A DNA stretch of 64,000 nucleotides from Gammaproteobacteria bacterium. Its GTDB lineage: Bacteria; Pseudomonadota; Gammaproteobacteria; Burkholderiales; Burkholderiaceae_C. The notes below the pieces were generated by a model. The model had not been told where the DNA came from. It saw only the letters and a list, made by a program, of their open reading frames with translations, and ran no database searches. The stretch is taken from contig JAHJOG010000032.1 in the NCBI GenBank assembly GCA_018820395.1, positions 15,276 to 79,275 on the forward strand, in the 5' to 3' direction. The position numbers and the translations under genes are program-made. Numbering within the stretch: the first letter of the stretch is position 1; every line of letters begins with the position of its first letter. Shown here piece after piece: positions 1 through 64,000 of this stretch.

Positions 1-1
1 G

Positions 2-553
2 ATGGCCAACGACGATGGCATCTGCGCTCACCCCTATCTGGCATCCAAATGTGTGAGGCCTTTTGGGCTGCGCGTCGACGCCGAGAACAGGCTCCTCATT
101 CGGGTGCACGATGAGAGCGACCTCCTCTGCAATCTGCAAGTGATCCAGCCCGACGGCGTGAAGCGATTCCTTCGGGGCGGCCGCATCAAGGGCTGTTCTC
201 ACTGGATCGGTGGGCCGGCGAGCAGCGTGATTGTGTGCGAGGGCTGGGCCACAGGCGCCAGTATTCATGCTGCAATAGGCCGAAGCGTGGTAGTCGCCTT
301 CTACGCGGGCAACCTGGTTCACGTTGCGGTGGCGCTCAGGCGGCGGTACCCGGACATATCCATCACCATCGCGGCCGATGACGACTGGAGGACCCCGGGC
401 AACCCGGGCGTCACCGCCGCTACCCGGGCGGCCACGGCAGCGGGTGGTCTGATGTGCGTGCCTAACTTCTTTGGGCTTCCGCGCGGTGACAAGGACACAG
501 ATTTCAACGACCTTCAGCGTCTAGTCAGCCGCTCACGAGAGGCACTCGCATGA
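2..553 (+). CDS. Toprim-domain primase-like protein, C-terminal part (true 5' end probably upstream of the window)
   Basis: The ORF is open from the window edge. 'VIVCEGWATGASIHAA...ISITIAADDDWRTPGNPG...DTDFNDL' matches the Toprim acidic pattern (E ... DxD) of P4/plasmid-type primases. Its stop overlaps the next start (ATGA at 550-553). Confidence 0.7.
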   Translation: MANDDGICAHPYLASKCVRPFGLRVDAENRLLIRVHDESDLLCNLQVIQPDGVKRFLRGGRIKGCSHWIGGPASSVIVCEGWATGASIHAAIGRSVVVAFYAGNLVHVAVALRRRYPDISITIAADDDWRTPGNPGVTAATRAATAAGGLMCVPNFFGLPRGDKDTDFNDLQRLVSRSREALA

Positions 554-2100
554 TGGACTCGCTCGATGTGATCACGGCTGGTATCGAGGCAGCTGAGCCG
601 CCGTCGCGCTGGCCTGAGCCACGTGAGATCAAGGCCGATCTGCCGCCAGCGCCGCCGTTCGAGGCCAAAGTTCTGCTGCCGGAGATCTTAGCCAGCTTCG
701 TCTTGGACGAAGCCGACCGGATGCCCTGCCCCCCGGACTACGTGGCGGCAGCGCTGATGGTGGCCGCTGGATCCGTGATAGGCACGCGATGCGCGCTCAA
801 GCCAAAGCGGCGGGACGACTGGGTGGTGACGCCAAACCTGTTCGGTGCCTGCGTCGGCGACCCCTCGGCCAAAAAAACACCCGCGATCAAGGTGTCGATG
901 CGATTTCTCGATCGACTCGAAGCACAAGAGGCCAAACAACTCGCGGCTGCCACTAAGGTCCACGCGGCCGAAATGATCGCTTTCGAGGCCCGCCAAGCCG
1001 TTCTTCGCACCAAGATGAAGTCGGCAGTCCATGCGAGTAACAACCAGCAGATGCGCGACACGGTCACGGACATCCAAAATCTTGAGCCGCCGGAGGAGCC
1101 CCAACCCCGGCGCTTCAAATCGAACGACGCAACCACTGAAAAACTGGGCGACCTGCTAGTGCACAACACAGCCGGCCTGCTGGTATTTCGCGACGAACTG
1201 ATGGGGTTGCTCTCGAGCTGGGAGAAAGAAAGCCGCGAAGGCGATCGCGCTTTCTACCTCGAAGGCTGGAACGGCACCAGCAGCTTCAACATCGATCGCA
1301 TCGGTCGTGGCAGTCTGCGCATCAAAACTCTCTGTCTGTCTGTGTTCGGCGGCATTCAGCCGGACTTACTGGCGCAGTACTTGAGTGGCATTGCGACTTC
1401 CTTGGACAACGACGGCCGCATCCAGCGCTTCCAAGTAATGGTCTTTCCCGAAGCAGTGCCTTGGGAATGGCGCGACCGCGTGCCCACAAGGGGATCACGC
1501 GAGGCGATGCGGGCGATGTTTGACCGCCTCGCAGCGTTCGATCCCTTGCAAGACGGCGCTGAACCAGCGGATGACTTCGTGAAGTTAGCGCATTTCCAGT
1601 TTGACGACGAAGCACAGGAGCTCTTTATCGAGTGGTGCGGCGAACTTCACCGGGAACGGATCGCGAACGAGACTAACCCTTTGATGAAGCAGCATCTGGG
1701 CAAGTTCGAAAAGCTGTTCTGCGCGATGTCGCTGATCCTCCACCTGGCGGAAGGACGGCTCGGACCTGTCAATGTTGCAAGCGCAATGCGTGCCGCCGCT
1801 TGGTGCCAGTACCTGGAGGGGCATGCACGCCGCATCTACGCCCTCGTAGAAACTGCAAAGATCTCAACGGCGCGCACGCTTGGTCGAAGGCTGCGCGAAG
1901 GCAAGCTACAGGATGGATTTACAGCACGCGATGTCGTGCGAAAGGGCTGGACCGGCATCGCGTCCACATTGCAGGCGGAGGCTGCGCTGGCGGTGCTTGA
2001 AGACTTCGGTTGGGTTTCCGCGCTGGACGAGGAGGAACAACCGGGCCGTCCGACGACGCGCTACGTCATCAACCCGTCGATCCGAAAGGTTGCAACGTGA
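550..2100 (+). CDS. DUF3987 (YfjI-like) protein of P4-like integrative elements
   Basis: 516 aa. 'FYLEGWNGTSSFNIDRIGRGSLRIKTLCLSVFGGIQPD' and the overall layout are typical of DUF3987 proteins, which follow the primase in P4-like islands. Translationally coupled to the Toprim ORF. Confidence 0.75.
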   Translation: MMDSLDVITAGIEAAEPPSRWPEPREIKADLPPAPPFEAKVLLPEILASFVLDEADRMPCPPDYVAAALMVAAGSVIGTRCALKPKRRDDWVVTPNLFGACVGDPSAKKTPAIKVSMRFLDRLEAQEAKQLAAATKVHAAEMIAFEARQAVLRTKMKSAVHASNNQQMRDTVTDIQNLEPPEEPQPRRFKSNDATTEKLGDLLVHNTAGLLVFRDELMGLLSSWEKESREGDRAFYLEGWNGTSSFNIDRIGRGSLRIKTLCLSVFGGIQPDLLAQYLSGIATSLDNDGRIQRFQVMVFPEAVPWEWRDRVPTRGSREAMRAMFDRLAAFDPLQDGAEPADDFVKLAHFQFDDEAQELFIEWCGELHRERIANETNPLMKQHLGKFEKLFCAMSLILHLAEGRLGPVNVASAMRAAAWCQYLEGHARRIYALVETAKISTARTLGRRLREGKLQDGFTARDVVRKGWTGIASTLQAEAALAVLEDFGWVSALDEEEQPGRPTTRYVINPSIRKVAT

Positions 2101-2699
2101 TTGATTGGACAGCCAGAGCGCGAGCCTCGGTCCCCGAATCAAGTAGCCAGCCTGCCGACAAAACCGACAAAACCCCGCCGAGGCCGGCGCCGACAGTCGC
2201 TGCTGCGGGCTCATCGACGTCATCCATGCCGGTTTCGTCGGTTTCGTCGGTTGCGCTCACGGCATTTCCTAAATACACGCCAAACGGCGCGAACGATCCA
2301 GACTGCACACTGCACTGGTTACGCGAGTTCATCGGTGATGACATCGTTCCCGTTGACGTGGTGTTGGGGGCAGCACGGTCGCGCGGGCGCAGCCTCTTCC
2401 TGGTTGAACGACTCGCCATGGACTGGCTGGTCGAGCAGCGCAGCATGAGAAAGAGGTATTGGAAGCTTCTTCGCCGTGGCCCCGCCGGCACGCTACGAGT
2501 GCCTCAAGCGCCAGACCTGGACGAACTCTGTACTTGCCGAGCGCAGGCCGATAGCAACGAAGGCCTACCTCTGCCGAACGCGACGCGACCTGCTTCGCAT
2601 GAGAACCTGCTGGCCGGTGACTCAAGCGTCTTCGCGCATGCAAATTCTTCCTTACACATGGATGAAAGATCTGAAGATGGCCCGACGAACTGGCATTGA
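2097..2699 (+). CDS. Hypothetical protein (weak call)
   Basis: GTG at 2097 overlaps the DUF3987 stop (GTGA). Low-complexity Pro/Ser-rich N-terminus, then 'CTLHWLREFIGDDIVPVDVVLGAARSRGRSLFLVERLAMDWL'. No recognisable domain. Confidence 0.3.
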   Translation: MIDWTARARASVPESSSQPADKTDKTPPRPAPTVAAAGSSTSSMPVSSVSSVALTAFPKYTPNGANDPDCTLHWLREFIGDDIVPVDVVLGAARSRGRSLFLVERLAMDWLVEQRSMRKRYWKLLRRGPAGTLRVPQAPDLDELCTCRAQADSNEGLPLPNATRPASHENLLAGDSSVFAHANSSLHMDERSEDGPTNWH

Positions 2700-3384
2700 T
2701 TGGCAGCGAATCGAGCGCGAGTACCGCCTCGGCACGTTGACCATTCAGGAGATCGCAGCTAACAACGGCGTCGCATACTCGGGGGTGCGACGGAAGGCAA
2801 AACTCGAGGGCTGGACGAGGGACCTCGCACATACTGTCATGATTGCGACAAAGCGCGCGCTGATCGAAGACGCCAAGAGCCGAGCCGAGCAACTCGGCGC
2901 GGATGTTGGCGCTGAGCTTGGCGGTAAATCGGCGCACGCCATGGAGGTCGCACTGAAGATGCAGGTCGCCGAAAACGTGGTGACAGTTCGCAGGCATCTC
3001 GAGAAGGCGGCCGCTAGCCAGACACTGGTCGACCTGATGAAGCACGAGCTCTTCATTCAGACCGCTGACCTCGATGCGCACATCAAGCTGGCAGAACTCC
3101 TCGACGACTCTGGCCCAGACGAACGCGGCAGCTGGAAGCATGACAAGCTGAACGAGATTTACCGAAGGGCAATCTCACTATCGAATCGCGCCGATACGTT
3201 GAAGAAACTGGTGGAGACCGAGTCGAAGATCAAAGACACCCAGCGTCAGGCACTGCGCCTCGACGCGGAGGCGGGGAACGAACGACCGCCTATCGAAACT
3301 GTGATCGACAATGTAAAGCGCAAGCTTGAGCTAATGCGGGTTTCGGGGCCGGCGTTCACGGGTAACACGATCACTAGTGAATGA
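2662..3384 (+). CDS. HTH-containing, phage terminase small-subunit-like / DNA-binding protein
   Basis: ATG at 2662 (alternative ATG at 2677). 'GIDWQRIEREYRLGTLTIQEIAANNGVAYSGVRRKAKLEGWTRD' is an HTH pattern seen in phage small terminase-like proteins. The C-terminal half is coiled-coil-like. Confidence 0.5.
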   Translation: MKDLKMARRTGIDWQRIEREYRLGTLTIQEIAANNGVAYSGVRRKAKLEGWTRDLAHTVMIATKRALIEDAKSRAEQLGADVGAELGGKSAHAMEVALKMQVAENVVTVRRHLEKAAASQTLVDLMKHELFIQTADLDAHIKLAELLDDSGPDERGSWKHDKLNEIYRRAISLSNRADTLKKLVETESKIKDTQRQALRLDAEAGNERPPIETVIDNVKRKLELMRVSGPAFTGNTITSE

Positions 3385-3706
3385 CACATCTGTTCTCGAG
3401 GCAGTCGCCGGATTTCGCTGCCCCACTACAAACCAACAGCGCATGCCGCTGATCGAGGCCTTCTGGCAGACGAGTGATCCGGACCATAGGTTTGCTCCGC
3501 ACGCCGAATCGTTCTTGGAGTCTGCTGAACGTGGCGGTCGCCTTCTCGGTAAAGCCATGCTTCTTGTCGAGCGCCTCTAGGCGACTGGCGGTGCTCCCTA
3601 TTGCGTCGCCGGTCAGCTCGGATGCTTCGCCGGCAGCGTCATGTAGTGCTGTGAATGCTCTGACGGCGCGTGAAAGCCGGATGGGGCGGCCTAGGCGGTT
3701 TTGCAT
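3374..3706 (-). CDS. Hypothetical protein (weak call)
   Basis: 110-aa ORF with no recognisable motif, in a region that also holds gene remnants. Confidence 0.25.
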   Translation of the reverse strand: MQNRLGRPIRLSRAVRAFTALHDAAGEASELTGDAIGSTASRLEALDKKHGFTEKATATFSRLQERFGVRSKPMVRITRLPEGLDQRHALLVCSGAAKSGDCLENRCVIH

Positions 3707-3952
3707 CGTGTGTCGTAAGCCGTGAGGTGCAGGTAGTATGCGAGGCTCTTAGGTCGGCGCCAAGACGCGTCGGTTACGGGGTCCTCTTTACAGATGATTG
3801 AGAATCGCCCAACGGGCAATCCGTCACGGGCTGGCGAGTTGCGCTCCTCGCCAGTAAGTTCCTGATCTCGATGTGGGATTCCCCCGCCCGCCAACGCTGA
3901 AACGGGGAAGGCGCCGAAGGACTATTACTCCGCCGGCCCGGTCGACGAGCAA

Positions 3953-4485
3953 CTACGCCAACACCCTCGGCACATCCGCCCACCGCCTGCTGTATCTGGC
4001 GTCTTAAGCGACTGCTTCATGCGCCAGCCACGCCGACCGTCCGACTGCCCTCTGCTCGCGAGCGCTACCGCACCGCGCCCAAAGCGATCGTTGAGCCGAT
4101 CCACGGTAGCCATCAGCGAGCCGCGGTCAGTCGCCTCGTCGTCGTGCGCAAGCTCGCCCCGCTGCACCGAGCCCGCTTGCAGGTCGAGCAGCATCACACC
4201 AGCTCTCAAGTAGTTGAAACCCGGCTTGAAGGCCGCCTTCACAGCCGCCACCGGCGCCTGCGCGATTAGCGCCGTGACGGCAGTCGGTCGCCGCAGCGGC
4301 ACCGTGATCTAGCGCGAGTATTGCTTGTCCTGCCGCTGGAACGGACTCGTTTGGATGAAGGCCAGCACCTGCGCCGTGTGGCTCCCCTGCGCCCGCAGCT
4401 TGTCCGCCGCACGAATTGCGAACTGGCTGACGGCCTCGACAAGCTCCTTAGCTATGTCACTGGTAGCCCGAAGCTGCGAGTGCCA
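3953..4485 (-). pseudogene. umuC: umuC (Y-family DNA polymerase V subunit) remnant: 5'-truncated, with an internal stop and a frameshift
   Basis: The reverse-strand translation reads '...IAKELVEAVSQFAIRAADKLRAQGSHTAQVLAFIQTSPFQRQDKQYSR*ITVPLRRPTAVTALIAQAPVAAVKAAFKPGFNYLRAGVMLLDLQ...LMATVDRLNDRFGRGAVALASRG...WRMKQSLKTP', collinear with the C-terminal ~180 aa of UmuC. There is an in-frame TAG at ~4308-4310. The expected C-terminus 'RYSRRWADVPRVLA*' is present in another frame (stop at 3953-3955). A TGA at 4486-4488 closes the frame upstream, and the polymerase core is absent. Confidence 0.8.
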
Positions 4486-4742
4486 TCAAGCTTCGAAACT
4501 TGGCTTTCCGGTCCTCGATTGAGATCGTTAGCCGACGCTCACCGGCGGCAAAAAGCCCGCGAGCAGCCAAGTATTCCCTCGGAACGGCACCTACAAGGGC
4601 CGCCGGCTCAAAAGTTCTGAACTACCCTACACACATTCGTTCACAACTGGCCACAGCGATGACTCCTGGGCCCGATCCATCAATGGAATTAGCCGCGCCA
4701 ACAAGGCGGAAAACTGCGAAACGTAACTCACAGGAGGGCTTC

Positions 4743-5114
4743 ATGACTCTGCAGACCGAAGGCACTGAACAGTTGGAGCAATCGCTGATCGACATCGCTG
4801 TCGAGAGCTGGCGCTTCTCGCGTCTGTTCGGCAAGGTGGTCAGCAAGCTCGACGCGGGCGAGTCAGGCCGCTACATCAACCAGCTTCGCTACTTCCAGAA
4901 GAAGGTCGAGGAGAACCTGGACTCGAACGGCCTGAAGCTGGTCAACGCCGAGGGGCAGCCCTATGACGCGGGGATGGCGGCATCCGCCTTGAACCTGGGC
5001 GACTTCGGCCCTGATGACGTGCTGCTCGTCGATCAGATGCTGGAGCCGATCATCATGGGGCCGAATGGTCTGCGCAAACAAGGCACTGTAATGCTCAGGA
5101 AGGTGGAAGCATGA
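4743..5114 (+). CDS. GrpE-like nucleotide-exchange-factor protein (short, beta-domain only)
   Basis: AGGAGG at 4732-4737, ATG at 4743, 123 aa. 'GLKLVNAEGQPYDAGMAASALNLGD...VLLVDQMLEPIIMGPNGLRKQGTVMLRK' resembles the GrpE C-terminal beta-domain. Its stop overlaps the Hsp70 start (ATGA at 5111-5114). Confidence 0.6.
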   Translation: MTLQTEGTEQLEQSLIDIAVESWRFSRLFGKVVSKLDAGESGRYINQLRYFQKKVEENLDSNGLKLVNAEGQPYDAGMAASALNLGDFGPDDVLLVDQMLEPIIMGPNGLRKQGTVMLRKVEA

Positions 5115-7603
5115 AATACGTCGGCATCGACCTCGGCACGACCAATAGCGCCATCTGCTCGTTCGACGGGGAGAGGATTCACCTCTACAAGAGTCCAGAA
5201 CAGCACGACGTCACTCCATCCGCGATCTTCATCGACCGGCGCGGAAACAAGTATGTCGGCTCGCGCGCCTACAACAATGCAGCGAAGAACCCCGACAACG
5301 CTGCGGTGCTATTCAAGCGGCTCATGGGCACGAGCACGCCCGTGAAGCTGCCTGCGGTCAACCTCATGATGACGCCGGAGGACTGTTCCGCCGAAGTCTT
5401 GCGCTCGCTCTTCGGCTACTTGCCGGAGGAAATTCGCGGCGATGGCGATACCGGCACGGTCATCACGGTTCCGGCCGCATTCAACCAGATGCAGAAGGAC
5501 TCGACGATGGCCGCCGCCGAAGCGGCTGGCCTCGGACGTGTCGCGTTAATGCAAGAGCCAGTGGCCGCCGTGATGAGCGTCATGCGCCAGCGCAAGAACG
5601 ATGGCGTCTTCGTTGTCTATGACCTGGGCGGCGGCACGCTCGACATCGCCATCGCCGAAAGCATCGCGGGCCGGGTGAACCTGCTCGCCCACGGCGGCAT
5701 TGCCATGTGCGGCGGACGTGACTTCGACCGCATCCTGTTCGACAACATCGTCAAGCCGTGGCTGATGGAGAACTTCGATCTGCCGGACGACTTGGCCGCG
5801 AATCCGCAGTTCAAGTCGCTGCTGAGGATGGCAACGTGGGCGGCGGAGAAGGCCAAGATCGAGTTGTCGCAGAAGGAAGAAACAGTCGTCAGCCTTCCCG
5901 AAACCGAGTTGGGCGTCCGAGATCAGGCCGGTGAGGAGATCTACATCGACATAACCATTGATCGCAAACGCTACGACGAGCTGATCGCGCCCAAGGTGGA
6001 AGAGTCCATCCAGTCCGCCCGCGAGACACTCGAAAAGGCCGGGTTGAGCCCGCACGACGTAGAGCGCGTCGTGTTCGTGGGCGGCCCCACGCACTACAAG
6101 CCGCTGCGCGACAAGGTCGCCTTTGAGCTTGGCGTCGCGCCGTCCACCGACGTGAACCCGATGACGGCGGTTGCCGAGGGTGCGGCAGTGTTTGCCGAAT
6201 CCATCGACTGGGCATCGCAAAGCCGTGGCCGCAAGAGCGCCCGTGGTGCGATCAGCGCCGGTGGCGCGCTCGACCTTTCGTTCAACTACATCGCGCGCAC
6301 GCCGGAACCGAGAGCCAAGTTCGTCGCCAAACTCGGCGGGCGCGCGCCTGCTGGCATCGAGTTCCAGATCGACAGTCTGGACACCGGTTGGTCATCGGGC
6401 CGCGTTGCGCTGAAGGATGGCGCAAGCGTCGAACTCAGCCTGACCAAACCCGGCGACAACACCTTCAAGGTGTTCGTGTTCGACTCGAATGGCGCGCCCG
6501 TGGGTTTGCACGAGGACAAGATTGTCATCGCGCGCACCGCCGCCAGCATCGACGCGATTCCCGCGTCTCACTCCATCGGCGTCGAAGCCCGCGACAAGGT
6601 TGGCGGGCGCTTGGTGCTGGACCACCTCATTCGCGAAGGCGACCAATTGCCCAAGAAGGGCAAGAAGTCCTTCAAAGCGGGCGAGTCGCTCAGGGCCGGA
6701 AGCGCCGGGTCGATCAAGTTCAAGCTGTGGGAAGGCGAAATCTCCGACCCCATCAACGACAACCGCTTCATCGGCATGTTCGAGATCAAGGGCACGGACT
6801 TCGACGAAGGCGTCATCGCTGCAGGCGCGGAGATGGTCTGCGAGTTCGAAGTACTCGACTCCGGCAACATCCAATTGGAAGTTTCGGTCCCGTCGATCAG
6901 CGGTTCATTCAAGAGCGGGCGCAACTACTACTCCAGCCAGGAAGGCAAGATCGACTACTCCAATCAGGCCAAGAATATTCAGGAGCAATCGGAACACACG
7001 CTGGAGCGTCTCGAAGAGATAGCATCCAAAGTGGATGACCCCCGTCTGGAACACGCCCGCGAGAAACTGGAGCAGGCCAGCGCTATTGAGTCGGGCGAGG
7101 CCGACCCGGAAACGGCGAAGCAGGCAATGGACAACGTGCAGGAAGCCAAGCGCCTGATGGCGCTGACACGCAAGGAGCACCTGAAGGACATTCGTCAGCT
7201 TGAGCTGGACAGAGCAGTCGATTTCTTCGAAAACACTGTGCGCCAGCACGCCCGCCCCACGGAGGCGTCGTCGTTCGACAACTTGGTCAAGACAGCTCAG
7301 CGCGCGCTCGAAAACAACAGCAGCGACTTCGAGTCGCACTTGGACGATCTGCGCGGCCGCAACTTCATGATCTTGTGGCGCCAGGACTGGTTCGTGATCG
7401 ATCACTTCAAACGCCTGGCTCAAGCGAGCTACCTTTTCTCTGACGCCAGAGAACATGCACAGCTAGTGGCGTTCGGAACCGAAGCCATCAAGGCCAACGA
7501 CATCGACAAGTTGCGCGCAGTGGTTGGCCAACTCATCTCGATTCAGGTGGGCTCTGCGGGTGACGACGACATGATGGCCGGTTCCAATATCGTTCGGAGT
7601 TGA
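5111..7603 (+). CDS. Hsp70-family ATPase, atypical 830-aa paralogue
   Basis: 'MKYVGIDLGTTNSAI' (phosphate 1), 'VYDLGGGTLDIAIAE' (phosphate 2) and 'VVFVGGPTHYKPLRDKV' (adenosine motif). An extra ~100-aa beta-rich insert lies between the NBD and the SBD-beta. The SBD-beta-like region reads 'SHSIGVEARDK...IKFKLWEGE...NRFIGMFEIKG...VCEFEVLDSGNIQLEV'. Long helical C-terminal tail. Confidence 0.9.
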   Translation: MKYVGIDLGTTNSAICSFDGERIHLYKSPEQHDVTPSAIFIDRRGNKYVGSRAYNNAAKNPDNAAVLFKRLMGTSTPVKLPAVNLMMTPEDCSAEVLRSLFGYLPEEIRGDGDTGTVITVPAAFNQMQKDSTMAAAEAAGLGRVALMQEPVAAVMSVMRQRKNDGVFVVYDLGGGTLDIAIAESIAGRVNLLAHGGIAMCGGRDFDRILFDNIVKPWLMENFDLPDDLAANPQFKSLLRMATWAAEKAKIELSQKEETVVSLPETELGVRDQAGEEIYIDITIDRKRYDELIAPKVEESIQSARETLEKAGLSPHDVERVVFVGGPTHYKPLRDKVAFELGVAPSTDVNPMTAVAEGAAVFAESIDWASQSRGRKSARGAISAGGALDLSFNYIARTPEPRAKFVAKLGGRAPAGIEFQIDSLDTGWSSGRVALKDGASVELSLTKPGDNTFKVFVFDSNGAPVGLHEDKIVIARTAASIDAIPASHSIGVEARDKVGGRLVLDHLIREGDQLPKKGKKSFKAGESLRAGSAGSIKFKLWEGEISDPINDNRFIGMFEIKGTDFDEGVIAAGAEMVCEFEVLDSGNIQLEVSVPSISGSFKSGRNYYSSQEGKIDYSNQAKNIQEQSEHTLERLEEIASKVDDPRLEHAREKLEQASAIESGEADPETAKQAMDNVQEAKRLMALTRKEHLKDIRQLELDRAVDFFENTVRQHARPTEASSFDNLVKTAQRALENNSSDFESHLDDLRGRNFMILWRQDWFVIDHFKRLAQASYLFSDAREHAQLVAFGTEAIKANDIDKLRAVVGQLISIQVGSAGDDDMMAGSNIVRS

Positions 7604-7607
7604 TCTC

Positions 7608-9047
7608 ATGGCCCTCGACGCATGGCTCCCCATTGGATTCAAGCTGCCAGACGGCGCGAAGGTTCGCGCCGCGCTGTACGAGGGCGTGGATTGGCAGATC
7701 TACGAAACAATGGGCGGTGGTCGTGCGCTGATTGCACAAGACACGCTCGCGCAGCATTGGCTGGATGCGGGTCTGATTGAAGATGGAACGCTAAACACCG
7801 CACAGTTCGGCGGCCACCAGTTCCGGTCGATCTCATGCGGGCCGAGCCAGACGCTTTGCCCTGTCAGCGAGGGGAAGTCTCCCGACAATAAATCCGAAGC
7901 GCTTTCCTTCGCCTTGGCGTTGAAGGCAACGCGCGACATCGACGCGGATTCCCCACTGCAAGATGCCCTATATGTCGAGAAGATCACCCGCTTGCTGCCC
8001 ACCTACAGCATCAGCTCCAGAACTGGCGACGACGTTGTGCTCGGCTACTGGCTGACGGGCGGCACGAACATCCCGGCCTCATCCTTTCGTCGGCTGCGTC
8101 AGTCCATGAGCTGGCTCGGTGGGGGCCATTTGAAGGATGTTGTGCAAGCGGCGGGCTTCGAAGTCGCAGAAGTCCTCCCGTTGGCGCGCAAGCCTGCGTC
8201 TCCTGCCGAAACAACGGAAGCTGCCCCCGCTGAGAAAGTGGAGCAAACCAAACGCGCCGAGGCGGAACCCAGCAAAGTTTTCGAACTCGCCGGGCGCCCT
8301 GAACTGGCGGCCTTCTTCAACGAGCACATCATCGACATCATCCTGCACCGCGACCGCTACAAGGCGCTCGGCATCGAGTTCCCGTCGGCGGTGATCCTGC
8401 ACGGCCCTCCGGGTTGCGGCAAAACCTTCGCGGTCGACCGGCTGTTGGACTTCCTCGGCTGGCCAAGCTTCCAGATCGACGCCTCCAGCGTCGCCAGCCC
8501 CTACATCCACGAGACCAGTAAGAAGGTTGCGCAGGTGTTCGACAAGGCGATGGAAAGCGCGCCGTCCGTCCTCGTGATCGACGAGATGGAAGCCTTCCTT
8601 GCCGACCGCGAGGTGGGTTCGGGTCATCACCGCGTCGAGGAAGTGGCCGAGTTCCTGCGCCGCATCCCCGAGGCGGTGAAGAGCGACGTGCTGATCATCG
8701 CCATGACCAACCGGATCGACATGATCGACCCGGCCATCCAGCGCCGAGGGCGTTTCGATCACGTCATCAAGGTGGATTTCGCCAGCGAGCTTGAAGTGCA
8801 GTCCCTGCTGGACAAGCTGCTCTCCTCCTTGCCGAAGGAATCGGACGTGGATGCCAAGGCGCTCGCGAAGGAGCTGGCTGGCAGGCCCTTGTCCGATGTT
8901 TCTTTTGTGGTGCGAGAAGGCGCGAGGCTGGCGGCGCGATCCGGCAAGGAAAAGCTGGATCAGTCCAGCCTGTTGTCCGCCCTACGTGCATCACCGGTGC
9001 GGGAGCGCGAGGGTGGCGAAACCAAACGGCGCATCGGATTCGTTTAA
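7608..9047 (+). CDS. Classic-clade AAA+ ATPase with an unknown ~230-aa N-terminal domain
   Basis: Walker A 'ILHGPPGCGKTF', Walker B 'VLVIDEMEAF' and SRH-like 'IIAMTNRIDMIDPAIQRRGRFDHVIKV'. Starts 4 nt after the Hsp70 stop. Confidence 0.85.
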   Translation: MALDAWLPIGFKLPDGAKVRAALYEGVDWQIYETMGGGRALIAQDTLAQHWLDAGLIEDGTLNTAQFGGHQFRSISCGPSQTLCPVSEGKSPDNKSEALSFALALKATRDIDADSPLQDALYVEKITRLLPTYSISSRTGDDVVLGYWLTGGTNIPASSFRRLRQSMSWLGGGHLKDVVQAAGFEVAEVLPLARKPASPAETTEAAPAEKVEQTKRAEAEPSKVFELAGRPELAAFFNEHIIDIILHRDRYKALGIEFPSAVILHGPPGCGKTFAVDRLLDFLGWPSFQIDASSVASPYIHETSKKVAQVFDKAMESAPSVLVIDEMEAFLADREVGSGHHRVEEVAEFLRRIPEAVKSDVLIIAMTNRIDMIDPAIQRRGRFDHVIKVDFASELEVQSLLDKLLSSLPKESDVDAKALAKELAGRPLSDVSFVVREGARLAARSGKEKLDQSSLLSALRASPVREREGGETKRRIGFV

Positions 9048-9053
9048 GGAGAG

Positions 9054-10634
9054 GTGGTAGTGACGGGCGGAGAACAAGAACAGAAGAAGGGAGAAGGCAA
9101 AGGCTTCGCAGGCCTTTCCTCGCTCGTGTCCGACGTGGACACGACGCCGCCACCTGCCGCCAAAGTAGAACCTGCTGCCGCTGCGCCGGGTGCCGGACGT
9201 CCGGCCCCGCAGCCCGGACAGCCGCAGCCGAGCCAACGCCAAACGTATCAAGAGCCTGCGCAGCCGCCGTCCTCAGGCTCGTCCGGCGGCAAGTGGATGT
9301 TGGGCTTTGCCGCCGTCATCGGTGTGCTCTGGCTGATCGGCCAGTCGGACAAGAACACGACTTCTCCAGCTCAAGCCTACTCGCCTCCCGCGCAGACTGC
9401 GACGCCAAGTTACTCGCCGCCGCCCGCTGAACCGCTAGCGCCATCTCGCCCCCAGGAATCGATGCCACCTGTTGGGCAAAACCAGGTGCTTTCAACGGCG
9501 CAGATTCGCTATTGCTTGGCCGAAGAAATTCGTATGGATGGCGCGAAGTCGGCCATCAACAACTACATCGAGTCCGACGTGGATCGCTTCAACGCGATGG
9601 TAGCCGACTACAACAGTCGCTGCGGGAACTTCCGCTATCGCAGTGGCATGCTGGAAAATGCGCGGCGTGAGATCGAGCCGTATCGTAGCCAGTTTCAGTC
9701 CGAAGGCCGGAGCAGGTTCGTTCGTAGTCCATCCACTGGCTCGCTGTCGGCCCCTGCGCCGTCGCGGCCTGCTCCGGATGCGACCGTGCAAGCGATCCAA
9801 CGCAAACTCAACGAACTCGGTTACGAAGCTGGCACTGCCGATGGTTTGATGGGGCGAGGTACACGTTCAGCAATATTGGCCTTTCAGCGTGATAACGGCT
9901 TGGTGGCTGATGGCAATGCCAGGGCCGCACTGCTTCAACTCCTGACAGTGACCCGTCAAGTTGAGAGGCAAGGAGCGCAAGTACCTGCACCTTCGGTCAC
10001 GGTTGCGCCGCCTACGTACACACCTCCCGCCCGTGCTTCGTCGCGTCAGGAATCCACGAATCCGACCAGCGGCGGCATTCCCCAACACGCTCATCTGAAC
10101 TACCTCGGCAACGGATGGGAGTGCAATCGCGGTTACTACAGATCGGGCAATGAGTGCCAGCCTGTCCAGATGCCACGGTATGCAACGCTCGATGTCTACG
10201 GCTCGGGCTGGGTATGCCAGAGTGGGTATTTCAAGTCGGGCAATGAGTGCCAGCCTGTCCAAATGCCCCAGAACGCAACACTCGATGTCTATGGATCGGG
10301 CTGGGTATGTCAGCGCGGTTACTACAGATCCGCAAACGAGTGTTTACCCGTCCAGATGCCACGGTACGCAACGCTCGACGTCTATGGATCGGGCTGGGTT
10401 TGCCAACGTGGCTACTACAAGTCCGCCAACGAGTGTCTGCCCGTCCAAATGCCACCGAACGCAACGCTAGATGTCTATGGATCAGGCTGGGTTTGCCAGC
10501 GCGGTTTCTACAAATCGGTCAATCAGTGCCTACCCGTTCAGATACCCCAGAACGCAACATTAGACGTCTACGGGGCGGGTTGGGCGTGCATTCAAGGATA
10601 TGCCCGGGTCGGGGATAGCTGTGCAGCCAATTGA
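9054..10634 (+). CDS. Single-pass membrane protein with a peptidoglycan-binding domain and six C-terminal Cys-containing repeats
   Basis: GTG at 9054 or 9060, after AAGGAGAGG. Pro-rich N-terminus, TM segment 'WMLGFAAVIGVLWLIG', and PG_binding_1-like 'VQAIQRKLNELGYEAGTADGLMGRGTRSAILAFQRDNGLVADGNA'. Then six copies of a ~31-aa 'ATLDVYGSGWVCQRGYYRSANECLPVQMPxN' repeat. Confidence 0.8.
   Translation: MVVTGGEQEQKKGEGKGFAGLSSLVSDVDTTPPPAAKVEPAAAAPGAGRPAPQPGQPQPSQRQTYQEPAQPPSSGSSGGKWMLGFAAVIGVLWLIGQSDKNTTSPAQAYSPPAQTATPSYSPPPAEPLAPSRPQESMPPVGQNQVLSTAQIRYCLAEEIRMDGAKSAINNYIESDVDRFNAMVADYNSRCGNFRYRSGMLENARREIEPYRSQFQSEGRSRFVRSPSTGSLSAPAPSRPAPDATVQAIQRKLNELGYEAGTADGLMGRGTRSAILAFQRDNGLVADGNARAALLQLLTVTRQVERQGAQVPAPSVTVAPPTYTPPARASSRQESTNPTSGGIPQHAHLNYLGNGWECNRGYYRSGNECQPVQMPRYATLDVYGSGWVCQSGYFKSGNECQPVQMPQNATLDVYGSGWVCQRGYYRSANECLPVQMPRYATLDVYGSGWVCQRGYYKSANECLPVQMPPNATLDVYGSGWVCQRGFYKSVNQCLPVQIPQNATLDVYGAGWACIQGYARVGDSCAAN
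10089..10631 (+). repeat. Coding tandem repeat, 93-nt period, six copies (first degenerate, last truncated)
   Basis: Repeat units start at 10089, 10182, 10275, 10368, 10461 and 10554. Each encodes GW-C-x2-GY-x5-6-C. Copies differ mostly at synonymous positions (acg/aca, tac/tat, ggc/gga, tgc/tgt, cag/caa, ctc/cta/tta). Confidence 0.9.
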
Positions 10635-10658
10635 GCTGTTCGAACTCTGGAGATTGAA

Positions 10659-11057
10659 ATGGGATTGTTAGATTTTTTCGGAAAGAAGAAGAAAGAAGAC
10701 CAGGAAGCTGCCGAACTGATGAAGGCACTCATTCAGTATCAGGTGGAATCCAGAAAGGATGGCGTCGATACCGACGACATCCCAAAAGGCTACGGTCCAT
10801 ACGGGCTTTGCAAAACGAATCCCGTTCCGACTCGCGGCATTCCCGGCTCCAACGAATACCTTTCTCGGCTTCGCACGAAAGATGGGCGCTCCATTGAAAG
10901 TTCGCGCATTGGTTCCACGAGTGCGGAAGACGTTACCAGTGGAGCAATCGACATGTACTGCATCACCAGCGGAGACGTGAGTTTTGGCACGGTTTACTTG
11001 TGTCCCTATCACAAGAGGAACTCAGGGAAGGCTCCTGAAGGTTTTCGCTTGCTATAA
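10659..11057 (+). CDS. Hypothetical 132-aa protein
   Basis: GGAG lies 7 nt upstream of the ATG. Locally lower GC. 'GYGPYGLCKTNPVPTRGIPGSNEYLSRL...IDMYCITSGD...YLCPYHKRNS'. No domain recognised. Confidence 0.5.
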   Translation: MGLLDFFGKKKKEDQEAAELMKALIQYQVESRKDGVDTDDIPKGYGPYGLCKTNPVPTRGIPGSNEYLSRLRTKDGRSIESSRIGSTSAEDVTSGAIDMYCITSGDVSFGTVYLCPYHKRNSGKAPEGFRLL

Positions 11058-11103
11058 GGCGTGATCATTTGAATCGTATGGCAAGGGCTTGAGGCGCAGC
11101 GAA

Positions 11104-13107
11104 ATGACCATCGCATATTGCTTTTCATGTGGCGCACAAAAGGCCTCGTCAGTAGTGTCGTGCGGGTCGTGCAGAAAATCGCCCGCAACGGAAGCCGACC
11201 TGGTGAAGTCGCTGATCTTGTCAGATGACTTTTCGACACAGGGACAGCTCGCCCACTTCGCCAACGAGGTTCGTTCAAATCACTGCCTCACCGCGCCGGA
11301 CAGTTTGGTAGCAAAGGCGCGGGAGGCAGCGCGCGCCCCCAAGTATCAACGAGTATTGACGGCCACTCAGCCGCCTAGGGCCGCGCCACAGAGCGCAGCA
11401 TCGCCAGTCGAGCATTCCCGAGTTGTCTCTGCATCACCACCGATTCTGCGCATACCGGCTCCCCGCCTCACCACAACCGTGCTGCATCAGTCGCCGTTCT
11501 CGGTCTTGGGCGTGACGACCCGCGACAACCGCAAGCGCATCGTCGAGTTAGCGGAGGAGAAGTCGTTGGAATTGGATCACGATGTTTGCCAGAAAGCACG
11601 TTCCGACCTGACCAACCCGCGCACCCGCTTGGGCGTGGAGATCGCGTGGCTTCCCGGAGTCTCGCCGCGCAAGGCGAGCCAGTTGGTAGAGAACTTGGTT
11701 AGCGACCCGATGGCGATACGCAAAGAGTCTGGCCTGCCCGCGCTCGCGCACCTGAATCTGCTGGCGTCGGCGTTCGAAGCCGTGGATGGAACGCACGATG
11801 CAGACGACTTGACTGGGTTCATTATGGAGGCCGCCTACCTCGCCGAAGAGCTAACGCCGGAGGAGGTGCTGCGCGACATCAACGAGGATCGCGCCGTATC
11901 CGGCTTTCCGGAAGTGCGTGCGCTCGATCAGATCGAATCTGAGCTGACCGAGCGCAAGCGGTTCTACCGTGGTGCCATCAAGGATGCGCTCGACAGGCTG
12001 CCGCCGATGACGCTCATCCAAGTAATGACCGAAACCGTGGATGGCGTGACATCCGGCGGCGAGAATCATGCGCCGGGACTGATCGATGACCTCGTCGACA
12101 GCTATGAGGTAGAGACTCAGAGCATCCTGCAAAAGGAGGCCGAGAACGTCTACAAGCTCATCAAGGCGGCAAGAGACCATACGGTCTCCGGCGAAACTGC
12201 CATCAAGCCCTATGTGGATAAACTTGATGCGGTGGCGCGCAACTGGGACAAGATCGCCCAGCCGATTCAACTAAGTACGAAAGCACGCGGTATAGACCAC
12301 GAAGCGAGCCGTAACTTAGCCTACGAGATTCGTAGCCTTGCCATCGACCTGTTCAACAAGCACGACATGCTTGTCCAGTCGCAGCGCTTGACCAAACTGA
12401 TTCAGGAGATCTTTTCTGAAGTGCCGGAAATTGCGGCTCGCGCCGAGCAGGACGCGGACGCACTCGCGGACATTCTCCAACAACGCAAGCGGGCCGCTTC
12501 GCGCGAAGTCGAATGGGCGCGCGAAATCAGTTACCACGCCGAGATTGGGGTGATGTTCAAGGATCCCTTGAGCATTTCCCCAGATGGCGTTTCGTGGAAG
12601 GGCCAGAACTTTCCGCTCGACTCGATCACGCGCGTTCGCTGGGGAGGCACTAGTCATTCTATCAATGGCATCCCTACGGGGACGACCTACACGATTGCGT
12701 TTGGCAACCGGAATTCTGAAGCGCTTGTGGAACTAAAGAAGAAGGACGTGTACAACACGTTCACTGAGAAGCTCTGGCGCGCAGTCTGCGTTCGCTTGCT
12801 CACTGAAATGCTCGAAGCCTTGAGGGATGGGCGCGACCTGCACTTCGGCGATGCACTGCTGCACGACGATGGCATCACGCTCGTGCGGCGCAAGTTCCTC
12901 GGTTCAAACGAAAATGTGCGCTGCTCGTGGGGCCAAGTCCATGTTTGGAGCGCCGATGGTTCATTCTGCATCGGAGACAGGGAGGACAAGAAGGTCAACG
13001 CCGCTATTTCCTATATTCACGGGGCGAACACCCATGTTCTCGAACAAGCCATTCGCATGGGCTTCAAGAAGCCGGGAATGCGCCGTTTGAGCGAAATACT
13101 AAATTGA
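11104..13107 (+). CDS. Zn-ribbon protein with a degenerate J-domain-like segment (candidate co-chaperone)
   Basis: ATG at 11104 (the ORF is open from TTG 11089). N-terminal 'CFSCGAQKASSVVSCGSC' is a Zn ribbon. 'SPFSVLGVTTRDNRKRIVELAEEKSLELDHDVCQKARSDLTNPRTRL' aligns to J-domain helices I-III, with DHD where HPD is expected. The remaining ~450 aa are unrecognised. Confidence 0.75.
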   Translation: MTIAYCFSCGAQKASSVVSCGSCRKSPATEADLVKSLILSDDFSTQGQLAHFANEVRSNHCLTAPDSLVAKAREAARAPKYQRVLTATQPPRAAPQSAASPVEHSRVVSASPPILRIPAPRLTTTVLHQSPFSVLGVTTRDNRKRIVELAEEKSLELDHDVCQKARSDLTNPRTRLGVEIAWLPGVSPRKASQLVENLVSDPMAIRKESGLPALAHLNLLASAFEAVDGTHDADDLTGFIMEAAYLAEELTPEEVLRDINEDRAVSGFPEVRALDQIESELTERKRFYRGAIKDALDRLPPMTLIQVMTETVDGVTSGGENHAPGLIDDLVDSYEVETQSILQKEAENVYKLIKAARDHTVSGETAIKPYVDKLDAVARNWDKIAQPIQLSTKARGIDHEASRNLAYEIRSLAIDLFNKHDMLVQSQRLTKLIQEIFSEVPEIAARAEQDADALADILQQRKRAASREVEWAREISYHAEIGVMFKDPLSISPDGVSWKGQNFPLDSITRVRWGGTSHSINGIPTGTTYTIAFGNRNSEALVELKKKDVYNTFTEKLWRAVCVRLLTEMLEALRDGRDLHFGDALLHDDGITLVRRKFLGSNENVRCSWGQVHVWSADGSFCIGDREDKKVNAAISYIHGANTHVLEQAIRMGFKKPGMRRLSEILN

Positions 13108-13491
13108 TCTTCTGGTTTCAAAGCCGAGCAATTCGCATCGGGGCATCTCATCGAGCAGCTAAGACCTTGCTGGCAGCAACATCGTCGCGGCGTTGATGCA
13201 CTTTCAGGCAGCGCCTGCTCTGGCCGACAAACACAAGGTGAGCCGTTATCGAGCATCGATTGCAACGAGTGGCGCTAAGCGACGGATGCGCGCTGCTCGT
13301 CGTCACGCAGACCCTGAGAAAGGATGTTTTGTGCTCGCGGCCGTCGCGAAGAGCATTGCGGCAGTGCCGCCGCTCAAGCGCTGGCTCGCCTGGACGGCCG
13401 CGTGGGCATCCTGGTTAGGACATCGTTGAGGTATACGACGGCGCGGCCAAGCGCCAACGCAACCGCTATATAGAACATCAAGAGGAAACCT

Positions 13492-15768
13492 GTGACTGAT
13501 AACGTTGAGAGCCCATCAAGTCTTCAGACCCTGTCGTCGGAAGTCTTGGCTGGCGAAGCGGCAAGCCCCAATGCGATTGGCTGGTATCGTGCAACTGAGG
13601 ACTTCTTGCAGTTCGTCCAGGGCAACATTCCGGGCAGGTTGGACGATACCGAATTCCTTGACCGGCTATTCAATGACGAATCCATCTCGTCAACGGGTCA
13701 AGGACGCATCAAGCTGCATCCGGCGCTCAGTGATGCCGCATTCCGGGCCTGGTTTGCCGAGCAGGTCCGCAATCCACTTCCGGCGGAGATGGACGAAGCG
13801 ACGGTCGCGTTGCGAGAGTTTCATGACGAGCTTGCTTCCAGGCTGCGAGCGTTGTGTGGAAAAACCCCATGGCTCAAGCTCCGGCGAGCGCTTTGCGCGT
13901 TGTATCCGTCCAAGTTCACGTCCATAGTGAACAACGAAAGCGCCCTCTTCGACCTCTACAGCAAGATCACGGGTGCGCATGCTAGCCATTTCGTTCCCGC
14001 CAGCATTGCGATTCGCGGCGCCGTCGATGCCGTGCTGCCTAGCTATCACGCGAAGGACCTCTACGAGGTCGCTCGCCGGATCAACCTGCCATGGATGCTG
14101 CTGCAACACGCGATCAAAGAGACAGAGAGGTCAGCGCAGCCAGTCGCTGCCGAGGCGCTCCCGCAGCAGACAACCAGCACCCAGGTCTTGGTGCCAATTC
14201 AAGCCACATTGCGCCGAAAGGGGCTGACCGGGATGGGCGGAGGATTCGCGGCGCTCCTGGACATCGTCGATGACCTCAAAGATGGATTGAGCCGGATTGA
14301 GCTTGAAGCGCGAGTCCGCGAGGCCAATCCCCGGCTGGGGGACCTCGCAGTCGGTACTACCATCAACGTCATTGCTCGCGAGTTCGATCTTTGCGCACGC
14401 GAGGGCGACGTTTACCGACTAAGCGGCAGGGGCTCGGCGCTGCGCGAGTCCCGAGATCCTGACGTCCTTGCAGACCACCTACTTACCAAGGTGCTGGGCT
14501 TCGACAATGTTCTGAAGCTGCTTGAAGAAGGAGCGCAGGACAGCCAAGCATTGATCAGCTTTCTGAAAGAGGTCAACCCAGGCTGGACTTCCAATTTTGC
14601 GCCAACTTCCCAACTCGGATGGCTGCGAGAGCTTGGCTTGGTGAACTACGAGAGCCGCCAGTATTCGCTCACCGACCGAGGTCATAGGTGGGCCGAGATG
14701 GTGACGTGGGTTCCGGCAAAGCTGCCACCGGTAGCCGGCACTGGCCCCATAGAGGACTTTCCTGAGCAGACTCCTGAAGCACTGAGCTTGCCAAGCTTTG
14801 CAGATGTGGCAGATCGACTGATGCGCGCGATCGAAGGCCAGTACGCCTTCGACCCGAAGTTGATCGTCCAGCTTCACACCGGTCTTTGGTTCCACCCGAC
14901 GCGGCACTTCGTCGTCTTGACCGGCATCTCTGGATCCGGCAAAACCCAGCTCGCTTTGCAATATGCACGGGCGCTCACGCACTCCGAAGGGTTGGACTCA
15001 CCCTTCGTCGAAGTGATTCCGGTGCAGCCAGGTTGGCACGACCCGAGCCCGATGCTCGGGTACGTCAATCCATTGCAGGATGCCTCGTACCGGAGCGCCC
15101 CGTTCCTAGAACTCGTACTCCGCGCCGCCGCCGACCCTGGTCGCGCCTATGTTGCGATCCTCGATGAGATGAACCTCTCGCATCCGGAGCAATACTTCGC
15201 ACCGGTGTTATCTGCGATGGAATCCCGCGTTGCCTTGAAACTGCATCAGATGGATTCATCAGTGCCTGTTCCGCCAATGGTCCCCTATCCTTCCAATCTG
15301 GCGATCATCGGAACGTTGAACATGGACGAGACCACCCACGGCCTCTCCGACAAAGTCCTGGATCGCGCTTTCACATTGGAGTTCTGGAATATCGATGTCG
15401 ACGCCCACCCTGCGTGGGCAAACGTGCCGATGCCGCAAGAGCTGAAGATCAAGGCCCGAGCAGTGCTGAACGGGCTTGAGGTGGCACTAAGCCCGTGCCG
15501 TCTGCATTTCGGGATGCGGACTGTGGACGACGTGCTGGGCTATTTGAGTTTTCAGGCGCACCCGTCCGATGCTGCGTCGAGCGCGCTGGATGACGTGGTC
15601 TACGCGAAGGTATTGCCCAAGCTCCGTGGGGAGGCCACACCCCGGTTTCAGGAAGCACTCAAAGCAGTGCTCGACGTACTTGAAACCCACGGGCTTGCCA
15701 GGTGCACCGAGAAGGTGAAGGCCATGCGAGAGGACCTGAAGTCCGGATCGGCGCGATTCTGGCGCTAG
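13492..15768 (+). CDS. McrB-like AAA_5 (GTPase-type) ATPase with an N-terminal region containing wHTH-like repeats
   Basis: GTG start preceded by AGAGGAA. 'VVLTGISGSGKTQLALQYA', 'YVAILDEMNLSHPEQYFAPVLSAME' and 'LAIIGTLNMDETTHGLSDKVLDRAF' are the McrB/AAA_5 signature. Confidence 0.85.
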   Translation: MTDNVESPSSLQTLSSEVLAGEAASPNAIGWYRATEDFLQFVQGNIPGRLDDTEFLDRLFNDESISSTGQGRIKLHPALSDAAFRAWFAEQVRNPLPAEMDEATVALREFHDELASRLRALCGKTPWLKLRRALCALYPSKFTSIVNNESALFDLYSKITGAHASHFVPASIAIRGAVDAVLPSYHAKDLYEVARRINLPWMLLQHAIKETERSAQPVAAEALPQQTTSTQVLVPIQATLRRKGLTGMGGGFAALLDIVDDLKDGLSRIELEARVREANPRLGDLAVGTTINVIAREFDLCAREGDVYRLSGRGSALRESRDPDVLADHLLTKVLGFDNVLKLLEEGAQDSQALISFLKEVNPGWTSNFAPTSQLGWLRELGLVNYESRQYSLTDRGHRWAEMVTWVPAKLPPVAGTGPIEDFPEQTPEALSLPSFADVADRLMRAIEGQYAFDPKLIVQLHTGLWFHPTRHFVVLTGISGSGKTQLALQYARALTHSEGLDSPFVEVIPVQPGWHDPSPMLGYVNPLQDASYRSAPFLELVLRAAADPGRAYVAILDEMNLSHPEQYFAPVLSAMESRVALKLHQMDSSVPVPPMVPYPSNLAIIGTLNMDETTHGLSDKVLDRAFTLEFWNIDVDAHPAWANVPMPQELKIKARAVLNGLEVALSPCRLHFGMRTVDDVLGYLSFQAHPSDAASSALDDVVYAKVLPKLRGEATPRFQEALKAVLDVLETHGLARCTEKVKAMREDLKSGSARFWR

Positions 15769-15773
15769 GCCCA

Positions 15774-17330
15774 ATGCTTCGCATACGTCACGCGCTTGCG
15801 TCAAATTCATCCGCTTGGACGCAGGTGGAGGTTGGGTCGATCGCATCCGATCTCCACGAAGATTCAGACTACACAATCGAGTTGACAGCTCAATCGAACG
15901 CACGCCTGTTTATTGACGACGTTGAGTTTGCTTTCTCTCATGACGGGCTGTGCAGATGGAGACCATCCTTCTACGCCGGTCGTGTCAGCGTACACGCGGT
16001 TTACAACGGCTTGGGACAGGTATGTTGGTTCGACGTCAGCCCGAGCGCGTCAAAGTCGGGTGACGAGCACTTCGGCGAAATGGTGGAGCGCATTCGCGCC
16101 TTCGACCAAGCGTTGCTGAGGGGTCTGTCGTCGGCGACCATGGCGTTCGGGCGGGATGGACAGCATGGACTGTTCGCCAACGACGTATTGTTGACGCGAA
16201 TCCGATCGCATGGCCCAGCCTTTCTGGAGGCACTCGCCTCTTTGAGCGCATCGCCGCACAGCGCTCTCTCATCAGAACGACGCCCCATGCCTCTTGTACG
16301 CATGAAGAGTTTTCATCCCACTACGCTTCAGGATCGCCGGCTTGTTGCGCTCATTGCTGGCATCGGGTCAGCTCGAGAGAAGTTGGACACTATTCAGTTG
16401 TACAGTCGCGAATCTCAGCCGACTGTCGACACGCCCGTTAACCGGGCACTCTTGGCGCTGGCGAAGCGATTTCGGGCGACAGTCGCCCAACTTCGAGAGT
16501 CCGTTGAGGCCCTGCAACTAGGCGGACCGAAGGAAGATCAGCTCCCACGCGTTGAAAGACGACTTGCGGTTCTCGTGGAGCTGGAAGACGGCGTTTCCAA
16601 AATCATCCGTGCTGACCCATTCCGGCGCATAGCACGTGCGGAAACGAGCGCGACTGGACTGGCACAGATTGCGGCGCATCCCCGCTACAGTCGCCCCTAT
16701 CGATTAGGTGCACACGCAATGATGACCGGCGTGGAGGGAGACGAAGCGCCCGACGACCTGCACGTCAACCATGCATGGGGGATATACGAAACCTGGTGCT
16801 ATGTCGAGGTGTTGCGCGCTTTGGAGGACGTTCTCGGCATTCACTTGGCTCCCATCAAGTTCCCGGCGGTCACGGCTCAACTGGCATTTGGGGCATTGCT
16901 GCACGATGGTCGTTCCGTGGAAGCACTCTTTCAGGCCGAATTTCCCTCCGGTGCTCGTAGGACGGCTGCTGACGGCCTCGCTTGGAGCGTCTCGCGCGAG
17001 CGGCGTCCAGATGTTGTTTTAATCTTAAGCGACGGAGCTGGGACGAGCACGCTGATCTTCGACGCGAAATGGCGAAGCGGCAGGCAAAACGTTCTGGATG
17101 CGATGCAAAGCGCGCACATCTACCGAGATTCACTGAGGCTAGGTGCTACGCGCATCGCTGGATGCATGCTGCTGTTGCCGGCGGAGACGGAGTGCAACTG
17201 GCTGGAGGCGCAGGACTTCTTCCGAGAACATCACGTAGGAGCCATTGCTGATTTCAACGTCGACGGAGGCGGATGCGAAACCATGCGCCACGTACTGCGT
17301 GACTGGTCAGCCGCACCTGCAGCCCGCTGA
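15774..17330 (+). CDS. DUF2357/McrC-like PD-(D/E)xK nuclease partner of the McrB-like ATPase
   Basis: ATG at 15774, 5 nt after the upstream stop. The C-terminal 'RPDVVLILSDGAGTSTLIFDAKWRSG' fits a D...(D/E)xK restriction-endonuclease core. Size and position match McrC/DUF2357 partners. Confidence 0.7.
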   Translation: MLRIRHALASNSSAWTQVEVGSIASDLHEDSDYTIELTAQSNARLFIDDVEFAFSHDGLCRWRPSFYAGRVSVHAVYNGLGQVCWFDVSPSASKSGDEHFGEMVERIRAFDQALLRGLSSATMAFGRDGQHGLFANDVLLTRIRSHGPAFLEALASLSASPHSALSSERRPMPLVRMKSFHPTTLQDRRLVALIAGIGSAREKLDTIQLYSRESQPTVDTPVNRALLALAKRFRATVAQLRESVEALQLGGPKEDQLPRVERRLAVLVELEDGVSKIIRADPFRRIARAETSATGLAQIAAHPRYSRPYRLGAHAMMTGVEGDEAPDDLHVNHAWGIYETWCYVEVLRALEDVLGIHLAPIKFPAVTAQLAFGALLHDGRSVEALFQAEFPSGARRTAADGLAWSVSRERRPDVVLILSDGAGTSTLIFDAKWRSGRQNVLDAMQSAHIYRDSLRLGATRIAGCMLLLPAETECNWLEAQDFFREHHVGAIADFNVDGGGCETMRHVLRDWSAAPAAR

Positions 17331-17355
17331 TCGACAAGCCAAATAGGAGTCGCCG

Positions 17356-17892
17356 TTGGCCACGACTGAAACTCATCGATTCGCCGTGCTCATCGACGCA
17401 GATAACGCGTCATCGTCCGTCGTGAAGGAGGTACTCGAAGAGGTCGCCAAGTACGGGACGGCCACCGTCAAGCGCGCTTATGGGGACTGGACCACACAGA
17501 ACCTTGTCGGTTGGAAGGCTCATCTGCATCGACATGCGATCCAACCGATTCAGCAATTTGCGTACACACAAGGCAAGACCTCAACCGATTCGGCGTTCAT
17601 CATCGATGCCATGGACTTGCTCTATGCGGGACATGTCGATGGATTCTTCAGACGAACAGACGAGTGGACTGCGCGTCAAGACGTCAAGACACCACGACGC
17701 CGAGGGGATTTGCCGGCGGAAGGTAAGAAACGCTGGCCTGTCCGTGGTGAAGCCCGTCGTCGCGAAGGATTCCGTGACAGCAGTCGATCGCGGGGTCGTT
17801 CAGGGCCTTTTACATTTTTGAATTGTCAAGCTCGCGCACCTCGAGGTAGCTTTCGCCCGAAAGCAGTCGTGAGGTTGCGGGCCCCAGGGTGA
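17356..17892 (+). pseudogene. NYN (LabA-like) domain gene, decayed after ~95 aa
   Basis: 'RFAVLIDADNASSSVVKEVLEEVAKYGTATVKRAYGDWT...HAIQPIQQFAYTQGKTSTDSAFIIDAMDLLYAGHVDGF' is a good NYN N-half. The expected 'SSDSDF..LA' continues only in another frame ('DSSDEQTSGLRVK'). The rest of the annotated frame is Arg-rich nonsense. TTG start. Confidence 0.55.
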
Positions 17893-17893
17893 C

Positions 17894-18223
17894 CTAGTCG
17901 GCGCCGTCGCCTAGCAAGACGCACACCGCATTGGGACCATTGTTCGAAATCGTCATCTTGATCGTCTCGAACATTCCACCTTGCGACTCGAAGTCCTCTT
18001 TGCGGCGCAGAACTGCCTCCAGCGGGCGACGCAGCGCGTGAACCGCCTTGCGGGGGAATTTACCGATCTGATCGCGCACCTCCGGGTAGTCCCCGACCAC
18101 AACCACGCCCCCATCCACCGTCGGCAGTTCGTAGTCCGACCCACCCTGCAACACCTCGGCCCAGGCCCCGTCGGGCGTCGCTATGACCTCGTCGCTGCCG
18201 GAGTTCTGGATTGAGAGGTTCAT
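17894..18223 (-). CDS. Hypothetical ~109-aa protein
   Basis: ATG at 18223 ('MNLSIQNSGSDEVIATPDG...'), inside the longer 17894..18286 ORF. Convergent with the NYN remnant. No domain recognised. Confidence 0.4.
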   Translation of the reverse strand: MNLSIQNSGSDEVIATPDGAWAEVLQGGSDYELPTVDGGVVVVGDYPEVRDQIGKFPRKAVHALRRPLEAVLRRKEDFESQGGMFETIKMTISNNGPNAVCVLLGDGAD

Positions 18224-18381
18224 AGTGCGCGACCCTCTTGGACGCCCGGAGCCGGGCCGCTTTTCCTTGGAAGCCTCTGCCGCCAATCGTTTGATCCTGT
18301 TGCGATTGCAATTCGTTGAAGTTCGGAATCGTCAGTTTTACTGTTGCCGAGAATTTCTAAACGCTCCTCTAAGTCTTTCTT

Positions 18382-18657
18382 TCAGACGAGCGCTCTACTC
18401 ATCGGCGGCACCTTGCCTCCAAGGAACCCACGTATGGCCTGCTTTAGCAAGACAGGGATCTCGCCGCGCTCGGCCATGAGGAACAGCCAGAACCAGCGCT
18501 TTCGCTTGTCGTTCATCCGCAGCACCTGCGAGAGTTCGTCCAAGGTCAGGTGATTGTCGTACCAGTTGTCGTACAGCCAGTCGTGCGCCTCGCGCCAGGC
18601 GTCGAGCAGGCCGTCTGGGTAATTCGGGTACATGGCAACGTAGTTGGGGACTTTCAT
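18382..18657 (-). CDS. Hypothetical ~91-aa Trp/Tyr/Asp-rich protein
   Basis: 'MKVPNYVAMYPNYPDGLLDAWREAHDWLYDNWYDNHLTLDELSQVL...'. Lies 155 nt downstream of the eight-gene operon on the same strand. Confidence 0.4.
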   Translation of the reverse strand: MKVPNYVAMYPNYPDGLLDAWREAHDWLYDNWYDNHLTLDELSQVLRMNDKRKRWFWLFLMAERGEIPVLLKQAIRGFLGGKVPPMSRALV

Positions 18658-18818
18658 TTTCAAATGTCTCGGGGCAAGTTGATCTCGCAGCGTGTTGAGC
18701 TGTCATAGCCAACCACTGACCAAGACAGGTTGACACAGCAATGCTGGTTTAGAAGGATGTACAACTCTGGCATGAATGTCAGCCGTTGATGCCGACGGTC
18801 GCTCGTCCTTCGGCCTGG

Positions 18819-20918
18819 TCAAACCAAGCTCCTGGTTAAAACAAAGAGGTGGCGTTTTGCGCGAGTGGCTGCCACATGTAATAGTGATCGCTCAGCCACC
18901 TCAGTCTCACCAGAGACACCTGCGTCTTCCTCCCGCGCGAACAATCCGGCGTACTTAGTTGCGCCCTTGTACGCAGCGATGATCACTACACCGAATTCAA
19001 GCCCTTTGATGCGGTGCATGGTGGCCACGCGTACGCCGTGCGCGGACGGGTCATCGGGCGCCGACCGCTCCAAACGGAGCGTAGCCACCCCCGCCTTCTT
19101 CAGGCCGTCTGCGATAGAATCGACATCGTCGTTCGTGCGCGCGGCGATACACACTTGGCGCGGCTCGATTGAGTCATCGGCAAGTTGCTTCAGGATCGCC
19201 TTGATGTGCTTGATGTCGTCTTTTAGGGAAGACGACTCGATCACGTCTGGTCGATCGCCGTGCGTCAGGGAACGATACCCGCGCAGGGTGTCGATGTTGC
19301 CGTCCAAATCGTCGATCGCGCAGCCTTCCAGCTGTGCACAGGCCCAGCGGCGGATCTCGTCCGTTGTTCGGTAGTTCACCTTCAGGTTCCGACTGCGCCC
19401 ACGCACCTCGATCCCCACGCGACTAAGCACGACCTTGTGTCGATAGATGCGCTGGTGCGCGTCGCCGACGATGAACAGGTCATTTGCTGCGACGGGTACT
19501 GCCCCACGGATTAGTTCGAACGCCGCAGGACTGATGTCTTGTGCCTCATCAATCACCATGGCGCGAATGCCAAGTTCAGTCGCTTGGTCTGCCAAGAGCC
19601 GACGCGCATCGCGAAAGGACTCCTCTGGTTCACGAAGGTTCGCACCGTGCAGCTGCGCGCGGTACTCGGCGAACACCGGCCAGATCGCTTTCCTGGTGGC
19701 ACGTCCCAACTGCCCACCCCGACCAACTCGGCTGGCTCGCATGTAGTCCTCTGCGGTCTCGCATCCCTGTGGAAGTACCACACGCTCGTACTCAGCGCGC
19801 ATGAACTGCTGCGTCAGGTCCGCCGACGTCGGCATGGCCGACATTGCGGCCTGCCAGTAGCTGCGCCGCGCACTCTCGTCATACAGCAGCTCGGGCTTGT
19901 AGCCGAATCGTCGCAGCACCGTTGAGGCCCATTGGTCAAGATTGACGACCAGGATCTTCTCCAGCTCTTGCGGTGTGCAGAGCAGTTCCAAGTGCTGGCG
20001 AATGTCGTCCGACAGTGTTTTGGTAAACGTCGTGAAGACGACTGGCCTGCCTGGGAGCGTAGAAAACTGCCGTGCGAGTCGCGCTGCTCTGTGCATGGCA
20101 ACAACCGTCTTCCCGGTACCGGCACCGCCCGTGACCTTCACCGGCCCTGCCCAATCGCGCTCCACGAGCTTGCGCTGGCTGGGGTGCAGGAACACCCGCC
20201 AACGTTCAAGCGGTGCGGCAAGCAGCGCTTCCAGATCGCTGTCGTCGGTTAGCACGACAAAGTGGCGCTTGGTGGCGTCGCGATCCAGTGCCGCAACGAA
20301 ATCCGCGGGGTCGACGGTCTCCGTCGCAGTCTGGTCGGCGACGATCTTTTCATACGACTCACCGGCGGCGAACATGAACAACGCTTCGAACGCTTCGTCC
20401 GGGAGCTGCGGCTCCAGCGCCTCCAACTCCTCGTCTGAAGCTACCGCGCGTACGGCAGGCAGCATTTCGTCAGGCACGCCCAAGCGCCGAATCTCTCGGT
20501 CTTTGAGGCTGGCGAAGAGGCCCGTGGCCACCGCAGCCGCATCGGGCACAACGGCGGCCTCTGAGGTGGTCGCTGCCTCCACCGCATAAATTTGAATGCT
20601 GCCGACATCCGGGTGAATCGCAACGCGGTGGCGACGAGCCCACTGGTACGCATCGTCGTGACGGTCGACCCACAGGAGGCAATAGACGTTGCCCACATCC
20701 GGCTTCAGCACGATTCCACGAACGTTGTCGTTGACGCGAACCGATCGCATGTTCGGGTCCGCTGCATCGCGGATGCGTTCGTAGTTGATGCCGGAAGCCG
20801 TAGGGTTCTGCCTGAACTTGGCCACAAACGTCAGCACGGCTTGCTGCTGATCACGCGGCACGGCAGCGAACGACTTAAGGAAGTCATCAGACATCGCGAT
20901 CTTGGGTGCCAGCGACAT
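18819..20918 (-). CDS. UvrD-like SF1 helicase with an N-terminal RelE/ParE-fold-like domain
   Basis: N-terminus 'YERIRDAADPNMRSVRVNDNVRGIVLKPDVGNVYCLLWVDRHDDAYQWA' has a RelE/ParE-like pattern. Helicase motifs: 'VTGGAGTGKTVVAMHRAARLA', 'MVIDEAQDISP', 'LFIVGDAHQRIY', 'VATMHRIKGLEFGVVIIA' and 'LLHVAATRAKRHLFV'. AAGGAGG lies inside the preceding gene, and the start is 1 nt after the upstream stop. Confidence 0.85.
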   Translation of the reverse strand: MSLAPKIAMSDDFLKSFAAVPRDQQQAVLTFVAKFRQNPTASGINYERIRDAADPNMRSVRVNDNVRGIVLKPDVGNVYCLLWVDRHDDAYQWARRHRVAIHPDVGSIQIYAVEAATTSEAAVVPDAAAVATGLFASLKDREIRRLGVPDEMLPAVRAVASDEELEALEPQLPDEAFEALFMFAAGESYEKIVADQTATETVDPADFVAALDRDATKRHFVVLTDDSDLEALLAAPLERWRVFLHPSQRKLVERDWAGPVKVTGGAGTGKTVVAMHRAARLARQFSTLPGRPVVFTTFTKTLSDDIRQHLELLCTPQELEKILVVNLDQWASTVLRRFGYKPELLYDESARRSYWQAAMSAMPTSADLTQQFMRAEYERVVLPQGCETAEDYMRASRVGRGGQLGRATRKAIWPVFAEYRAQLHGANLREPEESFRDARRLLADQATELGIRAMVIDEAQDISPAAFELIRGAVPVAANDLFIVGDAHQRIYRHKVVLSRVGIEVRGRSRNLKVNYRTTDEIRRWACAQLEGCAIDDLDGNIDTLRGYRSLTHGDRPDVIESSSLKDDIKHIKAILKQLADDSIEPRQVCIAARTNDDVDSIADGLKKAGVATLRLERSAPDDPSAHGVRVATMHRIKGLEFGVVIIAAYKGATKYAGLFAREEDAGVSGETEVAERSLLHVAATRAKRHLFVLTRSLV

Positions 20919-20919
20919 G

Positions 20920-23900
20920 CTAGGCCTCCTTCAGGTTGTTCATCAATGCCACGGGCAACGGGCCCTCGGTCACCACAAAGCAAGTCCACCCAGCGGATTC
21001 GAATTTGGCCTCGGCCCCTGCATCCGGCAACAGGATGGTGACCCGAACTGCCGGCCAGGCCATCTCTGATTCGGCAACGATGCGCCCCTTGTCATCCAGC
21101 AGTTCGTAGCCGACCTGCGGTGCGGGCAGACCTGCGACGGCCAGGGCATGGGCCCAAGCTTGAGTCTCGCGCAGTACTAAGCTCAACGCCTCCACCCACG
21201 CGGCAGGCAGGCCGCTGGTCTGCTGCTGCAACACCGGTGCGTTTTGCAGCGCCTCCAGGCCTGGCATATCGTCAGCGCCGGCCCAAACGTGCCGGAGTGG
21301 CAGCAACAGATTCATGCACTGCCAGAGCTGTTGCCAGCGGGCTTGGCGTTCGGCTTCCGGCACAGAGTCGGGGGCCCACTCAACCACGAGCATGGGTTCG
21401 TGCTGCAGAGCACCGGTGCCCTTCATCAATTCGCTGAGATGATCGGGGTGGCTGCCCGCAACAAGCCGCACCACGCTTCCAAGCTGCCGAACTCCAAGGC
21501 GATGCTTGTTGTAGTCCGGCAGCAGCGACAGCTCTTCCAGCCGGTGCCAGAAGGCACCCTGGCGCATCGCCGCGAGCACAGTCGTATCCCCAGGTGGCAT
21601 GACCAAGCCGATCGCGAGCGCAACGCCGAGCTTTCGCATCTCTTCGTGGCGCCATTCGCTTAGTCGCTGATGAAGCTGCATGAACGGGGACAGAGACTTG
21701 AAACCGTTGGCGGCGACCGGCAGGCCTTGTACTTCACACATCTTGGGCACGACGTTGCCACCGCCCTCGATCAGGAGCGTTGGCCAGGGTGACGGCGTCG
21801 CCGAGTCTTTGCCCTGCAGCACAGTCTCGATGTCGTCCCAGGTCAGCGTCCAGACGGAGAATTCCCCACTCTTGGCGACGGCCATGCGCTTGGCCAGGTC
21901 GAGCGGGATCGAGTCCTTGTGGAACTGCCATCCGTCAAGGAAGACGGCGATCGGCAGATCCTCTGCGCCGTCGTCTGGCCAGAGCACGAAGTCCGGCTTG
22001 CAGGCCACGACAACGCCGCCGCTGTCAGCCAGATTCACCTGCAGTTCCACCCGCCAGCGGCGGTTGTCGGCCTGCAGTTGGTACCCAGGCTTGCCCTTGA
22101 ACAGCACCTCCGTCAGGCTGTAGCGCTTGCCGCCATGCTCGCGCCGCAGGGCCTCAATGAAGCGCTTCTCCAGCGTGCTGTCAAAGAGCTGGTTTCCGGT
22201 CTGCACGCCCGACAGGTTGGCCACCTGCTTCAGCGATCCCTTGTGCTGCACCACCTCGCTCAACAGCTTCTGAGCGATTCGGCGCGAGACTGATTCCCGG
22301 TCGTAGCTGTTGTGATACGCGTAAACGCAGTGATAGCAACCATCCGCCTCGGCATCCTGGTTGCAGACGCACTCGTTCAACGCCTGAAGGGCCAGTTCCA
22401 GTACCTCCAGTAGCGGCTCGGGGGCCCGCATCAGTTCCTTCAAGTAGCCGGTTCCGCCAGGTACGCTGTCATAGATCACCAAGTAGCACCGAGGTATCTC
22501 TTGCCCTGCGGCCATTCGGATGTCCAGCGCGATGCGAAGGTGATCGACCGCCCCGCGGAAGCGCCGCGTGAGTCCCAGCTCCAACGCTGAGACGAAGCTC
22601 AACAATCGCTCTTCCGTATCGCCAAATCCCACTTCGGGCAGGAACAGTCGGATGCCCTCGCTCGCGAACTCTCGGTACAGAAACACGCACTGCTGCGCAC
22701 TTGCCTCCGGGTCCTTGCGCTTAGAACAGTACGGCGCGTGATTGCGGTACATATCCTCGGCCTTGCGGCGCCGTTGAATCGTGCCGCACTCAGGGCAGAT
22801 GCTGAACCCCGGCCGGTTCATCTCGGCACCTGCGATGGCCATCGGGGAGGCATCGGGTGCCTGCTCGCCGAAGTTCACTTCGCGGAAGGTCACCTTGTCC
22901 AGAAACTCGAAACCGAATGGGAACTCCGGCTTGTCAATCACGTAGGCATCGCGCACAGCATCGGGCGGGCTGTCCACCAACGCCTGGCGAACGTAGAACC
23001 CGCGGTGCCGCTCGTCCGAGTCATCGGCAATCCGACTGTCCCGGTCTAGCGTTCGTGCGAAGACCGTCGTGAGCTTCAGCATCTCACGCACTCGCCCGCT
23101 GTCGCGCCACATCGTGTCGCCGCAGCGCGGGCAGTTGGTGTGGTGGTCGCCTGAAGAAAGCGGCTCGGTATATGAGCATTGTCTGCAGAACCGCCACGCC
23201 TCGGGCTTGATCTTGGAAACGTCCACCTGGTTCACCACCACACGTCGCCCTTCGGCGTAGAAGGTGTTGTTGGGTGCCAGCTCGGTGATGGCGGAGGCAC
23301 TTGGGCGCTCGTACTCGAAGGTCAACGGATCAGGTACTCCGCCGCCGGGCTTGGCTTCGCGCACGATGATCGAACGCAGCAACACCCCCTGCTCAGGAAA
23401 CGCATAGTTGGGCAGCAGGCCCTCGTCGGTCAGTACGTTCAGCGTCGCCTTGCCCTCGATGCTGCCGACCAGGCGCGAAAGCGCCGTTCGCTCTTGCATC
23501 AAGCGCACCAACTCAGCCTCGTCTTCCTCACCGCGCACGGCCAGGGCCTGGAGCTTTTCAATCTCCTTTTTTGTGCGCTCGGCTTGCCGCTTTAGCTCGT
23601 CTACGTCCTTTGCGATGCCATTGAGCTTGTCGATGATTTTCCAGCCCAATGAGCCAGGCTGGTCCTTGCTGCCGTTGATGAATTTCGACAGCCAGTCTTG
23701 CGTCGATTCGGTCAGCGGGTTCCTGTCTGCCTGATTGAACAGGCGCACAAACCGGTCCAGAAGCTCGCCCCGATGCTGCTCGACAAAGTTCAGCCACTGA
23801 TACGGGAACTTCAACATCGCCTGCCCGCGAATCGCGTTGAAGACTGAGCGAATTTCGCCTGGAATGACCCCTGCCTTGCCAGACTCCCGGACCCAGCAAT

Positions 23901-26900
23901 CCAACGTGAAGGCGGTCAACTGCCGTTCCAGGACGGCGGACGCATTGAGAAACACGCCAGGCGCATTCACGCTGCCGGCCATCATCTCTCTGGGCTCTTC
24001 CCAGAAGAACAGATCGTGCGGGCGGCTGGCCGCCATGGTCATCAGCAGCGCATTGCCGGTGCTCCGGCCTGCACGTCCGGCGCGCTGCACATAGTTGGCT
24101 TGCGTCGGCGGCACGGAACACAACAACGTCGACGACAACTCGCCGATGTCGATGCCCATCTCCAAGGTTGGCGTCGCTGAGAGAACGTTAATGCCGCCAG
24201 GCCTGTCGCTGTCGGACTTGAAGTCGCGCTCCACGCGCTCGCGCGTTTCGCGGGGAAGCAGGCCCGTGTGCTCATGAGCAACGACCCGTTGAATCTCTGC
24301 GGTGAGATACAGCTTGCGGTAGAAGTCGCCCCAACCACCATCGGCATGCAGGCCGCCCTTACATCCGGTGCGCCGGCAAGGCTGATCGTCGAAGTCCTCG
24401 GACAGCCCCGATAGCACCTCGTTGTGGCAGGTGGCGCACCGCCACTTGCGCCCGCCCAACTCGACCCTAAAGGCGGCCGGCGCTAGCCCCCAGACGTGAA
24501 TCTCGGGCTTGTCCAGCGCTTGCTCGTTGGCCGCCAGGCCCGCCTCAGACAGCGCGTCAAGTGCCAGGCGATAGACGTCGCGCACGACCTGCTCCGCGCC
24601 CAGCGCGACCAGGTTCAACTCCTGCAACGCCTTGAACGCCCAATCCTTGAAGACGCGCGACTCATCGCGATCGATGCTCGTGCACAGCTGGTACTCGGGC
24701 AGCGTCAAGAACCGCGGTGGCCTAGGTCCCGACAGCATCTTTTCTTGGCTGGGGTTTTTCCTGTAGGCCTGCGGTCGGCAACCGACGCGCGCGAAGAAGG
24801 CCAGCATCGGGTCACGCCAGGCACCGATGCGCTGCATCTCGCCAATCAGCCCACGCAGGAATACGCTGACCTCCTCGGGCGTCACGCCCTTCAGGACTTC
24901 CACCTGCTCGCGCAGGCGGACCCGCAGCCAGTCGATGGCGGTAGCCATTGCGTCGGACGCAGGGGTGACGCACGCCGTTCCGGTCGCCACCAAGGTACGC
25001 CCCACATGTGCGTCCTGTCCAAACTCGGCGTTGACAACCCACGGCACCACCTGCGCCATCTGCACCGGCACCTGGCTGCCGTTTGGAAGCTCGCCGGTGG
25101 TCATCAGCGCGTCTACATCCCGCATCCAGTGCAGCTGCGGCGGCAGGAAGTTCGCCACATAGTGGTTATCGCCCAAAGTGGCCCGCCACTGCGCTTCAAA
25201 GGCTTTGGGCAACTGCGCCAGCGTCAAGGGCTGTCCAGTCGCGACGGAGGCTGCGATGGTCTGTGCCAACGCTGGACGCAGGTTCAAGCGCCAGGTGCGT
25301 GCGGCCAGGAACCCAGCCCTGTGCGCAGCGTCCTGCACCGAGTCTGAAAACGCGATGAGCTTCTTGTCCTGGTTGTACCCACTGCTGAAGAGTTGTCCCA
25401 CCATTACGGCCGCCAAGCTGGCCGCCTGCGAACCCACGATGGTCAACGTGTTGTGCCCGCCACAGTACGGGCAGTTGTGATGCGATTTGGTGAACGGGGC
25501 GCCGTTGCGCATGCCCTGCTTGAGGTTGGCCGTGATGTCCACCGCCAGCAGCGTCTCGTGCCCGCAGTGCGAACAACCCTGCTGCGTAACGGGGTGCAAG
25601 GTTCCGCATCGGGGGCAAACCTGATTTCGCTCGAAGACGCGTCGGTCCGCGGCCGGCGTTGCCGGAAACAGGAAGCGCGTAGACACGTCCTCGCCGAAGA
25701 ACGCGCTGTAGAAGAGGCGCAGGTCCTGCTGCAGTTGGTTCGGGCTGGTCTTGGGCAGCGTTGCGCCCCACCCGGTGGCGTGGCAGTCACGGCAGTGGAT
25801 CACCGGCAAGTGCTGATGATCCTTGTCGGCTTTGCCTAGATCGTCGTGGTGCCGAAGCACCGGCTGCGCATCCACCTTGGCCACCATGCGCCGCAGTTCA
25901 CGCTGCCAGATCTCAACCTTCACCTGAAGGAAGAAATCCTGATGACCCGGCTTTCTGGCATGCGCCACCAGCGCGAGCAGGCTGGACAGCCACAGCAGCA
26001 CGAATCGCTCACTCGACGCGTCACTCTGGCGCTTGGGCAATCGTCTGCGCAAAAGCGCCAGCAGGTCATCGACGGGCACAGACTTCGGCCCGAGCCGGTC
26101 CAGGTCCCGAAGCAGATTTTGGAATGCGAAGTGGCTCTTCAGCCGTCGGCCCAGCTCGCAACGTCGTTCGAAGTCCCAAGCAGCATCCGATGAAGCCGTC
26201 TCGTCGAACCAAAGCCCTGCCTGCACCGCGAGGTATGCGTGGAGATTGGGATGGTTGGCCGGGTCCAGGCGCTCCTCGTCGGCGGGCTGCGGGCTAATGG
26301 TGTACTCCACCACGGCGTCACTCAGGTAGTCGCCTACTGCCACACGGTCTTCGCCGATCACGGCGTCGGCATCCATGGCTTCGCCAAAGATGTCGCGAGC
26401 GAAGTTCAGCAGGCTGTCACCACCTCCGTCGCCCAGCGTGGCCGAGGTACCCACACACACCAGCTGACCGGGCGCGGCTCCCAGCCGGCCCTTCAGTCGG
26501 CGAATCAGACAGGCCAAGTCCGTGCCCTGTGCGCCGTCGAAAGTGTGCAGCTCGTCCACCACCAGGTAGCGCAGCGTGTCTGGGCGTTGCTGCGCCCAAA
26601 GCGGAACGTCGGCTGCACGCAGCAGCAGAAAGTCCAGCATCTTGTAGTTGGTCAACAAGATGTCCGGTGGATTTGCTCTCAGGGCGTCGCGATCGGTGAT
26701 AACCGTGAACGTATTTGGGTCCAACTCCTTGACAGTGCTGGACTCCTCCGCGGGCGTGTCACCGACATAAAGACCGGCACGCACCCCGGCCAGCGCTGCC
26801 GTCTTCACAATGGTCTTCGCTACGCGCCCAGCTTGGTCGGTGGCCAAGGCGTTCATCGGGTACAGGATGATCGCCTTGATGCCGGGCCGCCCTTCACCTC

Positions 26901-27258
26901 GTGCTTGGCGGCAGTGCTCCAGGATGGGGTACAGGAAGCACTCCGTCTTGCCCGAGCCCGTGCCTGTTGCGACCAGGGTAGAGCGCGCGTCCGCGCCCGC
27001 CAGCCGGTCGAAGGCCTTGGCTTGATGGGCGTGGGGCTTGAAGTCGTCAGTGAGCCAACTGAACAATGGTTTGCTCTGCTCCGGACCTGAGCTATAGGGG
27101 AGCGGTACAGTGAGGTACGGCCCTTTGAAGATGTTGTCGCGCTGCTGCAGGAAGCGCTCCAGTAAGCCGATGAACCCGGGTGTGGTGGAAGGGAATGCCG
27201 TGCGCAGAAAGTCAGCGACCCCTTGAGTGACTTGTTGCGCAACGATTAGAGGCTGCAT
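20920..27258 (-). CDS. Giant (2112 aa) DEAD/DEAH-box helicase with Zn ribbons, a DUF1998-like module and a C-terminal PD-(D/E)xK/Vsr-like domain (DruE-like or DrmA+DrmB-like)
   Basis: 'VATGTGSGKTECFLYPIL', 'YLVVDELHTFDG', 'VGTSATLG' and 'SATPTLEMGIDIGELSSTLLCSVPPTQANYVQRAGRAGR'. CxxC pairs 'CRDCHATGW', 'CPRCGTLH...CSHCGH' and 'CPYCGG'. DUF1998-like 'CRQCSYTE...CPRCGD', 'YDSVPGGTGYLKEL' and 'CYHCVYAYHNSY'. The tail is 'CKPDFVLWPDDGAEDLPIAVFLDGWQFHKD' (DNA ~21914-22006). Confidence 0.9.
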   Translation of the reverse strand: MQPLIVAQQVTQGVADFLRTAFPSTTPGFIGLLERFLQQRDNIFKGPYLTVPLPYSSGPEQSKPLFSWLTDDFKPHAHQAKAFDRLAGADARSTLVATGTGSGKTECFLYPILEHCRQARGEGRPGIKAIILYPMNALATDQAGRVAKTIVKTAALAGVRAGLYVGDTPAEESSTVKELDPNTFTVITDRDALRANPPDILLTNYKMLDFLLLRAADVPLWAQQRPDTLRYLVVDELHTFDGAQGTDLACLIRRLKGRLGAAPGQLVCVGTSATLGDGGGDSLLNFARDIFGEAMDADAVIGEDRVAVGDYLSDAVVEYTISPQPADEERLDPANHPNLHAYLAVQAGLWFDETASSDAAWDFERRCELGRRLKSHFAFQNLLRDLDRLGPKSVPVDDLLALLRRRLPKRQSDASSERFVLLWLSSLLALVAHARKPGHQDFFLQVKVEIWQRELRRMVAKVDAQPVLRHHDDLGKADKDHQHLPVIHCRDCHATGWGATLPKTSPNQLQQDLRLFYSAFFGEDVSTRFLFPATPAADRRVFERNQVCPRCGTLHPVTQQGCSHCGHETLLAVDITANLKQGMRNGAPFTKSHHNCPYCGGHNTLTIVGSQAASLAAVMVGQLFSSGYNQDKKLIAFSDSVQDAAHRAGFLAARTWRLNLRPALAQTIAASVATGQPLTLAQLPKAFEAQWRATLGDNHYVANFLPPQLHWMRDVDALMTTGELPNGSQVPVQMAQVVPWVVNAEFGQDAHVGRTLVATGTACVTPASDAMATAIDWLRVRLREQVEVLKGVTPEEVSVFLRGLIGEMQRIGAWRDPMLAFFARVGCRPQAYRKNPSQEKMLSGPRPPRFLTLPEYQLCTSIDRDESRVFKDWAFKALQELNLVALGAEQVVRDVYRLALDALSEAGLAANEQALDKPEIHVWGLAPAAFRVELGGRKWRCATCHNEVLSGLSEDFDDQPCRRTGCKGGLHADGGWGDFYRKLYLTAEIQRVVAHEHTGLLPRETRERVERDFKSDSDRPGGINVLSATPTLEMGIDIGELSSTLLCSVPPTQANYVQRAGRAGRSTGNALLMTMAASRPHDLFFWEEPREMMAGSVNAPGVFLNASAVLERQLTAFTLDCWVRESGKAGVIPGEIRSVFNAIRGQAMLKFPYQWLNFVEQHRGELLDRFVRLFNQADRNPLTESTQDWLSKFINGSKDQPGSLGWKIIDKLNGIAKDVDELKRQAERTKKEIEKLQALAVRGEEDEAELVRLMQERTALSRLVGSIEGKATLNVLTDEGLLPNYAFPEQGVLLRSIIVREAKPGGGVPDPLTFEYERPSASAITELAPNNTFYAEGRRVVVNQVDVSKIKPEAWRFCRQCSYTEPLSSGDHHTNCPRCGDTMWRDSGRVREMLKLTTVFARTLDRDSRIADDSDERHRGFYVRQALVDSPPDAVRDAYVIDKPEFPFGFEFLDKVTFREVNFGEQAPDASPMAIAGAEMNRPGFSICPECGTIQRRRKAEDMYRNHAPYCSKRKDPEASAQQCVFLYREFASEGIRLFLPEVGFGDTEERLLSFVSALELGLTRRFRGAVDHLRIALDIRMAAGQEIPRCYLVIYDSVPGGTGYLKELMRAPEPLLEVLELALQALNECVCNQDAEADGCYHCVYAYHNSYDRESVSRRIAQKLLSEVVQHKGSLKQVANLSGVQTGNQLFDSTLEKRFIEALRREHGGKRYSLTEVLFKGKPGYQLQADNRRWRVELQVNLADSGGVVVACKPDFVLWPDDGAEDLPIAVFLDGWQFHKDSIPLDLAKRMAVAKSGEFSVWTLTWDDIETVLQGKDSATPSPWPTLLIEGGGNVVPKMCEVQGLPVAANGFKSLSPFMQLHQRLSEWRHEEMRKLGVALAIGLVMPPGDTTVLAAMRQGAFWHRLEELSLLPDYNKHRLGVRQLGSVVRLVAGSHPDHLSELMKGTGALQHEPMLVVEWAPDSVPEAERQARWQQLWQCMNLLLPLRHVWAGADDMPGLEALQNAPVLQQQTSGLPAAWVEALSLVLRETQAWAHALAVAGLPAPQVGYELLDDKGRIVAESEMAWPAVRVTILLPDAGAEAKFESAGWTCFVVTEGPLPVALMNNLKEA

Positions 27259-27276
27259 TGGTTGGCGCTCCTTGGC

Positions 27277-28623
27277 TCAGTGCGCCGGCTTCGCGGCTTT
27301 GCCCGCCGACCGCAGTTCAGGCGCCGAGTCGTGCTCTTCAAAAAACCCGTGCTGGCTCAAACCGGGAAATGACTTCTTCAGATGCGCGACGAATCTTTCA
27401 TCGGTGATGGTCTCGTAGGTCAGATCCTTGAAGATCACTTTCACCGTCGGCTGGAAGAACCTGTCCCCCAGGTTGAACGCTTGCGAAAGCTCGGCCTCAA
27501 CCGCTGCACGGTAGTCGTTGTCGGTGGGTGCGAGCGACATCGAGTACTTCATCAGGCGCGCTGGTGGCCGTTGCAGCACACCGGGTAGGAGGGCTTGGGT
27601 CAAGTCCTTCACGGACGCCTCCACGGCCTGATCCAGTTGCTGCTTTACGGCCACCGTGTACGACGCCACACGGGCTTTGAACCATTCCAGCCGCGTATCG
27701 AAAGCCTTCCGCCGCATCTTCGAAATGAGCTGCCCATGGCCTGGAACGGGCGTCAAGAAGTCCGTGTAGATCTTCTTGCGCTCTTCTTCGATCGCCAACT
27801 CGGAGTAGTTCACCATCGAGGGCTTGCCTTGTTTGTCGAGTTGTGGTGCGCCGGTGTCGGGGTCCGCGTCGGCGATCTGAACGACCAGAGATTCCTTGCC
27901 CTCCAGCAACGAGAAGCTGTTCCGCAGCCTGGCCTCCAAGGTCTTGTCGGTGCCTACCAACAAGTCGGTGGGAATCTGCACGCGCCGGGCTGTGAGCTTG
28001 TAGCCTGTGACTTCAAAGTCAACGTATTGGAGTTTGGTGTTGTAGACGCGCTCGGTACGCGCCACGTCGAACGGCTTCGGAGGCAGGCGTTCCAGTTCGT
28101 TCAAGCTCTTTTGCAGCAGTTCCGGTGTGGCAGCCACAGCGCCCACCTCGGCCTCGCTGGGCAGGGGCGTCGTCGCGTCACACTCGCCTTCCGCTGCACA
28201 GGCCTTCAGCACCCGGTCCAGAGGATTGCTGGCCCCCAGAGTGATGGCGTTGGGCTGATCCGCCCGGTCGGAGCCAGCTTCAATCAGCAAAGGGGTGGGC
28301 GAGTACACCGCGATCTGGTCATCTGCCACCAGTACACCCAACCGCAGGCCGGGTTGGTAGCGGATCGGCAGCATCTGCCCCGTAGCCAGAGCCTGCAGTG
28401 CCTTCAGGCCGTCGACCGTGCCATAGCCCAGCCGGCACACTTCGGGGTCGGCGTCGATGATCACGGTCAGCGCCGGAGGCTGCGCCCGCTGCATCGCCAC
28501 GGCCATGGCAGCGACGATCTTCTCTGTGATGCCAGGTGCGATATAGACCAGGCGCTCGCGGCAGTGATCCACCGCTGCAGCCAGCGTATCTTCGTTGACG
28601 ACGGTAAATGTAGACAAGCGCAA
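27277..28623 (-). CDS. Hypothetical 448-aa protein (operon member, no confident domain)
   Basis: TTG start at 28623 preceded by GAGAGGA. 'LVYIAPGITEKIV...LTVIIDADPEVCRLGYGTVDGLKAL...GLRLGVLVADDQIAVYSPTPLLIEAG' is vaguely PLD-fold-like but lacks H-x-K. AAGGAG for the next gene lies just after its stop. Confidence 0.6.
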   Translation of the reverse strand: MRLSTFTVVNEDTLAAAVDHCRERLVYIAPGITEKIVAAMAVAMQRAQPPALTVIIDADPEVCRLGYGTVDGLKALQALATGQMLPIRYQPGLRLGVLVADDQIAVYSPTPLLIEAGSDRADQPNAITLGASNPLDRVLKACAAEGECDATTPLPSEAEVGAVAATPELLQKSLNELERLPPKPFDVARTERVYNTKLQYVDFEVTGYKLTARRVQIPTDLLVGTDKTLEARLRNSFSLLEGKESLVVQIADADPDTGAPQLDKQGKPSMVNYSELAIEEERKKIYTDFLTPVPGHGQLISKMRRKAFDTRLEWFKARVASYTVAVKQQLDQAVEASVKDLTQALLPGVLQRPPARLMKYSMSLAPTDNDYRAAVEAELSQAFNLGDRFFQPTVKVIFKDLTYETITDERFVAHLKKSFPGLSQHGFFEEHDSAPELRSAGKAAKPAH

Positions 28624-28648
28624 TGTCCTCTCTGGAGCCAGATACGGC

Positions 28649-30112
28649 CTACTTCACTCGGCCGCCAGGACCCACTCGGGACGCGCCCGCGTAACCTTTA
28701 CCAAGCAGCTCAAGCTCCTCCTCAACAAGTCGCTCGACATGGTGCTTTTTGCGAAAGACGATGCCGCGCTCGTCGCGAGGGCTGCCCTGCGAATCGCCCT
28801 TGTAGGAGAGCCAGTTGAAGCTCGTGACTACCGCGAACTGGTCATCGCAAACAAGGGACTTGCGGTGCGTGTTCCCTATGTGCACAAAGCGGAAGTTCTT
28901 GTGCCGGATCGCTAGCTCTCGCAAATCAGTCTCGGCGCGCGGCGTGATGTCGGGTTTGTCTTTGGCCGCGTTCCTCTTGCCATTGCCATCGGCCTTTTCT
29001 ATACCGTACCCAATGTACACCTCGACGCCAGACCGCAAGAGGGCGTCCAGCGATGCGATGAACGGCCAATCGATGACGGAATCGCGAATCCAAGGGGACA
29101 CGATCACAAGCCTGCGCCTCGCCGACAGGAGCGCCTTCTTCAGATACGGGGGGTGCTCATGACAAAGCAGCGTCTGCATCGTTTCCACATCCGGTACAAC
29201 CTGGGACTTGGTCGTGGCTTCGGCTGGGATCGGTACGGGCGCGTCGCTGGGTTGGGCCGGGGCAACAGGCGTTGGCGCTTCTTCACGTGTGACCGTCGCT
29301 ATCACCTCAGGCAGCGCAGCCTCAACGGACGCAGTTGCATCCGTCATCAGCAAGCGTGCACCGACAAGATCCGGTCCACCGATCGCCTGAAACCGGACCT
29401 CGTGCTCCATGGCAGGACCGTCTTCGCGCCAGAACGAGACTTCCACCTCGGGTGGCTGAGCGTGACTCTTGTAGAACAGCATGACGCACCGCAAGAAGTG
29501 CAATTCACGCCGCTCGATTCTTCGAACTGCCAGCAGCGTGCCTGTCGGTTCAGCCGTGGCCGACTGTCGCTGGAGAACCTTGTCGAAGTCCTGAAGCGGG
29601 ATGTCCTCAACTTCGGGCCGTTTTGAGCTTCCTGTAGGCACTTCGAAGTATCCCAACTGCCTCATGTCTCGCGACCGGTCCAACTGTTCTGGCGCGACGA
29701 GCAGCAGCTTCTTAGTCAGAGCATCAAAGCAGACCGACACCACGCGCTCCTGTGGCTGCACCGTCGCCGCCTCGGCCAATGCAAGACGGCCCTTGGCGGC
29801 GAGCGTCACCTTGGCGTCAGCATCTGCCGCGCCTCGCGAATAGTTGATGAGTTCCGCCGTATTCAAACTGGCCAGCACCGGGGTGAGGACCGTACGCGGC
29901 AACCCCAGGAACTCGAAGATGCTTCCGGGCGATTCGAGGCCCGACCGCACCGCCTTCAGCACCGCCTCTTCGATGGGGCTGAGCGCCTTGCGCTCTAGAA
30001 CCAGAATCCGGAGCTTCAGCACATAGACCGGCAAGCCGGCCTCCTTGAAGGAAACCAGGTCGTACCCAGGCCGAGCGTGTGCTGTCTGTTCGAGAATTTG
30101 CTCCAAGCTCAT
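28649..30112 (-). CDS. PLD-family (single HKD) nuclease with an N-terminal wHTH-like region (MkoB-like or DrmC-like)
   Basis: C-terminal 'VIVSPWIRDSVIDW...VEVYIGYGIE...FRFVHIGNTHRKSLVCDDQFAVVTSFNWLS' contains H-x-K-x4-D plus a (G/T)SxN-like element. Its start overlaps the upstream stop (ATGA at 30109-30112). Confidence 0.8.
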   Translation of the reverse strand: MSLEQILEQTAHARPGYDLVSFKEAGLPVYVLKLRILVLERKALSPIEEAVLKAVRSGLESPGSIFEFLGLPRTVLTPVLASLNTAELINYSRGAADADAKVTLAAKGRLALAEAATVQPQERVVSVCFDALTKKLLLVAPEQLDRSRDMRQLGYFEVPTGSSKRPEVEDIPLQDFDKVLQRQSATAEPTGTLLAVRRIERRELHFLRCVMLFYKSHAQPPEVEVSFWREDGPAMEHEVRFQAIGGPDLVGARLLMTDATASVEAALPEVIATVTREEAPTPVAPAQPSDAPVPIPAEATTKSQVVPDVETMQTLLCHEHPPYLKKALLSARRRLVIVSPWIRDSVIDWPFIASLDALLRSGVEVYIGYGIEKADGNGKRNAAKDKPDITPRAETDLRELAIRHKNFRFVHIGNTHRKSLVCDDQFAVVTSFNWLSYKGDSQGSPRDERGIVFRKKHHVERLVEEELELLGKGYAGASRVGPGGRVK

Positions 30113-33100
30113 GGTGCAACCTCCTCGATGACGCAGGTCTGCGGGTTGCGGCGGATGTAGTCGATGACATCTCGCAGCGGGTTCTTCGCGCCAGGCGCTG
30201 CCTGGCAGAAAGCGTGGTCGCCGACAATGGCGAGCAGTTCCCTACCTCGGGACAGCGCCACATTGATGCGCTCCATTTCCCTCAAGAAACCCAGCCCCTT
30301 GACTTCGGAACGCGTCACAGAGAACACCAGAACATCTGCCTCGCGACCTTGAAATGCGTCGACCACATTGACAAAGATCTCAGAAAAGCTCTTCCATTGG
30401 TTGCGCCTGGTCTGGACTGCGGTCTGCAATCGCTGCCGCTGGGGGTCATAGCCGGCCAGAACGGCCACGCTCACTCTCTTGTCCTTGTTTCGCCCCCCTT
30501 GGATGTAGAAGTCAATGCGCGAGAGCAGGTTCATCACCAACTCGACCTCGACGTCGTTGTAGAAGGATGTTCCCTGGGGCCTTGAGCCTCGGTTGGGTTT
30601 GCGGGCGGTTGAATACCACGTGACGGGCTTCGGCATGACGCCCGTCAGGTGCGACGCAGGAGTCCGTTCGATGCTGCGCAGGTCCTTGCCGTAGAAGCAC
30701 TCCGAGATCAGATCGCCGATCGCTGGGAGCATCCGGTGCTGTGTCGTCAGCGTCTTCTTCAGTGCGCTGGGCAAATGGGCGCTCAAGTGGTTGAACAGCG
30801 TCGCTTTCTGGTCCTCAGGCTTCAGTCCCCATTTCTCCAGCAGGCCGAGCGCCTTCAGCTCTGGGTCTTGGAACGGTGAAAGTTGCTTGCTATCACCCAC
30901 CACCACCGTGCGGCGCGCTCGCGCCATCGGGACAAGCACCTCGGTAGGCGTCGCGATGGAGGCCTCGTCCACAATGCACAGGTCATAGCTGATGTCGTTG
31001 CGTCCGGGAATGCTCATCACGCCCAGGCACGTTCCGGCAACGACCTGGCTGGCCGCGATGACGGCCGCCTGGAACTCCCTGCCGCGCCCGAAGGCTGTCT
31101 CCCATTCCGCATGGGTCTGGAGCAACTGCTTGAGTTGTCCACCTGCCGGCGTGCGGGCGGCATAGGCCTCGGCCCATCCTCGCAGGTCTGCCGCCGAGCA
31201 TTCAGCGAACTCTTTCAGCTCTTCTTTGGTGTCGACGTAGGTCCCAAGGTCCTTCATCGACTCCTTGAGAACCCGTTCAAGCCCATCACGCTCCTTGCTC
31301 AGCCCTTCAAACTGATCCTCGACTGCGGCAAGTTCCTCCGCACTCAGCGTCTTGCGGCTCTCATCCGACAACTGCGGCTCCAGGACCTGCATGTAGCCTT
31401 CCACTTCCTCCAGACGTGTCTTGAGGAAGGCGTGACGCTCCAGCGCCATTGCGCGGCGGACGTCCCTCACGTTCAAGTCGTGCTCCAGTGCCCAGCGCTC
31501 CATGAATGCATGTCCGGCGGCCAGTGCCTGCTTACGCATCTCGGGCAACTTGGCGTCCAGCATCAGCTTGCGCGTGGAGGTGGCAATGCGCTCGTCGTCC
31601 TCTTGCCCAATGCGCACTGCGCTGACCGCCATTCCCGACTGCCCAACGATGCGCTCAAGTGAGTTGTCGAGTGCCACATGCGTTTGCGAGGTCAGCAACA
31701 CTCGGGCATTCGGGTTGGACTTGAGGGTCTGCAGAACCAGCTCGGTGATGAACGTCGTCTTGCCGGTCCCCGGAGGGCCTTCAACCAGCAAGAGGGCGGG
31801 CCCGGACAGCGCCGCAGCCACCGCCTCCTTCTTATCATCGTCAATGTTCGGATTGATGAACTCGACCTCGACCTGTTCCGGAACTGGAACGCGATCCGGG
31901 CTGACGATGTAGCCGCCAAGTTCTGGATTGACCGAGCGACCGTAGCGCACGGCGTCAACGGCCGACTTCTGCTTGCCCAAGGAACCGTCAGTCTTGGCAG
32001 TGTCTGTTTCGACAATGCCCTCTTCCGGAATCGCACCCGCGTCAATGCGATTCCTGACGCTCGGCCGGATGATCAGGCTGCCTTCTGACCGGGATACAGC
32101 CCGGCCGCGGAATTCGCCCAGCCGTCCTGCTTGAACCATCACGTCCTGACCAACAAGTGCGGAGCCGTCAGTGTCTGGCTTCAGCTTCAGTCGAACGAAC
32201 TCTCCCGATCCCTCGCGACCTGAATACGCCAAGCGCACGCATCGCATCTTCTCCAGTTCCGTCTTGGCACTGAGCAGATCGACCCATGTTTGGTAGAGCG
32301 CAAGCTCTCGCTGTTCGAGCTTGCGCTGCTTCTGGTCCGCCGAAAAGGTGAGCAGTCTGTCCAGCAGGCTATCCAGCGCCTCATTGGACGCCTGGCTGGT
32401 AGTGCCCGAGAGCGCGAGGCGCACTTCAGGGTCTGCTGCATTGTTTCGCTTGCGATCAATCTCTGAAGGTTGATACTCCAGCGCAGCGACCAAGACCAAC
32501 TTTCCGCCAGAACTATCGCGGAGAGCGGTGTAGCCATACTTGCCACCATAAACACGAAAACTGCGGTCTGGCTTCTCGGCCGTTGGGGGCAGTTCCTCCA
32601 TGCGAGCGCCTTCCAGGTCTCGCTCGATGAACCGTTCTCCCTGCGGACCTCGCAAGCCGAGGTCATGTTCGACCGCATCACGGACCTTGTTTGTCAGCGC
32701 GACCAGTACCGGCGGAAGAGTCTGGGCCATCGGCGCAGGTGCAGCGCGCTCCAATTCCGCCTGCAGGAGCACCGCATTTGCAGGCCTCAGCTCGGGCTGA
32801 TTGAGTTCCAGGCAGCGCCGCAGCACCCGCCGGATCGGCTCCTCAAGTGGCGCCTCCTCCAGCAACGCGAATAGCTCCTCGTACTTGGAAGGTGCCCTGC
32901 CCGTGAGCGCGGCAATACTCAGTGCCGCAAACCCAAAGACGTCTCGGCTGTAGCTGTAGCTGCCGTCGTCCAGTTCGGGCGGTGAGTATGGCGCCGACGA
33001 GAACCTGGCCAGTGTCACACCCGGCGCCAGGAAGTTGCGAATCTTGGAAATGCCGAAGTCGCAGAGCTTCGCAAGCCCTTCGTCAGTCACCAGCACGTTG

Positions 33101-33570
33101 GAAGGCTTCACATCCCGATGCGCGGTGGATCGCGTATGGGCAAAGGCCAATGCATCGAGAACGCCCTTTCCGATAGATCGGTAGTAGGCCTCCCAGGTCT
33201 CGTACTTGCCCGGCGACAAGACGGCGCTGAGATCCTGCTCGACCCACTCCATCACGACGAAGTGCACGCCGTTTTCGTCGTCGCGCCCTGAATCGAGGAT
33301 GCGCACAATGTGCCGGTGCGTCAGATCCGACAGCGCTTGGACCTCGCGCCGAAACGACTCTTCAATGACCTCGTCGGTATTGCCTTCGCTCCTGAAAACC
33401 TTCAGCGCGACCATGCTGCTGGTCTCAATGTCGGTGGCGCGGTAAACCGACGAGAGGCCTCCGCTCTTCGGATTTCCCCGTGTGATGTAACGCCCGTCAC
33501 CCAGGCTCAGTCGTTTGGCTTCTTTGCGCTCAGCGATATCCTTGAGCGTGACCTTGTTGTTCTCCGACAT
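30109..33570 (-). CDS. Ser/Thr protein kinase fused to an Upf1/DNA2-like SF1 helicase (MkoA-like)
   Basis: AAGGAG lies 7 nt upstream of the ATG at 33570 (the ORF is open from 33618). Kinase motifs: 'GGLSSVYRA', 'MVALKVFR', 'HRDVKPSNVLV' and 'CDFGISK'. Helicase motifs: 'VEGPPGTGKTTFITELV', 'CIVDEASIATPTE', 'VVVGDSKQLSPF', 'TQHRMLPAIGDLI', 'VDAFQGREADVLVFSVTRS' and 'RINVALSRGRELLAIVG'. Confidence 0.9.
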   Translation of the reverse strand: MSENNKVTLKDIAERKEAKRLSLGDGRYITRGNPKSGGLSSVYRATDIETSSMVALKVFRSEGNTDEVIEESFRREVQALSDLTHRHIVRILDSGRDDENGVHFVVMEWVEQDLSAVLSPGKYETWEAYYRSIGKGVLDALAFAHTRSTAHRDVKPSNVLVTDEGLAKLCDFGISKIRNFLAPGVTLARFSSAPYSPPELDDGSYSYSRDVFGFAALSIAALTGRAPSKYEELFALLEEAPLEEPIRRVLRRCLELNQPELRPANAVLLQAELERAAPAPMAQTLPPVLVALTNKVRDAVEHDLGLRGPQGERFIERDLEGARMEELPPTAEKPDRSFRVYGGKYGYTALRDSSGGKLVLVAALEYQPSEIDRKRNNAADPEVRLALSGTTSQASNEALDSLLDRLLTFSADQKQRKLEQRELALYQTWVDLLSAKTELEKMRCVRLAYSGREGSGEFVRLKLKPDTDGSALVGQDVMVQAGRLGEFRGRAVSRSEGSLIIRPSVRNRIDAGAIPEEGIVETDTAKTDGSLGKQKSAVDAVRYGRSVNPELGGYIVSPDRVPVPEQVEVEFINPNIDDDKKEAVAAALSGPALLLVEGPPGTGKTTFITELVLQTLKSNPNARVLLTSQTHVALDNSLERIVGQSGMAVSAVRIGQEDDERIATSTRKLMLDAKLPEMRKQALAAGHAFMERWALEHDLNVRDVRRAMALERHAFLKTRLEEVEGYMQVLEPQLSDESRKTLSAEELAAVEDQFEGLSKERDGLERVLKESMKDLGTYVDTKEELKEFAECSAADLRGWAEAYAARTPAGGQLKQLLQTHAEWETAFGRGREFQAAVIAASQVVAGTCLGVMSIPGRNDISYDLCIVDEASIATPTEVLVPMARARRTVVVGDSKQLSPFQDPELKALGLLEKWGLKPEDQKATLFNHLSAHLPSALKKTLTTQHRMLPAIGDLISECFYGKDLRSIERTPASHLTGVMPKPVTWYSTARKPNRGSRPQGTSFYNDVEVELVMNLLSRIDFYIQGGRNKDKRVSVAVLAGYDPQRQRLQTAVQTRRNQWKSFSEIFVNVVDAFQGREADVLVFSVTRSEVKGLGFLREMERINVALSRGRELLAIVGDHAFCQAAPGAKNPLRDVIDYIRRNPQTCVIEEVAP

Positions 33571-33654
33571 CTGCGTTTGCTCCTTTGATGCCCTTTCGCT
33601 AGCAATGCGAAGGGCCAATGAACGGTCGTACTTCCTGTGTTGGCGGCGGCGCGG

Positions 33655-35259
33655 CTACTTCATCATCTCCACCAGGTTCAAGCCCTTCGCCATCACTTGG
33701 ACGCCCTGCGGACTCTTTCCCGTGGCGAAAACCGTTTCCCAGAAGCTGTTGTTCGCCTTGCCGCCGAACACGGTCTCCGAGAGATCCTTGTTGGCCCACA
33801 GCGGCAAGCCCGCCAGATTGCGCACGAAGTTGCGGATGTTGGTCCACAGTTGCTCTGGGAACGGGTACTGGAACAGCCGTTCCTTCTGCGTGGGCATGCC
33901 TGTATTCACGAAGTAGGTGTACGCGATCTGCTCCACGAATTTCAGCCAGTTGTAGAGCACTTCCTCCTTGCTCATGCGAAAGGCGCGCAGGTGCGGCAGT
34001 GGGAAGTTCGTGCCCTTCTGCAGCTGGCTTTCGATCTTGTCGGTGCCGATGTCGCTGTCGAACTTGCCGATGTAGATCTCTTCGGCAATCACGTTCATCA
34101 GCCGGATAAGTTGCGAAGTCTCGAGTTCCCGTGGGTTCTGTCCATCCTCCAGACCGAAGTGCAGCGGTGTATCGAGCACCTCTTGGTAGATGAAGAAGGA
34201 GTAGAAGGTCTTGTCGATGGAGCTGTACGAAAGCGGGCGCTCCTTGCCGCGGCCGCCGTAGTCGATGAAGTCGCGCAGCTTGTTGTCAGCGGACGAAGTC
34301 ACGCCATCGCGCACCGCGTCCAAGATGTAGCGCTTCATCTCGCGCGACTGGCCCTTGAAGTACGACACGAGATCACGCTCGCTGAAAGCCAGGTCCTCGC
34401 TTGAGCGGCTAGTCTCGGTGCGGAAGCGGTCGATGCGATCACGGTACAGCGTGCTGCCCAGGTGCCGCTGCACCGACTTGTCGAACGCCACCTGCTTGAG
34501 CGTGGTGCCGGCGTTGGTATTGGTGGTGATCAGCGTATCGGGGTCGGGGTCGATGAACACGCGCACCGGCATGGCCTTTGCGCCCAGCATGATCTGCGCT
34601 GCGGCCTTGTGCTGGCCGTCGAACACGTGCACAGCGCTCTTGCCTCCCGCGGATGTCATCCACGCCAGCGGCACATGCAACTGCGGGCGCTTCAGGTAAA
34701 ACTCTTCGACTAGTTTGCTGATGTTGCTGCCTATGGCGCGCGGGTTGATGCGGTCGTCGTGCCGCAGGTACTGAATGGGCAGCTTGACGAAGAAGTAGCG
34801 GAAGCCGCTCAACTCGTCCAAGTACACCGGCACTGTGTAGATCGCCTGATCGCCCACGGCGCTGAGCGTGAACTGAATCTGGTCGCCGACCAGCTTGAAG
34901 CTCAACTCGGCCTGTCCGCCGCCAGCCTGCGTAAGGATGTCGCCCAAGTTGGGGCTGCGGTTGTCAGGCTCCAGCGCCTCTTTCAATGCGGCAAAGCGCT
35001 GCAGCAGCCGGGCCACTTCCAGATTCGTCGCCTGCTTGGAGCGGTTGCAGCTGTCGTGCGTGAGCGCGAAATTGCTCGGGTCGTCCTTGCCGCCTGTCTT
35101 GAGCGGGATGACATGGTCGACGTCAAGGTTGTCCTTGTGCAACTGAAGGTCCAGCACCTTCTCGCAGATGAAGCAGTGCCCGCTCTGGGTTTGGTGCAGT
35201 GTCTCGATCAGCGCCTTGCGCTCGTCGGAGGTCTGGCGGTTGAGGAACAGCGATGACAT
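33655..35259 (-). CDS. HNH nuclease fused to a DGQHR (DndB/ParB-like) domain
   Basis: The ATG at 35259 overlaps the MTase stop (TGATG). HNH: 'CFICEKVL...LDVDHVIPLKTGGKDDPSNFALTHDSCNRSK'. DGQHR-like: 'AVHVFDGQHKAAAQIMLG', followed by a long helical region. Confidence 0.8.
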   Translation of the reverse strand: MSSLFLNRQTSDERKALIETLHQTQSGHCFICEKVLDLQLHKDNLDVDHVIPLKTGGKDDPSNFALTHDSCNRSKQATNLEVARLLQRFAALKEALEPDNRSPNLGDILTQAGGGQAELSFKLVGDQIQFTLSAVGDQAIYTVPVYLDELSGFRYFFVKLPIQYLRHDDRINPRAIGSNISKLVEEFYLKRPQLHVPLAWMTSAGGKSAVHVFDGQHKAAAQIMLGAKAMPVRVFIDPDPDTLITTNTNAGTTLKQVAFDKSVQRHLGSTLYRDRIDRFRTETSRSSEDLAFSERDLVSYFKGQSREMKRYILDAVRDGVTSSADNKLRDFIDYGGRGKERPLSYSSIDKTFYSFFIYQEVLDTPLHFGLEDGQNPRELETSQLIRLMNVIAEEIYIGKFDSDIGTDKIESQLQKGTNFPLPHLRAFRMSKEEVLYNWLKFVEQIAYTYFVNTGMPTQKERLFQYPFPEQLWTNIRNFVRNLAGLPLWANKDLSETVFGGKANNSFWETVFATGKSPQGVQVMAKGLNLVEMMK

Positions 35260-38200
35260 CAATTGGCTCCCTGACCTTGTTCGAAGTGCGCCCACGCGGT
35301 GCGGTAGTCGGCCTCGCGGTCGGCCAGTGCGAAGGGGGCGACGTATTGGATGGTGCGGTCCACCGGGCCGTCGGGCAGGGTGTCGTCGCGCACGGTGCGC
35401 TCGATGACAGTGCCGGCCGGTGTGTGCTGCTTGCCATTCTTGGGCTGCACGTCTTCCCAGCCAAGGCGACGTACTTCGGTGCGGCCGTCGGGGTAGCGCA
35501 CCGCGCAGTGCCGGTCGTTGCGGCCGGCCTTGCGCGGCAGGCCAATGCCCACTAGGCCTTTGCTGGAGGTGAACACGATGCGTCCGCCGGCGTCGTACCA
35601 GGTGTCGCGCTCGTACTGGCGCATCACCGGGAACTGCACACGGTAGATCGTGAGCAGTTCGTCCAGCGTCAGGCCCAGGGCCTGGGCTGCCAGTACGTCG
35701 ATCTCAACCAAGAGTTGGCGGCGGGCGTAGTCAGTGCGCAATGCGCAATGGCGATGCCAAGTGGGCTGCAGCGCAGCGAAGAAACTTGCTGGTAGGCGGG
35801 TGTCGGTGCTGGTCCACGAATCGTTTCGGAATCGCGGATCCCAGGCCGCCTGCCAGACGCCAGCCCAGTGCGTGGTCAGGCAGTTGAGGCTGAGTGCGCG
35901 CACACACAACTGGGGCGTTCCTGCGAGCAGGGGCATCAGGCTGGCCGTAGCGTTCCGGAAGTCCTTCTTCCCCGACACGCGGACGAAGAAGTCGAAGGGC
36001 AACGAGGCCCAGTAGCCGGCTGCTGGCACGAGTGCGCTGCTGTCCTTAATCGCGACCGAGAAGACTCCATCGATATGCGCGAACCCGGGCGGCAGCAGGA
36101 CCGGGCGCACCGACCGCTCGTCGCCTGGGTGCGCGCCGCGACGCGAGGCCACGCGAACATAGGCGGTCACTGGCTTCGGACGCGTTTCGCCTACCTCCAG
36201 CCAACCTACTCGACTTGTGCGCGCGACGTACTGTTGCTCAACCAACGCTGGCACATAGTTGCTCCGCGGCAGGTAGTCATCCGGCACCGCGTCGAGGTCG
36301 ATCACGTCGTAGTGGCTGTTCTGTCTGCACACAGCGCGCGGCGTCTTGTTCAGCGGGTTGCCAACAAAAAAGTGCGGACCGGAGAGGACGAACTGGGCGG
36401 GCGAGGTCACGAAGTCGGTCTGGCGACGAATAGTGCCGTCGCGCTGTGCCCCTGTCTCGTGCCACATCTCCAGCGTGAAGTAGTCGTCCTTCAGGTCACC
36501 CAGCCGCCGTGGCACCTGGGCAAACTTCTCCAGCACTGACACCAACTCGCGGCTGTGCACCGCCGGCAGGCGGGCCTGCGCTGCGGGCGTGTCGGCCGTG
36601 TCGTAGAGCTTGGCAAATGTGCCAAGCAGCGCCTGGTCCACGTTGATCACGCGGCTAGCGTGGCCGTCAATGTTCCATCCGCCCGCGTCGCGCTTGATGC
36701 CGGGTGTGGTGCCGCCGCCAGGGTGCTGCTGGCTCGTATCGACCGTAGCCGGCGCGAACACATTGGCCATGTGGCGGAATTGCGGTGCGGAGCGCGGTTC
36801 GCCGTACAGGTTGATGCTGAACTTGGTGTTGTGGTGAACCTCGGCAAACAGCGTCAGCTGGTTCTCGAACTGGTAGTGCGCTCGCAACCGCGGATACGCC
36901 GACGCCCGCAACTCGCCGCCTTTGGGGTCGTCGTACACACCCTCAGGGTGGAGCAGCCCCTGCACGCCACCGCCAACGCGCCACGCCACCGGCAGGAAGC
37001 ATTTGTAGAGATTACTCTGCTGGCCCTTGAGCAGCGGGAAGTTCTGCACTGCATTGAGGAAGGCGGCAAGCCCTTCGGTGGTGATGCATTCGTTCACGTA
37101 ATCAGCCCGCGCCGCCAACGCGCCGTCGAACACCGCTTCGCGCTGGCTGGCTGTCTCCTGAGCGCTAAGGCGGCGAATCGCAAATCGCGGATCGAAGTCA
37201 GACAGCAGTGCCTGCTCATTCCATTCCACCTTGATCCAGGGCGGATTTCCCAGCACTAGATCGAAGCCCTTCCGTGCCTTGAACTGATCGGCAAACTCCA
37301 ACTCCCAGTGGAAGAAGTGCTGTGCCTGCGCCACCTGCTGCGCGCACTTCAGCGTTGGCAGCGCGGCCACGAGCGCATCGATATCCACTTGCCCGTAGCG
37401 ATCACGCTCAGGCGTGAAGTCCAGCGTGGATTGCGGCAGCGTCTCGGGGAAGAAGTCACCCGCCGGCGGTGCCTCGACCAGCGAGGCGTTGCCCAACAGC
37501 AAGGTTTCTAGCATGAACCACCATTCCTCCCGAGTGGGCAGGTGCGTCGCTTCGCCCAAGGGCCAGAACCACAGCGCGGACCACAGGTCCATCGCCAGCT
37601 TCAGCCGCCTGTAGGGGCTGGCATTTTTGACCTGTTCCGACAGCATCTCGCGCTGAAAGGTGGCGTCCTTCTGTGCGGTCGTGGTGGGCGCTCGGTTGGG
37701 CGCCGGATCGGGCCACACGTGGAGTTCATCGCTGGTGGCCTTGCGCACGCGCGCCAGTTCCAGCGCGTGCTGCTGCCAAAGGGCCTCGGCGGCTACGGTT
37801 AACGACTTTGCTCGGCGCACCTCGTCAGGCGTCAGTGGCGAAATGAAGTCCGAGCGCCACTTTTTAAAAGTCTCGAAGGCCTTCGGCTCCAACGCCTTGA
37901 CCACCTTGTCGGTGAAGCTGGCCATACCGTCGGCCGGCAGCACGAAATGGAAGACATCACTGTCTGCGGGTGAGGCAGTCATGACCACCGCACGCGGCAC
38001 AGCCGCGCGCCAGTCGTGTTCGGGCACGCCCTTCTCACCTCGGCCTGGCGTGAGCTGGGCGGCGCTGAATACATCGCGCCGGGCACCCACCAACGAGTTG
38101 CCTTTGCGCAACTGCATGCCGAACCACGGCACGTGGCTACCCTTGAAGATGGCGTTCAGCCACAACGACACCTCGGCCAGTTCCACGGCTACAGGGTTCA

Positions 38201-40232
38201 AGTCAACGCCGAAGACGTTGTTGTCAGCGATGAACATCTTCACCCGCTGCTTCTCTTCCGTGTACTGGTCGTGCGAGATGGTCTGGCCCAGTTGCTTTTG
38301 TTTGGCCTGTAGGTAGGCCTCAGCCAGCTGGTTGATGGCCTCATTCAAAAACGCCGCGCTGCCCATGGCAGGCTCGCAGACGGTGAGTTTCAGAATGTCG
38401 TCGGCCGTCTGGCAGGTCGGCAGCAGCTCCTTCAGCGCGTGCTCCACCAGGCACCTGGTCAGCACTTCGGGCGTGTAGTACGAAGCTGACTTTTCCCGCG
38501 TCCGGCCAGCCAGGCGGTAGATGAACGTGCCCTTTTTGTACTGGCGCGGCTCGCCGCCGAACAGGCGCTCGGCGTCGGTGTACTGATTGATCTTGCTGGC
38601 TGGAACGAAGTAGGCCGCGTCCAGCGGGTCCACCTCGGCATCCTTCTTCTTCTCGGCGGCAGTGGGCGCGGGTTGCTCGTCGTCGTCGCCATCGTTACCG
38701 GCTTCAACTTCCCCATCACCACCTTCGATCTCGCCATCTTCACCCTCTGCAGCCGGTTTCTCCTTCTTGCGCTTCGGGTCGGGCCGCACCTCGTACAGAT
38801 CGTCCTCGGCGAAAAAGCCGCGGAACGACAGCAGCGCTTCGTACACCGCGCCTAGCTGGTTGATGCCTAGCGTGCCGTAGCTGATGCGGCCTCGACTGCT
38901 TTTCCCGCTCTTTCCACCGCCTTCGCGCGACAACGACATCAGGCGGACTACTTTCTGCAGCACCTTGTTGCGCAGCTTCACGGTGCCCAGTAGAGGGGTC
39001 TGCTTGGGGTCGAACAGGTGGCCTTGCAGTGGGGCGATGGTGAACCCGGTGTCCAGCAGCTGGTCGGCGCTGCCCAGCAACTCGTCCTGCTGTCCACCTT
39101 GGGTGCCACGCTTGGGGAAGCCTTCCCAGATCAGCAAGAAGAGCTGCTTCAGGCTTTCGTGAAAGTAGGTGCCTTCCTGCGATTCGGCCGTGGTGAGCGG
39201 CATTTGCTCCAGCTCACGCAGGTGCTCCAGGCTGTAGCCCTTGAGGTAGGTTTCGGCCGTGATCGGCGCGTAGCCCAAGTCCGGCCGCGCCTCGATGTAG
39301 AAGAGGAAAAGCAGCCGGTACATGTAGCGCAGGCATTCGCGACTGAGTTGGTCGGCCAGGTCGATGTCGTTGCGATCGAAGACCTTTTCCTTGGCGACTT
39401 CGCGCTTGTAGCGGACGGCTTCGTTGCCGATCGCTTCGATGCATTCGCGCAGTGCGTACTTCAGGTCGGTGGAGACTTCGAACGCGTGCTTGTGCGAGCT
39501 GTCGTCCAGCGTGTCGAGCATGGCCGTGCCGCCGGATGCCGGCAGCACCGAGTCGGCGCCGGCCAGCGCGGCGAAGGCGCGGAACTGCTTTTCGTCGCGC
39601 GGGCCGAAGAGTTCCGGCAGGTTGAAGCTGAGCAGGGCCTTGCGACCCCACTTGCCGCGCTCGATGAGCAGCCAGGTTTCATGGTGCACCAACAGCACCC
39701 AACGCGGCGGCGTGTCGTCACTGAACACGGCTTTGGTGAGCACCTCTTCCCAGTCGGATTGGCTCGCCTTGCCATCCGTGTTGAGCGGCGGGCACCGCAG
39801 AGGATGCGCCTCTTCGTCGCCTGGGGCGGCGGGTGGGGCTACAGCGGCGGCGATCACGAGTAATGGGTGAGCTTTGGCGTCGCGGTACACGGCCAGCACG
39901 GGCGGGCTGCTGTCCGCCAGCTCCAGTGTCTGGGGTGCTGTTTCGTAGCCAATGGCTTGTAGCAGCGGCTGCACCAGGTCGATCAGCAGCGGCATGCGGT
40001 CTGCCAACTTGCGCTCGGCCAGGAAGCGATCGCGGGCGCGGAAGTAGGCGGCGCCACCGGCAGTGCGCAGGCGTGAAACGGGGCTCGCTGAGCCTTGCTC
40101 CTTCCAGCGGTCGAACAATGGCTTGAGGTCGCGTTCAACGATCTCGTCCAGGTAGTGTTGGCTGTAGAACTCGTTGGCGTTTTCCAGCCCGGTGATGGCG
40201 AAGCTCATGGTGGTTCGTGCCTGTTTCGGCAA
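35259..40232 (-). CDS. Large (1657 aa) gamma-class N6-adenine DNA methyltransferase, Eco57I/type IIG-like (DrmMI-like)
   Basis: Motif I 'VCEPAMGSAAFLNEAINQL' and motif IV 'DLVLGNPPWIKVEW'. Acidic Gly/Asp/Glu-rich insert. Abuts the SNF2 gene with a 0-nt gap. Confidence 0.9.
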   Translation of the reverse strand: MPKQARTTMSFAITGLENANEFYSQHYLDEIVERDLKPLFDRWKEQGSASPVSRLRTAGGAAYFRARDRFLAERKLADRMPLLIDLVQPLLQAIGYETAPQTLELADSSPPVLAVYRDAKAHPLLVIAAAVAPPAAPGDEEAHPLRCPPLNTDGKASQSDWEEVLTKAVFSDDTPPRWVLLVHHETWLLIERGKWGRKALLSFNLPELFGPRDEKQFRAFAALAGADSVLPASGGTAMLDTLDDSSHKHAFEVSTDLKYALRECIEAIGNEAVRYKREVAKEKVFDRNDIDLADQLSRECLRYMYRLLFLFYIEARPDLGYAPITAETYLKGYSLEHLRELEQMPLTTAESQEGTYFHESLKQLFLLIWEGFPKRGTQGGQQDELLGSADQLLDTGFTIAPLQGHLFDPKQTPLLGTVKLRNKVLQKVVRLMSLSREGGGKSGKSSRGRISYGTLGINQLGAVYEALLSFRGFFAEDDLYEVRPDPKRKKEKPAAEGEDGEIEGGDGEVEAGNDGDDDEQPAPTAAEKKKDAEVDPLDAAYFVPASKINQYTDAERLFGGEPRQYKKGTFIYRLAGRTREKSASYYTPEVLTRCLVEHALKELLPTCQTADDILKLTVCEPAMGSAAFLNEAINQLAEAYLQAKQKQLGQTISHDQYTEEKQRVKMFIADNNVFGVDLNPVAVELAEVSLWLNAIFKGSHVPWFGMQLRKGNSLVGARRDVFSAAQLTPGRGEKGVPEHDWRAAVPRAVVMTASPADSDVFHFVLPADGMASFTDKVVKALEPKAFETFKKWRSDFISPLTPDEVRRAKSLTVAAEALWQQHALELARVRKATSDELHVWPDPAPNRAPTTTAQKDATFQREMLSEQVKNASPYRRLKLAMDLWSALWFWPLGEATHLPTREEWWFMLETLLLGNASLVEAPPAGDFFPETLPQSTLDFTPERDRYGQVDIDALVAALPTLKCAQQVAQAQHFFHWELEFADQFKARKGFDLVLGNPPWIKVEWNEQALLSDFDPRFAIRRLSAQETASQREAVFDGALAARADYVNECITTEGLAAFLNAVQNFPLLKGQQSNLYKCFLPVAWRVGGGVQGLLHPEGVYDDPKGGELRASAYPRLRAHYQFENQLTLFAEVHHNTKFSINLYGEPRSAPQFRHMANVFAPATVDTSQQHPGGGTTPGIKRDAGGWNIDGHASRVINVDQALLGTFAKLYDTADTPAAQARLPAVHSRELVSVLEKFAQVPRRLGDLKDDYFTLEMWHETGAQRDGTIRRQTDFVTSPAQFVLSGPHFFVGNPLNKTPRAVCRQNSHYDVIDLDAVPDDYLPRSNYVPALVEQQYVARTSRVGWLEVGETRPKPVTAYVRVASRRGAHPGDERSVRPVLLPPGFAHIDGVFSVAIKDSSALVPAAGYWASLPFDFFVRVSGKKDFRNATASLMPLLAGTPQLCVRALSLNCLTTHWAGVWQAAWDPRFRNDSWTSTDTRLPASFFAALQPTWHRHCALRTDYARRQLLVEIDVLAAQALGLTLDELLTIYRVQFPVMRQYERDTWYDAGGRIVFTSSKGLVGIGLPRKAGRNDRHCAVRYPDGRTEVRRLGWEDVQPKNGKQHTPAGTVIERTVRDDTLPDGPVDRTIQYVAPFALADREADYRTAWAHFEQGQGAN

Positions 40233-43118
40233 TCAGGCGGCTAGAACGGCCACGATGGTGATCTGGGCGCGGTCATCCAGCTCCAGCGTGTCCTTGATCC
40301 ACTGTTGGTAGTTCTTGAACAGGTCGGCGGTGTCGTTTTCGAGCTGCTTGCGGCGTGCGGCATTGACCTGTTCGATACCCTTGGCGAAGTCCAGCTCCAG
40401 CTGGGTGAAGTGCTTGAGCTCCAGCGTCTTGAGCTTGTCCAGCTCGCGGCCCAAGCGCGCGCGGCAGTCGGCGTCGAACGCCTGCTTGATGGGCTTGAGG
40501 TGGCGCTCGGCGGTCTGCACCGCTGCAGGCAGTGCCGCTTGGATGTGCGCCAAGGGGATAGCTTGACCATCGTTCGCCAGCGATGCGGCTCCAAAGCCCG
40601 TGCGCTGCATGACTTCGTCGAGAGTCAGCACGGCCTGGGTCTGACCGGCAGCGTTGAGGTGCACGCCCATCCACTGTGTCAGCATCGTCTGCCCGCGCCG
40701 GTTGGGCGCCTGGGCCAGCACCACCACGATGGCTTCGTCGGCCGAAATGCCTTGCTGCACGCGGATGGCGGGCGCGCTCATCCGCTTGAACAGGCCCATC
40801 AGCTTGTAGTCCAGCCATTGGCTGATGGGGTGCAGTGGCCACAGGTAGTGCACCTGCGGCCAGGCGCTGGCATCACGGGCCTGCTGGATGGCGGCGTCCA
40901 CCACCGCCTTGTCGGCACTGAGGGCGAACTGGTTGTCGATGGGCCACATTTCGCTGGCCAGCTCGCGCTTGAGCAAGGGCGCCAAGTCGCTGCTGGGCTG
41001 GAAACTCAGCGTGCGTTTGGCGTCGTCGCTTTGCACGGGGTTGTATTCCCGCGGCGAGGAGCTGCGCAGCCAGGTCAGCGCGTCGCGCAGGTAAGCGTAG
41101 TCGTCCCCGAACAGGCTGGGGACGCTCCCCGTGGGGGCGGATGTGGGCGCGGGCGGCGCAGCCCGCACTGTGGCAGGGCTGGCGTCTTGAACCATTGGCG
41201 CCGCATCGGCTTGGGCCGCGCCCCAGAGTGCTTCGAAAGGGTCAACGTCGCCTTGGGCCAGTTGCGCTGCAAATGCGTCGGCCGTAGTGTTCGACTCTAT
41301 GGCGGAGGCGACTTTGGCCACCTCCAGCTCTTCGTCGTAGAGCCCCATGAAGGCGGACGGGTCACCGATGTTCTTGGCGGCCTGCTCATCCTTGTCGATC
41401 AGAATCTCCAGGTAGCGCAGGTCACCACGAATGCGCTCGTGCTGAGGCACAGTCAGCATGTAGCCGATCTTGGGCACCTGCAGCTGTCCGTAACGGTCCA
41501 CCCGGCCGTTGCGCTGCTGGAAGACCATCAGCGACCAGGAAATGTCGAAATGGATGAGTCGGTGCGACTGGTAGTGCAGGTTCAGTCCCTCTGAGGCCAC
41601 GTCCGAAGCAATCAGCAGGCGCAGCGGTGCATGCGCGCTGCCAAACGCCCTGACGGTGGCCTGAATGTCCACATCGGGTAACTGGCCGTGCAGCACCGCC
41701 ACCGCGTCGGCTGACAGACCCAGAGCCTTGGACAGTTCGGCCTGCAGGAACTTGAGCGTCTCGATGCGCTCGGTAAAGAGCACCAGACGATCGGACGGAT
41801 CGCGACTGTCCCACTTCCAATGGGCACCGGAACGCAACTGGTCGATCAGGTGCTGGAACTTGCTGAACTCTGCGGGGCCAATGGCTGCGACCAGATCTTG
41901 CAGTTCGCTCAGGGCTGCGATGTCGGGGTGCGCGGCATCCTTGGCCTGGAGCTTGCGCAGACGCTCCTTCAAGGTCTGCAGGCAAGCTGCCGGAGACGAG
42001 AACAGCGCCTTCTCCAGCGTGGTGCGGAACAACATCGCGCCGTCGCGCGGTTGCCCCGCATCGGACGCGAGTTTCAACTCGCCCAGGCAGTTGAAGGCCG
42101 CGTTCTCGGCCGCGCTGGCCGGGCGCTCCAGGCGAAAGACTTCGCGCTCAGGGAAGTCCTGGCGCATCTGGTCCTTCACGTCCTTCTTGAATCGGCGCAC
42201 GAAGAGGTGCGCCACGTCGTCGCGCGTGTAGTCCGCACCGGCCGGCAGCACGGTCGGGTCCAGCATGCGCATCAGGCTGGCGAAGCTGTCGCGTTTGCCG
42301 TTGTGCGGGGTGGCGGTCAGCAGCACCAGCGCGTCTGACCGCGTGGCCAGCAGGCCTGCCAGGCGGTTGCTTTGCGTGCGATTGCCCTTGTACGAGACGT
42401 TGTGCGCCTCATCAATGAGGATGAGATCCCACCAGGCCTTTTCCAGGTAGTGCCGGTACTCGCTGTCGCGCTTGAGAGTGTCGACCGAGATGATCGTGCG
42501 GTCGAAGTAGTTGAACGGGTTGTGGTTCGCCGGGATTTCGCGCCGGATGCGCTGGATGCCGGCCGAATCCAGCCGCGTCAACGAGATGGTGAAGCGGTTC
42601 CAGAACTCCTGCTGAAACTGCAGCATCATGCTCTTGGTGGTTACCACCAGCACCCGCCTGGCCTTGCCGCGGCGCATCAACTCGGCGGTAAGGATGCCGG
42701 CCTCTAGCGTCTTGCCCAACCCGACGGTGTCAGCGATCAGCAGCCGCGGCCTCAGTTGGCGCAGGACCTGGTGGGCTGGCACCAGCTGGAACGGCAGGGC
42801 ATCCATCACGGCCTTGTGGCCCTGAACGATGGCTTCGCCTTGGAGGGCCGACTGCCGCAACTTGGACTCGACGTAGAGGCGCGAAGCGATGAAGCTCGGA
42901 GACTCGTCGAATACCAGCTCGGTCTTGGCCGGATCGATGAGGGTCACTTCCTCCAGCTGGGACAGGAAAAGCGCCCGGCGGTTGCGGACGGTCTCGGAGA
43001 TGCCGATACAGCTGAGCTGCCAACCGCCCAGTTGACAGACATCGGCGTTTTGGACGATCCATTCCTCGTCGCGGATAAGGGCTCGCGCGCCGGGCGCGGG
43101 GGCCTGTTGCAGTTGCAT
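40233..43118 (-). CDS. SNF2-family ATPase/translocase (DrmD-like)
   Basis: 'LIADTVGLGKTLEAGILTAEL', 'WDLILIDEAHNV', 'LLTATPHNG', 'LIASDVASEGLNLH' and 'QQRNGRVDRYGQ'. First gene of the minus-strand operon, with an AT-richer 263-nt upstream region. Confidence 0.9.
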   Translation of the reverse strand: MQLQQAPAPGARALIRDEEWIVQNADVCQLGGWQLSCIGISETVRNRRALFLSQLEEVTLIDPAKTELVFDESPSFIASRLYVESKLRQSALQGEAIVQGHKAVMDALPFQLVPAHQVLRQLRPRLLIADTVGLGKTLEAGILTAELMRRGKARRVLVVTTKSMMLQFQQEFWNRFTISLTRLDSAGIQRIRREIPANHNPFNYFDRTIISVDTLKRDSEYRHYLEKAWWDLILIDEAHNVSYKGNRTQSNRLAGLLATRSDALVLLTATPHNGKRDSFASLMRMLDPTVLPAGADYTRDDVAHLFVRRFKKDVKDQMRQDFPEREVFRLERPASAAENAAFNCLGELKLASDAGQPRDGAMLFRTTLEKALFSSPAACLQTLKERLRKLQAKDAAHPDIAALSELQDLVAAIGPAEFSKFQHLIDQLRSGAHWKWDSRDPSDRLVLFTERIETLKFLQAELSKALGLSADAVAVLHGQLPDVDIQATVRAFGSAHAPLRLLIASDVASEGLNLHYQSHRLIHFDISWSLMVFQQRNGRVDRYGQLQVPKIGYMLTVPQHERIRGDLRYLEILIDKDEQAAKNIGDPSAFMGLYDEELEVAKVASAIESNTTADAFAAQLAQGDVDPFEALWGAAQADAAPMVQDASPATVRAAPPAPTSAPTGSVPSLFGDDYAYLRDALTWLRSSSPREYNPVQSDDAKRTLSFQPSSDLAPLLKRELASEMWPIDNQFALSADKAVVDAAIQQARDASAWPQVHYLWPLHPISQWLDYKLMGLFKRMSAPAIRVQQGISADEAIVVVLAQAPNRRGQTMLTQWMGVHLNAAGQTQAVLTLDEVMQRTGFGAASLANDGQAIPLAHIQAALPAAVQTAERHLKPIKQAFDADCRARLGRELDKLKTLELKHFTQLELDFAKGIEQVNAARRKQLENDTADLFKNYQQWIKDTLELDDRAQITIVAVLAA

Positions 43119-43162
43119 GAAATTTAGCGCTCGCGTCTGGCGTGAGCTTCTTAGGCGACTTT

Positions 43163-43184
43163 CAATCGATTGTGTCCGATTGTG
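43163..43184. promoter_or_regulatory. Operator-like element upstream of the SNF2 gene
   Basis: A perfect 10-bp palindrome CAATCGATTG (43163-43172) overlaps two direct CGATTGTG copies (43167-43174 and 43177-43184, 10-nt period). Lies 45-66 nt upstream of the start codon at 43118. Confidence 0.3.
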
Positions 43185-43218
43185 ACTTGAACTTAAGCAT
43201 TTGAGCCGAGCATAAAGT

Positions 43219-43233
43219 CCTCAAATTTTGAGG
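43219..43233. promoter_or_regulatory. 15-bp palindrome CCTCAAA-T-TTTGAGG in the same intergenic region
   Basis: Perfect 7-bp arms. Lies between the glycine-zipper gene stop (43382) and the SNF2 start (43118). Could be an operator or a weak terminator stem. Confidence 0.2.
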
Positions 43234-43381
43234 TCCTTCGCATGGTTCCACCATGCTTTTTTGCGGTGTCGCCGATGCGCGCCGGACGTACACTCCGACG
43301 CCGATTGCGTGACCAGTAGAGTCCGTCTGCAATTGGCGTTATCGAATGTCCGCGCGAGCTATTGAAGAAGCGCTTGATGAC

Positions 43382-44302
43382 TTATGCGCAACTGTTATCC
43401 GCAGCCGTCTCCGCGCTCCTCGACAAGAACTCGTCGACAACTACATCCAGGCGCTCCAGTGCCGCAAGTTGCCGCACACCGATTGGCCGCAGACGCAACA
43501 GTGCTCTTGCCTTCTGCATCCAGATGCTCAGAGATCCGAATGGATAGACGATCCGAAGCGCCTTCCTGATCTCATGAACCAGGACATCGCATCGATTGAC
43601 AATCTCGACCTTCTTGTTCTTGGCGGCCGCGACCAGTTCGGGCATCACACGGTTTCGCTCGGCCAACTCAATAATGAGCTCGTCCATCTCCTGCGTGGCA
43701 GCGATCACCGTGTCGGCACTCTTATGGGTGCGCCAAGCCGCGAAACCCACCAGCGGCAGCGCAATGATCCCACCCAGAACTGCGGCTCCGCCGGCCATGC
43801 CTGCACCCCCGGTCGCCAAGGCGCCGCCACCGAACCAGGCCAGCGTAGCGTTGGTTGCCGCCACGCCGCTCAACCCGCCGATGGCAGCGCCGGTGGATGC
43901 GGACCCCAATGAGCTAACTAGCACCCATGAACCAAGGCCCAGCGCACCGCTGGCCGCGGAGCCGACGCCGACACTTAACGCCGCGTCGAACTGCATGTCG
44001 AAGTACCTGATCTTCTCCAGCGCAAATGGCGCGGCAGCCAGGCCACTCTCCGTCGGACGGTCGATGTGTCGACTAAGGGCGCGTCCCGCCTTGTCCAGCC
44101 AAGGCTTCGTCTGCAGAAGGGACAAACCGATGGCACGGGTGTGCGCGTCGATCTCATTTTTGTACCGCTCGAAGCTAGCCTGTAGGGGCTGATACTGCGC
44201 GTATGAAGCCCGGTAGTCCGAGCGGGCCCTGTCAAGCTTACTCTTGCCGCCCAGCGTCGCCACCTCGACCGCGCCATCAACCACGCTCTTAAAAAAGCCC
44301 AT
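43382..44302 (-). CDS. Glycine-zipper membrane protein, function unknown
   Basis: 306 aa. The central 'SVGVGSAASGALGLGSWVLVSSLGSASTGAAIGGLSGVAATNATLAWFGGGALATGGAGMAGGAAVLGGIIALPLVGFAAW' has GxxxG-type zippers, flanked by helical soluble regions. Confidence 0.6.
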   Translation of the reverse strand: MGFFKSVVDGAVEVATLGGKSKLDRARSDYRASYAQYQPLQASFERYKNEIDAHTRAIGLSLLQTKPWLDKAGRALSRHIDRPTESGLAAAPFALEKIRYFDMQFDAALSVGVGSAASGALGLGSWVLVSSLGSASTGAAIGGLSGVAATNATLAWFGGGALATGGAGMAGGAAVLGGIIALPLVGFAAWRTHKSADTVIAATQEMDELIIELAERNRVMPELVAAAKNKKVEIVNRCDVLVHEIRKALRIVYPFGSLSIWMQKARALLRLRPIGVRQLAALERLDVVVDEFLSRSAETAADNSCA

Positions 44303-44747
44303 GCGCTCGCTCTCGATCTTTCCTTCGTCCGTTGGCTACTAGAAATCTGTGGGCGCTTTGCACGAGGGCACCTTATAGGGCTTCTGGTCGTGCCCCTCCG
44401 TAGCGTTGGCAGCAATCTTTCCGAGCCGTTAAAAAATGCCCAGACATCAACCAGATTTAACGCAGCCGCTTCCCAGCTCGGAAGACCGCAGGGGCACGGC
44501 ACATGGCCATACGGCAGATGGTGCGTGGCAGTGCCTCACCGGAGACGCATTCGACGCGCCAGAAGAATTGTTGATCTCGTTGGCAAGCCGAATTTAAACG
44601 TTGAGGACAGCGGCGGGCCGCCATCCTACCGGCCTGCGTCGCGCGAGGGTGATGCGCCTCGGCCTAGCTACGCATTGCGCTGCGGATGCCACGGCTGCAT
44701 GCGAGTTGGTAGCATGCGCATCCCGACTTCCCTGTTGCTCTTCAAAA

Positions 44748-46145
44748 GTGACTTCCCACGACTTCACCACCGCGCCGAACGACGCCTACATAGCGGTCGG
44801 CGCCCATCCCCCGGGGCGGGGCTGGTTCGCCTTCGACGTGCTGATGCCCCGCGCCCGCAAGGGCGAGGCCAGGCTCTTCGCCATGACGCTGTGGAACTCC
44901 CACGCCGAGGGCCGGGACGAGGTCCGCCCGATCCGCAGAGACATCGCGTCTGGGGATTACTGGTACCGCGTGCCCCGCACTCGGGACGGCGCCAATCCGC
45001 TGAAACGGAAGGCCTTGTGGAACGGCATCGATCTCGCGCTCAAATTCGGCTTGCCCAAGGTCGCCATCCTCAAGGACCGCGTGAGCGGGCAGTGTTCGCT
45101 GGACTACGTCTTCGACATCGTCGACGTCCGGTACGAAGAAGACGGTTCCGCCTTCTGGCTGAAGCTGGGCACGAGAGGTGGCGACATCGGCACCGACGTC
45201 GAGCCGATGGATCTCGACCATTTGGGCGGCTTGCCCGAACGCGATCCTCTGTCTGGCCCGGCAGCGCCCGGCGCCGATAGCCGGAAAGACCCGCTATCCA
45301 CAGACCAACTCGAAGCGGCTTGCGAATTGGCAAGGCAGGTATACGAAGGCGCCATGCCTGCGCCCGACGCCATGGCCCAGCTGCACGAGGAGCAGGATAT
45401 CAAGGAGCGTACCGCGGGCGTTCTCCTGAATAACTACTGGTGCCTCGCGACCGGCACCGAGATCCGCTCGCCAATGAGCGCTGAAGGGTTGGCCATCTTC
45501 GCCGACAACGTGATTGCGATCGAAGGCACGAGTGCGTTGCCCAGGGTCATCAACGCTATCGGTGGCTTCATCTCCTACGCTAGCGGCCAGTGGAAATACG
45601 AGGCCCATGGCATCCGTGAGCTGCTCGACCGGCTCCAGGCGGATGTGGCGCTGAGCGCGAAGCTGGATGTGATCGAGACGGCGTTCGCCGAAGAGGACGC
45701 CGACTACAGGCACGATGGGACGTCGTCGACCGTGCGAAGGGAGGCATGGGCGCGCGGACCGCAGCATGCCGCTTTCAGGCGCCAGCTGGTCCGGCGGTGG
45801 CAGGACGCATGTTCGGTCCACGGCGTAGCCTGTAACGGCCAGCTTGTAGCTTCGCACATTGTGGCTTGGAGCCTCGACGAATCGCTGCGCGGCGATCCGG
45901 ACAACGGGCTGCTACTCTCCGTTCCGCTCGACAGCCTGTTCGACCGCGGGCTCATATCTTTCGACGACGACGGTGTGCTGGTTAGGTCGCGCGTACTCGA
46001 GGCCAGGACAGCCGAGCATTTCGGCATCGTGACCAGCTTGCGCTTGGACTGGGATCGCATCACCCGCCGCGCCCGGGACAGGGTTGTGACCAACCTAAGA
46101 AGACATCGAGAGCGTCATTCGGCCACTCACGGCTACGCTGTCTAG
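44748..46145 (+). CDS. HNH endonuclease (HNH_2 / restriction-type) with a large unknown N-terminal region. Start uncertain.
   Basis: C-terminal 'CSVHGVACNGQLVASHIVAWSLDESLRGDPDNGLLLSVPLDSLFDRGLISFDDDGVL' matches the pattern of stand-alone HNH (PF13391-type) nucleases. The ORF is open from 44601. GTG 44748 was chosen without RBS support. Confidence 0.7.
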   Translation: MTSHDFTTAPNDAYIAVGAHPPGRGWFAFDVLMPRARKGEARLFAMTLWNSHAEGRDEVRPIRRDIASGDYWYRVPRTRDGANPLKRKALWNGIDLALKFGLPKVAILKDRVSGQCSLDYVFDIVDVRYEEDGSAFWLKLGTRGGDIGTDVEPMDLDHLGGLPERDPLSGPAAPGADSRKDPLSTDQLEAACELARQVYEGAMPAPDAMAQLHEEQDIKERTAGVLLNNYWCLATGTEIRSPMSAEGLAIFADNVIAIEGTSALPRVINAIGGFISYASGQWKYEAHGIRELLDRLQADVALSAKLDVIETAFAEEDADYRHDGTSSTVRREAWARGPQHAAFRRQLVRRWQDACSVHGVACNGQLVASHIVAWSLDESLRGDPDNGLLLSVPLDSLFDRGLISFDDDGVLVRSRVLEARTAEHFGIVTSLRLDWDRITRRARDRVVTNLRRHRERHSATHGYAV

Positions 46146-46772
46146 GGCCGGCCCTCGCGACAAGGACCCACACCAGTCCACCGATTCATTCACGCTTGCC
46201 GAACGACCCCCGCATGTCGATCAAGCATCTGCAGCCTCCCCCGCCCGGCTAGTGCCGCGCGTTTGTTTCTGCTCGGTTGCCCGGGCGTACGGGGCGTATC
46301 GCTTCGGAATTCAAAGCGAAATATGGTCCACCGCGGCGCTCCGTCGCGAGCTCCCGTTGCCGGGTGACAACGCGAATGTCAGCTCTAGGTCGACTTACGT
46401 ACGGCAATCCGGATACGGTTATTGGCCAAGAGCCATTCATGCGAAAGAGCCGACCGACGTCAACCGCTGCATTTCGAACAATGGCGGCCCATCGCGTGAG
46501 TGGCGGCTATTCAGCAAAACCTCCTGTTGGAAAGGCGGTCGTGACGGGCGGGACACGTGCAGAGCGGGAGCTAGAAAAACGCCCCGTTTTGCTAAAGCGT
46601 GCGATAGGCCCCTAGGTTCGCTGCTCCTTTCCGCCGCTCCTCCTCCAGCACCTGGACCAAGCGTTTGAAACGCTCGTACTCTCGCTGCTCGAGGCCACTT
46701 CGCTCTCCGCATGCACTGCTTCATTGAACGATCTTCAGTAAAGCATGGAATGGTGCGTCACCCGCAGTCGCT

Positions 46773-47639
46773 TCACTGGACCCTCTCATCCGGCCCAACA
46801 AACCAAAATTGGGGACCTCTCGCTTGAAGGCCTTCGTAGAGTCCGACATGTCGGTACCGAGCCAAAGGATCGAGGTAGTAGGCGTGTCCGGGCGTGTGGA
46901 AGCCATCTGGCATTGTGAATCTAAGACCGGCCGCGTTCAGAATTTCATCTTCAGTAATGGAAATTGTTGCGCGCAAGCAGAAGGTCCTCAACAGCTTCTC
47001 AATCTCGGCCGGGGGCGTGCCATGACCGACGCGTTTGACGAGAAGGTTGTAGATCACATTGTTGGGCACTACATGTTCATGCCTGAGGTTAGCCCTGCAG
47101 AAACCTTGATACTGCGCGCGACTGCCGATCTGTTGGGCATTGATCACAGTTGCAGCGGCGACAGATCTGAAATGTGCGCAGAGATGCCAGTGTGACGATT
47201 CGCTGGCTTGCCGAATCAACATGGCGACGGATGCCTTGAGCTTTGGATGCGCGAGCAGATCGTTCTGTGCCAGCGCAGCGATCGCTTGGGCGGTTACTTC
47301 GAAGCGATCGATTAGATTTTCTTCGTCAGCCTCCGCACCCATCTGCAAGACTGTTGCCGGATCCCGCTGGTTCCTCATGCCAGCGATGCGCCAATACCCT
47401 TCCGTTTGTGCGACGACTTCAAGTCGATGCTCGATGATGAGGTGCAGAATGTGCTGCCTCCAACTGGATCTTACCTCCGACATTTCCGCAGTCGTCGCAC
47501 CGGCCAAAAGGCGGCGATCCAATTCGCCCCCTAAAAAAGTGTGACGCAGCCAACTCGTTTCGGGGACCGCGCCGGTCTCGTCAAACTGTTGCACCAGCTC
47601 CATCGTCTTTTGCTCATCGCCGTCCATATATTTCGTCAA
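46773..47639 (-). CDS. Hypothetical 288-aa protein
   Basis: Clean ORF in a locally lower-GC stretch. 'CRANLRHEHVVPNNVIYNLL' could be a nuclease-type His motif, but no domain is recognised. Confidence 0.5.
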   Translation of the reverse strand: MTKYMDGDEQKTMELVQQFDETGAVPETSWLRHTFLGGELDRRLLAGATTAEMSEVRSSWRQHILHLIIEHRLEVVAQTEGYWRIAGMRNQRDPATVLQMGAEADEENLIDRFEVTAQAIAALAQNDLLAHPKLKASVAMLIRQASESSHWHLCAHFRSVAAATVINAQQIGSRAQYQGFCRANLRHEHVVPNNVIYNLLVKRVGHGTPPAEIEKLLRTFCLRATISITEDEILNAAGLRFTMPDGFHTPGHAYYLDPLARYRHVGLYEGLQARGPQFWFVGPDERVQ

Positions 47640-47711
47640 AACAGTTCCTTGCGAATCGAAGTTGGGACTTTTCCGCTGCTCCCGGCGACTGGCCCGATTG
47701 CATGCTTCACG

Positions 47712-48680
47712 TTACGGTCCTAGTAAACGCTTGGGTCGACGTAGTTCCAACGCGTCGCCAAAGCCGCGCAGCCACCAACGCAGCTGCTGTGACTCTACGA
47801 CGGTGGCCGTGAATTCAAAGCGACCGTCCGCAAGAATTCGGTGCTGCTGGTCGCGCGCGAGGGGCGACTCCGTGAGATGCAGGGCGGCTTCTTTGGGAAG
47901 CCGAAACGCCAGCGCAATGCGTCGACCGGCGCCGAAGCCGAAACGGCCTTCATCGTCGAAGCGCTGCAGGTCGAAATCCGTCGGGCGTAGGAAGGCCAGC
48001 CCGCTGTCGAGCGCCGAGTGGAGCCGGTGCAGCGCCAGCGAGCGATCGTCGTCATACCCTTCGAACCGGCAGACCAGGAAGAGCCTCGGCCCCTGCTGCG
48101 CCAAACCCAGCGGCATAACCCGACCCTGCGTGCGCTTGCCGGCCGCGTTGCCGTAGACGATGTCCAGCCAATGATCGGCATACAGCGAGTTGCTCACGGC
48201 TTCAAAAACTTCTGGCGCGACGCGCGGCGGCAGTAGCGGCTGTGTGGTCCCGACGACACGCACCTTGTCGAGCCAGTCCCGCGCGCGACCGCGCTGCTGG
48301 TGCGGCCCGAGCTGTATGCGGGCCTGCTCGAAGAATCCCTGCATCGATCGCATGAGACCCGCCGGCAGCAGGCTTCGAAGATGCTGCTCCGCCAGCGACA
48401 GCAGCACCGACTCCTGCTCGTTGAGGTGGGAGACCGAGAACGCCTGCGAGTGCGACTTCCATCGGTAGCCGTACGGCCGGCTGCGGTCGTCCCGCTCGAT
48501 GTCGAAGCGGGCGCTGAGCGTCTCGAGCAGCCGCTGGATGCTGCGGACGTCGCGCACGAATCCTGCTGCGCCGAGCTGCGCCTGCAGCTCGGGCGCTGAG
48601 ATCTTTCCGACACGAGGGATGCGCTTGAGCAGCTCAAGCGACATCGACAGCGTTTCCAGGTTGCTCGCGCGGGATGGCAT
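47712..48680 (-). CDS. HTH-WYL-WCX family transcriptional regulator
   Basis: N-terminal HTH 'LELLKRIPRVGKISAPELQAQLGAAGFVRDVRSIQRLLETL'. WYL-domain-like 'HWLDIVYGNAAGKRTQGRVMPLGLAQQGPRLFLVCRFEG'. C-terminal extension. Lies 12 nt downstream of the NERD-helicase gene. Confidence 0.8.
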   Translation of the reverse strand: MPSRASNLETLSMSLELLKRIPRVGKISAPELQAQLGAAGFVRDVRSIQRLLETLSARFDIERDDRSRPYGYRWKSHSQAFSVSHLNEQESVLLSLAEQHLRSLLPAGLMRSMQGFFEQARIQLGPHQQRGRARDWLDKVRVVGTTQPLLPPRVAPEVFEAVSNSLYADHWLDIVYGNAAGKRTQGRVMPLGLAQQGPRLFLVCRFEGYDDDRSLALHRLHSALDSGLAFLRPTDFDLQRFDDEGRFGFGAGRRIALAFRLPKEAALHLTESPLARDQQHRILADGRFEFTATVVESQQLRWWLRGFGDALELRRPKRLLGP

Positions 48681-48692
48681 CGTCTTTTCCCT

Positions 48693-50354
48693 TCAGGACG
48701 CGGCGGCGATAGGCTCAGCCGCGAGCAGCAGCCGGGCCGCAAGCGCCTGCTCTGCAGCCGAGGACATGACCAGGTGCAACCGAGACTGGGCGCGCGTCAT
48801 GGCCACGAACAGCAAGCGTGCTCGCTGCTCGTCGAGCACGTCGAAATCCATCTCGCAAACAATGACGACCGGTGCCGACTGCCCCTTAAACCGATAGATC
48901 GACTCTGCAAGCAATTCACCATTCGACCACAGCGGCGCCTCCGCGCTGTCGAAGTGACCGGTGAAACGCGTCAGCTGCCACGGCCCGAGCGTGTCGCGTT
49001 GCAGTAATGCAGACCGCCGCCGTCCCGCGAAGCTCACGATGGCGATGTCGGCCAATGTATGACCTTGCTGCAACAGCGTTGCCACGATGCGCTCGACCTG
49101 GCGCAGCCCACCCGCATCGTCTGGAGCGTGCACGTGCAGGTCGGGTAGTTCGCCCGTGTCGGGCCCTCGCGCCACCACGGGCACCGGCGTGAGGCCCAGC
49201 AGGTTGATCGTTTCAACGATGCGTTGCGGGCTGCGGAAATTGTCGTGGCAGTCGATGCAGGTCGCGTCGGCCAGTTCGAACGACGCCTTTCTGTAGATGG
49301 CTTGGGATGCATCACCCAGCACGTAGAGCCGCCCACCCGGCTTGAGGCGCGGCCAGAGTGCCTCGACCCACTCGCCATCGAGATCCTGCGACTCGTCGAT
49401 GATCAGTAGGTCAAGCGTCGGTGCGACGTCGACGTTTGCTGCGACCAACGCGTCAAAGCCACGTCGAAACACCGTGGCGTCGTTGCCGAAGTCGGGCCTC
49501 TCGCCGGTTGCGCGCAATGCGGCAATGCCAAGCTCGTCCACAGTGGCGACTTCCGCGCGCACCGGGGCCAGGCGGGCGATGTGATCGGCCAGCGGCCGGT
49601 TGAAGCACACGTAGCGGGCGTGCTCGCGACGGCTATCAGCGTCCTTGAGCAGTGCCAGCGCCAGCTGCGTCTTGCCCGATCCCGCGGTCGCTTGGACCAC
49701 GTAGATGCCGGAGGGCGAATGCACGCGGGGCACCCAGGTCGCTAGGCCCTCGGAGAGCCGACGGGTGACGGCTTGGCGCTGCCCCTGGCGGCAGGCTGCA
49801 TCGGCCACGACGGCAAAGCGATTGGTCAGGAAGTCGTGCAGGCGATCGAGCGCTTCGCTTGCAATCGGAGTGTGGACGCAGGCGCCTGCCAGCAGCCCGC
49901 CGATCTGGTCGAGCTGGCTCGCGTCGATGATGCGCTCGCGCGGGTAGCCGATGGTGCCCTGCCCTACCCTGAAATCGGGCAGCAGCAGGAAATGGGAGAC
50001 GCGGACCTCGCCGAGATCCGCATCGCGCAGGCGCCCAATCAAGCCCTGCCATTGTCCGTGGGCTTGGTGCGCAAGGTTCTTTTCCTTCCCACCGTAGCGC
50101 TTGAAGATCCCGCGTTCAGAGAGATCGACCTCGCCAGCCTTGACCTCGAGTACCGCCAAGTGTCCGGACGGGAACACCGCGACAGCATCGAGTTCGCCGT
50201 AGCGCTGCATCGCCCCATAAACGCTCGACATGGACACGCCGTGGTAGATCCGGCAAGCGGCCGGAAGTGCCTGCGCGAGCAGTGCCAGCATCTCATTTTC
50301 ACGGTACTGTCCCGCGTCCAGCGCGCGGCGAATCCCAGGGTGCAGTTCGGCCAT
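48693..50354 (-). CDS. NERD-domain nuclease fused to a UvrD-like SF1 helicase (Nhi-like architecture)
   Basis: NERD: 'YHGVSMSS...YGELDAVAVFPSGHLAVLEVKAGEV'. Helicase: 'YVVQATAGSGKTQLALALL', 'LLIIDESQDLDG', 'LYVLGDASQAIY', 'YRFKGQSAPVVIVCEMDF' and 'LLFVAMTRAQSRLHLV'. Confidence 0.85.
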   Translation of the reverse strand: MAELHPGIRRALDAGQYRENEMLALLAQALPAACRIYHGVSMSSVYGAMQRYGELDAVAVFPSGHLAVLEVKAGEVDLSERGIFKRYGGKEKNLAHQAHGQWQGLIGRLRDADLGEVRVSHFLLLPDFRVGQGTIGYPRERIIDASQLDQIGGLLAGACVHTPIASEALDRLHDFLTNRFAVVADAACRQGQRQAVTRRLSEGLATWVPRVHSPSGIYVVQATAGSGKTQLALALLKDADSRREHARYVCFNRPLADHIARLAPVRAEVATVDELGIAALRATGERPDFGNDATVFRRGFDALVAANVDVAPTLDLLIIDESQDLDGEWVEALWPRLKPGGRLYVLGDASQAIYRKASFELADATCIDCHDNFRSPQRIVETINLLGLTPVPVVARGPDTGELPDLHVHAPDDAGGLRQVERIVATLLQQGHTLADIAIVSFAGRRRSALLQRDTLGPWQLTRFTGHFDSAEAPLWSNGELLAESIYRFKGQSAPVVIVCEMDFDVLDEQRARLLFVAMTRAQSRLHLVMSSAAEQALAARLLLAAEPIAAAS

Positions 50355-50388
50355 GCGGCACTCTAATGCCGGCTCGCGCGGCGCCTGA

Positions 50389-50428
50389 TCGCTCGCTTTC
50401 GCAAAGCGTGCAAAACGCCCGCGAGCGA
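50389..50428. promoter_or_regulatory. Inverted repeat in the divergent promoter region between the NERD-helicase and tandem-AAA+ genes
   Basis: TCGCTCGC (50389-50396) and GCGAGCGA (50421-50428) are perfect 8-bp inverted arms separated by 24 nt. AAGGAG at 50468-50473 precedes TTG 50479. Confidence 0.25.
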
Positions 50429-50478
50429 CACATTTTGTCGCCTCGGCTGGGACACTGGAGATCTTCCAAGGAGATCCA

Positions 50479-52770
50479 TTGCCCCGTCAGAACATCGTTT
50501 GGTCGCCGAGCCAACGCAATCTCGCCAGTGTCGTCAACAGCCGGGTTTGCCTTGCCATCCTGCGCATCTTTCGCGAGGTGCGATTGGGCGTCGAACGCCA
50601 TGCATTCGACGTCATCGTGCGGCCACTGTGGCCGGCGCTGCGCCTGGAGCAACGCGCCATGCAGGCAGCGCTCGCGTCCAGTGTGGGGACGGCACTGATC
50701 ACCGCGCCGCGCATCGCGATCCTGCCCGACAGCAGCGCCGAGGAGGCCGAGACCGAGATGCCGGCGTGGCTCGCGGCGATGAGTGAACCGCGCGCGGTGC
50801 TGCCGCTGGACCCGCCTGACAGCGATGCCTTCCTTAAGGTGCTGGGCTCCGCGTTGGTCAATGACCGAGCGGACTTTCGGGCCTTCTTCGACGCCGCCGA
50901 GCAGCGCTTGGAGCGCCGCGCTGCGCAGCCGTTGGCCCTGGACCGCAACATCGACTGGCTCGGCACCCTTCTTGGCCTGAGCGAACTCGAGAAGCGCGTG
51001 CTCGCGCTGTGCGCCGCGCTTGAACTCGGGAGCATCACCCGCGATATCCTGACCTGCGTCGGGCGGACCGTGCGTCGGATCCGCGCGCTGGGCGCCGCCT
51101 GCCGCAGCACCGACGATCACGATCTGGCCGCCGTCGTGGGGCGCCAGGGAACCCTGCAGCACAGCGGTCTGCTGCGTCCGGGCGATCGGTCAGACAGCGA
51201 CCTGGACGATCTGCTGCGCCTGTCGCGCCTCGGCTCGCTGCTCACGACGACGCGGTTCGAATCGATCGAAGCCATGGCACGCGTCGTCCTCAAGTCACTG
51301 CCAGCGGCGCGCGACTCGTTGCACTGGCCGCATCTTGCAGATCGCACCGGCCTTCTTGCGGACATGCTGCGCAACACCGTTCGCAACGGCGAGGTCGGCA
51401 TCAACATCCTGCTGTACGGCGCACCGGGCACAGGCAAGACCGAATACGCGCGCCAGCTGGTGCGCCGAGCGGGCGCATTGGGATTCGGGATCGACGAGTG
51501 CGACAATCGGCAGCGCGCCGCGTCGCGCGACGAGCGCCTGGGCAGTCTGCGACTGAGTGACATCTTTGCGCCGGTCGGCAGGAGCGTGTTGGTGCTCGAT
51601 GAGGCGGAGGACATCTTCCGTAGTGACTACACCAGCCCGTTGCAACGTGTGATGGGAGCCCAGGAGGACAGCAAGGCCTGGATGAACCAGCGCCTCGAAT
51701 CGAACCGCGTCCCCGTCATCTGGATCAGCAACCAGATCGAGCACATTGACCCGGCCTACCTCCGGCGCTTTACCTACTGCCTCGAGTTTCCTGTGCCGCC
51801 TCGCGAACAACGCCGCGACATCGCTCGAACGCACCTGGCGCCAATCGGGGCGTCGGACCGCCTTATCGAGGAGGCCGCAGCCCATGCGACGCTGCCGGCG
51901 GCGCTGCTTGCCTCGGCAGCCCGCTTTGCGACGCTGAGCGGCGCGGGCGCTGAACGCGTCGACGGCGCGGTCCGACTGATGCTGGCCGACCAGCTTAAGG
52001 CCATGGGCCAGCCATTCAGGCACTCGGTGGTCGACTGTTCGACGCGATTCGATCTTGCCTATCTCCACGTCGCGGGCAGCGTACAACCTGCGCCGATGAT
52101 CAGTGGGCTCGCGCGAATAGGGCGCGGCAGCGTGCTGCTGGCGGGGCCGCCGGGTACCGGCAAGACCCAGTTGGCGTCGCGGATTGCGCGCGAATTGGGC
52201 CGCGACCTGGTCTACCGCACGGCCGCAGACATCAATTCGAACTGGTATGGAGAGAGCGAGCGCAATGTGGCCGAACTATTTACGCAATGCGATCCCCGAG
52301 GCGAAGTGCTCTTCCTGGACGAGGCTGACACGTTGCTCGGCGATCGCGGCACGACCACGCACCGAGCCGACCGAGCTGTCACGGCGGAGTTCCTGCGTCG
52401 CGTCGAGGCGTTCGACGGCGTCTTCATTTGCGCCACCAACCATGCGAGCGCATTCGACGCGGCACTCATGCGTCGGTTCGTCTTCCGGCTTGAACTCCTG
52501 CCGCTCACCGCGGTGCAGCGCGAGGCGCTGTTCCGGGAATGCATCGGCGCCGCGGGAGGCGGTGCGGCGATCGATGACAGCCCGCTTCAAGATATGCCGC
52601 GAGGCAGGCTGCAGCAACTTGATCGGTTGACGCCAGGCGACTTTGCTAACGTCGGCAAGCGCTTTGCCGCGCTGGGTCTCGCCGGAGGCGTGGACGCCTG
52701 GATCACCGAGCTCGAGGCGGAACATCGCGCCAAGCCCAACAGCGCCCGCAGCGCCATCGGCTTCCTGTGA
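50479..52770 (+). CDS. Tandem (two-module) AAA+ ATPase
   Basis: TTG start 5 nt after AAGGAG. D1: 'ILLYGAPGTGKTEYARQL', 'VLVLDEAEDIF', 'ISNQIEHIDPAYLRRFTYCLEF'. D2: 'VLLAGPPGTGKTQLASRIA', 'VLFLDEADTLLGDR', 'ICATNHASAFDAALMRRFVFRLEL'. Confidence 0.85.
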   Translation: MPRQNIVWSPSQRNLASVVNSRVCLAILRIFREVRLGVERHAFDVIVRPLWPALRLEQRAMQAALASSVGTALITAPRIAILPDSSAEEAETEMPAWLAAMSEPRAVLPLDPPDSDAFLKVLGSALVNDRADFRAFFDAAEQRLERRAAQPLALDRNIDWLGTLLGLSELEKRVLALCAALELGSITRDILTCVGRTVRRIRALGAACRSTDDHDLAAVVGRQGTLQHSGLLRPGDRSDSDLDDLLRLSRLGSLLTTTRFESIEAMARVVLKSLPAARDSLHWPHLADRTGLLADMLRNTVRNGEVGINILLYGAPGTGKTEYARQLVRRAGALGFGIDECDNRQRAASRDERLGSLRLSDIFAPVGRSVLVLDEAEDIFRSDYTSPLQRVMGAQEDSKAWMNQRLESNRVPVIWISNQIEHIDPAYLRRFTYCLEFPVPPREQRRDIARTHLAPIGASDRLIEEAAAHATLPAALLASAARFATLSGAGAERVDGAVRLMLADQLKAMGQPFRHSVVDCSTRFDLAYLHVAGSVQPAPMISGLARIGRGSVLLAGPPGTGKTQLASRIARELGRDLVYRTAADINSNWYGESERNVAELFTQCDPRGEVLFLDEADTLLGDRGTTTHRADRAVTAEFLRRVEAFDGVFICATNHASAFDAALMRRFVFRLELLPLTAVQREALFRECIGAAGGGAAIDDSPLQDMPRGRLQQLDRLTPGDFANVGKRFAALGLAGGVDAWITELEAEHRAKPNSARSAIGFL

Positions 52771-52815
52771 CCTGAGGCACGATTTCAGCCGCTCGTACCA
52801 CTGCAAGCCAATACT

Positions 52816-53271
52816 ATGAAGATCGAAGTCATGATCGGCGAGATCGCCAGGTTGGCGGACGCGCAGGCCTTAATCAACTCGGACAATGCCCGAATGCGGT
52901 TCGGGCCGGGCATTGCCGGCGAGATTCACACCGCAGCGGGCCCGGCGCTGGAGGCGTTCTGCGCACCGCTTGCTCCGCTGGGGCTGAGCGCGGCCGTAAT
53001 CACGCCGAGCTTCCAGCTCGCCCCCCATCCGTGGGGCGTGGACGTGCGCGCACCGCACTACCTGCATGACGACGAACTTAAGACCCACTACGCGTGCGCC
53101 ATCCGCTCAATGATGGACGTGTTGCACGCACATCGCATTGAATCCGTCGCGGTGCCCGCGATCGGCGCCGGCGTGTTTCGCTTCCCGCTTGTCCTGGTCG
53201 CATCGATCATGGCCCGGGTCGTGCGGGAATCCGTCCTTTACGGCAGCGCTCGTTGCGCGTCTGCGTCGTGA
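52816..53271 (+). CDS. Macro-domain protein. The reading frame probably continues to 53339 after a frameshift.
   Basis: 'IGEIARLADAQALINSDNARMRFGPGIAGEIHTAAGPALEAFC...AAVITPSFQL...RIESVAVPAIGAGVFRFP' matches the macro (ADP-ribose binding/hydrolase) pattern. A macro-like final strand, 'LRVCVVNAPMWAVFQDEFDEL', lies in the -1 frame. Confidence 0.75.
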   Translation: MKIEVMIGEIARLADAQALINSDNARMRFGPGIAGEIHTAAGPALEAFCAPLAPLGLSAAVITPSFQLAPHPWGVDVRAPHYLHDDELKTHYACAIRSMMDVLHAHRIESVAVPAIGAGVFRFPLVLVASIMARVVRESVLYGSARCASAS

Positions 53272-53335
53272 ATGCGCCAATGTGGGCGGTCTTCCAGGAC
53301 GAGTTTGACGAGCTCGGAGCCGCCGGAGGTGGCAC

Positions 53336-53746
53336 ATGAGTTCAGATGGCGGCTCACCGGCGGATCCGCCCATCGTCACGCATGTGGCGTTTCTGCTCCG
53401 GGGCTCGGAGGGGCCAGCTTGGGACGAGGAGGACATATCGGCAGCCCTGCGCGGTGGCGCAGCCATTCGCCACGCGCGCTGCGCGTGCGGCGGCAACTTG
53501 CGCGACGCGTTTGCGGATGCGCTCGAGGCCTGCGGACTACTAGAAGGACAAAGGGTCCGTGGGGCCGTGGCGTTGCTTCAAGTCGCGATGTCAGCTTCCA
53601 TTCATCGCAGCCATCGGGAGTTCATAGGGGCCATGATCGATCGGTTCGGAACCCAGGCAAATTGTTTGGCCGTGGTGCGGCGGGTCGTCGCCTCGGATTC
53701 GGCGCCGATCCTCGATCTTTGGCTTTCCGTGGAGGAGAAGTCATGA
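53336..53746 (+). CDS. Hypothetical 136-aa protein
   Basis: The ATG at 53336 forms ATGA with the stop of the shifted macro frame. No domain recognised. The alternative 184-aa ORF (53272..53826) is Arg-rich and less protein-like. Confidence 0.4.
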   Translation: MSSDGGSPADPPIVTHVAFLLRGSEGPAWDEEDISAALRGGAAIRHARCACGGNLRDAFADALEACGLLEGQRVRGAVALLQVAMSASIHRSHREFIGAMIDRFGTQANCLAVVRRVVASDSAPILDLWLSVEEKS

Positions 53747-53980
53747 GCCGTCATCAGGTCGGCGACGCATGTCTCGGCGAATCGTGCCTTATTTCACAGC
53801 ATGAAGATGTTGGATGTGGCCCGTGACGCATACCGTCCCACCACCGCATGCTTGGGGGTTGTTTCGCCATTTGCGTTCTGCTGAAATGCTTGCGCAGTTC
53901 GGCGTGGAAGAGACGGGCTCGCGACGGCATTTGGGCCGTTGCTGGACGCATCACGTGCTGGAGTACAGAGGAAGAACGTG

Positions 53981-56629
53981 ATGAGAGCACCCACCCGAAC
54001 CACGGCCGTCGTCTATGGCCGCCTGCAGTCAAGAGAGCTGAGACTTGCCGCAGCGCGCAACCGCGTTGCAGGTCTTCAGGTCATGACCATGGAGCAATTG
54101 GCGTGCCGGTTGGGGGGTGGATTTCGCCGTCCCATCGACGACGAAGCGCTTCGGAAAGCCCTGCAAACTGCGCTCGCGGACACCGCGCTGGGCGAACTCG
54201 ACAAGATCAAGCTGCTCCCTGGCATGGTGGATGCCTGCGTGGGCACGTTGCGCAAGGTCTGGACGGCGCGCATCGATCTCGCCAACGCCGGAGACCATCC
54301 GCGACTGGCTTCGCTTGCGGCCTTGGAAGGTGCCGTGCTGGCCGGATTGCCCCCCGGCATGAAGCGTCCCGGCGAACTCGTTGACGCTGCCTTGTCGCGC
54401 ATTCGGCATGCGCCAACCGTTCTCGGATGCATCGACGTTCACGGCATGACGGAAATGGAGCCCTGCTGGCGCCCGTTGCTCAGTGAGTTGGCCGCGGTCA
54501 CGGCGGTTCGATGGCACGCCGGGCCACGCTTCGTTCCGCACTGGCTGGCCGGGACTGGCGTGAAGGTCTTGACCGCCGAACCAACGACGCCCGGGCGCGA
54601 GACGGTGAGCGCGGCATCGGCACTGCACGAGGCATTGGAAGCGATACGCTGGGCGCGTCGACTGATTGCGAGCGGCGAAGCCTACCCGCGTGAGATCGCG
54701 ATCGCATCCACATCCCCAAGTGAATTCGACGACCACTTTCTCGCTCTGCGGGCCGACGCGAACATGGACCTGCACTTCGTCCACGGCATCAAGGTAACGG
54801 CGAGCCGCGAAGGCCAGGCCGCCGCTGCGCTCGCAGACATCCTGCTGCGCGGGCTGACACAGCGCCGGTTTCGCCGCTTCGTGGCGCTCGCGCAGGCTCC
54901 CGATGGTCCCTTCGCAGGATTTTCGGGAAGCTGGCTGAAGATCCTGCCAGCCGATGCGCCGCTGTCGTCAGAGCAATCGTGGCAGAAATTGGTCGCGGGC
55001 CTCCCGGCACATTCCTGGCCGGATGGCGCGGATATGACCGTCCGACTGCGCGAGATTCTTCGGCTGCTCCACTTGGGTCACTCGGGCGCAGATGCTGCTG
55101 GAACCGCGCTCCTTCGCGGTCGAGCTCTGGCCATCTGGAAGAAAGCACTCGCCGCCGGCCCGGCAGCATCGCTGGACCTCACGTTGCAGGAGATGCGCGA
55201 GGACGATGGATTCGAGGCGTGCGAGAGCGTTATCTGGCTGCCTGCCGCGCATCTCGCGGCGGCCCCGCGGCCGTTCGTCAGGCTGCTGGGCCTCAACTCG
55301 TCGCGCTGGCCGCGACGCCAGTCGGAAGACCGGCTGTTGTCGGACCACATCGTTCCACGCGAGACGCTTGAACCGCTCGCCGTTTCGGAAGCGGACCGGA
55401 GGGACTTCGAGACGATCCTGCGCACGGCAACGCGCCAGGTCGTCCTGTCCTATGCGCGCCGGGATGGCGAGGGACGTCTGCTGGGCCTGAGCAGCCTTCT
55501 CCACGCCATGCCGACGCCCATCTATCTTCGACGCCACCGTCGCGCTGACCACGCGTTCAGCGAGTCCGACCGGTTGGCGGCAAGGCCCGAGGAATTCGCC
55601 ACGGCAGCGCAGGCCGTAAGCGCTCTGCGTTGCTGGACTGGTTGGTGGAAGACCGACCTGACGGCAAACGACGGTCGCGTGCGTGCGGAGCATCCAGTTG
55701 TCCTCGCTGCTCTGGATCGCCGGCAGTCTGCGAGCTCGCTTTCGCTGATGCTGCGCAACCCGCTGGGCTTCGTCTGGCGGTACGGGATGAAGCTCAAGGC
55801 ACCCGAGCTTTCTGAAGAGCCTCTGGTTCTGGACGCGCGTGAGTTTGGCAATCTCGTGCATGCCGTGCTCGACTTGGCGCTGCAGGTCACCGTGGCCCAG
55901 CAGGCCTCAGGACATCCCGTCGACATCTCGGCCGCCGTGGCTGCCGCGCTCGCAAAGGTTCGCTCGAACTGGGAAGCGGCCCATCCGGTACCGCCCGACT
56001 TCATCTGGAATCGCACGCTGGCGAATGTCGGTGAGCTGGCGTGGCAAGCATTGATGTTGACGCACCGGCACGCGGCCGGCTGGATGTCCTTCAGCGAAGT
56101 CGCCTTCGGCGGCGTCGAGCCCAAGACAGTCGCTGCACTGCCGTGGGACCCCGCACGCGAGGTGATCGTTCCGAAAACACCGTTTCGCGTGGGCGGCTAC
56201 ATCGACCGGCTGGACCTCGAAATCGGAAACGCTCGCGCCATCGTGGTCGACTACAAGACCGGCAAGGCGCGGAAGGATTTTGTTCTGGATGGCGGAAAAG
56301 AACTGCAGCGCTGCCTGTACGCCTTCGCGGTGAAGGCGCTACTCGACCCTGCCGTCGTGGTGGCGCCCTCCCTGCTGTACTTGCGCGTACAACACTCGAT
56401 GCCGATGGCCGACCCAGGCGCGGCGCTGGCTGCGCTGCAGAAGTACCTAAACATCGCGAGGGTCAGTCTCGTTGCGGGCAATGCAGTGCCTGGCATCGAT
56501 GCGGCCGGCACATACGACGACCTGGCGTTTGCACTGCCCGCAAACGCCGCAGCGAGCTACAACAGGCGCAAGCAGCAGGCGGTATCCGACCTGCTGGGCG
56601 ATGCAACGCTGATCTGGGAGGCCGAATAA
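53981..56629 (+). CDS. AddB-like PD-(D/E)xK nuclease-family protein
   Basis: ATG at 53981 after GAGGAAG. The C-terminal 'FRVGGYIDRLDLEIGNARAIVVDYKTGKARKD...LQRCLYAFAV' is a RecB-type nuclease motif. Large helical/inactivated helicase-like body. Its stop overlaps the next start (TAATG at 56627-56631). Confidence 0.7.
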   Translation: MRAPTRTTAVVYGRLQSRELRLAAARNRVAGLQVMTMEQLACRLGGGFRRPIDDEALRKALQTALADTALGELDKIKLLPGMVDACVGTLRKVWTARIDLANAGDHPRLASLAALEGAVLAGLPPGMKRPGELVDAALSRIRHAPTVLGCIDVHGMTEMEPCWRPLLSELAAVTAVRWHAGPRFVPHWLAGTGVKVLTAEPTTPGRETVSAASALHEALEAIRWARRLIASGEAYPREIAIASTSPSEFDDHFLALRADANMDLHFVHGIKVTASREGQAAAALADILLRGLTQRRFRRFVALAQAPDGPFAGFSGSWLKILPADAPLSSEQSWQKLVAGLPAHSWPDGADMTVRLREILRLLHLGHSGADAAGTALLRGRALAIWKKALAAGPAASLDLTLQEMREDDGFEACESVIWLPAAHLAAAPRPFVRLLGLNSSRWPRRQSEDRLLSDHIVPRETLEPLAVSEADRRDFETILRTATRQVVLSYARRDGEGRLLGLSSLLHAMPTPIYLRRHRRADHAFSESDRLAARPEEFATAAQAVSALRCWTGWWKTDLTANDGRVRAEHPVVLAALDRRQSASSLSLMLRNPLGFVWRYGMKLKAPELSEEPLVLDAREFGNLVHAVLDLALQVTVAQQASGHPVDISAAVAAALAKVRSNWEAAHPVPPDFIWNRTLANVGELAWQALMLTHRHAAGWMSFSEVAFGGVEPKTVAALPWDPAREVIVPKTPFRVGGYIDRLDLEIGNARAIVVDYKTGKARKDFVLDGGKELQRCLYAFAVKALLDPAVVVAPSLLYLRVQHSMPMADPGAALAALQKYLNIARVSLVAGNAVPGIDAAGTYDDLAFALPANAAASYNRRKQQAVSDLLGDATLIWEAE

Positions 56630-59600
56630 TGGCGAACGCACCTTTGGCAGATGCCGTCGCGCGCCACACGGCGTTGACCGATCACGATCGAACGCTGCTC
56701 GTCGAAGCCGGAGCCGGCTCCGGAAAGACGGCAGTTCTCGCGGGCCGCATCGCGATGCTGTTGCTGCAGGGGAAAGCGCCTAAGAGCATCGCTGCAGTCA
56801 CGTTCACCGAACTGGCTGCTAGCGAGTTGCTGCAGCGGGTGCGTCACTTCGTGGCCAGTCTGTTGCGCGGCGACATCCCGCTCGAGCTCCGCCTCGTGCT
56901 TCCCGACGGTCTGAACGAGGTCCAGCGCCAAGCGTTGCAACGTGCGCAGACTCACATCGACGACGCGACCTGCTCCACGATCCATGGGTTCTGCCAGCAG
57001 CTGATCCGTCCCTATCCCGTCGAGGCCGATGTCGATCCGGGTGCCTCCATCATGGATGCCGACCAGGCCGCGTTCGCTTTCGACGAGGTCGTGGACGGCT
57101 GGCTGCGCACGGAATTGCGTGCCGACGCCGAGGGAGTCCTTGCCGAGTTGATGCTGGCGGATACCGAGGCAACACTCGCCACGGTCCGATCGGTTCTCAA
57201 GCACCTGAAGGCGAACGAGCAGGTCAGGGCGCCCGAAGTCGGATCGCTGATGGAGGCGCAGAGCGCATTCAAGGCGGCGGCCAAGAGCTTCTCCCGTGTT
57301 CCAGTTGGGGCAGGATTTTCGGAGCCGGAAACCGCGGAAGCCATCGCAGCGTTTGCCGAGATGATGGATGGCCTCGACCGCTTCAACGTCGGCACGGCAG
57401 CCGGGGTGGTTGCGCTCTTGCAATCGAAACCAAAGGATGTCTTGTGCACCAGTGCCGGCAAGTTCAAGGTCTTCAAGAAGAAGGGCAAGTGGGAGCAAGC
57501 TGCCAAGGCTGCAGGTCTGTCGACCGCGAGGGGCTCGCATACGGCAGCTGAGGCCGCTAATGCCTACGCTGGTTGCTGCGAAGCGTGGAACACACTGCTG
57601 GCGGCCTCCTCTGCATGGGTTGCAGGCGAGTTGCTGCCCGTCCTACGACCGGCGGTCGAGCGCATGCAGGAATTCAAGCGCGCCAAGGCGCTCATGGACT
57701 TTGATGACCTTCTGAGGTCGGCACGCAACGTGCTGGGTCGCCACCCAGCCGTTCGAAAGGCGCTTGCGGCCAAATACCGGCACGTGCTGGTCGACGAATT
57801 CCAAGACACGGATCCAGTACAGACGGAGATCTTCTGGCGGCTGTGCGGTGATCCGCCAGATGGCGACGACAGTGCTGATTGGCGGCAGTTTCGGATTCGC
57901 CCTGGTGCCCTCTTCCTCGTGGGCGACCCCAAGCAGGCGATCTATCGCTTTCGAGGCGCCGACGTGCTTGCCTATCTCGAGGCGCGCGAGGCCCTGCGCG
58001 TACAGGATCCGGGCAGCATCCTCTCGATCGCCGTAAACTTTCGATCGTGTCGCCCCATTCTGGCCCACGTCAACCAGCGTTTCGCGGCGCCACTTGCGCT
58101 TGCCGGCCAGCCTGGTTTCATCGAGTTGCAGGCCTGGCATCCCGCGCGCGAGGGCGGGCCCTGCGTCACGGCGCTCGACGTTATGGTGGCCGATGCGAGC
58201 GGCAAGGCGAATGCCGAGGCCATACGAAACGGCGAGGCGGAAGCGGTCGCGCGCCTATGCGCCAGCCTGATCGGCAACGAACTTATCAAGGATTCAAATT
58301 CGGGCGAACGGCGGCCGTGTCGCCCCGGTGACATCGCGCTGCTCGCGCCAACGGGCGCAGACTTGTGGAGGTACGAGCAGGCGCTGGAGGACCTTGGCAT
58401 CCCGGTCGCAACGCAGGCCGGCAAGGGATTTTTCAGACGGCAGGAGGTGCAGGATCTGATCGCGCTCACCCGGGTGCTTGCCGACGCGCGGGACAGTCTG
58501 GCGCTCGGGGCGCTGCTTCGGGGCCCCTTGATCGGTCTCACCGACGAGGAGATTCTGGACGTGCTCTGGAATCTGCGGGATGCAGACACGGACTTGCCCG
58601 CCGCGCTCAGCCTGAACATGGATGTCGCACGCATCGAGGATCCGCTTGTTCGCAACGTCGTCCAGCGTCTGCAGGGGCTGAGGCGGCGGTCGCGCAGCAC
58701 GACGGCGCACAACCTGCTCGCGCAGGCGATCGACGAACTGCAAGTCAGGCCCGTACTGATGCAGCGCAGCGGCCGCCAGGCAGAGCGCGCGTTGGCAAAC
58801 GTCGACTTGTTTCTGAACCTCGCCCGTGCCTATGACGTCCGAGGCCTGACTGCGTTCTCGGACGTCGTGCGTCTGGCGTGGGAAGACGAGAGCCGTGCGG
58901 TGGAAGGGCGACCGGACGCCCAGGAAGAGTCTGTAGCGTTGCTCTCCATGCATGCGGCAAAGGGACTCGAGTGGCCTGTGGTCGTGCCCATCAACGGTGC
59001 CACAGCGACCATGGCGCCTGATCGAATGGTGCTTTCACGCACCGACGGCACGCTGTATTTCCCAATCTTGGGCGTGGCCCCTACGGGTCACGAGCAAGCC
59101 CTGGCCTTGGAAGCGGCCGAGCTCCAACGCGAGCGCGTGCGACTCTGGTACGTGGCTGCCACGCGCGCACGCGAGCTGATGATCCTTCCCCGCCTGGACG
59201 TGAGCGCTTCGGGAAACTCTTGGAATGCGATCGTCGACCTGGGACTGGCGGCACTTCCCGGCGCTCCGATCCCGACGGACCTTCCGGCAGTGGTGCCGGG
59301 CCCGCTGGAGGCGACGAACACGCAGAGCCGAGATGCATTTCAGGAGGAGGCCGCGCGGATTGCGGCAGCCGGTCACGCCATCGTCTGGGCGGTCCCCAGT
59401 CGCGAAGAAACCGCCGCGACGCCCCTTCTGCGTGAGGAAACACCACAGGTCTACGTCACCGCTGCGGGCCATCCGACAGAGCCGCCAGAGGATTTGCCGG
59501 CAGCCCAGGGCAGCCGCGAGCGCGGGTTGATCTTGCACAAGCTGCTTGAGGAGGTTCTGACAGGCGAGACGTCCGATGATGCTGGCGCACTGGCTGCGCG

Positions 59601-60006
59601 AGCCGTCGAACTGTCCGAGATGCTCGGCACGGTTATCTGCGAGGACCCTGGGCAGGGCGTCTCAGCCGTCGAGCTCGCAGCCACTACGCGCAAGGCGCTT
59701 GCGATCGATGTCGTCGCGGCCCTGCGGCCGAGACTGGTTCCAGAGTTCAACGTCTATGCGTCCAGCGATCTTGATGGCAAGGAGCACGTTCGCGCGGGCA
59801 TCGTGGACGCGATCGCGTATGGCGACGACGGGGCGCCTCTGGCCGTTATTGACTGGAAAAGCGATGTGGCGCCGACGGCGGAGGTCGTGGCCCACTACAA
59901 AGCGCAAGTCCGATCGTATTTGGACATGACCGGAACACTCAAGGGATACGTCGTTTTTGCAAGCACCGGGATCGTCCACGAAACCACGCCCACGAACTTG
60001 CTTTGA
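56629..60006 (+). CDS. AddA-like UvrD/Rep helicase with a C-terminal PD-(D/E)xK nuclease
   Basis: The start 'MANAPLADAV' at 56629 (the ORF is open from 56041) overlaps the AddB-like gene. Helicase: 'LLVEAGAGSGKTAVLAGRIAML', 'HVLVDEFQDTDPVQ', 'LFLVGDPKQAIYRFRGAD', 'LLSMHAAKGLEWPVV' and 'RLWYVAATRARELMIL'. Nuclease: 'GIVDAIAYGDDGAPLAVIDWKSD...YKAQVRSYL'. Confidence 0.85.
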   Translation: MANAPLADAVARHTALTDHDRTLLVEAGAGSGKTAVLAGRIAMLLLQGKAPKSIAAVTFTELAASELLQRVRHFVASLLRGDIPLELRLVLPDGLNEVQRQALQRAQTHIDDATCSTIHGFCQQLIRPYPVEADVDPGASIMDADQAAFAFDEVVDGWLRTELRADAEGVLAELMLADTEATLATVRSVLKHLKANEQVRAPEVGSLMEAQSAFKAAAKSFSRVPVGAGFSEPETAEAIAAFAEMMDGLDRFNVGTAAGVVALLQSKPKDVLCTSAGKFKVFKKKGKWEQAAKAAGLSTARGSHTAAEAANAYAGCCEAWNTLLAASSAWVAGELLPVLRPAVERMQEFKRAKALMDFDDLLRSARNVLGRHPAVRKALAAKYRHVLVDEFQDTDPVQTEIFWRLCGDPPDGDDSADWRQFRIRPGALFLVGDPKQAIYRFRGADVLAYLEAREALRVQDPGSILSIAVNFRSCRPILAHVNQRFAAPLALAGQPGFIELQAWHPAREGGPCVTALDVMVADASGKANAEAIRNGEAEAVARLCASLIGNELIKDSNSGERRPCRPGDIALLAPTGADLWRYEQALEDLGIPVATQAGKGFFRRQEVQDLIALTRVLADARDSLALGALLRGPLIGLTDEEILDVLWNLRDADTDLPAALSLNMDVARIEDPLVRNVVQRLQGLRRRSRSTTAHNLLAQAIDELQVRPVLMQRSGRQAERALANVDLFLNLARAYDVRGLTAFSDVVRLAWEDESRAVEGRPDAQEESVALLSMHAAKGLEWPVVVPINGATATMAPDRMVLSRTDGTLYFPILGVAPTGHEQALALEAAELQRERVRLWYVAATRARELMILPRLDVSASGNSWNAIVDLGLAALPGAPIPTDLPAVVPGPLEATNTQSRDAFQEEAARIAAAGHAIVWAVPSREETAATPLLREETPQVYVTAAGHPTEPPEDLPAAQGSRERGLILHKLLEEVLTGETSDDAGALAARAVELSEMLGTVICEDPGQGVSAVELAATTRKALAIDVVAALRPRLVPEFNVYASSDLDGKEHVRAGIVDAIAYGDDGAPLAVIDWKSDVAPTAEVVAHYKAQVRSYLDMTGTLKGYVVFASTGIVHETTPTNLL

Positions 60007-60051
60007 CTGTTTGCCAAACAACCAGGCGCAAATTCCAAGGACCTCATCGTC

Positions 60052-61035
60052 GTGCAACCCCAAACTGATCATTCCCAGTCCTCATACACAAGAGAGAGAT
60101 CCAACGTTTTGCTTTGGGCAGCAGGAGTCATCCTTTTCGTGGGACTGGGTTTCGGAATCGCGTCGTTCATCGCGGCGCGAGATCGGCCTCAGGTTCAGAC
60201 AACCGACTGGCCGCGCAAGCCGCTGCCCGTCGATCGAGCCTTGGCTGCCAATACAAGCGCCATTGCCACAGCATTCAACAACTTCGAACAAACCCGCAGG
60301 GACATCGACCGACGCTATCTTGAAAGACTGATCGAGAGCGATCGAGATGCAGCAGAGTTGGGTTCCAGCACTGCGACCCTTGCGCAAACGCTCCGCCTGA
60401 AGGCCGCCGGTAGTTTACGAGGCGAGGACAAAACGCGCGAATACCTGCACGCTCGCCTGAGCCCCTCGATCGACGCCGTCAGGCAGCGCTATCTCAACGA
60501 GCTTGCCGCGGCGTTGACACGTTTCGAGATCGAGTTAGAAAAATGTACTGTGGCTCTGGCATTTGACCTTGCAATTGAACTGCCCAGGTCAGATACCACG
60601 GCGGTCTCGATGTCCGCGAGTACGACTGCGGAAACTGGAACACCCGGGCTAGGGAAGCTTGGGGTTGCGGCGGCGTTTGGCGCATTGGATGCTTCCGCGA
60701 TCAGCGGGATCGCCGGCAGAATGTTCATGAAGCAGATTGGTCGCCTAATGGCTGTTCCCGCGATTGCGATGTCAGACGGCCTACTTCCGATTGGCGATCT
60801 GATCGCGATTGCCTTTGCGGGCTGGACAGCATGGGACATCTATCACCTTCGCTCACAGTACCAGCGTGAGTTGCTGGCGCAGTTGACCCAGGGACGCAGC
60901 GCCTTCGTTCGCGATGTCGATGCCTGGGTGAATCAGCAGGCGGGCGCAATGCGTGGTCGAGCCCTGGCGGCGCGAGACGAGATCTCGCGCAAAGCAATGA
61001 AAGAAAACATTAGCACCGGAAGGACCAATCGATGA
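60052..61035 (+). CDS. Hypothetical membrane protein (327 aa)
   Basis: GTG start. N-terminal TM 'VLLWAAGVILFVGLGFGIASFIAA', helical middle, and C-terminal hydrophobic segments 'LGVAAAFGALDASAISGIAG...LLPIGDLIAIAFAGWTAW'. Confidence 0.5.
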   Translation: MQPQTDHSQSSYTRERSNVLLWAAGVILFVGLGFGIASFIAARDRPQVQTTDWPRKPLPVDRALAANTSAIATAFNNFEQTRRDIDRRYLERLIESDRDAAELGSSTATLAQTLRLKAAGSLRGEDKTREYLHARLSPSIDAVRQRYLNELAAALTRFEIELEKCTVALAFDLAIELPRSDTTAVSMSASTTAETGTPGLGKLGVAAAFGALDASAISGIAGRMFMKQIGRLMAVPAIAMSDGLLPIGDLIAIAFAGWTAWDIYHLRSQYQRELLAQLTQGRSAFVRDVDAWVNQQAGAMRGRALAARDEISRKAMKENISTGRTNR

Positions 61036-61829
61036 ATAAGTCAGCGATGTTGCGCTTTGGGGCATGCTTGCTGTCCCTCATGACGACGGTCACATCGGCC
61101 GGACCTGTTGTCATCGCCGCGGAAGCGGTGGATCGCGCTTACGTTGCGGCGATGCGAGCGAGCGGGGAAAGGCGTGCGGAGTCTGCCGCTGCGCAAGCTG
61201 GATCGAAAGCCTCAATCGAACGATTGGCAGCCGTCCACGGCGATCGGGTCCTCGATGTCGTAGGACACAGCGGCATCGAGTTCCTGGAGGCAGCCGGTCG
61301 TTACGGAGACGAGTTTGTGCAGATGGCCTTGAGCGCTTCACCGTCAGCTCGTCGCATGCTCGCCATAAATCCAGGCGAGCTGATGCCTCTCGCGAGAGAG
61401 TTCGGGGATGCGGCGCTGGAAGCTGAAGCTAAAGCCCCCGGGCTAGGGCGTCGCATGTTTGAAGTCTTCGGGAAAGACGAAGGTGCCCGCCTCGCGGTTG
61501 AGGTTCCGGCGTCAGACCTCCCGAGGTTGATCGCCTATGGGGAGAAAGGCACCGACGTTGCCGCCCGGAGCGCGTTGGTGGTTGCCTACCGCAAGGAGGG
61601 AGCCTCCCTGTTTAAGCGTATCCCGCCGGGACGGGTGTTGGAATCTGGTCTCACTGCAGCCGTGCTTGTTAGAGCTGTCGGCTCGCTGAGTGTCTACCGC
61701 GCAGTGGCAGATTTCATCCGGGAGCATCCGTTTCTTTTCATGCTCGCCGTCGTCCTGAGCGCAGGTGCCTGCATGTTTGCATGGAGACTCTGCAACAAGA
61801 TTTCGCTTGCAGGGCTCCGCGGGCCCTGA
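61032..61829 (+). CDS. Hypothetical secreted/membrane-anchored protein (265 aa)
   Basis: The start overlaps the upstream stop (ATGA). Signal-peptide-like 'MLRFGACLLSLMTTVTSAGP' and a C-terminal TM 'FLFMLAVVLSAGACMFAW'. Confidence 0.5.
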   Translation: MNKSAMLRFGACLLSLMTTVTSAGPVVIAAEAVDRAYVAAMRASGERRAESAAAQAGSKASIERLAAVHGDRVLDVVGHSGIEFLEAAGRYGDEFVQMALSASPSARRMLAINPGELMPLAREFGDAALEAEAKAPGLGRRMFEVFGKDEGARLAVEVPASDLPRLIAYGEKGTDVAARSALVVAYRKEGASLFKRIPPGRVLESGLTAAVLVRAVGSLSVYRAVADFIREHPFLFMLAVVLSAGACMFAWRLCNKISLAGLRGP

Positions 61830-61955
61830 GCTTTCGGCGCGTGATTGGCAGCTGCCTGTCGTTTGGATCGGCCCGGGCCCACGCCCTAAGTTAAAGCAAG
61901 CCCACTGAGCCCATGAACGCCGGTGGTTGCTTTCTCGGACGCTGGTGACCCGCAT

Positions 61956-62786
61956 CTAATCGGCAGTTCGCCCGATGCGCCGCGAAATCTCGGCCGCACA
62001 TTGAAGCAAGGGCTTTGCCACGGCACCGTCGTATTCGCTGTCGAAGGTCGTCGAAGGGCCCATGACCAGAAGTCCTAGGACGATATGGCCTGCGGGGTCG
62101 AAGACCGGCGCACACAGCGCATCGATGCCCGGGATCGGATGCCCCTTGGTACGCGACAGGCCATGCTTGCGGATCTGGTTGAGCTCGGCTTCCAGACGGT
62201 CCGGCGTGTAGGGGCTGCCCTGCGGCGCTCCATAGCTCGATCGAGCCAGTTCGTTGTCGAGCAGGCGCTCGATGACCTTGGACGGCATATAGGCCGAGAA
62301 CAAGCGTCCGGTCGCCGTATCGGCCAATGACATGACCGTTCCGGTACGCAGGTTCACATGCAGGGGTTGGATCGGCTCTTCGAGTCGGACGACGGTTGGT
62401 CCCAGGTTTCCCCAGACGACCACGGCGACGCTTTGTCCAGTCTCGGTCGCAAGTTCCTCGATGAGTTTCGAAGCCTCCTTGACCGGGTCCATGCGCCGCA
62501 GCTTCGACAGGCCCAGCTGGAGGGCCAGCGGCCCCAACTCGTACTGCCCTGCCTCGGTCTGATCGACAAAGCCGACCTTCAGGAAGCTGACCATGTACGG
62601 GTGCGCCTTGCCGGCCGTCATGCCCGCGGCTTTCGCCAGGTCTTTCAGCGCGAGAGGCCGGACCTGCTTGGCGAGCTGGAGCAGCAGGGCACTGCCGACT
62701 TCGATGGACTGAATGCCGCGCCTGCTCTTTTCCATGGGTCCCAACGCTCGCCAAGAAGGCGTGAGTGTACTCATAGGGTTTTCCAT
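61956..62786 (-). CDS. IclR-family transcriptional regulator
   Basis: 'RGIQSIEVGSALLLQLAKQVRPLALKDLAKAAGMTAGKAHPYMVSFLKVGFVDQ' is the IclR HTH region, and the C-terminal effector domain reads '...GIDALCAPVFDPAGHIVLGLLVMGP'. Start at ATG 62786 (alternatives 62774 and 62735). Confidence 0.85.
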   Translation of the reverse strand: MENPMSTLTPSWRALGPMEKSRRGIQSIEVGSALLLQLAKQVRPLALKDLAKAAGMTAGKAHPYMVSFLKVGFVDQTEAGQYELGPLALQLGLSKLRRMDPVKEASKLIEELATETGQSVAVVVWGNLGPTVVRLEEPIQPLHVNLRTGTVMSLADTATGRLFSAYMPSKVIERLLDNELARSSYGAPQGSPYTPDRLEAELNQIRKHGLSRTKGHPIPGIDALCAPVFDPAGHIVLGLLVMGPSTTFDSEYDGAVAKPLLQCAAEISRRIGRTAD

Positions 62787-62812
62787 GAAATAGATAGATC
62801 GCTCTTGCCGAT

Positions 62813-62856
62813 TCAGATGCGTAGATATTATCAGATGCATTGACAAATATCAGATG
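62813..62856. promoter_or_regulatory. Three direct TCAGATG (TATCAGATG) repeats in the IclR/oxidoreductase divergent promoter
   Basis: Copies at 62813-62819, 62831-62837 and 62850-62856, with 18-19-nt spacing, in an AT-rich 107-nt intergenic region. Candidate IclR operator. Confidence 0.35.
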
Positions 62857-62893
62857 TTCAATAGGATGGAGTCCTTTAGACGGAGACATACGC

Positions 62894-64000
62894 ATGGTTC
62901 AGGAAATCGTCACGGTCGACGTGCTGGTCGTCGGGTCTGGGGCATCTGGCATGGCGACCGCGGTGACCGCGGCGTCGCAAGGACTCAAGGTCTTGGTGGT
63001 CGAGAAGGAAGCCAAATACGGCGGGACCACGGCACGCTCCGGCGGCTGGCTCTGGGTACCGGGCACGCACCTCGCCAAAGAGCAAGGCATCCAGGAGCCG
63101 GCCGGCGCCGCGAAGGACTACCTGCGGCACGAGGCGACGACCCATTTCGACGAGCGGCGCGTCGACGCCTTCCTGGAAAACGGTCCGAAGGCCATCGAGT
63201 TCTTCACAAAGAACACCTGCGTCCAGTTCGACATGCCAGCGGTTTTCCCGGACTACCACGCCGAAGCGACGGGCGGGCAACCCGGAGGTCGTTCGATGGT
63301 GACGCGTCCGTTCGACGGCCGCGCCCTCGGCGAGCAGATCAAGAAGCTGGCTTCCCCGCTGCCCGAACTGACGGTCTTCGGGATGATGCTGGGCTCGGGG
63401 CCGGAGATCAAACACTTCATGCGCACGTTCAAGTCGCCCGTGTCGTTCGCTTACGTCACGAAGCGGCTCACCAAGCACCTGGTTGATGTCGTCACCCACG
63501 GTCGCGGCATGCTGCTGACCAACGGCAACGCCCTGGCCGGCCGCCTTGCCAAGGCCGGCATGGACCTGAAGATCCCGGTCTGGCTTGCCTCCCCGGTCAC
63601 GCAACTGGTCGTCGAATACGACGGCGTCGCGGGCGCACTCGTCCAGCGCGAAGGAAAAACCGTCAAGGTCCAGGCCACCCGAGGCGTGGTGCTGGCGTGC
63701 GGCGGGTTTCCGCACGACATCGAGCGCCGCAAGCAACTTTTTCCGCATGCGCCCACTGGCCGCGAACACTATTCGCCGTCGCCGGAGTCGAACACGGGCG
63801 ACGGCCTGCGCCTGGCCGAAAGCGTCGGCGGCCGTGTGGACGGCACGATCCCGAATGCGGCCGCGTGGGTACCGGCTTCGGTCACCACGCGGCCGGACGG
63901 ATCGAAGGGCGTCATGCCCCACTTCATCGATCGGGCCAAGCCCGGCGTGATCGCAGTCACCGCCAAAGGCAAGCGCTTCACCAACGAAGGCAGTTCGTAC
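62894..64000 (+). CDS. FAD-dependent oxidoreductase (KstD / fumarate-reductase-flavoprotein-like), 3' end outside the window
   Basis: Not in the supplied ORF track because it has no stop in the window. ATG at 62894 after GGAG. 'MVQEIVTVDVLVVGSGASGMATAVTAASQGLKVLVVEKEAKYGGTTARSGGWLWVPGT' is a GxGxxG FAD fold. The frame is still open at the end ('...VMPHFIDRAKPGVIAVTAKGKRFTNEGSSY'). The 348-aa reverse ORF across it is a shadow. Confidence 0.85.
   Translation, partial: MVQEIVTVDVLVVGSGASGMATAVTAASQGLKVLVVEKEAKYGGTTARSGGWLWVPGTHLAKEQGIQEPAGAAKDYLRHEATTHFDERRVDAFLENGPKAIEFFTKNTCVQFDMPAVFPDYHAEATGGQPGGRSMVTRPFDGRALGEQIKKLASPLPELTVFGMMLGSGPEIKHFMRTFKSPVSFAYVTKRLTKHLVDVVTHGRGMLLTNGNALAGRLAKAGMDLKIPVWLASPVTQLVVEYDGVAGALVQREGKTVKVQATRGVVLACGGFPHDIERRKQLFPHAPTGREHYSPSPESNTGDGLRLAESVGGRVDGTIPNAAAWVPASVTTRPDGSKGVMPHFIDRAKPGVIAVTAKGKRFTNEGSSY

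What the first reader, a model, noticed from the sequence alone, without database searches (positions are those of the whole stretch)
4743..13107. Dedicated non-housekeeping Hsp70 machine (GrpE-like + Hsp70 + AAA+ + envelope PG-binding repeat protein + J-like Zn-ribbon protein) carried as island cargo
Seen: six same-strand genes. There is an ATGA overlap between the GrpE-like gene and Hsp70 (5111-5114), a 4-nt gap from Hsp70 to the AAA+ gene, and 6-12 nt to the next gene. The Hsp70 keeps intact ATPase motifs (GIDLGTTNSA, DLGGGTLDIAI, FVGGPTHYKPL) but is 830 aa, with an extra beta-rich insert before an SBD-beta-like region and a long helical tail. The partner proteins look like a minimal GrpE beta-domain protein and a J-like protein whose HPD position reads DHD. 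A classic-clade AAA+ ATPase and a single-pass membrane protein with a PG-binding domain are interposed. Established: housekeeping dnaK-grpE-dnaJ genes have different sizes and layout and are not flanked by restriction genes. Inference: the cluster sits between a umuC scar and a McrBC-like system inside a defence island. It may be a conflict (anti-phage or abortive-infection) or envelope-surveillance system that uses an Hsp70 cycle as its switch. I cannot match it to a named defence system.
Basis: partly seen in the sequence, partly recalled or inferred. Interest (0 to 1): 0.8.

Follow-up and report, generated by a model that had tools for sequence, protein, structure and literature searches.

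The report
Mobile membrane-tethered Hsp70 plus AAA+ operon
A conserved, horizontally mobile operon encodes a specialised Hsp70 chaperone with its own GrpE-like exchange factor, an AAA+ unfoldase, an inner-membrane protein that reaches into the periplasm, and a large helical adaptor. It sits among anti-phage genes in many bacteria, so it is a good but untested candidate for a new chaperone-driven immune or envelope-surveillance system.

Summary
The six same-strand genes at 4743-13107 are real and intact. Five of them form a discrete cassette: GrpE-like (123 aa), Hsp70 (830 aa), AAA+ (479 aa), a TM/periplasmic protein, and a J-like helical protein. This cassette keeps its order in about 80 species genomes from several phyla, in 13 plasmids, in P. 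aeruginosa ICEs and in one E. coli island. The ATGA overlap between the first two genes occurs in 74 of 76 loci.

The adjacent McrBC never travels with the cassette (0 of 84 loci), so a CoCoNuT/CnuD reading is rejected. The Hsp70 ATPase residues are invariant in 101 family members. GrpE-likeness has weak to moderate support. J-likeness is inconclusive, and the HPD motif is absent.

In deep relatives (Sinorhizobium and Aminobacter plasmids) the J-like protein and the membrane protein are fused into one polypeptide and there is no AAA+. This ties the cytoplasmic Hsp70 machine to a periplasmic module.

Flanks differ between genomes and are rich in defence genes: Mokosh, Druantia-like, RADAR, type I/IIG RM, Gabija-like, and BrxR regulators. 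PADLOC does not recognise the cassette, and I found no description in the literature.

Best reading: an undescribed envelope-coupled Hsp70 conflict system. The function is inferred, not shown.

The parts
4743..5114 (+). g1: 123-aa GrpE-like protein, the candidate nucleotide-exchange factor. Translationally coupled to the Hsp70.
   Evidence: SD + ATG at 4743 and ATGA overlap. The overlap is conserved in 74/76 loci. AF2 pLDDT 78.6: two helices plus a small beta domain. Foldseek: GrpE structures take 9 of the top 14 PDB hits, E 0.17-2.1. hhalign vs GrpE: P 0.003, g1 52-101 aligned to GrpE 124-175. No Pfam, NCBIfam or PDB sequence hit.
5111..6205 (+). g2 Hsp70 nucleotide-binding domain (aa 1-365)
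   Evidence: PF00012 E 4e-60. DnaK-numbered D8, K70, E171, D194, T199 and D201 are invariant in 101 family members. R167 is Ala in 86/101.
6206..6538 (+). g2 family-specific beta-rich insert (aa ~366-476) between the NBD and the linker
   Evidence: The alignment with E. coli DnaK places DnaK 385 at g2 384 and DnaK 389 at g2 477. The 'DTGWTSGR' and 'KxGxNxF' motifs are conserved.
6539..7603 (+). g2 altered linker (AASID), SBD-beta-like domain, long helical lid/tail, and a conserved C-terminal [AS]-N-I-[ILV]-[RK]-[GA] motif
   Evidence: The profile of the C-terminal family hits the mitochondrial Hsp70 SBD (E 0.0019) and the DnaK SBD (E 0.12). Pocket residues F426/V436/I438 are kept as F/I/F. The C-terminal family has 799 representatives at 50% clustering. 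Tail motif seen.
7608..8312 (+). g3 N-terminal domain (aa 1-235), unknown fold
   Evidence: No Pfam hit at E<=1. Conserved with the AAA module in orthologues.
8313..9047 (+). g3 classic-clade AAA+ ATPase module
   Evidence: PF00004 E 9e-30. Best PDB matches are NVL/p97/Cdc48, E ~1e-50. Walker A GPPGCGKT, Walker B VIDE, SRH RRGRFD, and pore-loop-like SPYIHE. The IetA similarity is domain-level only: NCBIfam 90.6 bits against a cutoff of 510.
9102..9140 (+). g4 conserved cytoplasmic N-terminal motif GFAGLSSLVSDVD
   Evidence: At least 80% conserved in 52 orthologues.
9294..9341 (+). g4 single transmembrane segment (aa 81-96)
   Evidence: Hydrophobic segment at aa ~78-100 in most orthologues.
9342..10634 (+). 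g4 periplasmic part: a conserved two-Cys helical domain (QIRYCLAE...YNSRC..FRY), PG_binding_1 (aa 243-295), and variable Cys-rich ~32-aa repeats
   Evidence: PF01471 E 7e-14. Core domain conserved. PG-binding present in 25/50 loci and Cys count ranges from 2 to 16. DNA homology to the P. aeruginosa cassette breaks at 9892.
10659..11057 (+). g5: 132-aa accessory protein of unknown fold (short form of a 194-216-aa family)
   Evidence: Homologues (30-65% id) lie just downstream of g6 in 22+ loci. Present in 23/30 loci whose g6 has the N-terminal Zn-ribbon domain and in 0/20 without it. No family hit.
11104..11367 (+). g6 optional N-terminal Zn-ribbon + helical domain
   Evidence: CxxC...CxxC. AF2 pLDDT ~86. 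Present in about half of orthologues.
11479..11658 (+). g6 J-domain-like four-helix segment without HPD
   Evidence: Strongly conserved 'NPFxxLGVTTRDDRRRIVELAEEKSLELD..CQKARSDLTNPRTRL'. hhalign vs J-domains: P 0.002, colinear. Top-scoring of 43 control windows. No Pfam DnaJ hit.
11659..12549 (+). g6 conserved all-helical scaffold
   Evidence: AF2 pLDDT 75-94. Only generic helical-repeat fold matches. Homologous to the N-terminal half of the fused proteins in Sinorhizobium and Aminobacter.
12550..13107 (+). g6 variable C-terminal beta-rich module, possibly two PH-like units. Replaced by a two-TM module in other lineages.
   Evidence: Alternative C-termini in alignment A4. Low-confidence AF2: 7 strands + helix, twice. 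Cassette homology ends at 13094.

Best explanation
What it is. The cassette is a self-contained, horizontally mobile operon for a membrane-coupled specialised Hsp70 system.

Shown:
- An ATPase-competent Hsp70 (g2) is always co-encoded, and translationally coupled, with a small protein (g1).
- It is also co-encoded with a Cdc48-like single-ring AAA+ ATPase (g3), a bitopic inner-membrane protein (g4) and a large helical protein (g6).
- g4 has a conserved cytoplasmic N-terminal peptide and a periplasmic domain, often with PG-binding and variable Cys-rich repeats.
- g6 has swappable N- and C-terminal modules.
- In deep relatives g6 and g4 are a single polypeptide, so they act together.

Inferred mechanism:
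1. g4/g6 form an envelope-spanning sensor-adaptor. The periplasmic part reports on peptidoglycan or envelope state, for example damage or entry by a phage or other invading element.
2. The cytoplasmic g6 scaffold recruits the dedicated Hsp70 through its J-like segment by a non-canonical, HPD-independent contact.
3. g1 acts as the private GrpE-type exchange factor that resets the Hsp70.
4. The AAA+ threads or unfolds the client that the Hsp70 hands over. The client could be a system component or an invader protein.
5. The variable g6 C-terminal modules (beta-rich/PH-like or two-TM) and g5 are candidate output or specificity modules.

Most likely biological role: anti-phage or anti-MGE conflict, meaning defence or abortive infection. 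An upstream HTH_17 repressor-type regulator, and in some genomes a BrxR, probably control expression.
For: Discrete cassette:
- DNA homology to P. aeruginosa ICE copies spans exactly 4674-13094.
- The order g1-g2-g3-g4-g6 holds in about 80 species genomes at 58-95% identity. These cover Proteobacteria, Planctomycetes, Nitrospira, Acidobacteria, Leptospira and Actinomycetes.
- It also holds in a Vibrio plasmid at 45-54% identity and in E. coli HeN100.
- Tight coupling of the genes.

Components:
- Active-site conservation in the Hsp70.
- GrpE-like fold and profile signals for g1.
- Fusion proteins: Aminobacter 841 aa and Sinorhizobium 636 aa match g6 132-505 (E 5e-20 and 1e-13) and g4 81-286 (E 2e-19 and 2e-17). 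Each is followed by a g1-like gene and an Hsp70 gene.
- Arms-race-like modularity: optional Zn-ribbon, alternative C-termini, inserted Hsp70 SBD-like segment, variable Cys repeats, and optional g5 tied to the Zn-ribbon domain.

Defence context in independent genomes:
- Window: McrBC-like, DruE, MkoA/MkoB, IIG RM/Drm-like.
- E. coli: RADAR rdrB and a DptF remnant.
- Ralstonia: BrxR + type I RM.
- A metagenome contig: MmeI + GmrSD_N.
- Sinorhizobium: UvrD + ATP-dependent endonuclease + a large MTase.
- BrxR-like regulators 0.3-1.4 kb upstream of g1 in the five hit loci where g1 was mapped, and also present in three further loci. BrxR family members co-localise with defence systems (PMC9122601).
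- PADLOC hits (WYL, MADS mad2, RM-I, retron/DRT RTs, Cas1, SoFic) and integrases/transposases among 150 flanking proteins.
Against: - No experiment supports any function.
- No recognisable toxin, nuclease or other classical effector domain is present.
- All recognisable parts are chaperone-like, which fits proteostasis equally well.
- The J-domain assignment is weak and HPD is absent, so Hsp70 recruitment by g6 is inferred from gene linkage only.
- The GrpE assignment rests on sub-significant scores.
- Defence-gene enrichment in the flanks was not compared with a genome-wide background. MGE cargo regions are rich in defence genes anyway.
- PG-binding is absent from half of the orthologues, so peptidoglycan sensing cannot be the universal input.
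- The AAA+ is absent from the deep fused branch.
Confidence: 0.5

Rival explanations
1. A transmissible proteostasis or envelope-stress tolerance module. It would be analogous in spirit to MGE-borne protein-quality-control loci. An extra Hsp70/NEF/AAA+ bichaperone anchored at the inner membrane would extract, refold or degrade damaged envelope or membrane proteins and raise host fitness under heat or envelope stress.
For: All identifiable domains are chaperone or unfoldase parts with intact catalytic residues. There is a membrane anchor and periplasmic PG-binding. No toxin or nuclease effector was found. The cassette is carried by ICEs and plasmids like other fitness cargo. A recent review treats the roles of bacterial DnaK paralogues as open and probably proteostatic (PMC13580251).
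Against: The cassette is not linked to sHsp, ClpK/ClpG, DegP or FtsH genes in any locus examined. It shows sensor-like domain shuffling and hypervariable periplasmic repeats. It recurs next to BrxR regulators and defence systems. The J interface is non-canonical and the linker is altered.
Confidence: 0.22
2. A function that serves the mobile element itself. Examples are support of conjugative transfer or establishment, entry exclusion, addiction, or anti-defence. The membrane/PG-binding protein would act at the cell envelope during DNA transfer.
For: Found in ICEclc/PAGI-like ICE contexts in P. aeruginosa. 6 of 13 plasmids carrying it are conjugative. Integrases, Tn3, TraI_2 and DUF932 occur in the flanks.
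Against: The flanks are not conserved beyond the cassette. It also occurs on non-mobilisable plasmids and in islands without transfer genes. There is no consistent linkage to T4SS or relaxase genes.
Confidence: 0.12
3. An accessory of the adjacent McrBC-like restriction system. The Hsp70 would be a CoCoNuT type III-B/C 'CnuD' RNA-binding partner of CnuB/CnuC.
For: A McrB-like/McrC-like pair lies 385 nt downstream. The CoCoNuT study describes separate Hsp70-like CnuD genes next to NxD McrBC systems (PMC11090510).
Against: McrB, McrC and NYN homologues are absent from all 84 related loci tested. Cassette homology ends at 13094, before the McrBC. CnuD proteins are described as having degenerate Walker A-like motifs, whereas this Hsp70's catalytic residues are invariant.
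Confidence: 0.02
4. A chance juxtaposition, or a decaying paralogue of the housekeeping dnaK-grpE-dnaJ genes with no joint function.
For: Only the NBD reaches Pfam significance. g1, g5 and g6 have no family assignment.
Against: All ORFs are intact. Order and coupling are conserved across phyla, and active sites are under strong purifying selection. There are thousands of family members: 4956 g1 clusters and 799 Hsp70 C-terminal representatives.
Confidence: 0.01

Closest known systems
Canonical DnaK-DnaJ-GrpE, and the specialised bacterial Hsp70 systems HscA/HscB and HscC/DjlC
   Same: An Hsp70 with intact ATPase residues and an SBD-beta-like domain. It is co-encoded with a small GrpE-like partner and a partner bearing a J-like segment. 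Like HscA/HscC, it is a dedicated paralogue with private co-factors (established knowledge of those systems).
   Different: An insert of about 110 aa lies between the NBD and the linker. The linker reads AASID instead of VLLLD. DnaK R167 is replaced by Ala. The helical tail is long and ends in its own C-terminal motif. The partner lacks HPD and fails the DnaJ HMM. The GrpE-like protein is 123 aa, lacks the long N-terminal helix and fails the GrpE HMM. There is obligatory linkage to an AAA+ and a membrane protein. The cassette is mobile and sporadic.
Membrane-tethered Hsp70 motors and adaptors: the mitochondrial PAM motor (mtHsp70, Pam18/Pam16, Tim44, Mge1) and E. coli DjlA-DnaK
   Same: The architecture is similar: an Hsp70 cycle localised to the cytoplasmic (matrix) face of a membrane by a tethered J or J-like protein, together with a GrpE-type exchange factor. 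Pam16 is an HPD-less J-like protein (my knowledge of these systems). The g6-g4 fusion proteins give exactly such a tether.
   Different: No detectable sequence homology exists beyond the Hsp70. No translocon component is present. An AAA+ unfoldase is added. This is an analogy only.
GTPase-centric conflict systems with HSP70 + GrpE + DnaJ-FNIII (Kaur, Burroughs, Iyer & Aravind 2020, PMC7159879)
   Same: A computational precedent for Hsp70, GrpE and a J-domain protein being recruited into predicted biological-conflict operons.
   Different: Those systems are built around GAP1-N2/DO-GTPases (some with tubulin) and occur mainly in actinobacteria and firmicutes. This cassette has no GTPase or tubulin. 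It has an AAA+ and a TM/periplasmic protein, and it is mainly proteobacterial.
CoCoNuT type III-B/C CnuD (Hsp70-like) with CnuB/CnuC McrBC (PMC11090510)
   Same: An Hsp70-like gene near a McrBC-like pair inside a defence island that also holds a Druantia type III-like gene.
   Different: There is no co-occurrence with McrBC in 84 loci, and the catalytic motifs are intact rather than degenerate.
IetAS (Gao et al. 2020), whose AAA+ IetA is the best PADLOC match to g3
   Same: Classic-clade AAA+ module; PADLOC IetA E 6e-27 over the ATPase core.
   Different: The NCBIfam IteA score is 90.6 against a cutoff of 510. The N-domain is different and there is no IetS-type protease in the cassette.
Zorya (ZorAB), as an example of envelope-anchored, PG-binding phage sensors
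   Same: The concept only: an inner-membrane complex with a periplasmic PG-binding domain coupled to cytoplasmic effectors in a defence system (my knowledge).
   Different: No MotAB-like channel and no homology. The cytoplasmic machinery here is Hsp70/AAA+.

Membership tests
Hsp70 (PF00012) | Actin-like NBD with phosphate-1/2 and adenosine motifs and catalytic K70/E171/D194/T199 | tested here: met
   PF00012 E 4e-60 over aa 4-363. The residues are invariant in 101 family members.
Hsp70 (PF00012) | Hydrophobic interdomain linker (DVLLLD) directly after the NBD, followed by SBD-beta and a helical lid | tested here: inconclusive
   The linker position reads AASID and is separated from the NBD by an insert of about 92-110 aa. 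SBD-beta similarity is marginal by profile (E 0.0019 to Ssc1, 0.12 to DnaK), but the alignment is colinear and pocket residues are kept.
GrpE (PF01025) | Match to the GrpE family profile | tested here: not met
   No Pfam or NCBIfam hit. No PDB sequence or profile hit.
GrpE (PF01025) | GrpE fold: helices of the four-helix bundle followed by a small C-terminal beta domain that contacts the Hsp70 NBD | tested here: inconclusive
   The AF2 model has two helices plus a beta domain. GrpE entries take 9 of the top 14 Foldseek PDB hits, but at E 0.17-2.1 and TM 0.35-0.55. hhalign P 0.003 on the matching segment. The long N-terminal dimerisation helix is absent.
GrpE (PF01025) | Nucleotide-exchange activity on the partner Hsp70 | not testable with these tools
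   Only gene coupling is available: ATGA overlap in 74/76 loci.
J-domain (PF00226) | Match to the DnaJ profile | tested here: not met
   No Pfam hit even at E<=1 for the isolated segment. No PDB profile hit.
J-domain (PF00226) | Invariant HPD tripeptide between helices II and III | tested here: not met
   The aligned position reads L-D-H in the window. Across 29 orthologues only one Asp is nearly invariant. The partner Hsp70 has Ala at the DnaK R167 position.
J-domain (PF00226) | Four-helix J fold | tested here: inconclusive
   AF2 shows four short helices at aa 131-181 with pLDDT 80-89. hhalign is colinear at P 0.002, and the segment is the best of 43 control windows. Whole-protein Foldseek gave only generic helical matches.
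AAA+ classic clade (PF00004) | Walker A/B, sensor-1, and second region of homology with arginine fingers | tested here: met
   PF00004 E 9e-30, full-length model match. Nearest structures are NVL/p97/Cdc48. The motifs are visible in the sequence.
PG_binding_1 (PF01471) | Profile match above the gathering score | tested here: met
   52.2 bits against a cutoff of 23, aa 243-295. Present in only 25/50 orthologues.
CoCoNuT type III-B/C (CnuD with CnuB/CnuC) | Hsp70-like gene conserved in an operon with NxD-type McrB and McrC homologues | tested here: not met
   0 of 84 related loci carry McrB or McrC homologues. Cassette homology ends before the McrBC.
CoCoNuT type III-B/C (CnuD with CnuB/CnuC) | Degenerate Walker A-like motif in the Hsp70-like domain (as described in PMC11090510) | tested here: not met
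   Catalytic motifs are invariant; description read.
IetAS defence system | IetA equivalog score and a partner IetS protease | tested here: not met
   NCBIfam IteA 90.6 bits against a cutoff of 510. No protease domain in any cassette protein.
GTPase-centric HSP70/GrpE conflict systems (Kaur 2020) | Core GAP1-N2 or DO-type GTPase, with or without tubulin, in the operon | tested here: not met
   No GTPase or tubulin domain in the six proteins, or in the conserved neighbours.
Known anti-phage systems in PADLOC-DB v2 | Any cassette protein matching a system-specific model | tested here: not met
   Only generic AAA+ similarity for g3. No hits for g1, g2, g4, g5 or g6.

The most novel reading that the evidence does not exclude
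This would be the first immune (or invader-exclusion) system whose central switch and effector is an Hsp70 cycle. An envelope-spanning sensor (g4/g6, one protein in the ancestral form) would detect phage- or MGE-induced events at the cell wall or membrane. It would then license a private Hsp70/GrpE-like pair and a Cdc48-like AAA+ to unfold a specific client. That client could be an invader protein, or a latent membrane-active module of g6/g5 that aborts infection.
Probability: 0.35. Interest if true: 0.85.

Novelty: new variant of a known kind. Interest (0 to 1): 0.68.

Why it matters
Bacterial DnaK paralogues are numerous, and their roles are an acknowledged open question (PMC13580251). This family offers a tractable case for three reasons:
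- It is widespread: at least 172 hits among GTDB species genomes, thousands of metagenomic clusters, ICEs and plasmids.
- Its partners are fixed.
- A natural fusion links the cytoplasmic chaperone machine to a periplasmic module.

If it is a defence system, it would add a mechanistically new class, chaperone/unfoldase-driven immunity coupled to the envelope. It would also widen the link between Hsp70 machinery and immunity already hinted at by DnaJ-dependent bNACHT sensing and the CoCoNuT/GTPase-centric predictions. If it is instead a proteostasis module, it would be a new type of transmissible stress-tolerance cargo. Either way, five of its protein families currently lack any Pfam or NCBIfam assignment.

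Tried and rejected
1. CoCoNuT/CnuD link to the neighbouring McrBC. I followed this up from the literature and rejected it on co-occurrence and motif conservation.
2. Direct family assignment of g1, g5, g6, the g3 N-domain and the g4 core via Pfam, NCBIfam, PHROGs, PADLOC, and PDB sequence or profile searches. Nothing significant.
3. Whole-protein Foldseek of the g6 model against PDB and BFVD. Only generic helical-repeat matches. The model could not be cropped to test the J-like segment alone.
4. A 15-sequence alignment was too divergent for the locus search, so a 4-sequence alignment was used. The 80 loci returned therefore reach down only to about 58% identity. Deeper relatives came from the plasmid tblastn.
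5. Phage origin. There is no match in 50,697 phage records and only 6 IMG/VR contigs.
6. IetAS membership of the AAA+. Rejected on score and architecture.
7. Literature searches for an existing description. They found only other Hsp70-containing predictions: CoCoNuT, GTPase-centric systems and EACC1-protease-DnaK fusions.
8. The promoter/terminator consensus scan was uninformative in this 60% GC DNA.
9. The 204-aa mechanical ORF from TTG 4500 was rejected as the g1 start. The SD-preceded ATG at 4743 matches all orthologues.

Full report
**1. Observation**

The six + strand ORFs are present and intact:

| Gene | Coordinates | Length |
|---|---|---|
| g1 | 4743-5114 | 123 aa |
| g2 | 5111-7603 | 830 aa |
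| g3 | 7608-9047 | 479 aa |
| g4 | 9054-10634 | 526 aa |
| g5 | 10659-11057 | 132 aa |
| g6 | 11089/11104-13107 | 672/667 aa |

- g1 starts at an ATG preceded by AGGAGGG, and its stop overlaps the g2 start in ATGA.
- Pfam confirms an Hsp70 NBD (aa 4-363 only), a full AAA module and PG_binding_1. g1, g5 and g6 match nothing in Pfam, NCBIfam, PHROGs or PADLOC.
- The rest of the window is a large defence island. It holds a DruE-like 2112-aa helicase, MkoA (E 1.6e-233) with MkoB, a type IIG RM/DrmMI-like enzyme and a DrmD-like helicase.

**2. The cassette is a conserved, mobile unit**

- The Hsp70 has more than 120 clusters at 90% or higher identity in P. aeruginosa, Acidovorax, Thiobacillus, Bordetella, Roseateles and metagenomes.
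- In P. aeruginosa ICE contexts the layout is HTH_17, g1, Hsp70, AAA, PG-binding protein, g6. DNA homology to the window runs from 4674 to 9892 and from 11461 to 13094. It therefore ends at the cassette borders and breaks over the g4 repeats, g5 and the g6 N-terminus.
- The Hsp70 C-terminal 465 aa define their own family: 799 representatives at 50% clustering with E<=1e-3, and 444 with E<=1e-10.
- A pattern scan of one genome per GTDB species found 172 relatives, of which 80 loci were kept. tblastn of the window proteins shows g1-g2-g3-g4-g6 in essentially every locus with enough flank. A few loci have g6 before g4.
- McrB, McrC and NYN are absent from all 84 loci.
- The g1/g2 ATGA overlap occurs in 74 of 76 loci, and the g2-g3 gap is 2-5 nt.
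- Outside the cassette the flanks are not conserved. The exceptions are a g5-like gene just downstream of g6 in 22 loci and, in one subclade, further ICE genes.
- An HTH_17 gene lies 0-50 nt upstream of g1 in about 30 loci. It is missing from the window.
- The cassette is on 13 plasmids and in 1 of 5426 complete E. coli genomes. It is absent from phage records and found on only 6 IMG/VR contigs.

**3. Components**

*Hsp70 (g2).* In an alignment of 101 family members with E. coli DnaK:
- All catalytic and phosphate-binding residues are invariant.
- DnaK R167, which pairs with the J-domain HPD Asp, is Ala in 86 of 101.
- An insert separates the NBD from an altered linker (AASID in place of VLLLD).
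- SBD pocket residues are retained.

A profile of the C-terminal region hits the mitochondrial Hsp70 SBD (E 0.0019) and the DnaK SBD (E 0.12) colinearly. The extreme C-terminus carries a conserved [AS]-N-I-[ILV]-[RK]-[GA] motif.

*g1.*
- The family has 4956 clusters.
- The AF2 model (pLDDT 78.6) has two long helices and a small beta domain.
- GrpE structures from four organisms take 9 of the top 14 Foldseek PDB hits, but at E 0.17-2.1.
- hhalign against a three-sequence GrpE alignment gives P 0.003 for g1 52-101 against GrpE 124-175. That segment includes the 'G-x-P-[FY]-D-P' stretch.
- I regard the GrpE-like assignment as moderately likely, not proven.

*g3.* A single classic-clade AAA+ module, closest to NVL/p97/Cdc48. 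It follows an unassigned 235-aa N-domain. The IetA similarity is generic.

*g4.* A bitopic protein with:
- a conserved cytoplasmic N-terminal peptide GFAGLSSLVSDVD;
- one TM segment;
- a conserved two-Cys periplasmic domain;
- PG_binding_1 in 25 of 50 loci;
- lineage-specific Cys-rich repeats.

*g6.*
- An optional Zn-ribbon/helical N-domain, then a disordered linker.
- A very conserved segment, 'NPFxxLGVTTRDDRRRIVELAEEKSLELD..CQKARSDLTNPRTRL'.
- A helical scaffold of about 300 aa, modelled with high confidence.
- Alternative C-termini: beta-rich in the window, or a two-TM module.

Some homologues carry an inserted Hsp70 SBD-beta-like segment or a second Zn ribbon.

The J-like reading gets only weak support. 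hhalign gives P 0.002, colinear with J-domains, and the segment is the best of 43 control windows. There is no DnaJ HMM hit, and HPD is not conserved.

*g5.* It belongs to a family with an N-terminal MGF(L)S.LFGG motif. It co-occurs with the g6 Zn-ribbon domain in 23 of 30 loci, against 0 of 20 loci without that domain (Fisher 2.4e-8, not corrected for phylogeny).

**4. Key new finding: a natural fusion**

On Sinorhizobium and Aminobacter plasmids, Hsp70s with 24-27% identity in the C-terminal region (34% over the full-length Aminobacter protein) are preceded by a g1-like gene (E 1e-17 and 1e-12). That gene is in turn preceded by a 636- or 841-aa protein:
- its N-terminal half matches g6 132-505 (E 1e-13 and 5e-20);
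- its C-terminal half matches g4 81-286, including the TM segment and the periplasmic domain (E 2e-17 and 2e-19).

No AAA+ gene is present there. This fusion argues that g6 and g4 act as one envelope-spanning unit. It also suggests that the minimal core is the sensor-adaptor, the GrpE-like protein and the Hsp70, with the AAA+ as a later addition.

**5. Context**

Defence genes neighbour the cassette in independent genomes:

| Genome | Neighbours |
|---|---|
| E. coli HeN100 | RADAR rdrB and a DptF remnant, in a CP4-like island |
| Ralstonia | divergent BrxR, plus type I RM |
| Metagenome contig | MmeI and GmrSD_N |
| Sinorhizobium | UvrD + ATP-dependent endonuclease (Gabija-like) and a large MTase |
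| Aminobacter | AAA/helicase genes and a RES toxin |

- BrxR-like WYL regulators hit in 8 loci. They lie 0.3-1.4 kb upstream of g1 in the five of these where g1 was mapped. BrxR-family regulators are known to co-localise with defence systems (PMC9122601).
- Among 150 flanking proteins, PADLOC finds WYL, mad2, type I RM, retron/DRT reverse transcriptases, Cas1, PDC-M27C and SoFic. Pfam finds integrases, Tn3 transposases, DUF932 and TraI_2.
- I could not compute a background-corrected enrichment.

**6. Interpretation**

Shown:
- A discrete, widely transferred operon with an ATPase-competent, structurally derived Hsp70.
- A translationally coupled small partner, an AAA+, a membrane/periplasmic protein and a modular helical protein.
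- g6 and g4 are linked by a natural fusion.

Inferred:
- g1 acts as a private exchange factor.
- g6 recruits the Hsp70 non-canonically.
- The periplasmic part provides the input.
- The AAA+ and the variable g6/g5 modules provide the output.
- The biological role is conflict or defence.

My confidence in the anatomy is high. My confidence in the defence role is about one half. The main rival is an MGE-borne envelope or proteostasis module.

**7. Comparison and novelty**

- Precedents exist for Hsp70 parts in predicted conflict systems: CoCoNuT CnuD (PMC11090510), GTPase-centric HSP70/GrpE/DnaJ systems (PMC7159879) and EACC1-protease-DnaK fusions (PMC12642450).
- None shares this gene set, and each fails at least one membership test here.
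- I found no description of this cassette in the searchable literature, and PADLOC v2 does not model it. The literature corpus and the absence of a DefenseFinder run limit that statement.
- I classify it as a new variant of a known kind, namely specialised Hsp70 systems and chaperone-containing conflict modules.

Noticed in passing
window 28649-33618 (- strand): A Mokosh type I-like pair: MkoA (1169 aa, PADLOC E 1.6e-233) and MkoB (487 aa, E 2.9e-78).
   Followed up: partly
window 18819-27258 (- strand): A 2112-aa DruE-like helicase (PADLOC DruE E 1e-106) preceded by a 699-aa UvrD/NERD-type helicase. This looks like a Druantia type III-like module.
   Followed up: partly
window 35259-43118 (- strand): A 1657-aa type IIG restriction-methyltransferase/DrmMI-like protein (E 2e-242) next to a 961-aa DrmD/SNF2-like helicase (E 4e-93). 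The 546-aa ORF between this pair and Mokosh (33655-35295) has no PADLOC hit.
   Followed up: partly
window 13492-17892 (+ strand): A McrB-like protein (758 aa, PDC-M26A E 2e-42) and a McrC-like protein (DUF2357 + PDDEXK_7) whose ORFs overlap by 67 nt, followed by a NYN-domain protein. I did not check whether the GTPase has the NxD (CoCoNuT-type) motif.
   Followed up: partly
window 2-2100 and 3925-4302: Toprim + DUF3987 (P4-type primase) genes and a umuC C-terminal remnant lie upstream. The island is probably part of a P4-like or integrative element. ORFs at 2329-3384 have no family hit.
   Followed up: partly
window 50479-52770 (+ strand): A second AAA+ protein (763 aa) whose ATPase core also best matches PADLOC IetA (E 9e-33). 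Its partners were not examined.
   Followed up: no
proteins P0126-P0131 (homologues of g6): Some g6 homologues carry an inserted segment of about 110 aa between the Zn-ribbon domain and the J-like segment. It reads like an Hsp70 SBD-beta ('LGIQTVGSSFTAILDKGSNIPCSASKSFTT...') and has a precomputed PF00012 hit. Others carry an extra Zn ribbon at the same place.
   Followed up: partly
window 9102-9140 (g4) and 10659-10700 (g5): The N-termini of g4 (GFAGLSSLVSDVD) and of the g5 family (MGF/LLS.LFGG.KED) are both conserved short hydrophobic 'GF..L' peptides. They may be a shared docking or client motif for the Hsp70 SBD, g6 or the AAA+ N-domain.
   Followed up: no
window 7583-7600 (end of g2): The extreme C-terminus of the Hsp70 family carries a conserved [AS]-N-I-[ILV]-[RK]-[GA] motif. 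It is kept even in members with 26-30% identity and recalls the partner-docking EEVD tail of eukaryotic Hsp70s.
   Followed up: no
window 4303-4742: The HTH_17 regulator gene that precedes g1 in about 30 other loci is absent. Homology to other cassettes starts only at 4674. The 204-aa mechanical ORF from TTG 4500 is therefore probably not the real g1 start, and how this copy is regulated is unclear.
   Followed up: partly
L001 18164-21020 (P. aeruginosa ICE) and about 10 other loci: In one subclade, four to five further small genes follow the g5-like gene in conserved order: 162 aa, 350 aa with a faint T2SSM_b hit, 217 aa, and an RDD-domain protein. It is undecided whether they belong to the system or to the ICE backbone.
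   Followed up: no
L094 (E. coli HeN100, NZ_CP044443.1 4115537-4122320): Only 1 of 5426 complete E. coli genomes carries the cassette. It is a five-gene version with the minimal 228-aa g4 and is 91% identical in DNA to a Serratia grimesii copy. It is a convenient native source for experiments.
   Followed up: partly

Follow-up and report, generated by a model that had tools for sequence, protein, structure and literature searches.

A predicted ARMADA type II operon with a Mokosh type I pair and two accessory genes at its armB-armC junction

Gene organization of the locus

Re-reading of the ORF coordinates recovered all eight ORFs listed in the preliminary description of this DNA; they are tightly packed, co-directional, and on the minus strand between positions 18819 and 43118 of the window (the whole 64,000-nucleotide stretch of DNA analyzed). 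The genes with their predicted products, and the noncoding stretch 5' of them, are as follows.

P1, armA: 40233..43118, minus strand, 961 aa; BrxHII/RapA-like SNF2 ATPase, first core gene
P2, armB: 35259..40208, minus strand, ~1649 aa (longest ORF to 40232, 1657 aa); PglX-like N6-adenine DNA methyltransferase
P3, cargo 1: 33655..35259, minus strand, 534 aa (longest ORF to 35295, 546 aa); HNH + ParB/Srx-like protein
P4, mkoA, cargo 2a: 30109..33570, minus strand, 1153 aa (longest ORF to 33618, 1169 aa); Ser/Thr kinase + SF1 (Upf1/IGHMBP2-like) helicase
P5, mkoB, cargo 2b: 28649..30112, minus strand, 487 aa; PLD-family nuclease
P6, accessory 3: 27277..28617, minus strand, 446 aa (longest ORF to 28623, 448 aa); unnamed family, PLD-like fold
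P7, armC: 20920..27258, minus strand, 2112 aa; YprA-family DEAD/DEAH helicase, MZB/DUF1998, putative C-terminal nuclease region
P8, armD: 18819..20918, minus strand, 699 aa; GajB-like UvrD helicase, N-terminal domain of ~240 aa
Noncoding stretch 5' of armA: 43119..43381, minus strand, 263 nt; probable promoter region of the unit

Of the domains assigned earlier, SNF2, N6-MTase, HNH plus DGQHK, STK plus SF1 helicase, PLD, DEAD/DELH plus MZB/DUF1998, and UvrD were borne out by Pfam, PADLOC, and motif checks, with one correction: four helicase-type ATPases were counted, not five helicase/translocase ATPases.

Most junctions were as previously described. armB and P3 share a TGATG overlap at 35259, where the sequence reads cagggag as the ribosome-binding site (RBS); mkoA begins at ATG 33570 after an 84-nt spacer; mkoA and mkoB overlap by ATGA (30109-30112); armC follows P6 after 18 nt, before 27258; and one nucleotide (20919) separates armC from armD. 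The AGGAG-type RBSs proposed before 33570 and 27258 both read aaggag. The two remaining spacers were revised. The 0-nt junction reported between armA and armB (40233/40232) arose because the longest ORF, with a TTG start, was taken for armB. We placed the armB start at ATG 40208 because the N-terminus of E. coli ArmB (MALVG..NEFYSNHYL) aligns with MSFAITGLENANEFYSQHYL, which gives a 24-nt spacer and a protein of 1649 aa. P6 probably starts at TTG 28617, since its homologs begin MSTFTVVNE; this start yields 446 aa and a spacer of 31 nt in place of 25 nt.

No terminator had been noticed between the genes, and none of the terminator-like hairpins found here lay in a minus-strand spacer. By a crude consensus scan such hairpins were at background (13 versus 9.9 ± 2.7, and 9 versus 10.6 ± 3.7). 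A consensus scan, weak for such an organism, found no sigma-70-like promoter inside the cluster; internal promoters or terminators may nevertheless be present. The 84-nt P3-mkoA spacer folded no better than its shuffles (z -0.27), and the idea of a regulatory hairpin or terminator there was rejected; it could hold a promoter of mkoA itself. By far the longest noncoding stretch touching the cluster was the 263 nt 5' of armA, the longest internal spacer being the 84 nt before mkoA. Within it, at 43233-43219, is a hairpin resembling a terminator for the 306-aa gene upstream. Because no consensus sigma-70 site was found in 43119..43381, the promoter upstream of armA is one that we infer. The idea that the 306-aa ORF encodes a conserved BrxR-like regulator of the kind seen in L090 was rejected, since the ORF had no Pfam match and no homolog in any of the loci collected.

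The window as a whole is a dense defense island, with a DUF3987 gene, an IetA-like AAA ATPase, a McrBC-like pair, NYN, HNH, a WYL regulator, a NERD-helicase, and AddAB-like genes. A megablast search of positions 27000-36000 against a plasmid collection found no plasmid relative at that sensitivity.

Core genes

The core genes were compared by blastp with the annotated DruE-ArmA-ArmB-ArmC-ArmD locus beside tRNA-Phe in E. coli CUVET16-819. This strain differs from the experimentally tested strains, and its equivalence is taken from the identical gene order, gene sizes, neighboring DruE, and tRNA-Phe island context. Judged by sequence, P1, P2, P7, and P8 are essentially full-length orthologs of E. 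coli ArmA, ArmB, ArmC, and ArmD, with 40-46% identity and nearly matching sizes (961/952, 1657/1642, 2112/2113, and 699/704 aa, respectively).

P1 was 44% identical to ArmA (residues 4-961 versus 3-949), carried the Pfam domains SNF2-rel_dom and Helicase_C and a DEAH box (ILIDEAH) at residue 233, and had DrmD and BrxHII-type models as its best PADLOC matches. P2 was 46% identical to ArmB (residues 11-1654 versus 1-1639), with NPPW at residue 996, Pfam Eco57I and N6_Mtase, and a PADLOC match to REase_MTase_IIG (2e-242). P7 was 40% identical to ArmC over residues 1-1811 and aligned with it again over the C-terminal 90 aa, whereas residues 1811-2020 did not align; it contained Pfam DEAD, Helicase_C, and MZB, the motifs GTGSGKT and DELH, and nine CxxC motifs. 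A PDB sequence search with the last 476 aa returned no match; the C-terminal nuclease of ArmC is described as a Vsr-type PD-(D/E)xK enzyme in ARMADA II (PMC12458937). P8 was 45% identical to ArmD (residues 5-693 versus 6-691, including the N-terminal 240 aa) and carried Pfam UvrD-helicase and UvrD_C with GAGTGKT at residue 265. Its N-terminal domain, described as RelE-like in ArmD (PMC12458937), had no match in a PDB sequence search.

The locus thus begins, as an ARMADA II locus does, with a BrxHII/RapA-like Swi2/Snf2 gene followed by an NPPW methyltransferase gene. It also encodes a YprA helicase fused to OB-CON-DUF1998 that is nearer by pairwise identity to the ARMADA than to the Druantia clade, and an ArmD with UvrD domains and a conserved N-terminal region. 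The order armA-armB-armC-armD and the common strand are kept, with four genes interposed between armB and armC. The earlier statement that no named system has this composition therefore no longer holds, since four of the eight genes are assigned to ARMADA type II in the same order.

ARMADA type II (armABCD) was described by Bell et al. in 2025 (bioRxiv, PMC12458937) and as EHEC O-island 172 in mBio in 2026 (PMC13463889). It protects E. coli experimentally; protection is direct and non-abortive and depends on each of the four Arm proteins as well as on their ATPase and NPPW motifs (PMC12458937, PMC13463889). Unmodified phage DNA was suggested as the target by the EHEC study (PMC13463889) and by comparison with BREX, and synergy between ARMADA II and neighboring Druantia III has already been shown. 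The locus described here shares the four proteins, their order, and their sizes, and all of the essential NPPW, Walker A, and DExH motifs are present. It differs at one junction: in the cargo-free E. coli locus armB and armC share 1 nt, whereas here 6.7 kb with four genes separates them. Type II gene order has been called strict (PMC12458937), and intervening genes are mentioned neither in that paper (keyword search) nor in the EHEC study (PMC13463889).

Comparison with other defense systems

Models older than 2025, such as the PADLOC-DB 2.0 used here, label these proteins DrmD, DrmMI, type IIG, DruE, and GajB, which produces an apparent chimera. ARMADA was itself named after its resemblance to DISARM (PMC12458937), and the locus shares with DISARM class 1 (DrmD, DrmMI, DrmA, DrmB, and DrmC) a SNF2 helicase, a large adenine methyltransferase, and a YprA-family helicase with DUF1998. 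The preliminary reading of the core as DISARM class 1 nevertheless missed the curated cut-offs widely. The DrmD model (NCBIfam NF038317) scored 320.8 bits in two partial stretches against a cut-off of 610. DrmA models reached 20-24 bits against cut-offs of 950-999, and helicase and MZB/DUF1998 form a single 2112-aa protein here instead of the products of two separate genes. MkoB, the only active PLD protein, reached 16.6 bits with the DrmC model (cut-off 133). The locus further differs from DISARM class 1 in having no DrmC and an extra RelE-UvrD gene, and DISARM was rejected as its core in favor of ARMADA orthology.

P7 had also been likened to DruE. ArmC and DruE are sister YprA clades of ~2100 aa, and PADLOC DruE profiles do match P7 (1e-106), but P7 is only 23% identical, over 836 aligned columns, to the E. 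coli DruE that adjoins ArmA, far below its identity to ArmC. The C-terminal nuclease of ArmC is also of another type than that of DruE (PMC12458937). No PADLOC match to a Druantia partner (DruA-D, DruM/F/G, or DruH) was found among the eight proteins, and Druantia was rejected as the core. So was MADS (mad1-mad8), for which matches were at domain level only, with mad6/MADS6 on the MkoA kinase domain and MADS2 on ArmB at 27 bits against a cut-off of 720.

A close parallel in architecture is offered by BREX and BREX-related loci with their auxiliary or backup effectors (PMC12839542), in which the core of a methyltransferase operon flanks nucleases or toxins of many families (HNH, PLD/HKD, Schlafen, and OLD-ABC) that the operon itself encodes. 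ARMADA differs in having neither PglZ nor BrxC, in embedding whole multi-gene systems (CBASS, Gabija, Mokosh, and ZacABC), and in using a single junction.

Genes between armB and armC

P4 matched the MkoA profile end to end (PADLOC PDLC03920, 1.6e-233, positions 7-1108 of 1112) and carried Pfam Pkinase, AAA_11, and AAA_12 with the motifs HRDVKP, DFG, and GPPGTGKT. P5 matched MkoB (2.9e-78), with Pfam PLDc_2 and a single HxK(x)4D motif, HRKSLVCD, at residue 416. Mokosh type I consists of MkoA, a COG1112-type SF1 helicase that often carries an STK domain, and MkoB, a PLD nuclease encoded beside it; with the two genes side by side, the predicted pair is complete, in agreement with the Mokosh type I part proposed earlier. 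Elsewhere the pair can also be found as a two-gene unit of its own, whereas here it sits inside the operon of another system and follows an HNH-ParB-like gene.

That gene, P3, encodes a Pfam HNH domain (residues 41-88) and the motifs DVDH and DGQHK. Its AF2 model (pLDDT 73) matched ParB-N, sulfiredoxin, and PadC folds over ~90 residues (TM 0.5-0.66, E ~1e-2). The family has >2800 members, the best 120 of which are 68-96% identical, and P3 genes lie directly behind other N6-MTase genes, with or without Mokosh. P3 has ParB/Srx-like and His-Me (HNH) nuclease domains in common with the type IV enzymes GmrSD and BrxU, and in other ARMADA II loci GmrSD fills the armB-armC slot. P3 has the two domains in the opposite order, however. 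Pfam detected neither GmrSD_N nor GmrSD_C in it, and it departs from the GmrSD plan of an N-terminal DUF262 (DGQQR) and a C-terminal DUF1524 HNH. The idea that P3 is a permuted GmrSD was rejected: the folds agree, but profile-profile comparison (hhalign) with four GmrSD cargo proteins gave a probability of 0.3, and no homology is claimed.

P6 had no match in Pfam, PADLOC, or NCBIfam, and 205 homologs were found. Its AF2 model (pLDDT 76.6) matched FAM83/BJ-TSA-9, Zucchini, NucT, and the PLD-like domain of TrmBL2 over ~160 residues, a modest match (E 4e-4, TM 0.5 on target). Residues 21 to 295 of P6 contain no His, and the family alignment has no invariant His or Lys in that region; P6 as an active PLD nuclease was therefore rejected. 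The predicted structure is that of an N-terminal PLD-like fold without the catalytic His, and P6 is probably catalytically dead.

The P6 gene lies between armB and armC in seven of the loci collected. It is no universal component of ARMADA II: E. coli lacks it, as do 53 of the 55 sampled loci with armB visible. The family also recurs in other SNF2/MTase systems. In L040 it lies between BrxC and PglX, in three BREX-related DUF1156/DUF499 loci (L042, L048, and L074) it follows the SNF2 gene, and in L049 the order is SNF2-P6-MmeI-like MTase. Because its association with ARMADA spans a deep divergence (ArmC ~40% and P6 ~46% identical), P6 may be a functional partner of ARMADA in this lineage, as opposed to independent cargo.

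The armB-armC junction in other ARMADA II loci

The junction was surveyed in ArmC-anchored metagenome loci, using the best 80 of >568 matches, a non-random sample in which armB was visible in 55; ORFs were delimited automatically as the stretches between stop codons, and a gap of at least 300 nt was counted as occupied. In this best-matching sample, the armB-armC gap was occupied in 30 of 55 loci, by 0.7-8 kb of extra genes. The other junctions were nearly always closed (armA-armB, 0/31 occupied; armC-armD, 1/55). Cargo ORFs of at least 200 aa were co-directional with the core in 39 cases and opposite in 3 (p = 6e-9). Cargo was largely unrelated between loci. It included a CBASS cyclase with a 2TM/NUDIX effector, GajA+GajB (Gabija), PtuA (Septu), AbiEii, GmrSD/HEC-05, PD-Lambda-2_B, RmrA, PDC-S06, PDC-S39, PDC-M49A, AbiU, and ZacABC; several cargo ORFs had no family match.

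The armB-armC junction is therefore a site-specific, orientation-constrained cargo hotspot across ARMADA II. Such a hotspot appears to be undescribed for ARMADA and has a precedent in BREX. The location of the cluster in a dense defense island might suggest that its modules met by chance and that this site is not special. Random shuffling would not respect the confinement to one junction, the 39:3 orientation bias, and spacers of 0-84 nt, and we regard chance juxtaposition as extremely improbable.

Occurrence of the modules in other genomes

Start/stop overlaps, tight spacing, and common orientation are what a single new system of eight obligate proteins, the first alternative of the preliminary description, would display, and the eight-gene order does recur in Variovorax sp. 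Root411 and on two metagenome contigs. Those three, however, are close relatives of the locus (ArmC N-terminus 89-91% and P6 96% identical). Among the 80 best-matching ArmC loci the arrangement occurred in 2, namely 1 of the 55 with armB visible and one contig that ends before armB.

In more distant loci the modules come apart in all combinations. Pseudomonas sp. and a member of the Chromatiaceae have armA-armB-P6-armC-armD, while Paraburkholderia acidisoli and P. baetica have the HNH gene alone in that place; even among close relatives with 67-79% identical ArmA-D, the cargo differs. Outside ARMADA, an HNH gene of 80% identity lies directly behind the MTase gene of a MADS-like locus, with mad5 next. 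The whole HNH-MkoA-MkoB cassette (96/87/78% identity) lies behind a type III-like Mod/Res restriction-modification pair in L171, so that the HNH gene accompanies MkoAB in at least one other locus. GmrSD takes its place before MkoAB in Roseateles (L172), and MkoAB stands alone in Chromobacterium (L173), with no methyltransferase nearby; MkoA identity in L171, L172, and L173 was 87, 74, and 65%, respectively.

On this comparative evidence, the HNH, MkoAB, and P6 modules each occur without the others, both with and without ARMADA. A compound in which all eight proteins are obligate is thus highly improbable, and the separation of modules in other genomes is the outcome that the preliminary description had itself named as refuting it. 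Its second alternative, capture of embedded modules by a DISARM-type locus, is supported, the locus here being an ARMADA II operon with inserted genes.

Attached to the cassette in L171 are still ~125 nt from the 3' end of armB, decayed by in-frame stops and a deletion of 11 nt, which points to exchange of cargo by recombination in the arm flanks.

Discussion

We consider it very probable that the locus is an ARMADA II operon in which four co-directional genes, a three-gene cassette (HNH + ParB/Srx-like, mkoA, and mkoB) and P6, accumulated at the armB-armC junction, with the cargo acting as independent layers. In such an operon, ArmB would methylate the host genome, and ArmA, ArmC, and ArmD would act on unmethylated invading DNA. 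Transcription starting at the arm promoter in front of armA would read through into the cargo, which would supply extra, mechanistically independent layers: the HNH protein presumably as a DNA nuclease, and Mokosh by directing its helicase and PLD nuclease against phage nucleic acid. Recombination within the conserved flanking armB and armC sequences would let related loci exchange cargo.

The cargo might instead consist of auxiliary or backup effectors that depend on ARMADA, with P6 as an adaptor. Coupling could take the form of licensing by ArmB methylation status, recruitment by ArmA or ArmC, or release upon phage inhibition of ARMADA. Selection for co-expression with the core would yield insertion at one junction and in one orientation, as observed. 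The recurrence of the P6 family inside other SNF2/MTase systems and the repeated position of the HNH gene right after an N6-MTase gene, whose stop codon it overlaps, also fit this functionally coupled system, and backup effectors have been suggested in a similar way for BREX (PMC12839542). Against it, E. coli armABCD protects without any cargo, the HNH-MkoAB cassette also occurs beside a type III-like restriction-modification pair, and MkoAB is also found with no methyltransferase in its vicinity. Much of the cargo that could be identified, moreover, belongs to named systems that also stand alone. CBASS, Gabija, Septu, AbiE, GmrSD, and Mokosh are self-sufficient systems and therefore need no ARMADA partner. 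Weighing both sides, we think dependence of the cargo on ARMADA unlikely.

We are similarly doubtful of the more general proposal that the junction is a docking site favored by selection, beyond simple tolerance, where cargo is expressed with the core and functionally wired to it, for instance as backup effectors set free by a phage that inhibits ARMADA, with P6 as a shared adaptor or sensor. If true, it would imply a general plug-in architecture for methylation-based immunity, in which P6 links accessory modules to SNF2/methyltransferase machines.

With the ARMADA II operon and independent cargo as the favored reading, the locus is correctly annotated as ARMADA II together with Mokosh I and two accessory genes. 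A single ARMADA II junction that holds differing defense systems in about half of the sampled loci offers a testable case of nested immune systems. It raises the questions of whether cargo rides on transcription of the host operon, whether it acts in synergy with the core as Druantia III does, and whether recombination in the neighboring arm genes moves it between loci. New defense genes could also be sought at this junction at little cost, and two uncharacterized families that track methyltransferase-based systems are flagged by it, the HNH-ParB-like protein and P6. A solitary P6 homolog adjoins HipAB in Dokdonella.

ARMADA type II core of the cluster

PADLOC labeled the four core proteins of the cluster as DrmD, type IIG/DrmMI, DruE, and GajB, labels that suggest a chimera. 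The decisive clue to the identity of the core came from the sixth protein (P6, 446 aa), the one cluster protein without any family match. P6 homologs were found in loci ordered SNF2, methyltransferase (MTase), P6, 2100-aa helicase, and UvrD helicase that lack the HNH and Mokosh genes, as in a Pseudomonas sp. and in a betaproteobacterial MAG in which a GmrSD gene is inserted after P6. As described in PMC12458937, ARMADA type II consists of four genes in the strict order armA, armB, armC, armD, encoding, respectively, a BrxHII-like SNF2 protein, a PglX-like methyltransferase, a YprA-like helicase that ends in a Vsr-type nuclease, and a fusion of a RelE-like domain and a GajB-like UvrD helicase. 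PMC12458937 and PMC13463889 report that protection in E. coli is direct and non-abortive, that it requires all four genes, the Walker motifs, and the NPPW motif, and that the probable target is unmodified DNA. An annotated E. coli locus of exactly this layout, located beside DruE and a tRNA-Phe island, served as the reference for protein comparison.

Identity of the core proteins to the E. coli ARMADA type II proteins
P1 vs ArmA: 44%, full length
P2 vs ArmB: 46%, full length
P7 vs ArmC: 40%, residues 1-1811 and the C-terminal end
P8 vs ArmD: 45%, N-terminal domain included

Given these identities, the low match of P7 to DruE, and the wide margins by which the curated DISARM models were missed, the core is assigned by protein comparison to ARMADA type II. 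The preliminary description had listed the parts of DISARM class 1, for which the curated-model scores fall far short, and had read the 2112-aa protein as bearing the hallmark of DruE; P7 is far closer to ArmC than to the E. coli DruE adjoining ArmA, to which it is only 23% identical over 836 aligned columns. The statement that no named system has this composition is thus corrected by the 40-46% identity to E. coli ArmA-D. Both ARMADA type II (2025-2026) and Mokosh type I are already known systems.

Two other ARMADA type II loci (L001:1-1849 and L005:1-2056) carry two additional genes ahead of armA, one for another SNF2 protein (1039 aa) and one for a ~600-aa protein with no Pfam match and only a weak PDC-M61B match. 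By analogy with Druantia III ahead of E. coli armA, this pair could be another paired system; it is not present in the window.

Gene layout and junctions

ORF calling recovered the eight large minus-strand ORFs where they had been placed (18819-43118), and reading of the sequence confirmed the junctions, apart from two start corrections.

Junctions of the cluster (all minus strand)
35259: armB/HNH, TGATG overlap with a cagggag RBS ahead
33570 (mkoA ATG): HNH/mkoA, 84-nt spacer with an aaggag RBS
30109-30112: mkoA/mkoB, ATGA overlap
27258 (armC start): P6/armC, 18-nt spacer with an aaggag RBS
20920 vs 20918: armC/armD, a single base between the genes

The methyltransferase ORF was retained, with its start moved from the TTG at 40232 to the ATG at 40208, which is most likely since the N-terminus then aligns with that of E. 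coli ArmB; the armA-armB spacer is then 24 nt. Likewise, the 448-aa ORF exists, and its most likely start is the TTG at 28617, since homologs begin with MSTFTVVNE. A consensus scan found no consensus promoter inside the cluster. Terminator-like hairpins occurred only at background level across the cluster, with none in the coding-strand spacers. Only one non-coding stretch is long, the 263 nt that precede armA, the first gene. Pfam, PADLOC, and motif checks upheld the domain assignments of each gene; the count of helicase-type ATPases is four, not the five helicase/translocase ATPases given previously.

The armB-armC junction is a cargo hotspot

The E. coli armB and armC genes share a one-base overlap; the window has four genes at that place. 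Metagenome contigs were searched for the ArmC N-terminus, the best 80 of more than 568 matches were kept, and their ORFs were classified by phmmer comparison with the proteins of the window and of E. coli. An insertion was a gap of at least 300 nt, counted where both flanking genes were visible.

Insertions between adjacent arm genes
armA-armB: 31 loci, 0 with an insertion
armB-armC: 55 loci, 30 with an insertion (0.7-8 kb)
armC-armD: 55 loci, 1 with an insertion

The armB-armC junction of ARMADA type II is a site-specific hotspot. Of 42 cargo ORFs with a length of 200 aa or above, 39 were co-directional (p = 6e-9), and the cargo of different loci was mostly unrelated. It included a CBASS cyclase with a 2TM/NUDIX effector, Gabija GajA and GajB, Septu PtuA, AbiEii, GmrSD/HEC-05, PD-Lambda-2_B, RmrA, a Schlafen-type protein, AbiU, the candidate systems PDC-S06, PDC-S39, and PDC-M49A, and several ORFs without a match. 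In the genome set anchored on P6, the slot held, before or after P6, GmrSD, a complete ZacABC, or genes of the sacsin-like type.

In other ARMADA type II loci, ORFs of the armB-armC slot without a PADLOC match lie at L132:7289-8329, L125:3993-4928, L017:8696-9865, and L019:12028-13128; none of those that were scanned against Pfam as well had a match there. Because of their surroundings, they are candidate new defense genes.

Cargo families and their occurrence in other systems

The HNH protein (534 aa) has its HNH domain at the N-terminus and a DGQHK motif, near which its structure model gave weak but consistent matches to ParB-N, sulfiredoxin, and PadC folds. The family exceeds 2800 members, and the 120 best-listed homologs are 68-96% identical and spread across beta- and gammaproteobacteria. 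The gene lies directly behind armB in the ARMADA type II loci of Paraburkholderia acidisoli and Pseudomonas baetica, where neither P6 nor Mokosh is present. It also occurs, at 80% identity, in a MADS-like locus of Methylosarcina fibrata (KB889965, L089:8004-21605) comprising HTH, N6-MTase, mad5-like specificity subunit, NERD-kinase, MAD7, and 1816-aa protein genes; there it sits between the methyltransferase and mad5, its start overlapping the MTase stop codon.

The modeled N-terminal fold of P6 is PLD-like, matching FAM83, Zucchini, NucT, and TrmBL2. P6 has no histidine at the expected HxK position and an invariant His or Lys is absent across the family, and the protein is probably a non-catalytic binding module. 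It is 96% identical to its counterpart in Variovorax sp. Root411. Distant homologs (at most 35% identity) were found in five loci outside ARMADA: in a BREX locus (L040) the gene stands between BrxC and a PglX-like methyltransferase, in the DUF1156/DUF499 BREX-related loci L042, L048, and L074 it follows an SNF2 gene, and in L049 it is flanked by an SNF2 gene and the gene of an MmeI-like methyltransferase. The sources of these five loci are Verrucomicrobia, Planctomycetes, and other MAGs. The distribution over these five loci suggests that P6 represents an unnamed accessory family common to several methylation-based systems. One P6 homolog is solitary. Within ARMADA type II the family is patchy and, where present, its divergence roughly parallels that of the Arm proteins; it may be either cargo or a lineage-specific ARMADA accessory.

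The modules are separable, and one cassette has left ARMADA

The window MkoA and MkoB match Mokosh type I profiles in PADLOC, MkoA end to end, and close homologs of MkoB also occur outside ARMADA. HNH-MkoA-MkoB lies behind a type III-like Mod/Res pair in metagenome contig Ga0427563_00073 (L171; 96/87/78% identity to the window), GmrSD-MkoA-MkoB is found in Roseateles koreensis (L172), and in Chromobacterium MkoA-MkoB stands by itself in Tn7-like surroundings (L173). Two ARMADA type II loci with Arm proteins 67-79% identical to those of the window carry P6 (L001) or the HNH gene (L090) as the only cargo. An obligate compound unit, as raised in the preliminary description, is contradicted by these loci, since homologous loci in which the modules do not co-occur had been set beforehand as its refutation. 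Only near relatives share the eight-gene order, namely Variovorax sp. Root411 (NZ_LMDW01000005), L091, and L092.

At the nucleotide level, the window and L171 begin to resemble each other within the 3' end of armB. An armB remnant of ~125 nt (L171:4750-4872 vs window 35260-35385) lies upstream of the L171 HNH gene and is decayed, carrying in-frame stop codons and a deletion of 11 nt. Judged from this remnant, the L171 cassette was exported from an ARMADA locus and took part of armB along.

In L172:4623-11428, GmrSD directly precedes MkoA-MkoB, at the place where L171 and the window have the HNH-ParB-like gene; ahead of Mokosh type I, these different ParB-fold/HNH nucleases thus seem able to replace each other.

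Proposed mechanism and relation to published work

The identity, architecture, and separability of the cluster and its site-specific hotspot are observations of this analysis. In the mechanism that we propose, ArmB would mark self DNA and ArmA, ArmC, and ArmD would attack unmarked DNA. Read-through from the arm promoter would express the cargo, which may supply additional, independent layers of defense, and recombination within the conserved flanks may exchange it. Auxiliary effectors embedded in methyltransferase-based loci have been described for BREX and its relatives, and a backup-effector model has already been proposed for BREX (PMC12839542); that the cargo is likewise coupled to ARMADA as a backup effector seems rather unlikely to us. 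The text of PMC12458937 and PMC13463889 was not found to mention the armB-armC hotspot, its frequency, or its orientation constraint, nor P6 and the HNH-ParB-like family as recurrent companions of methyltransferase systems, nor an armB remnant evidencing cassette export; gene-neighborhood data in the supplementary tables of the ARMADA paper may already show them.

Defense genes surrounding the cluster

The whole window looks like a defense island, possibly on an integrated element.

Features outside the cluster
550-2100: DUF3987 gene
5111-10634, plus strand: Hsp70/actin-fold ATPase (830 aa), IetA-like AAA ATPase (479 aa; PADLOC IetA, 6e-27), and peptidoglycan-binding-domain protein (526 aa)
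13492-17892, plus strand: McrBC-like pair (758-aa AAA_5/PDC-M26A protein and 542-aa DUF2357 and PDDEXK_7 protein), then an NYN-domain protein
44601-60006: HNH_2 protein (514 aa), WYL/WCX regulator adjoining a NERD-SF1 helicase (553 aa), double AAA ATPase (763 aa), and AddAB-like nuclease/helicase pair (896 and 1321 aa)

The trio at 5111-10634 is tight and co-directional and matches no named system. The McrBC-like and NYN genes, shortly past the end of armD and on the other strand, look like a further restriction-type module, and the genes at 44601-60006 lie on the far side of the cluster.
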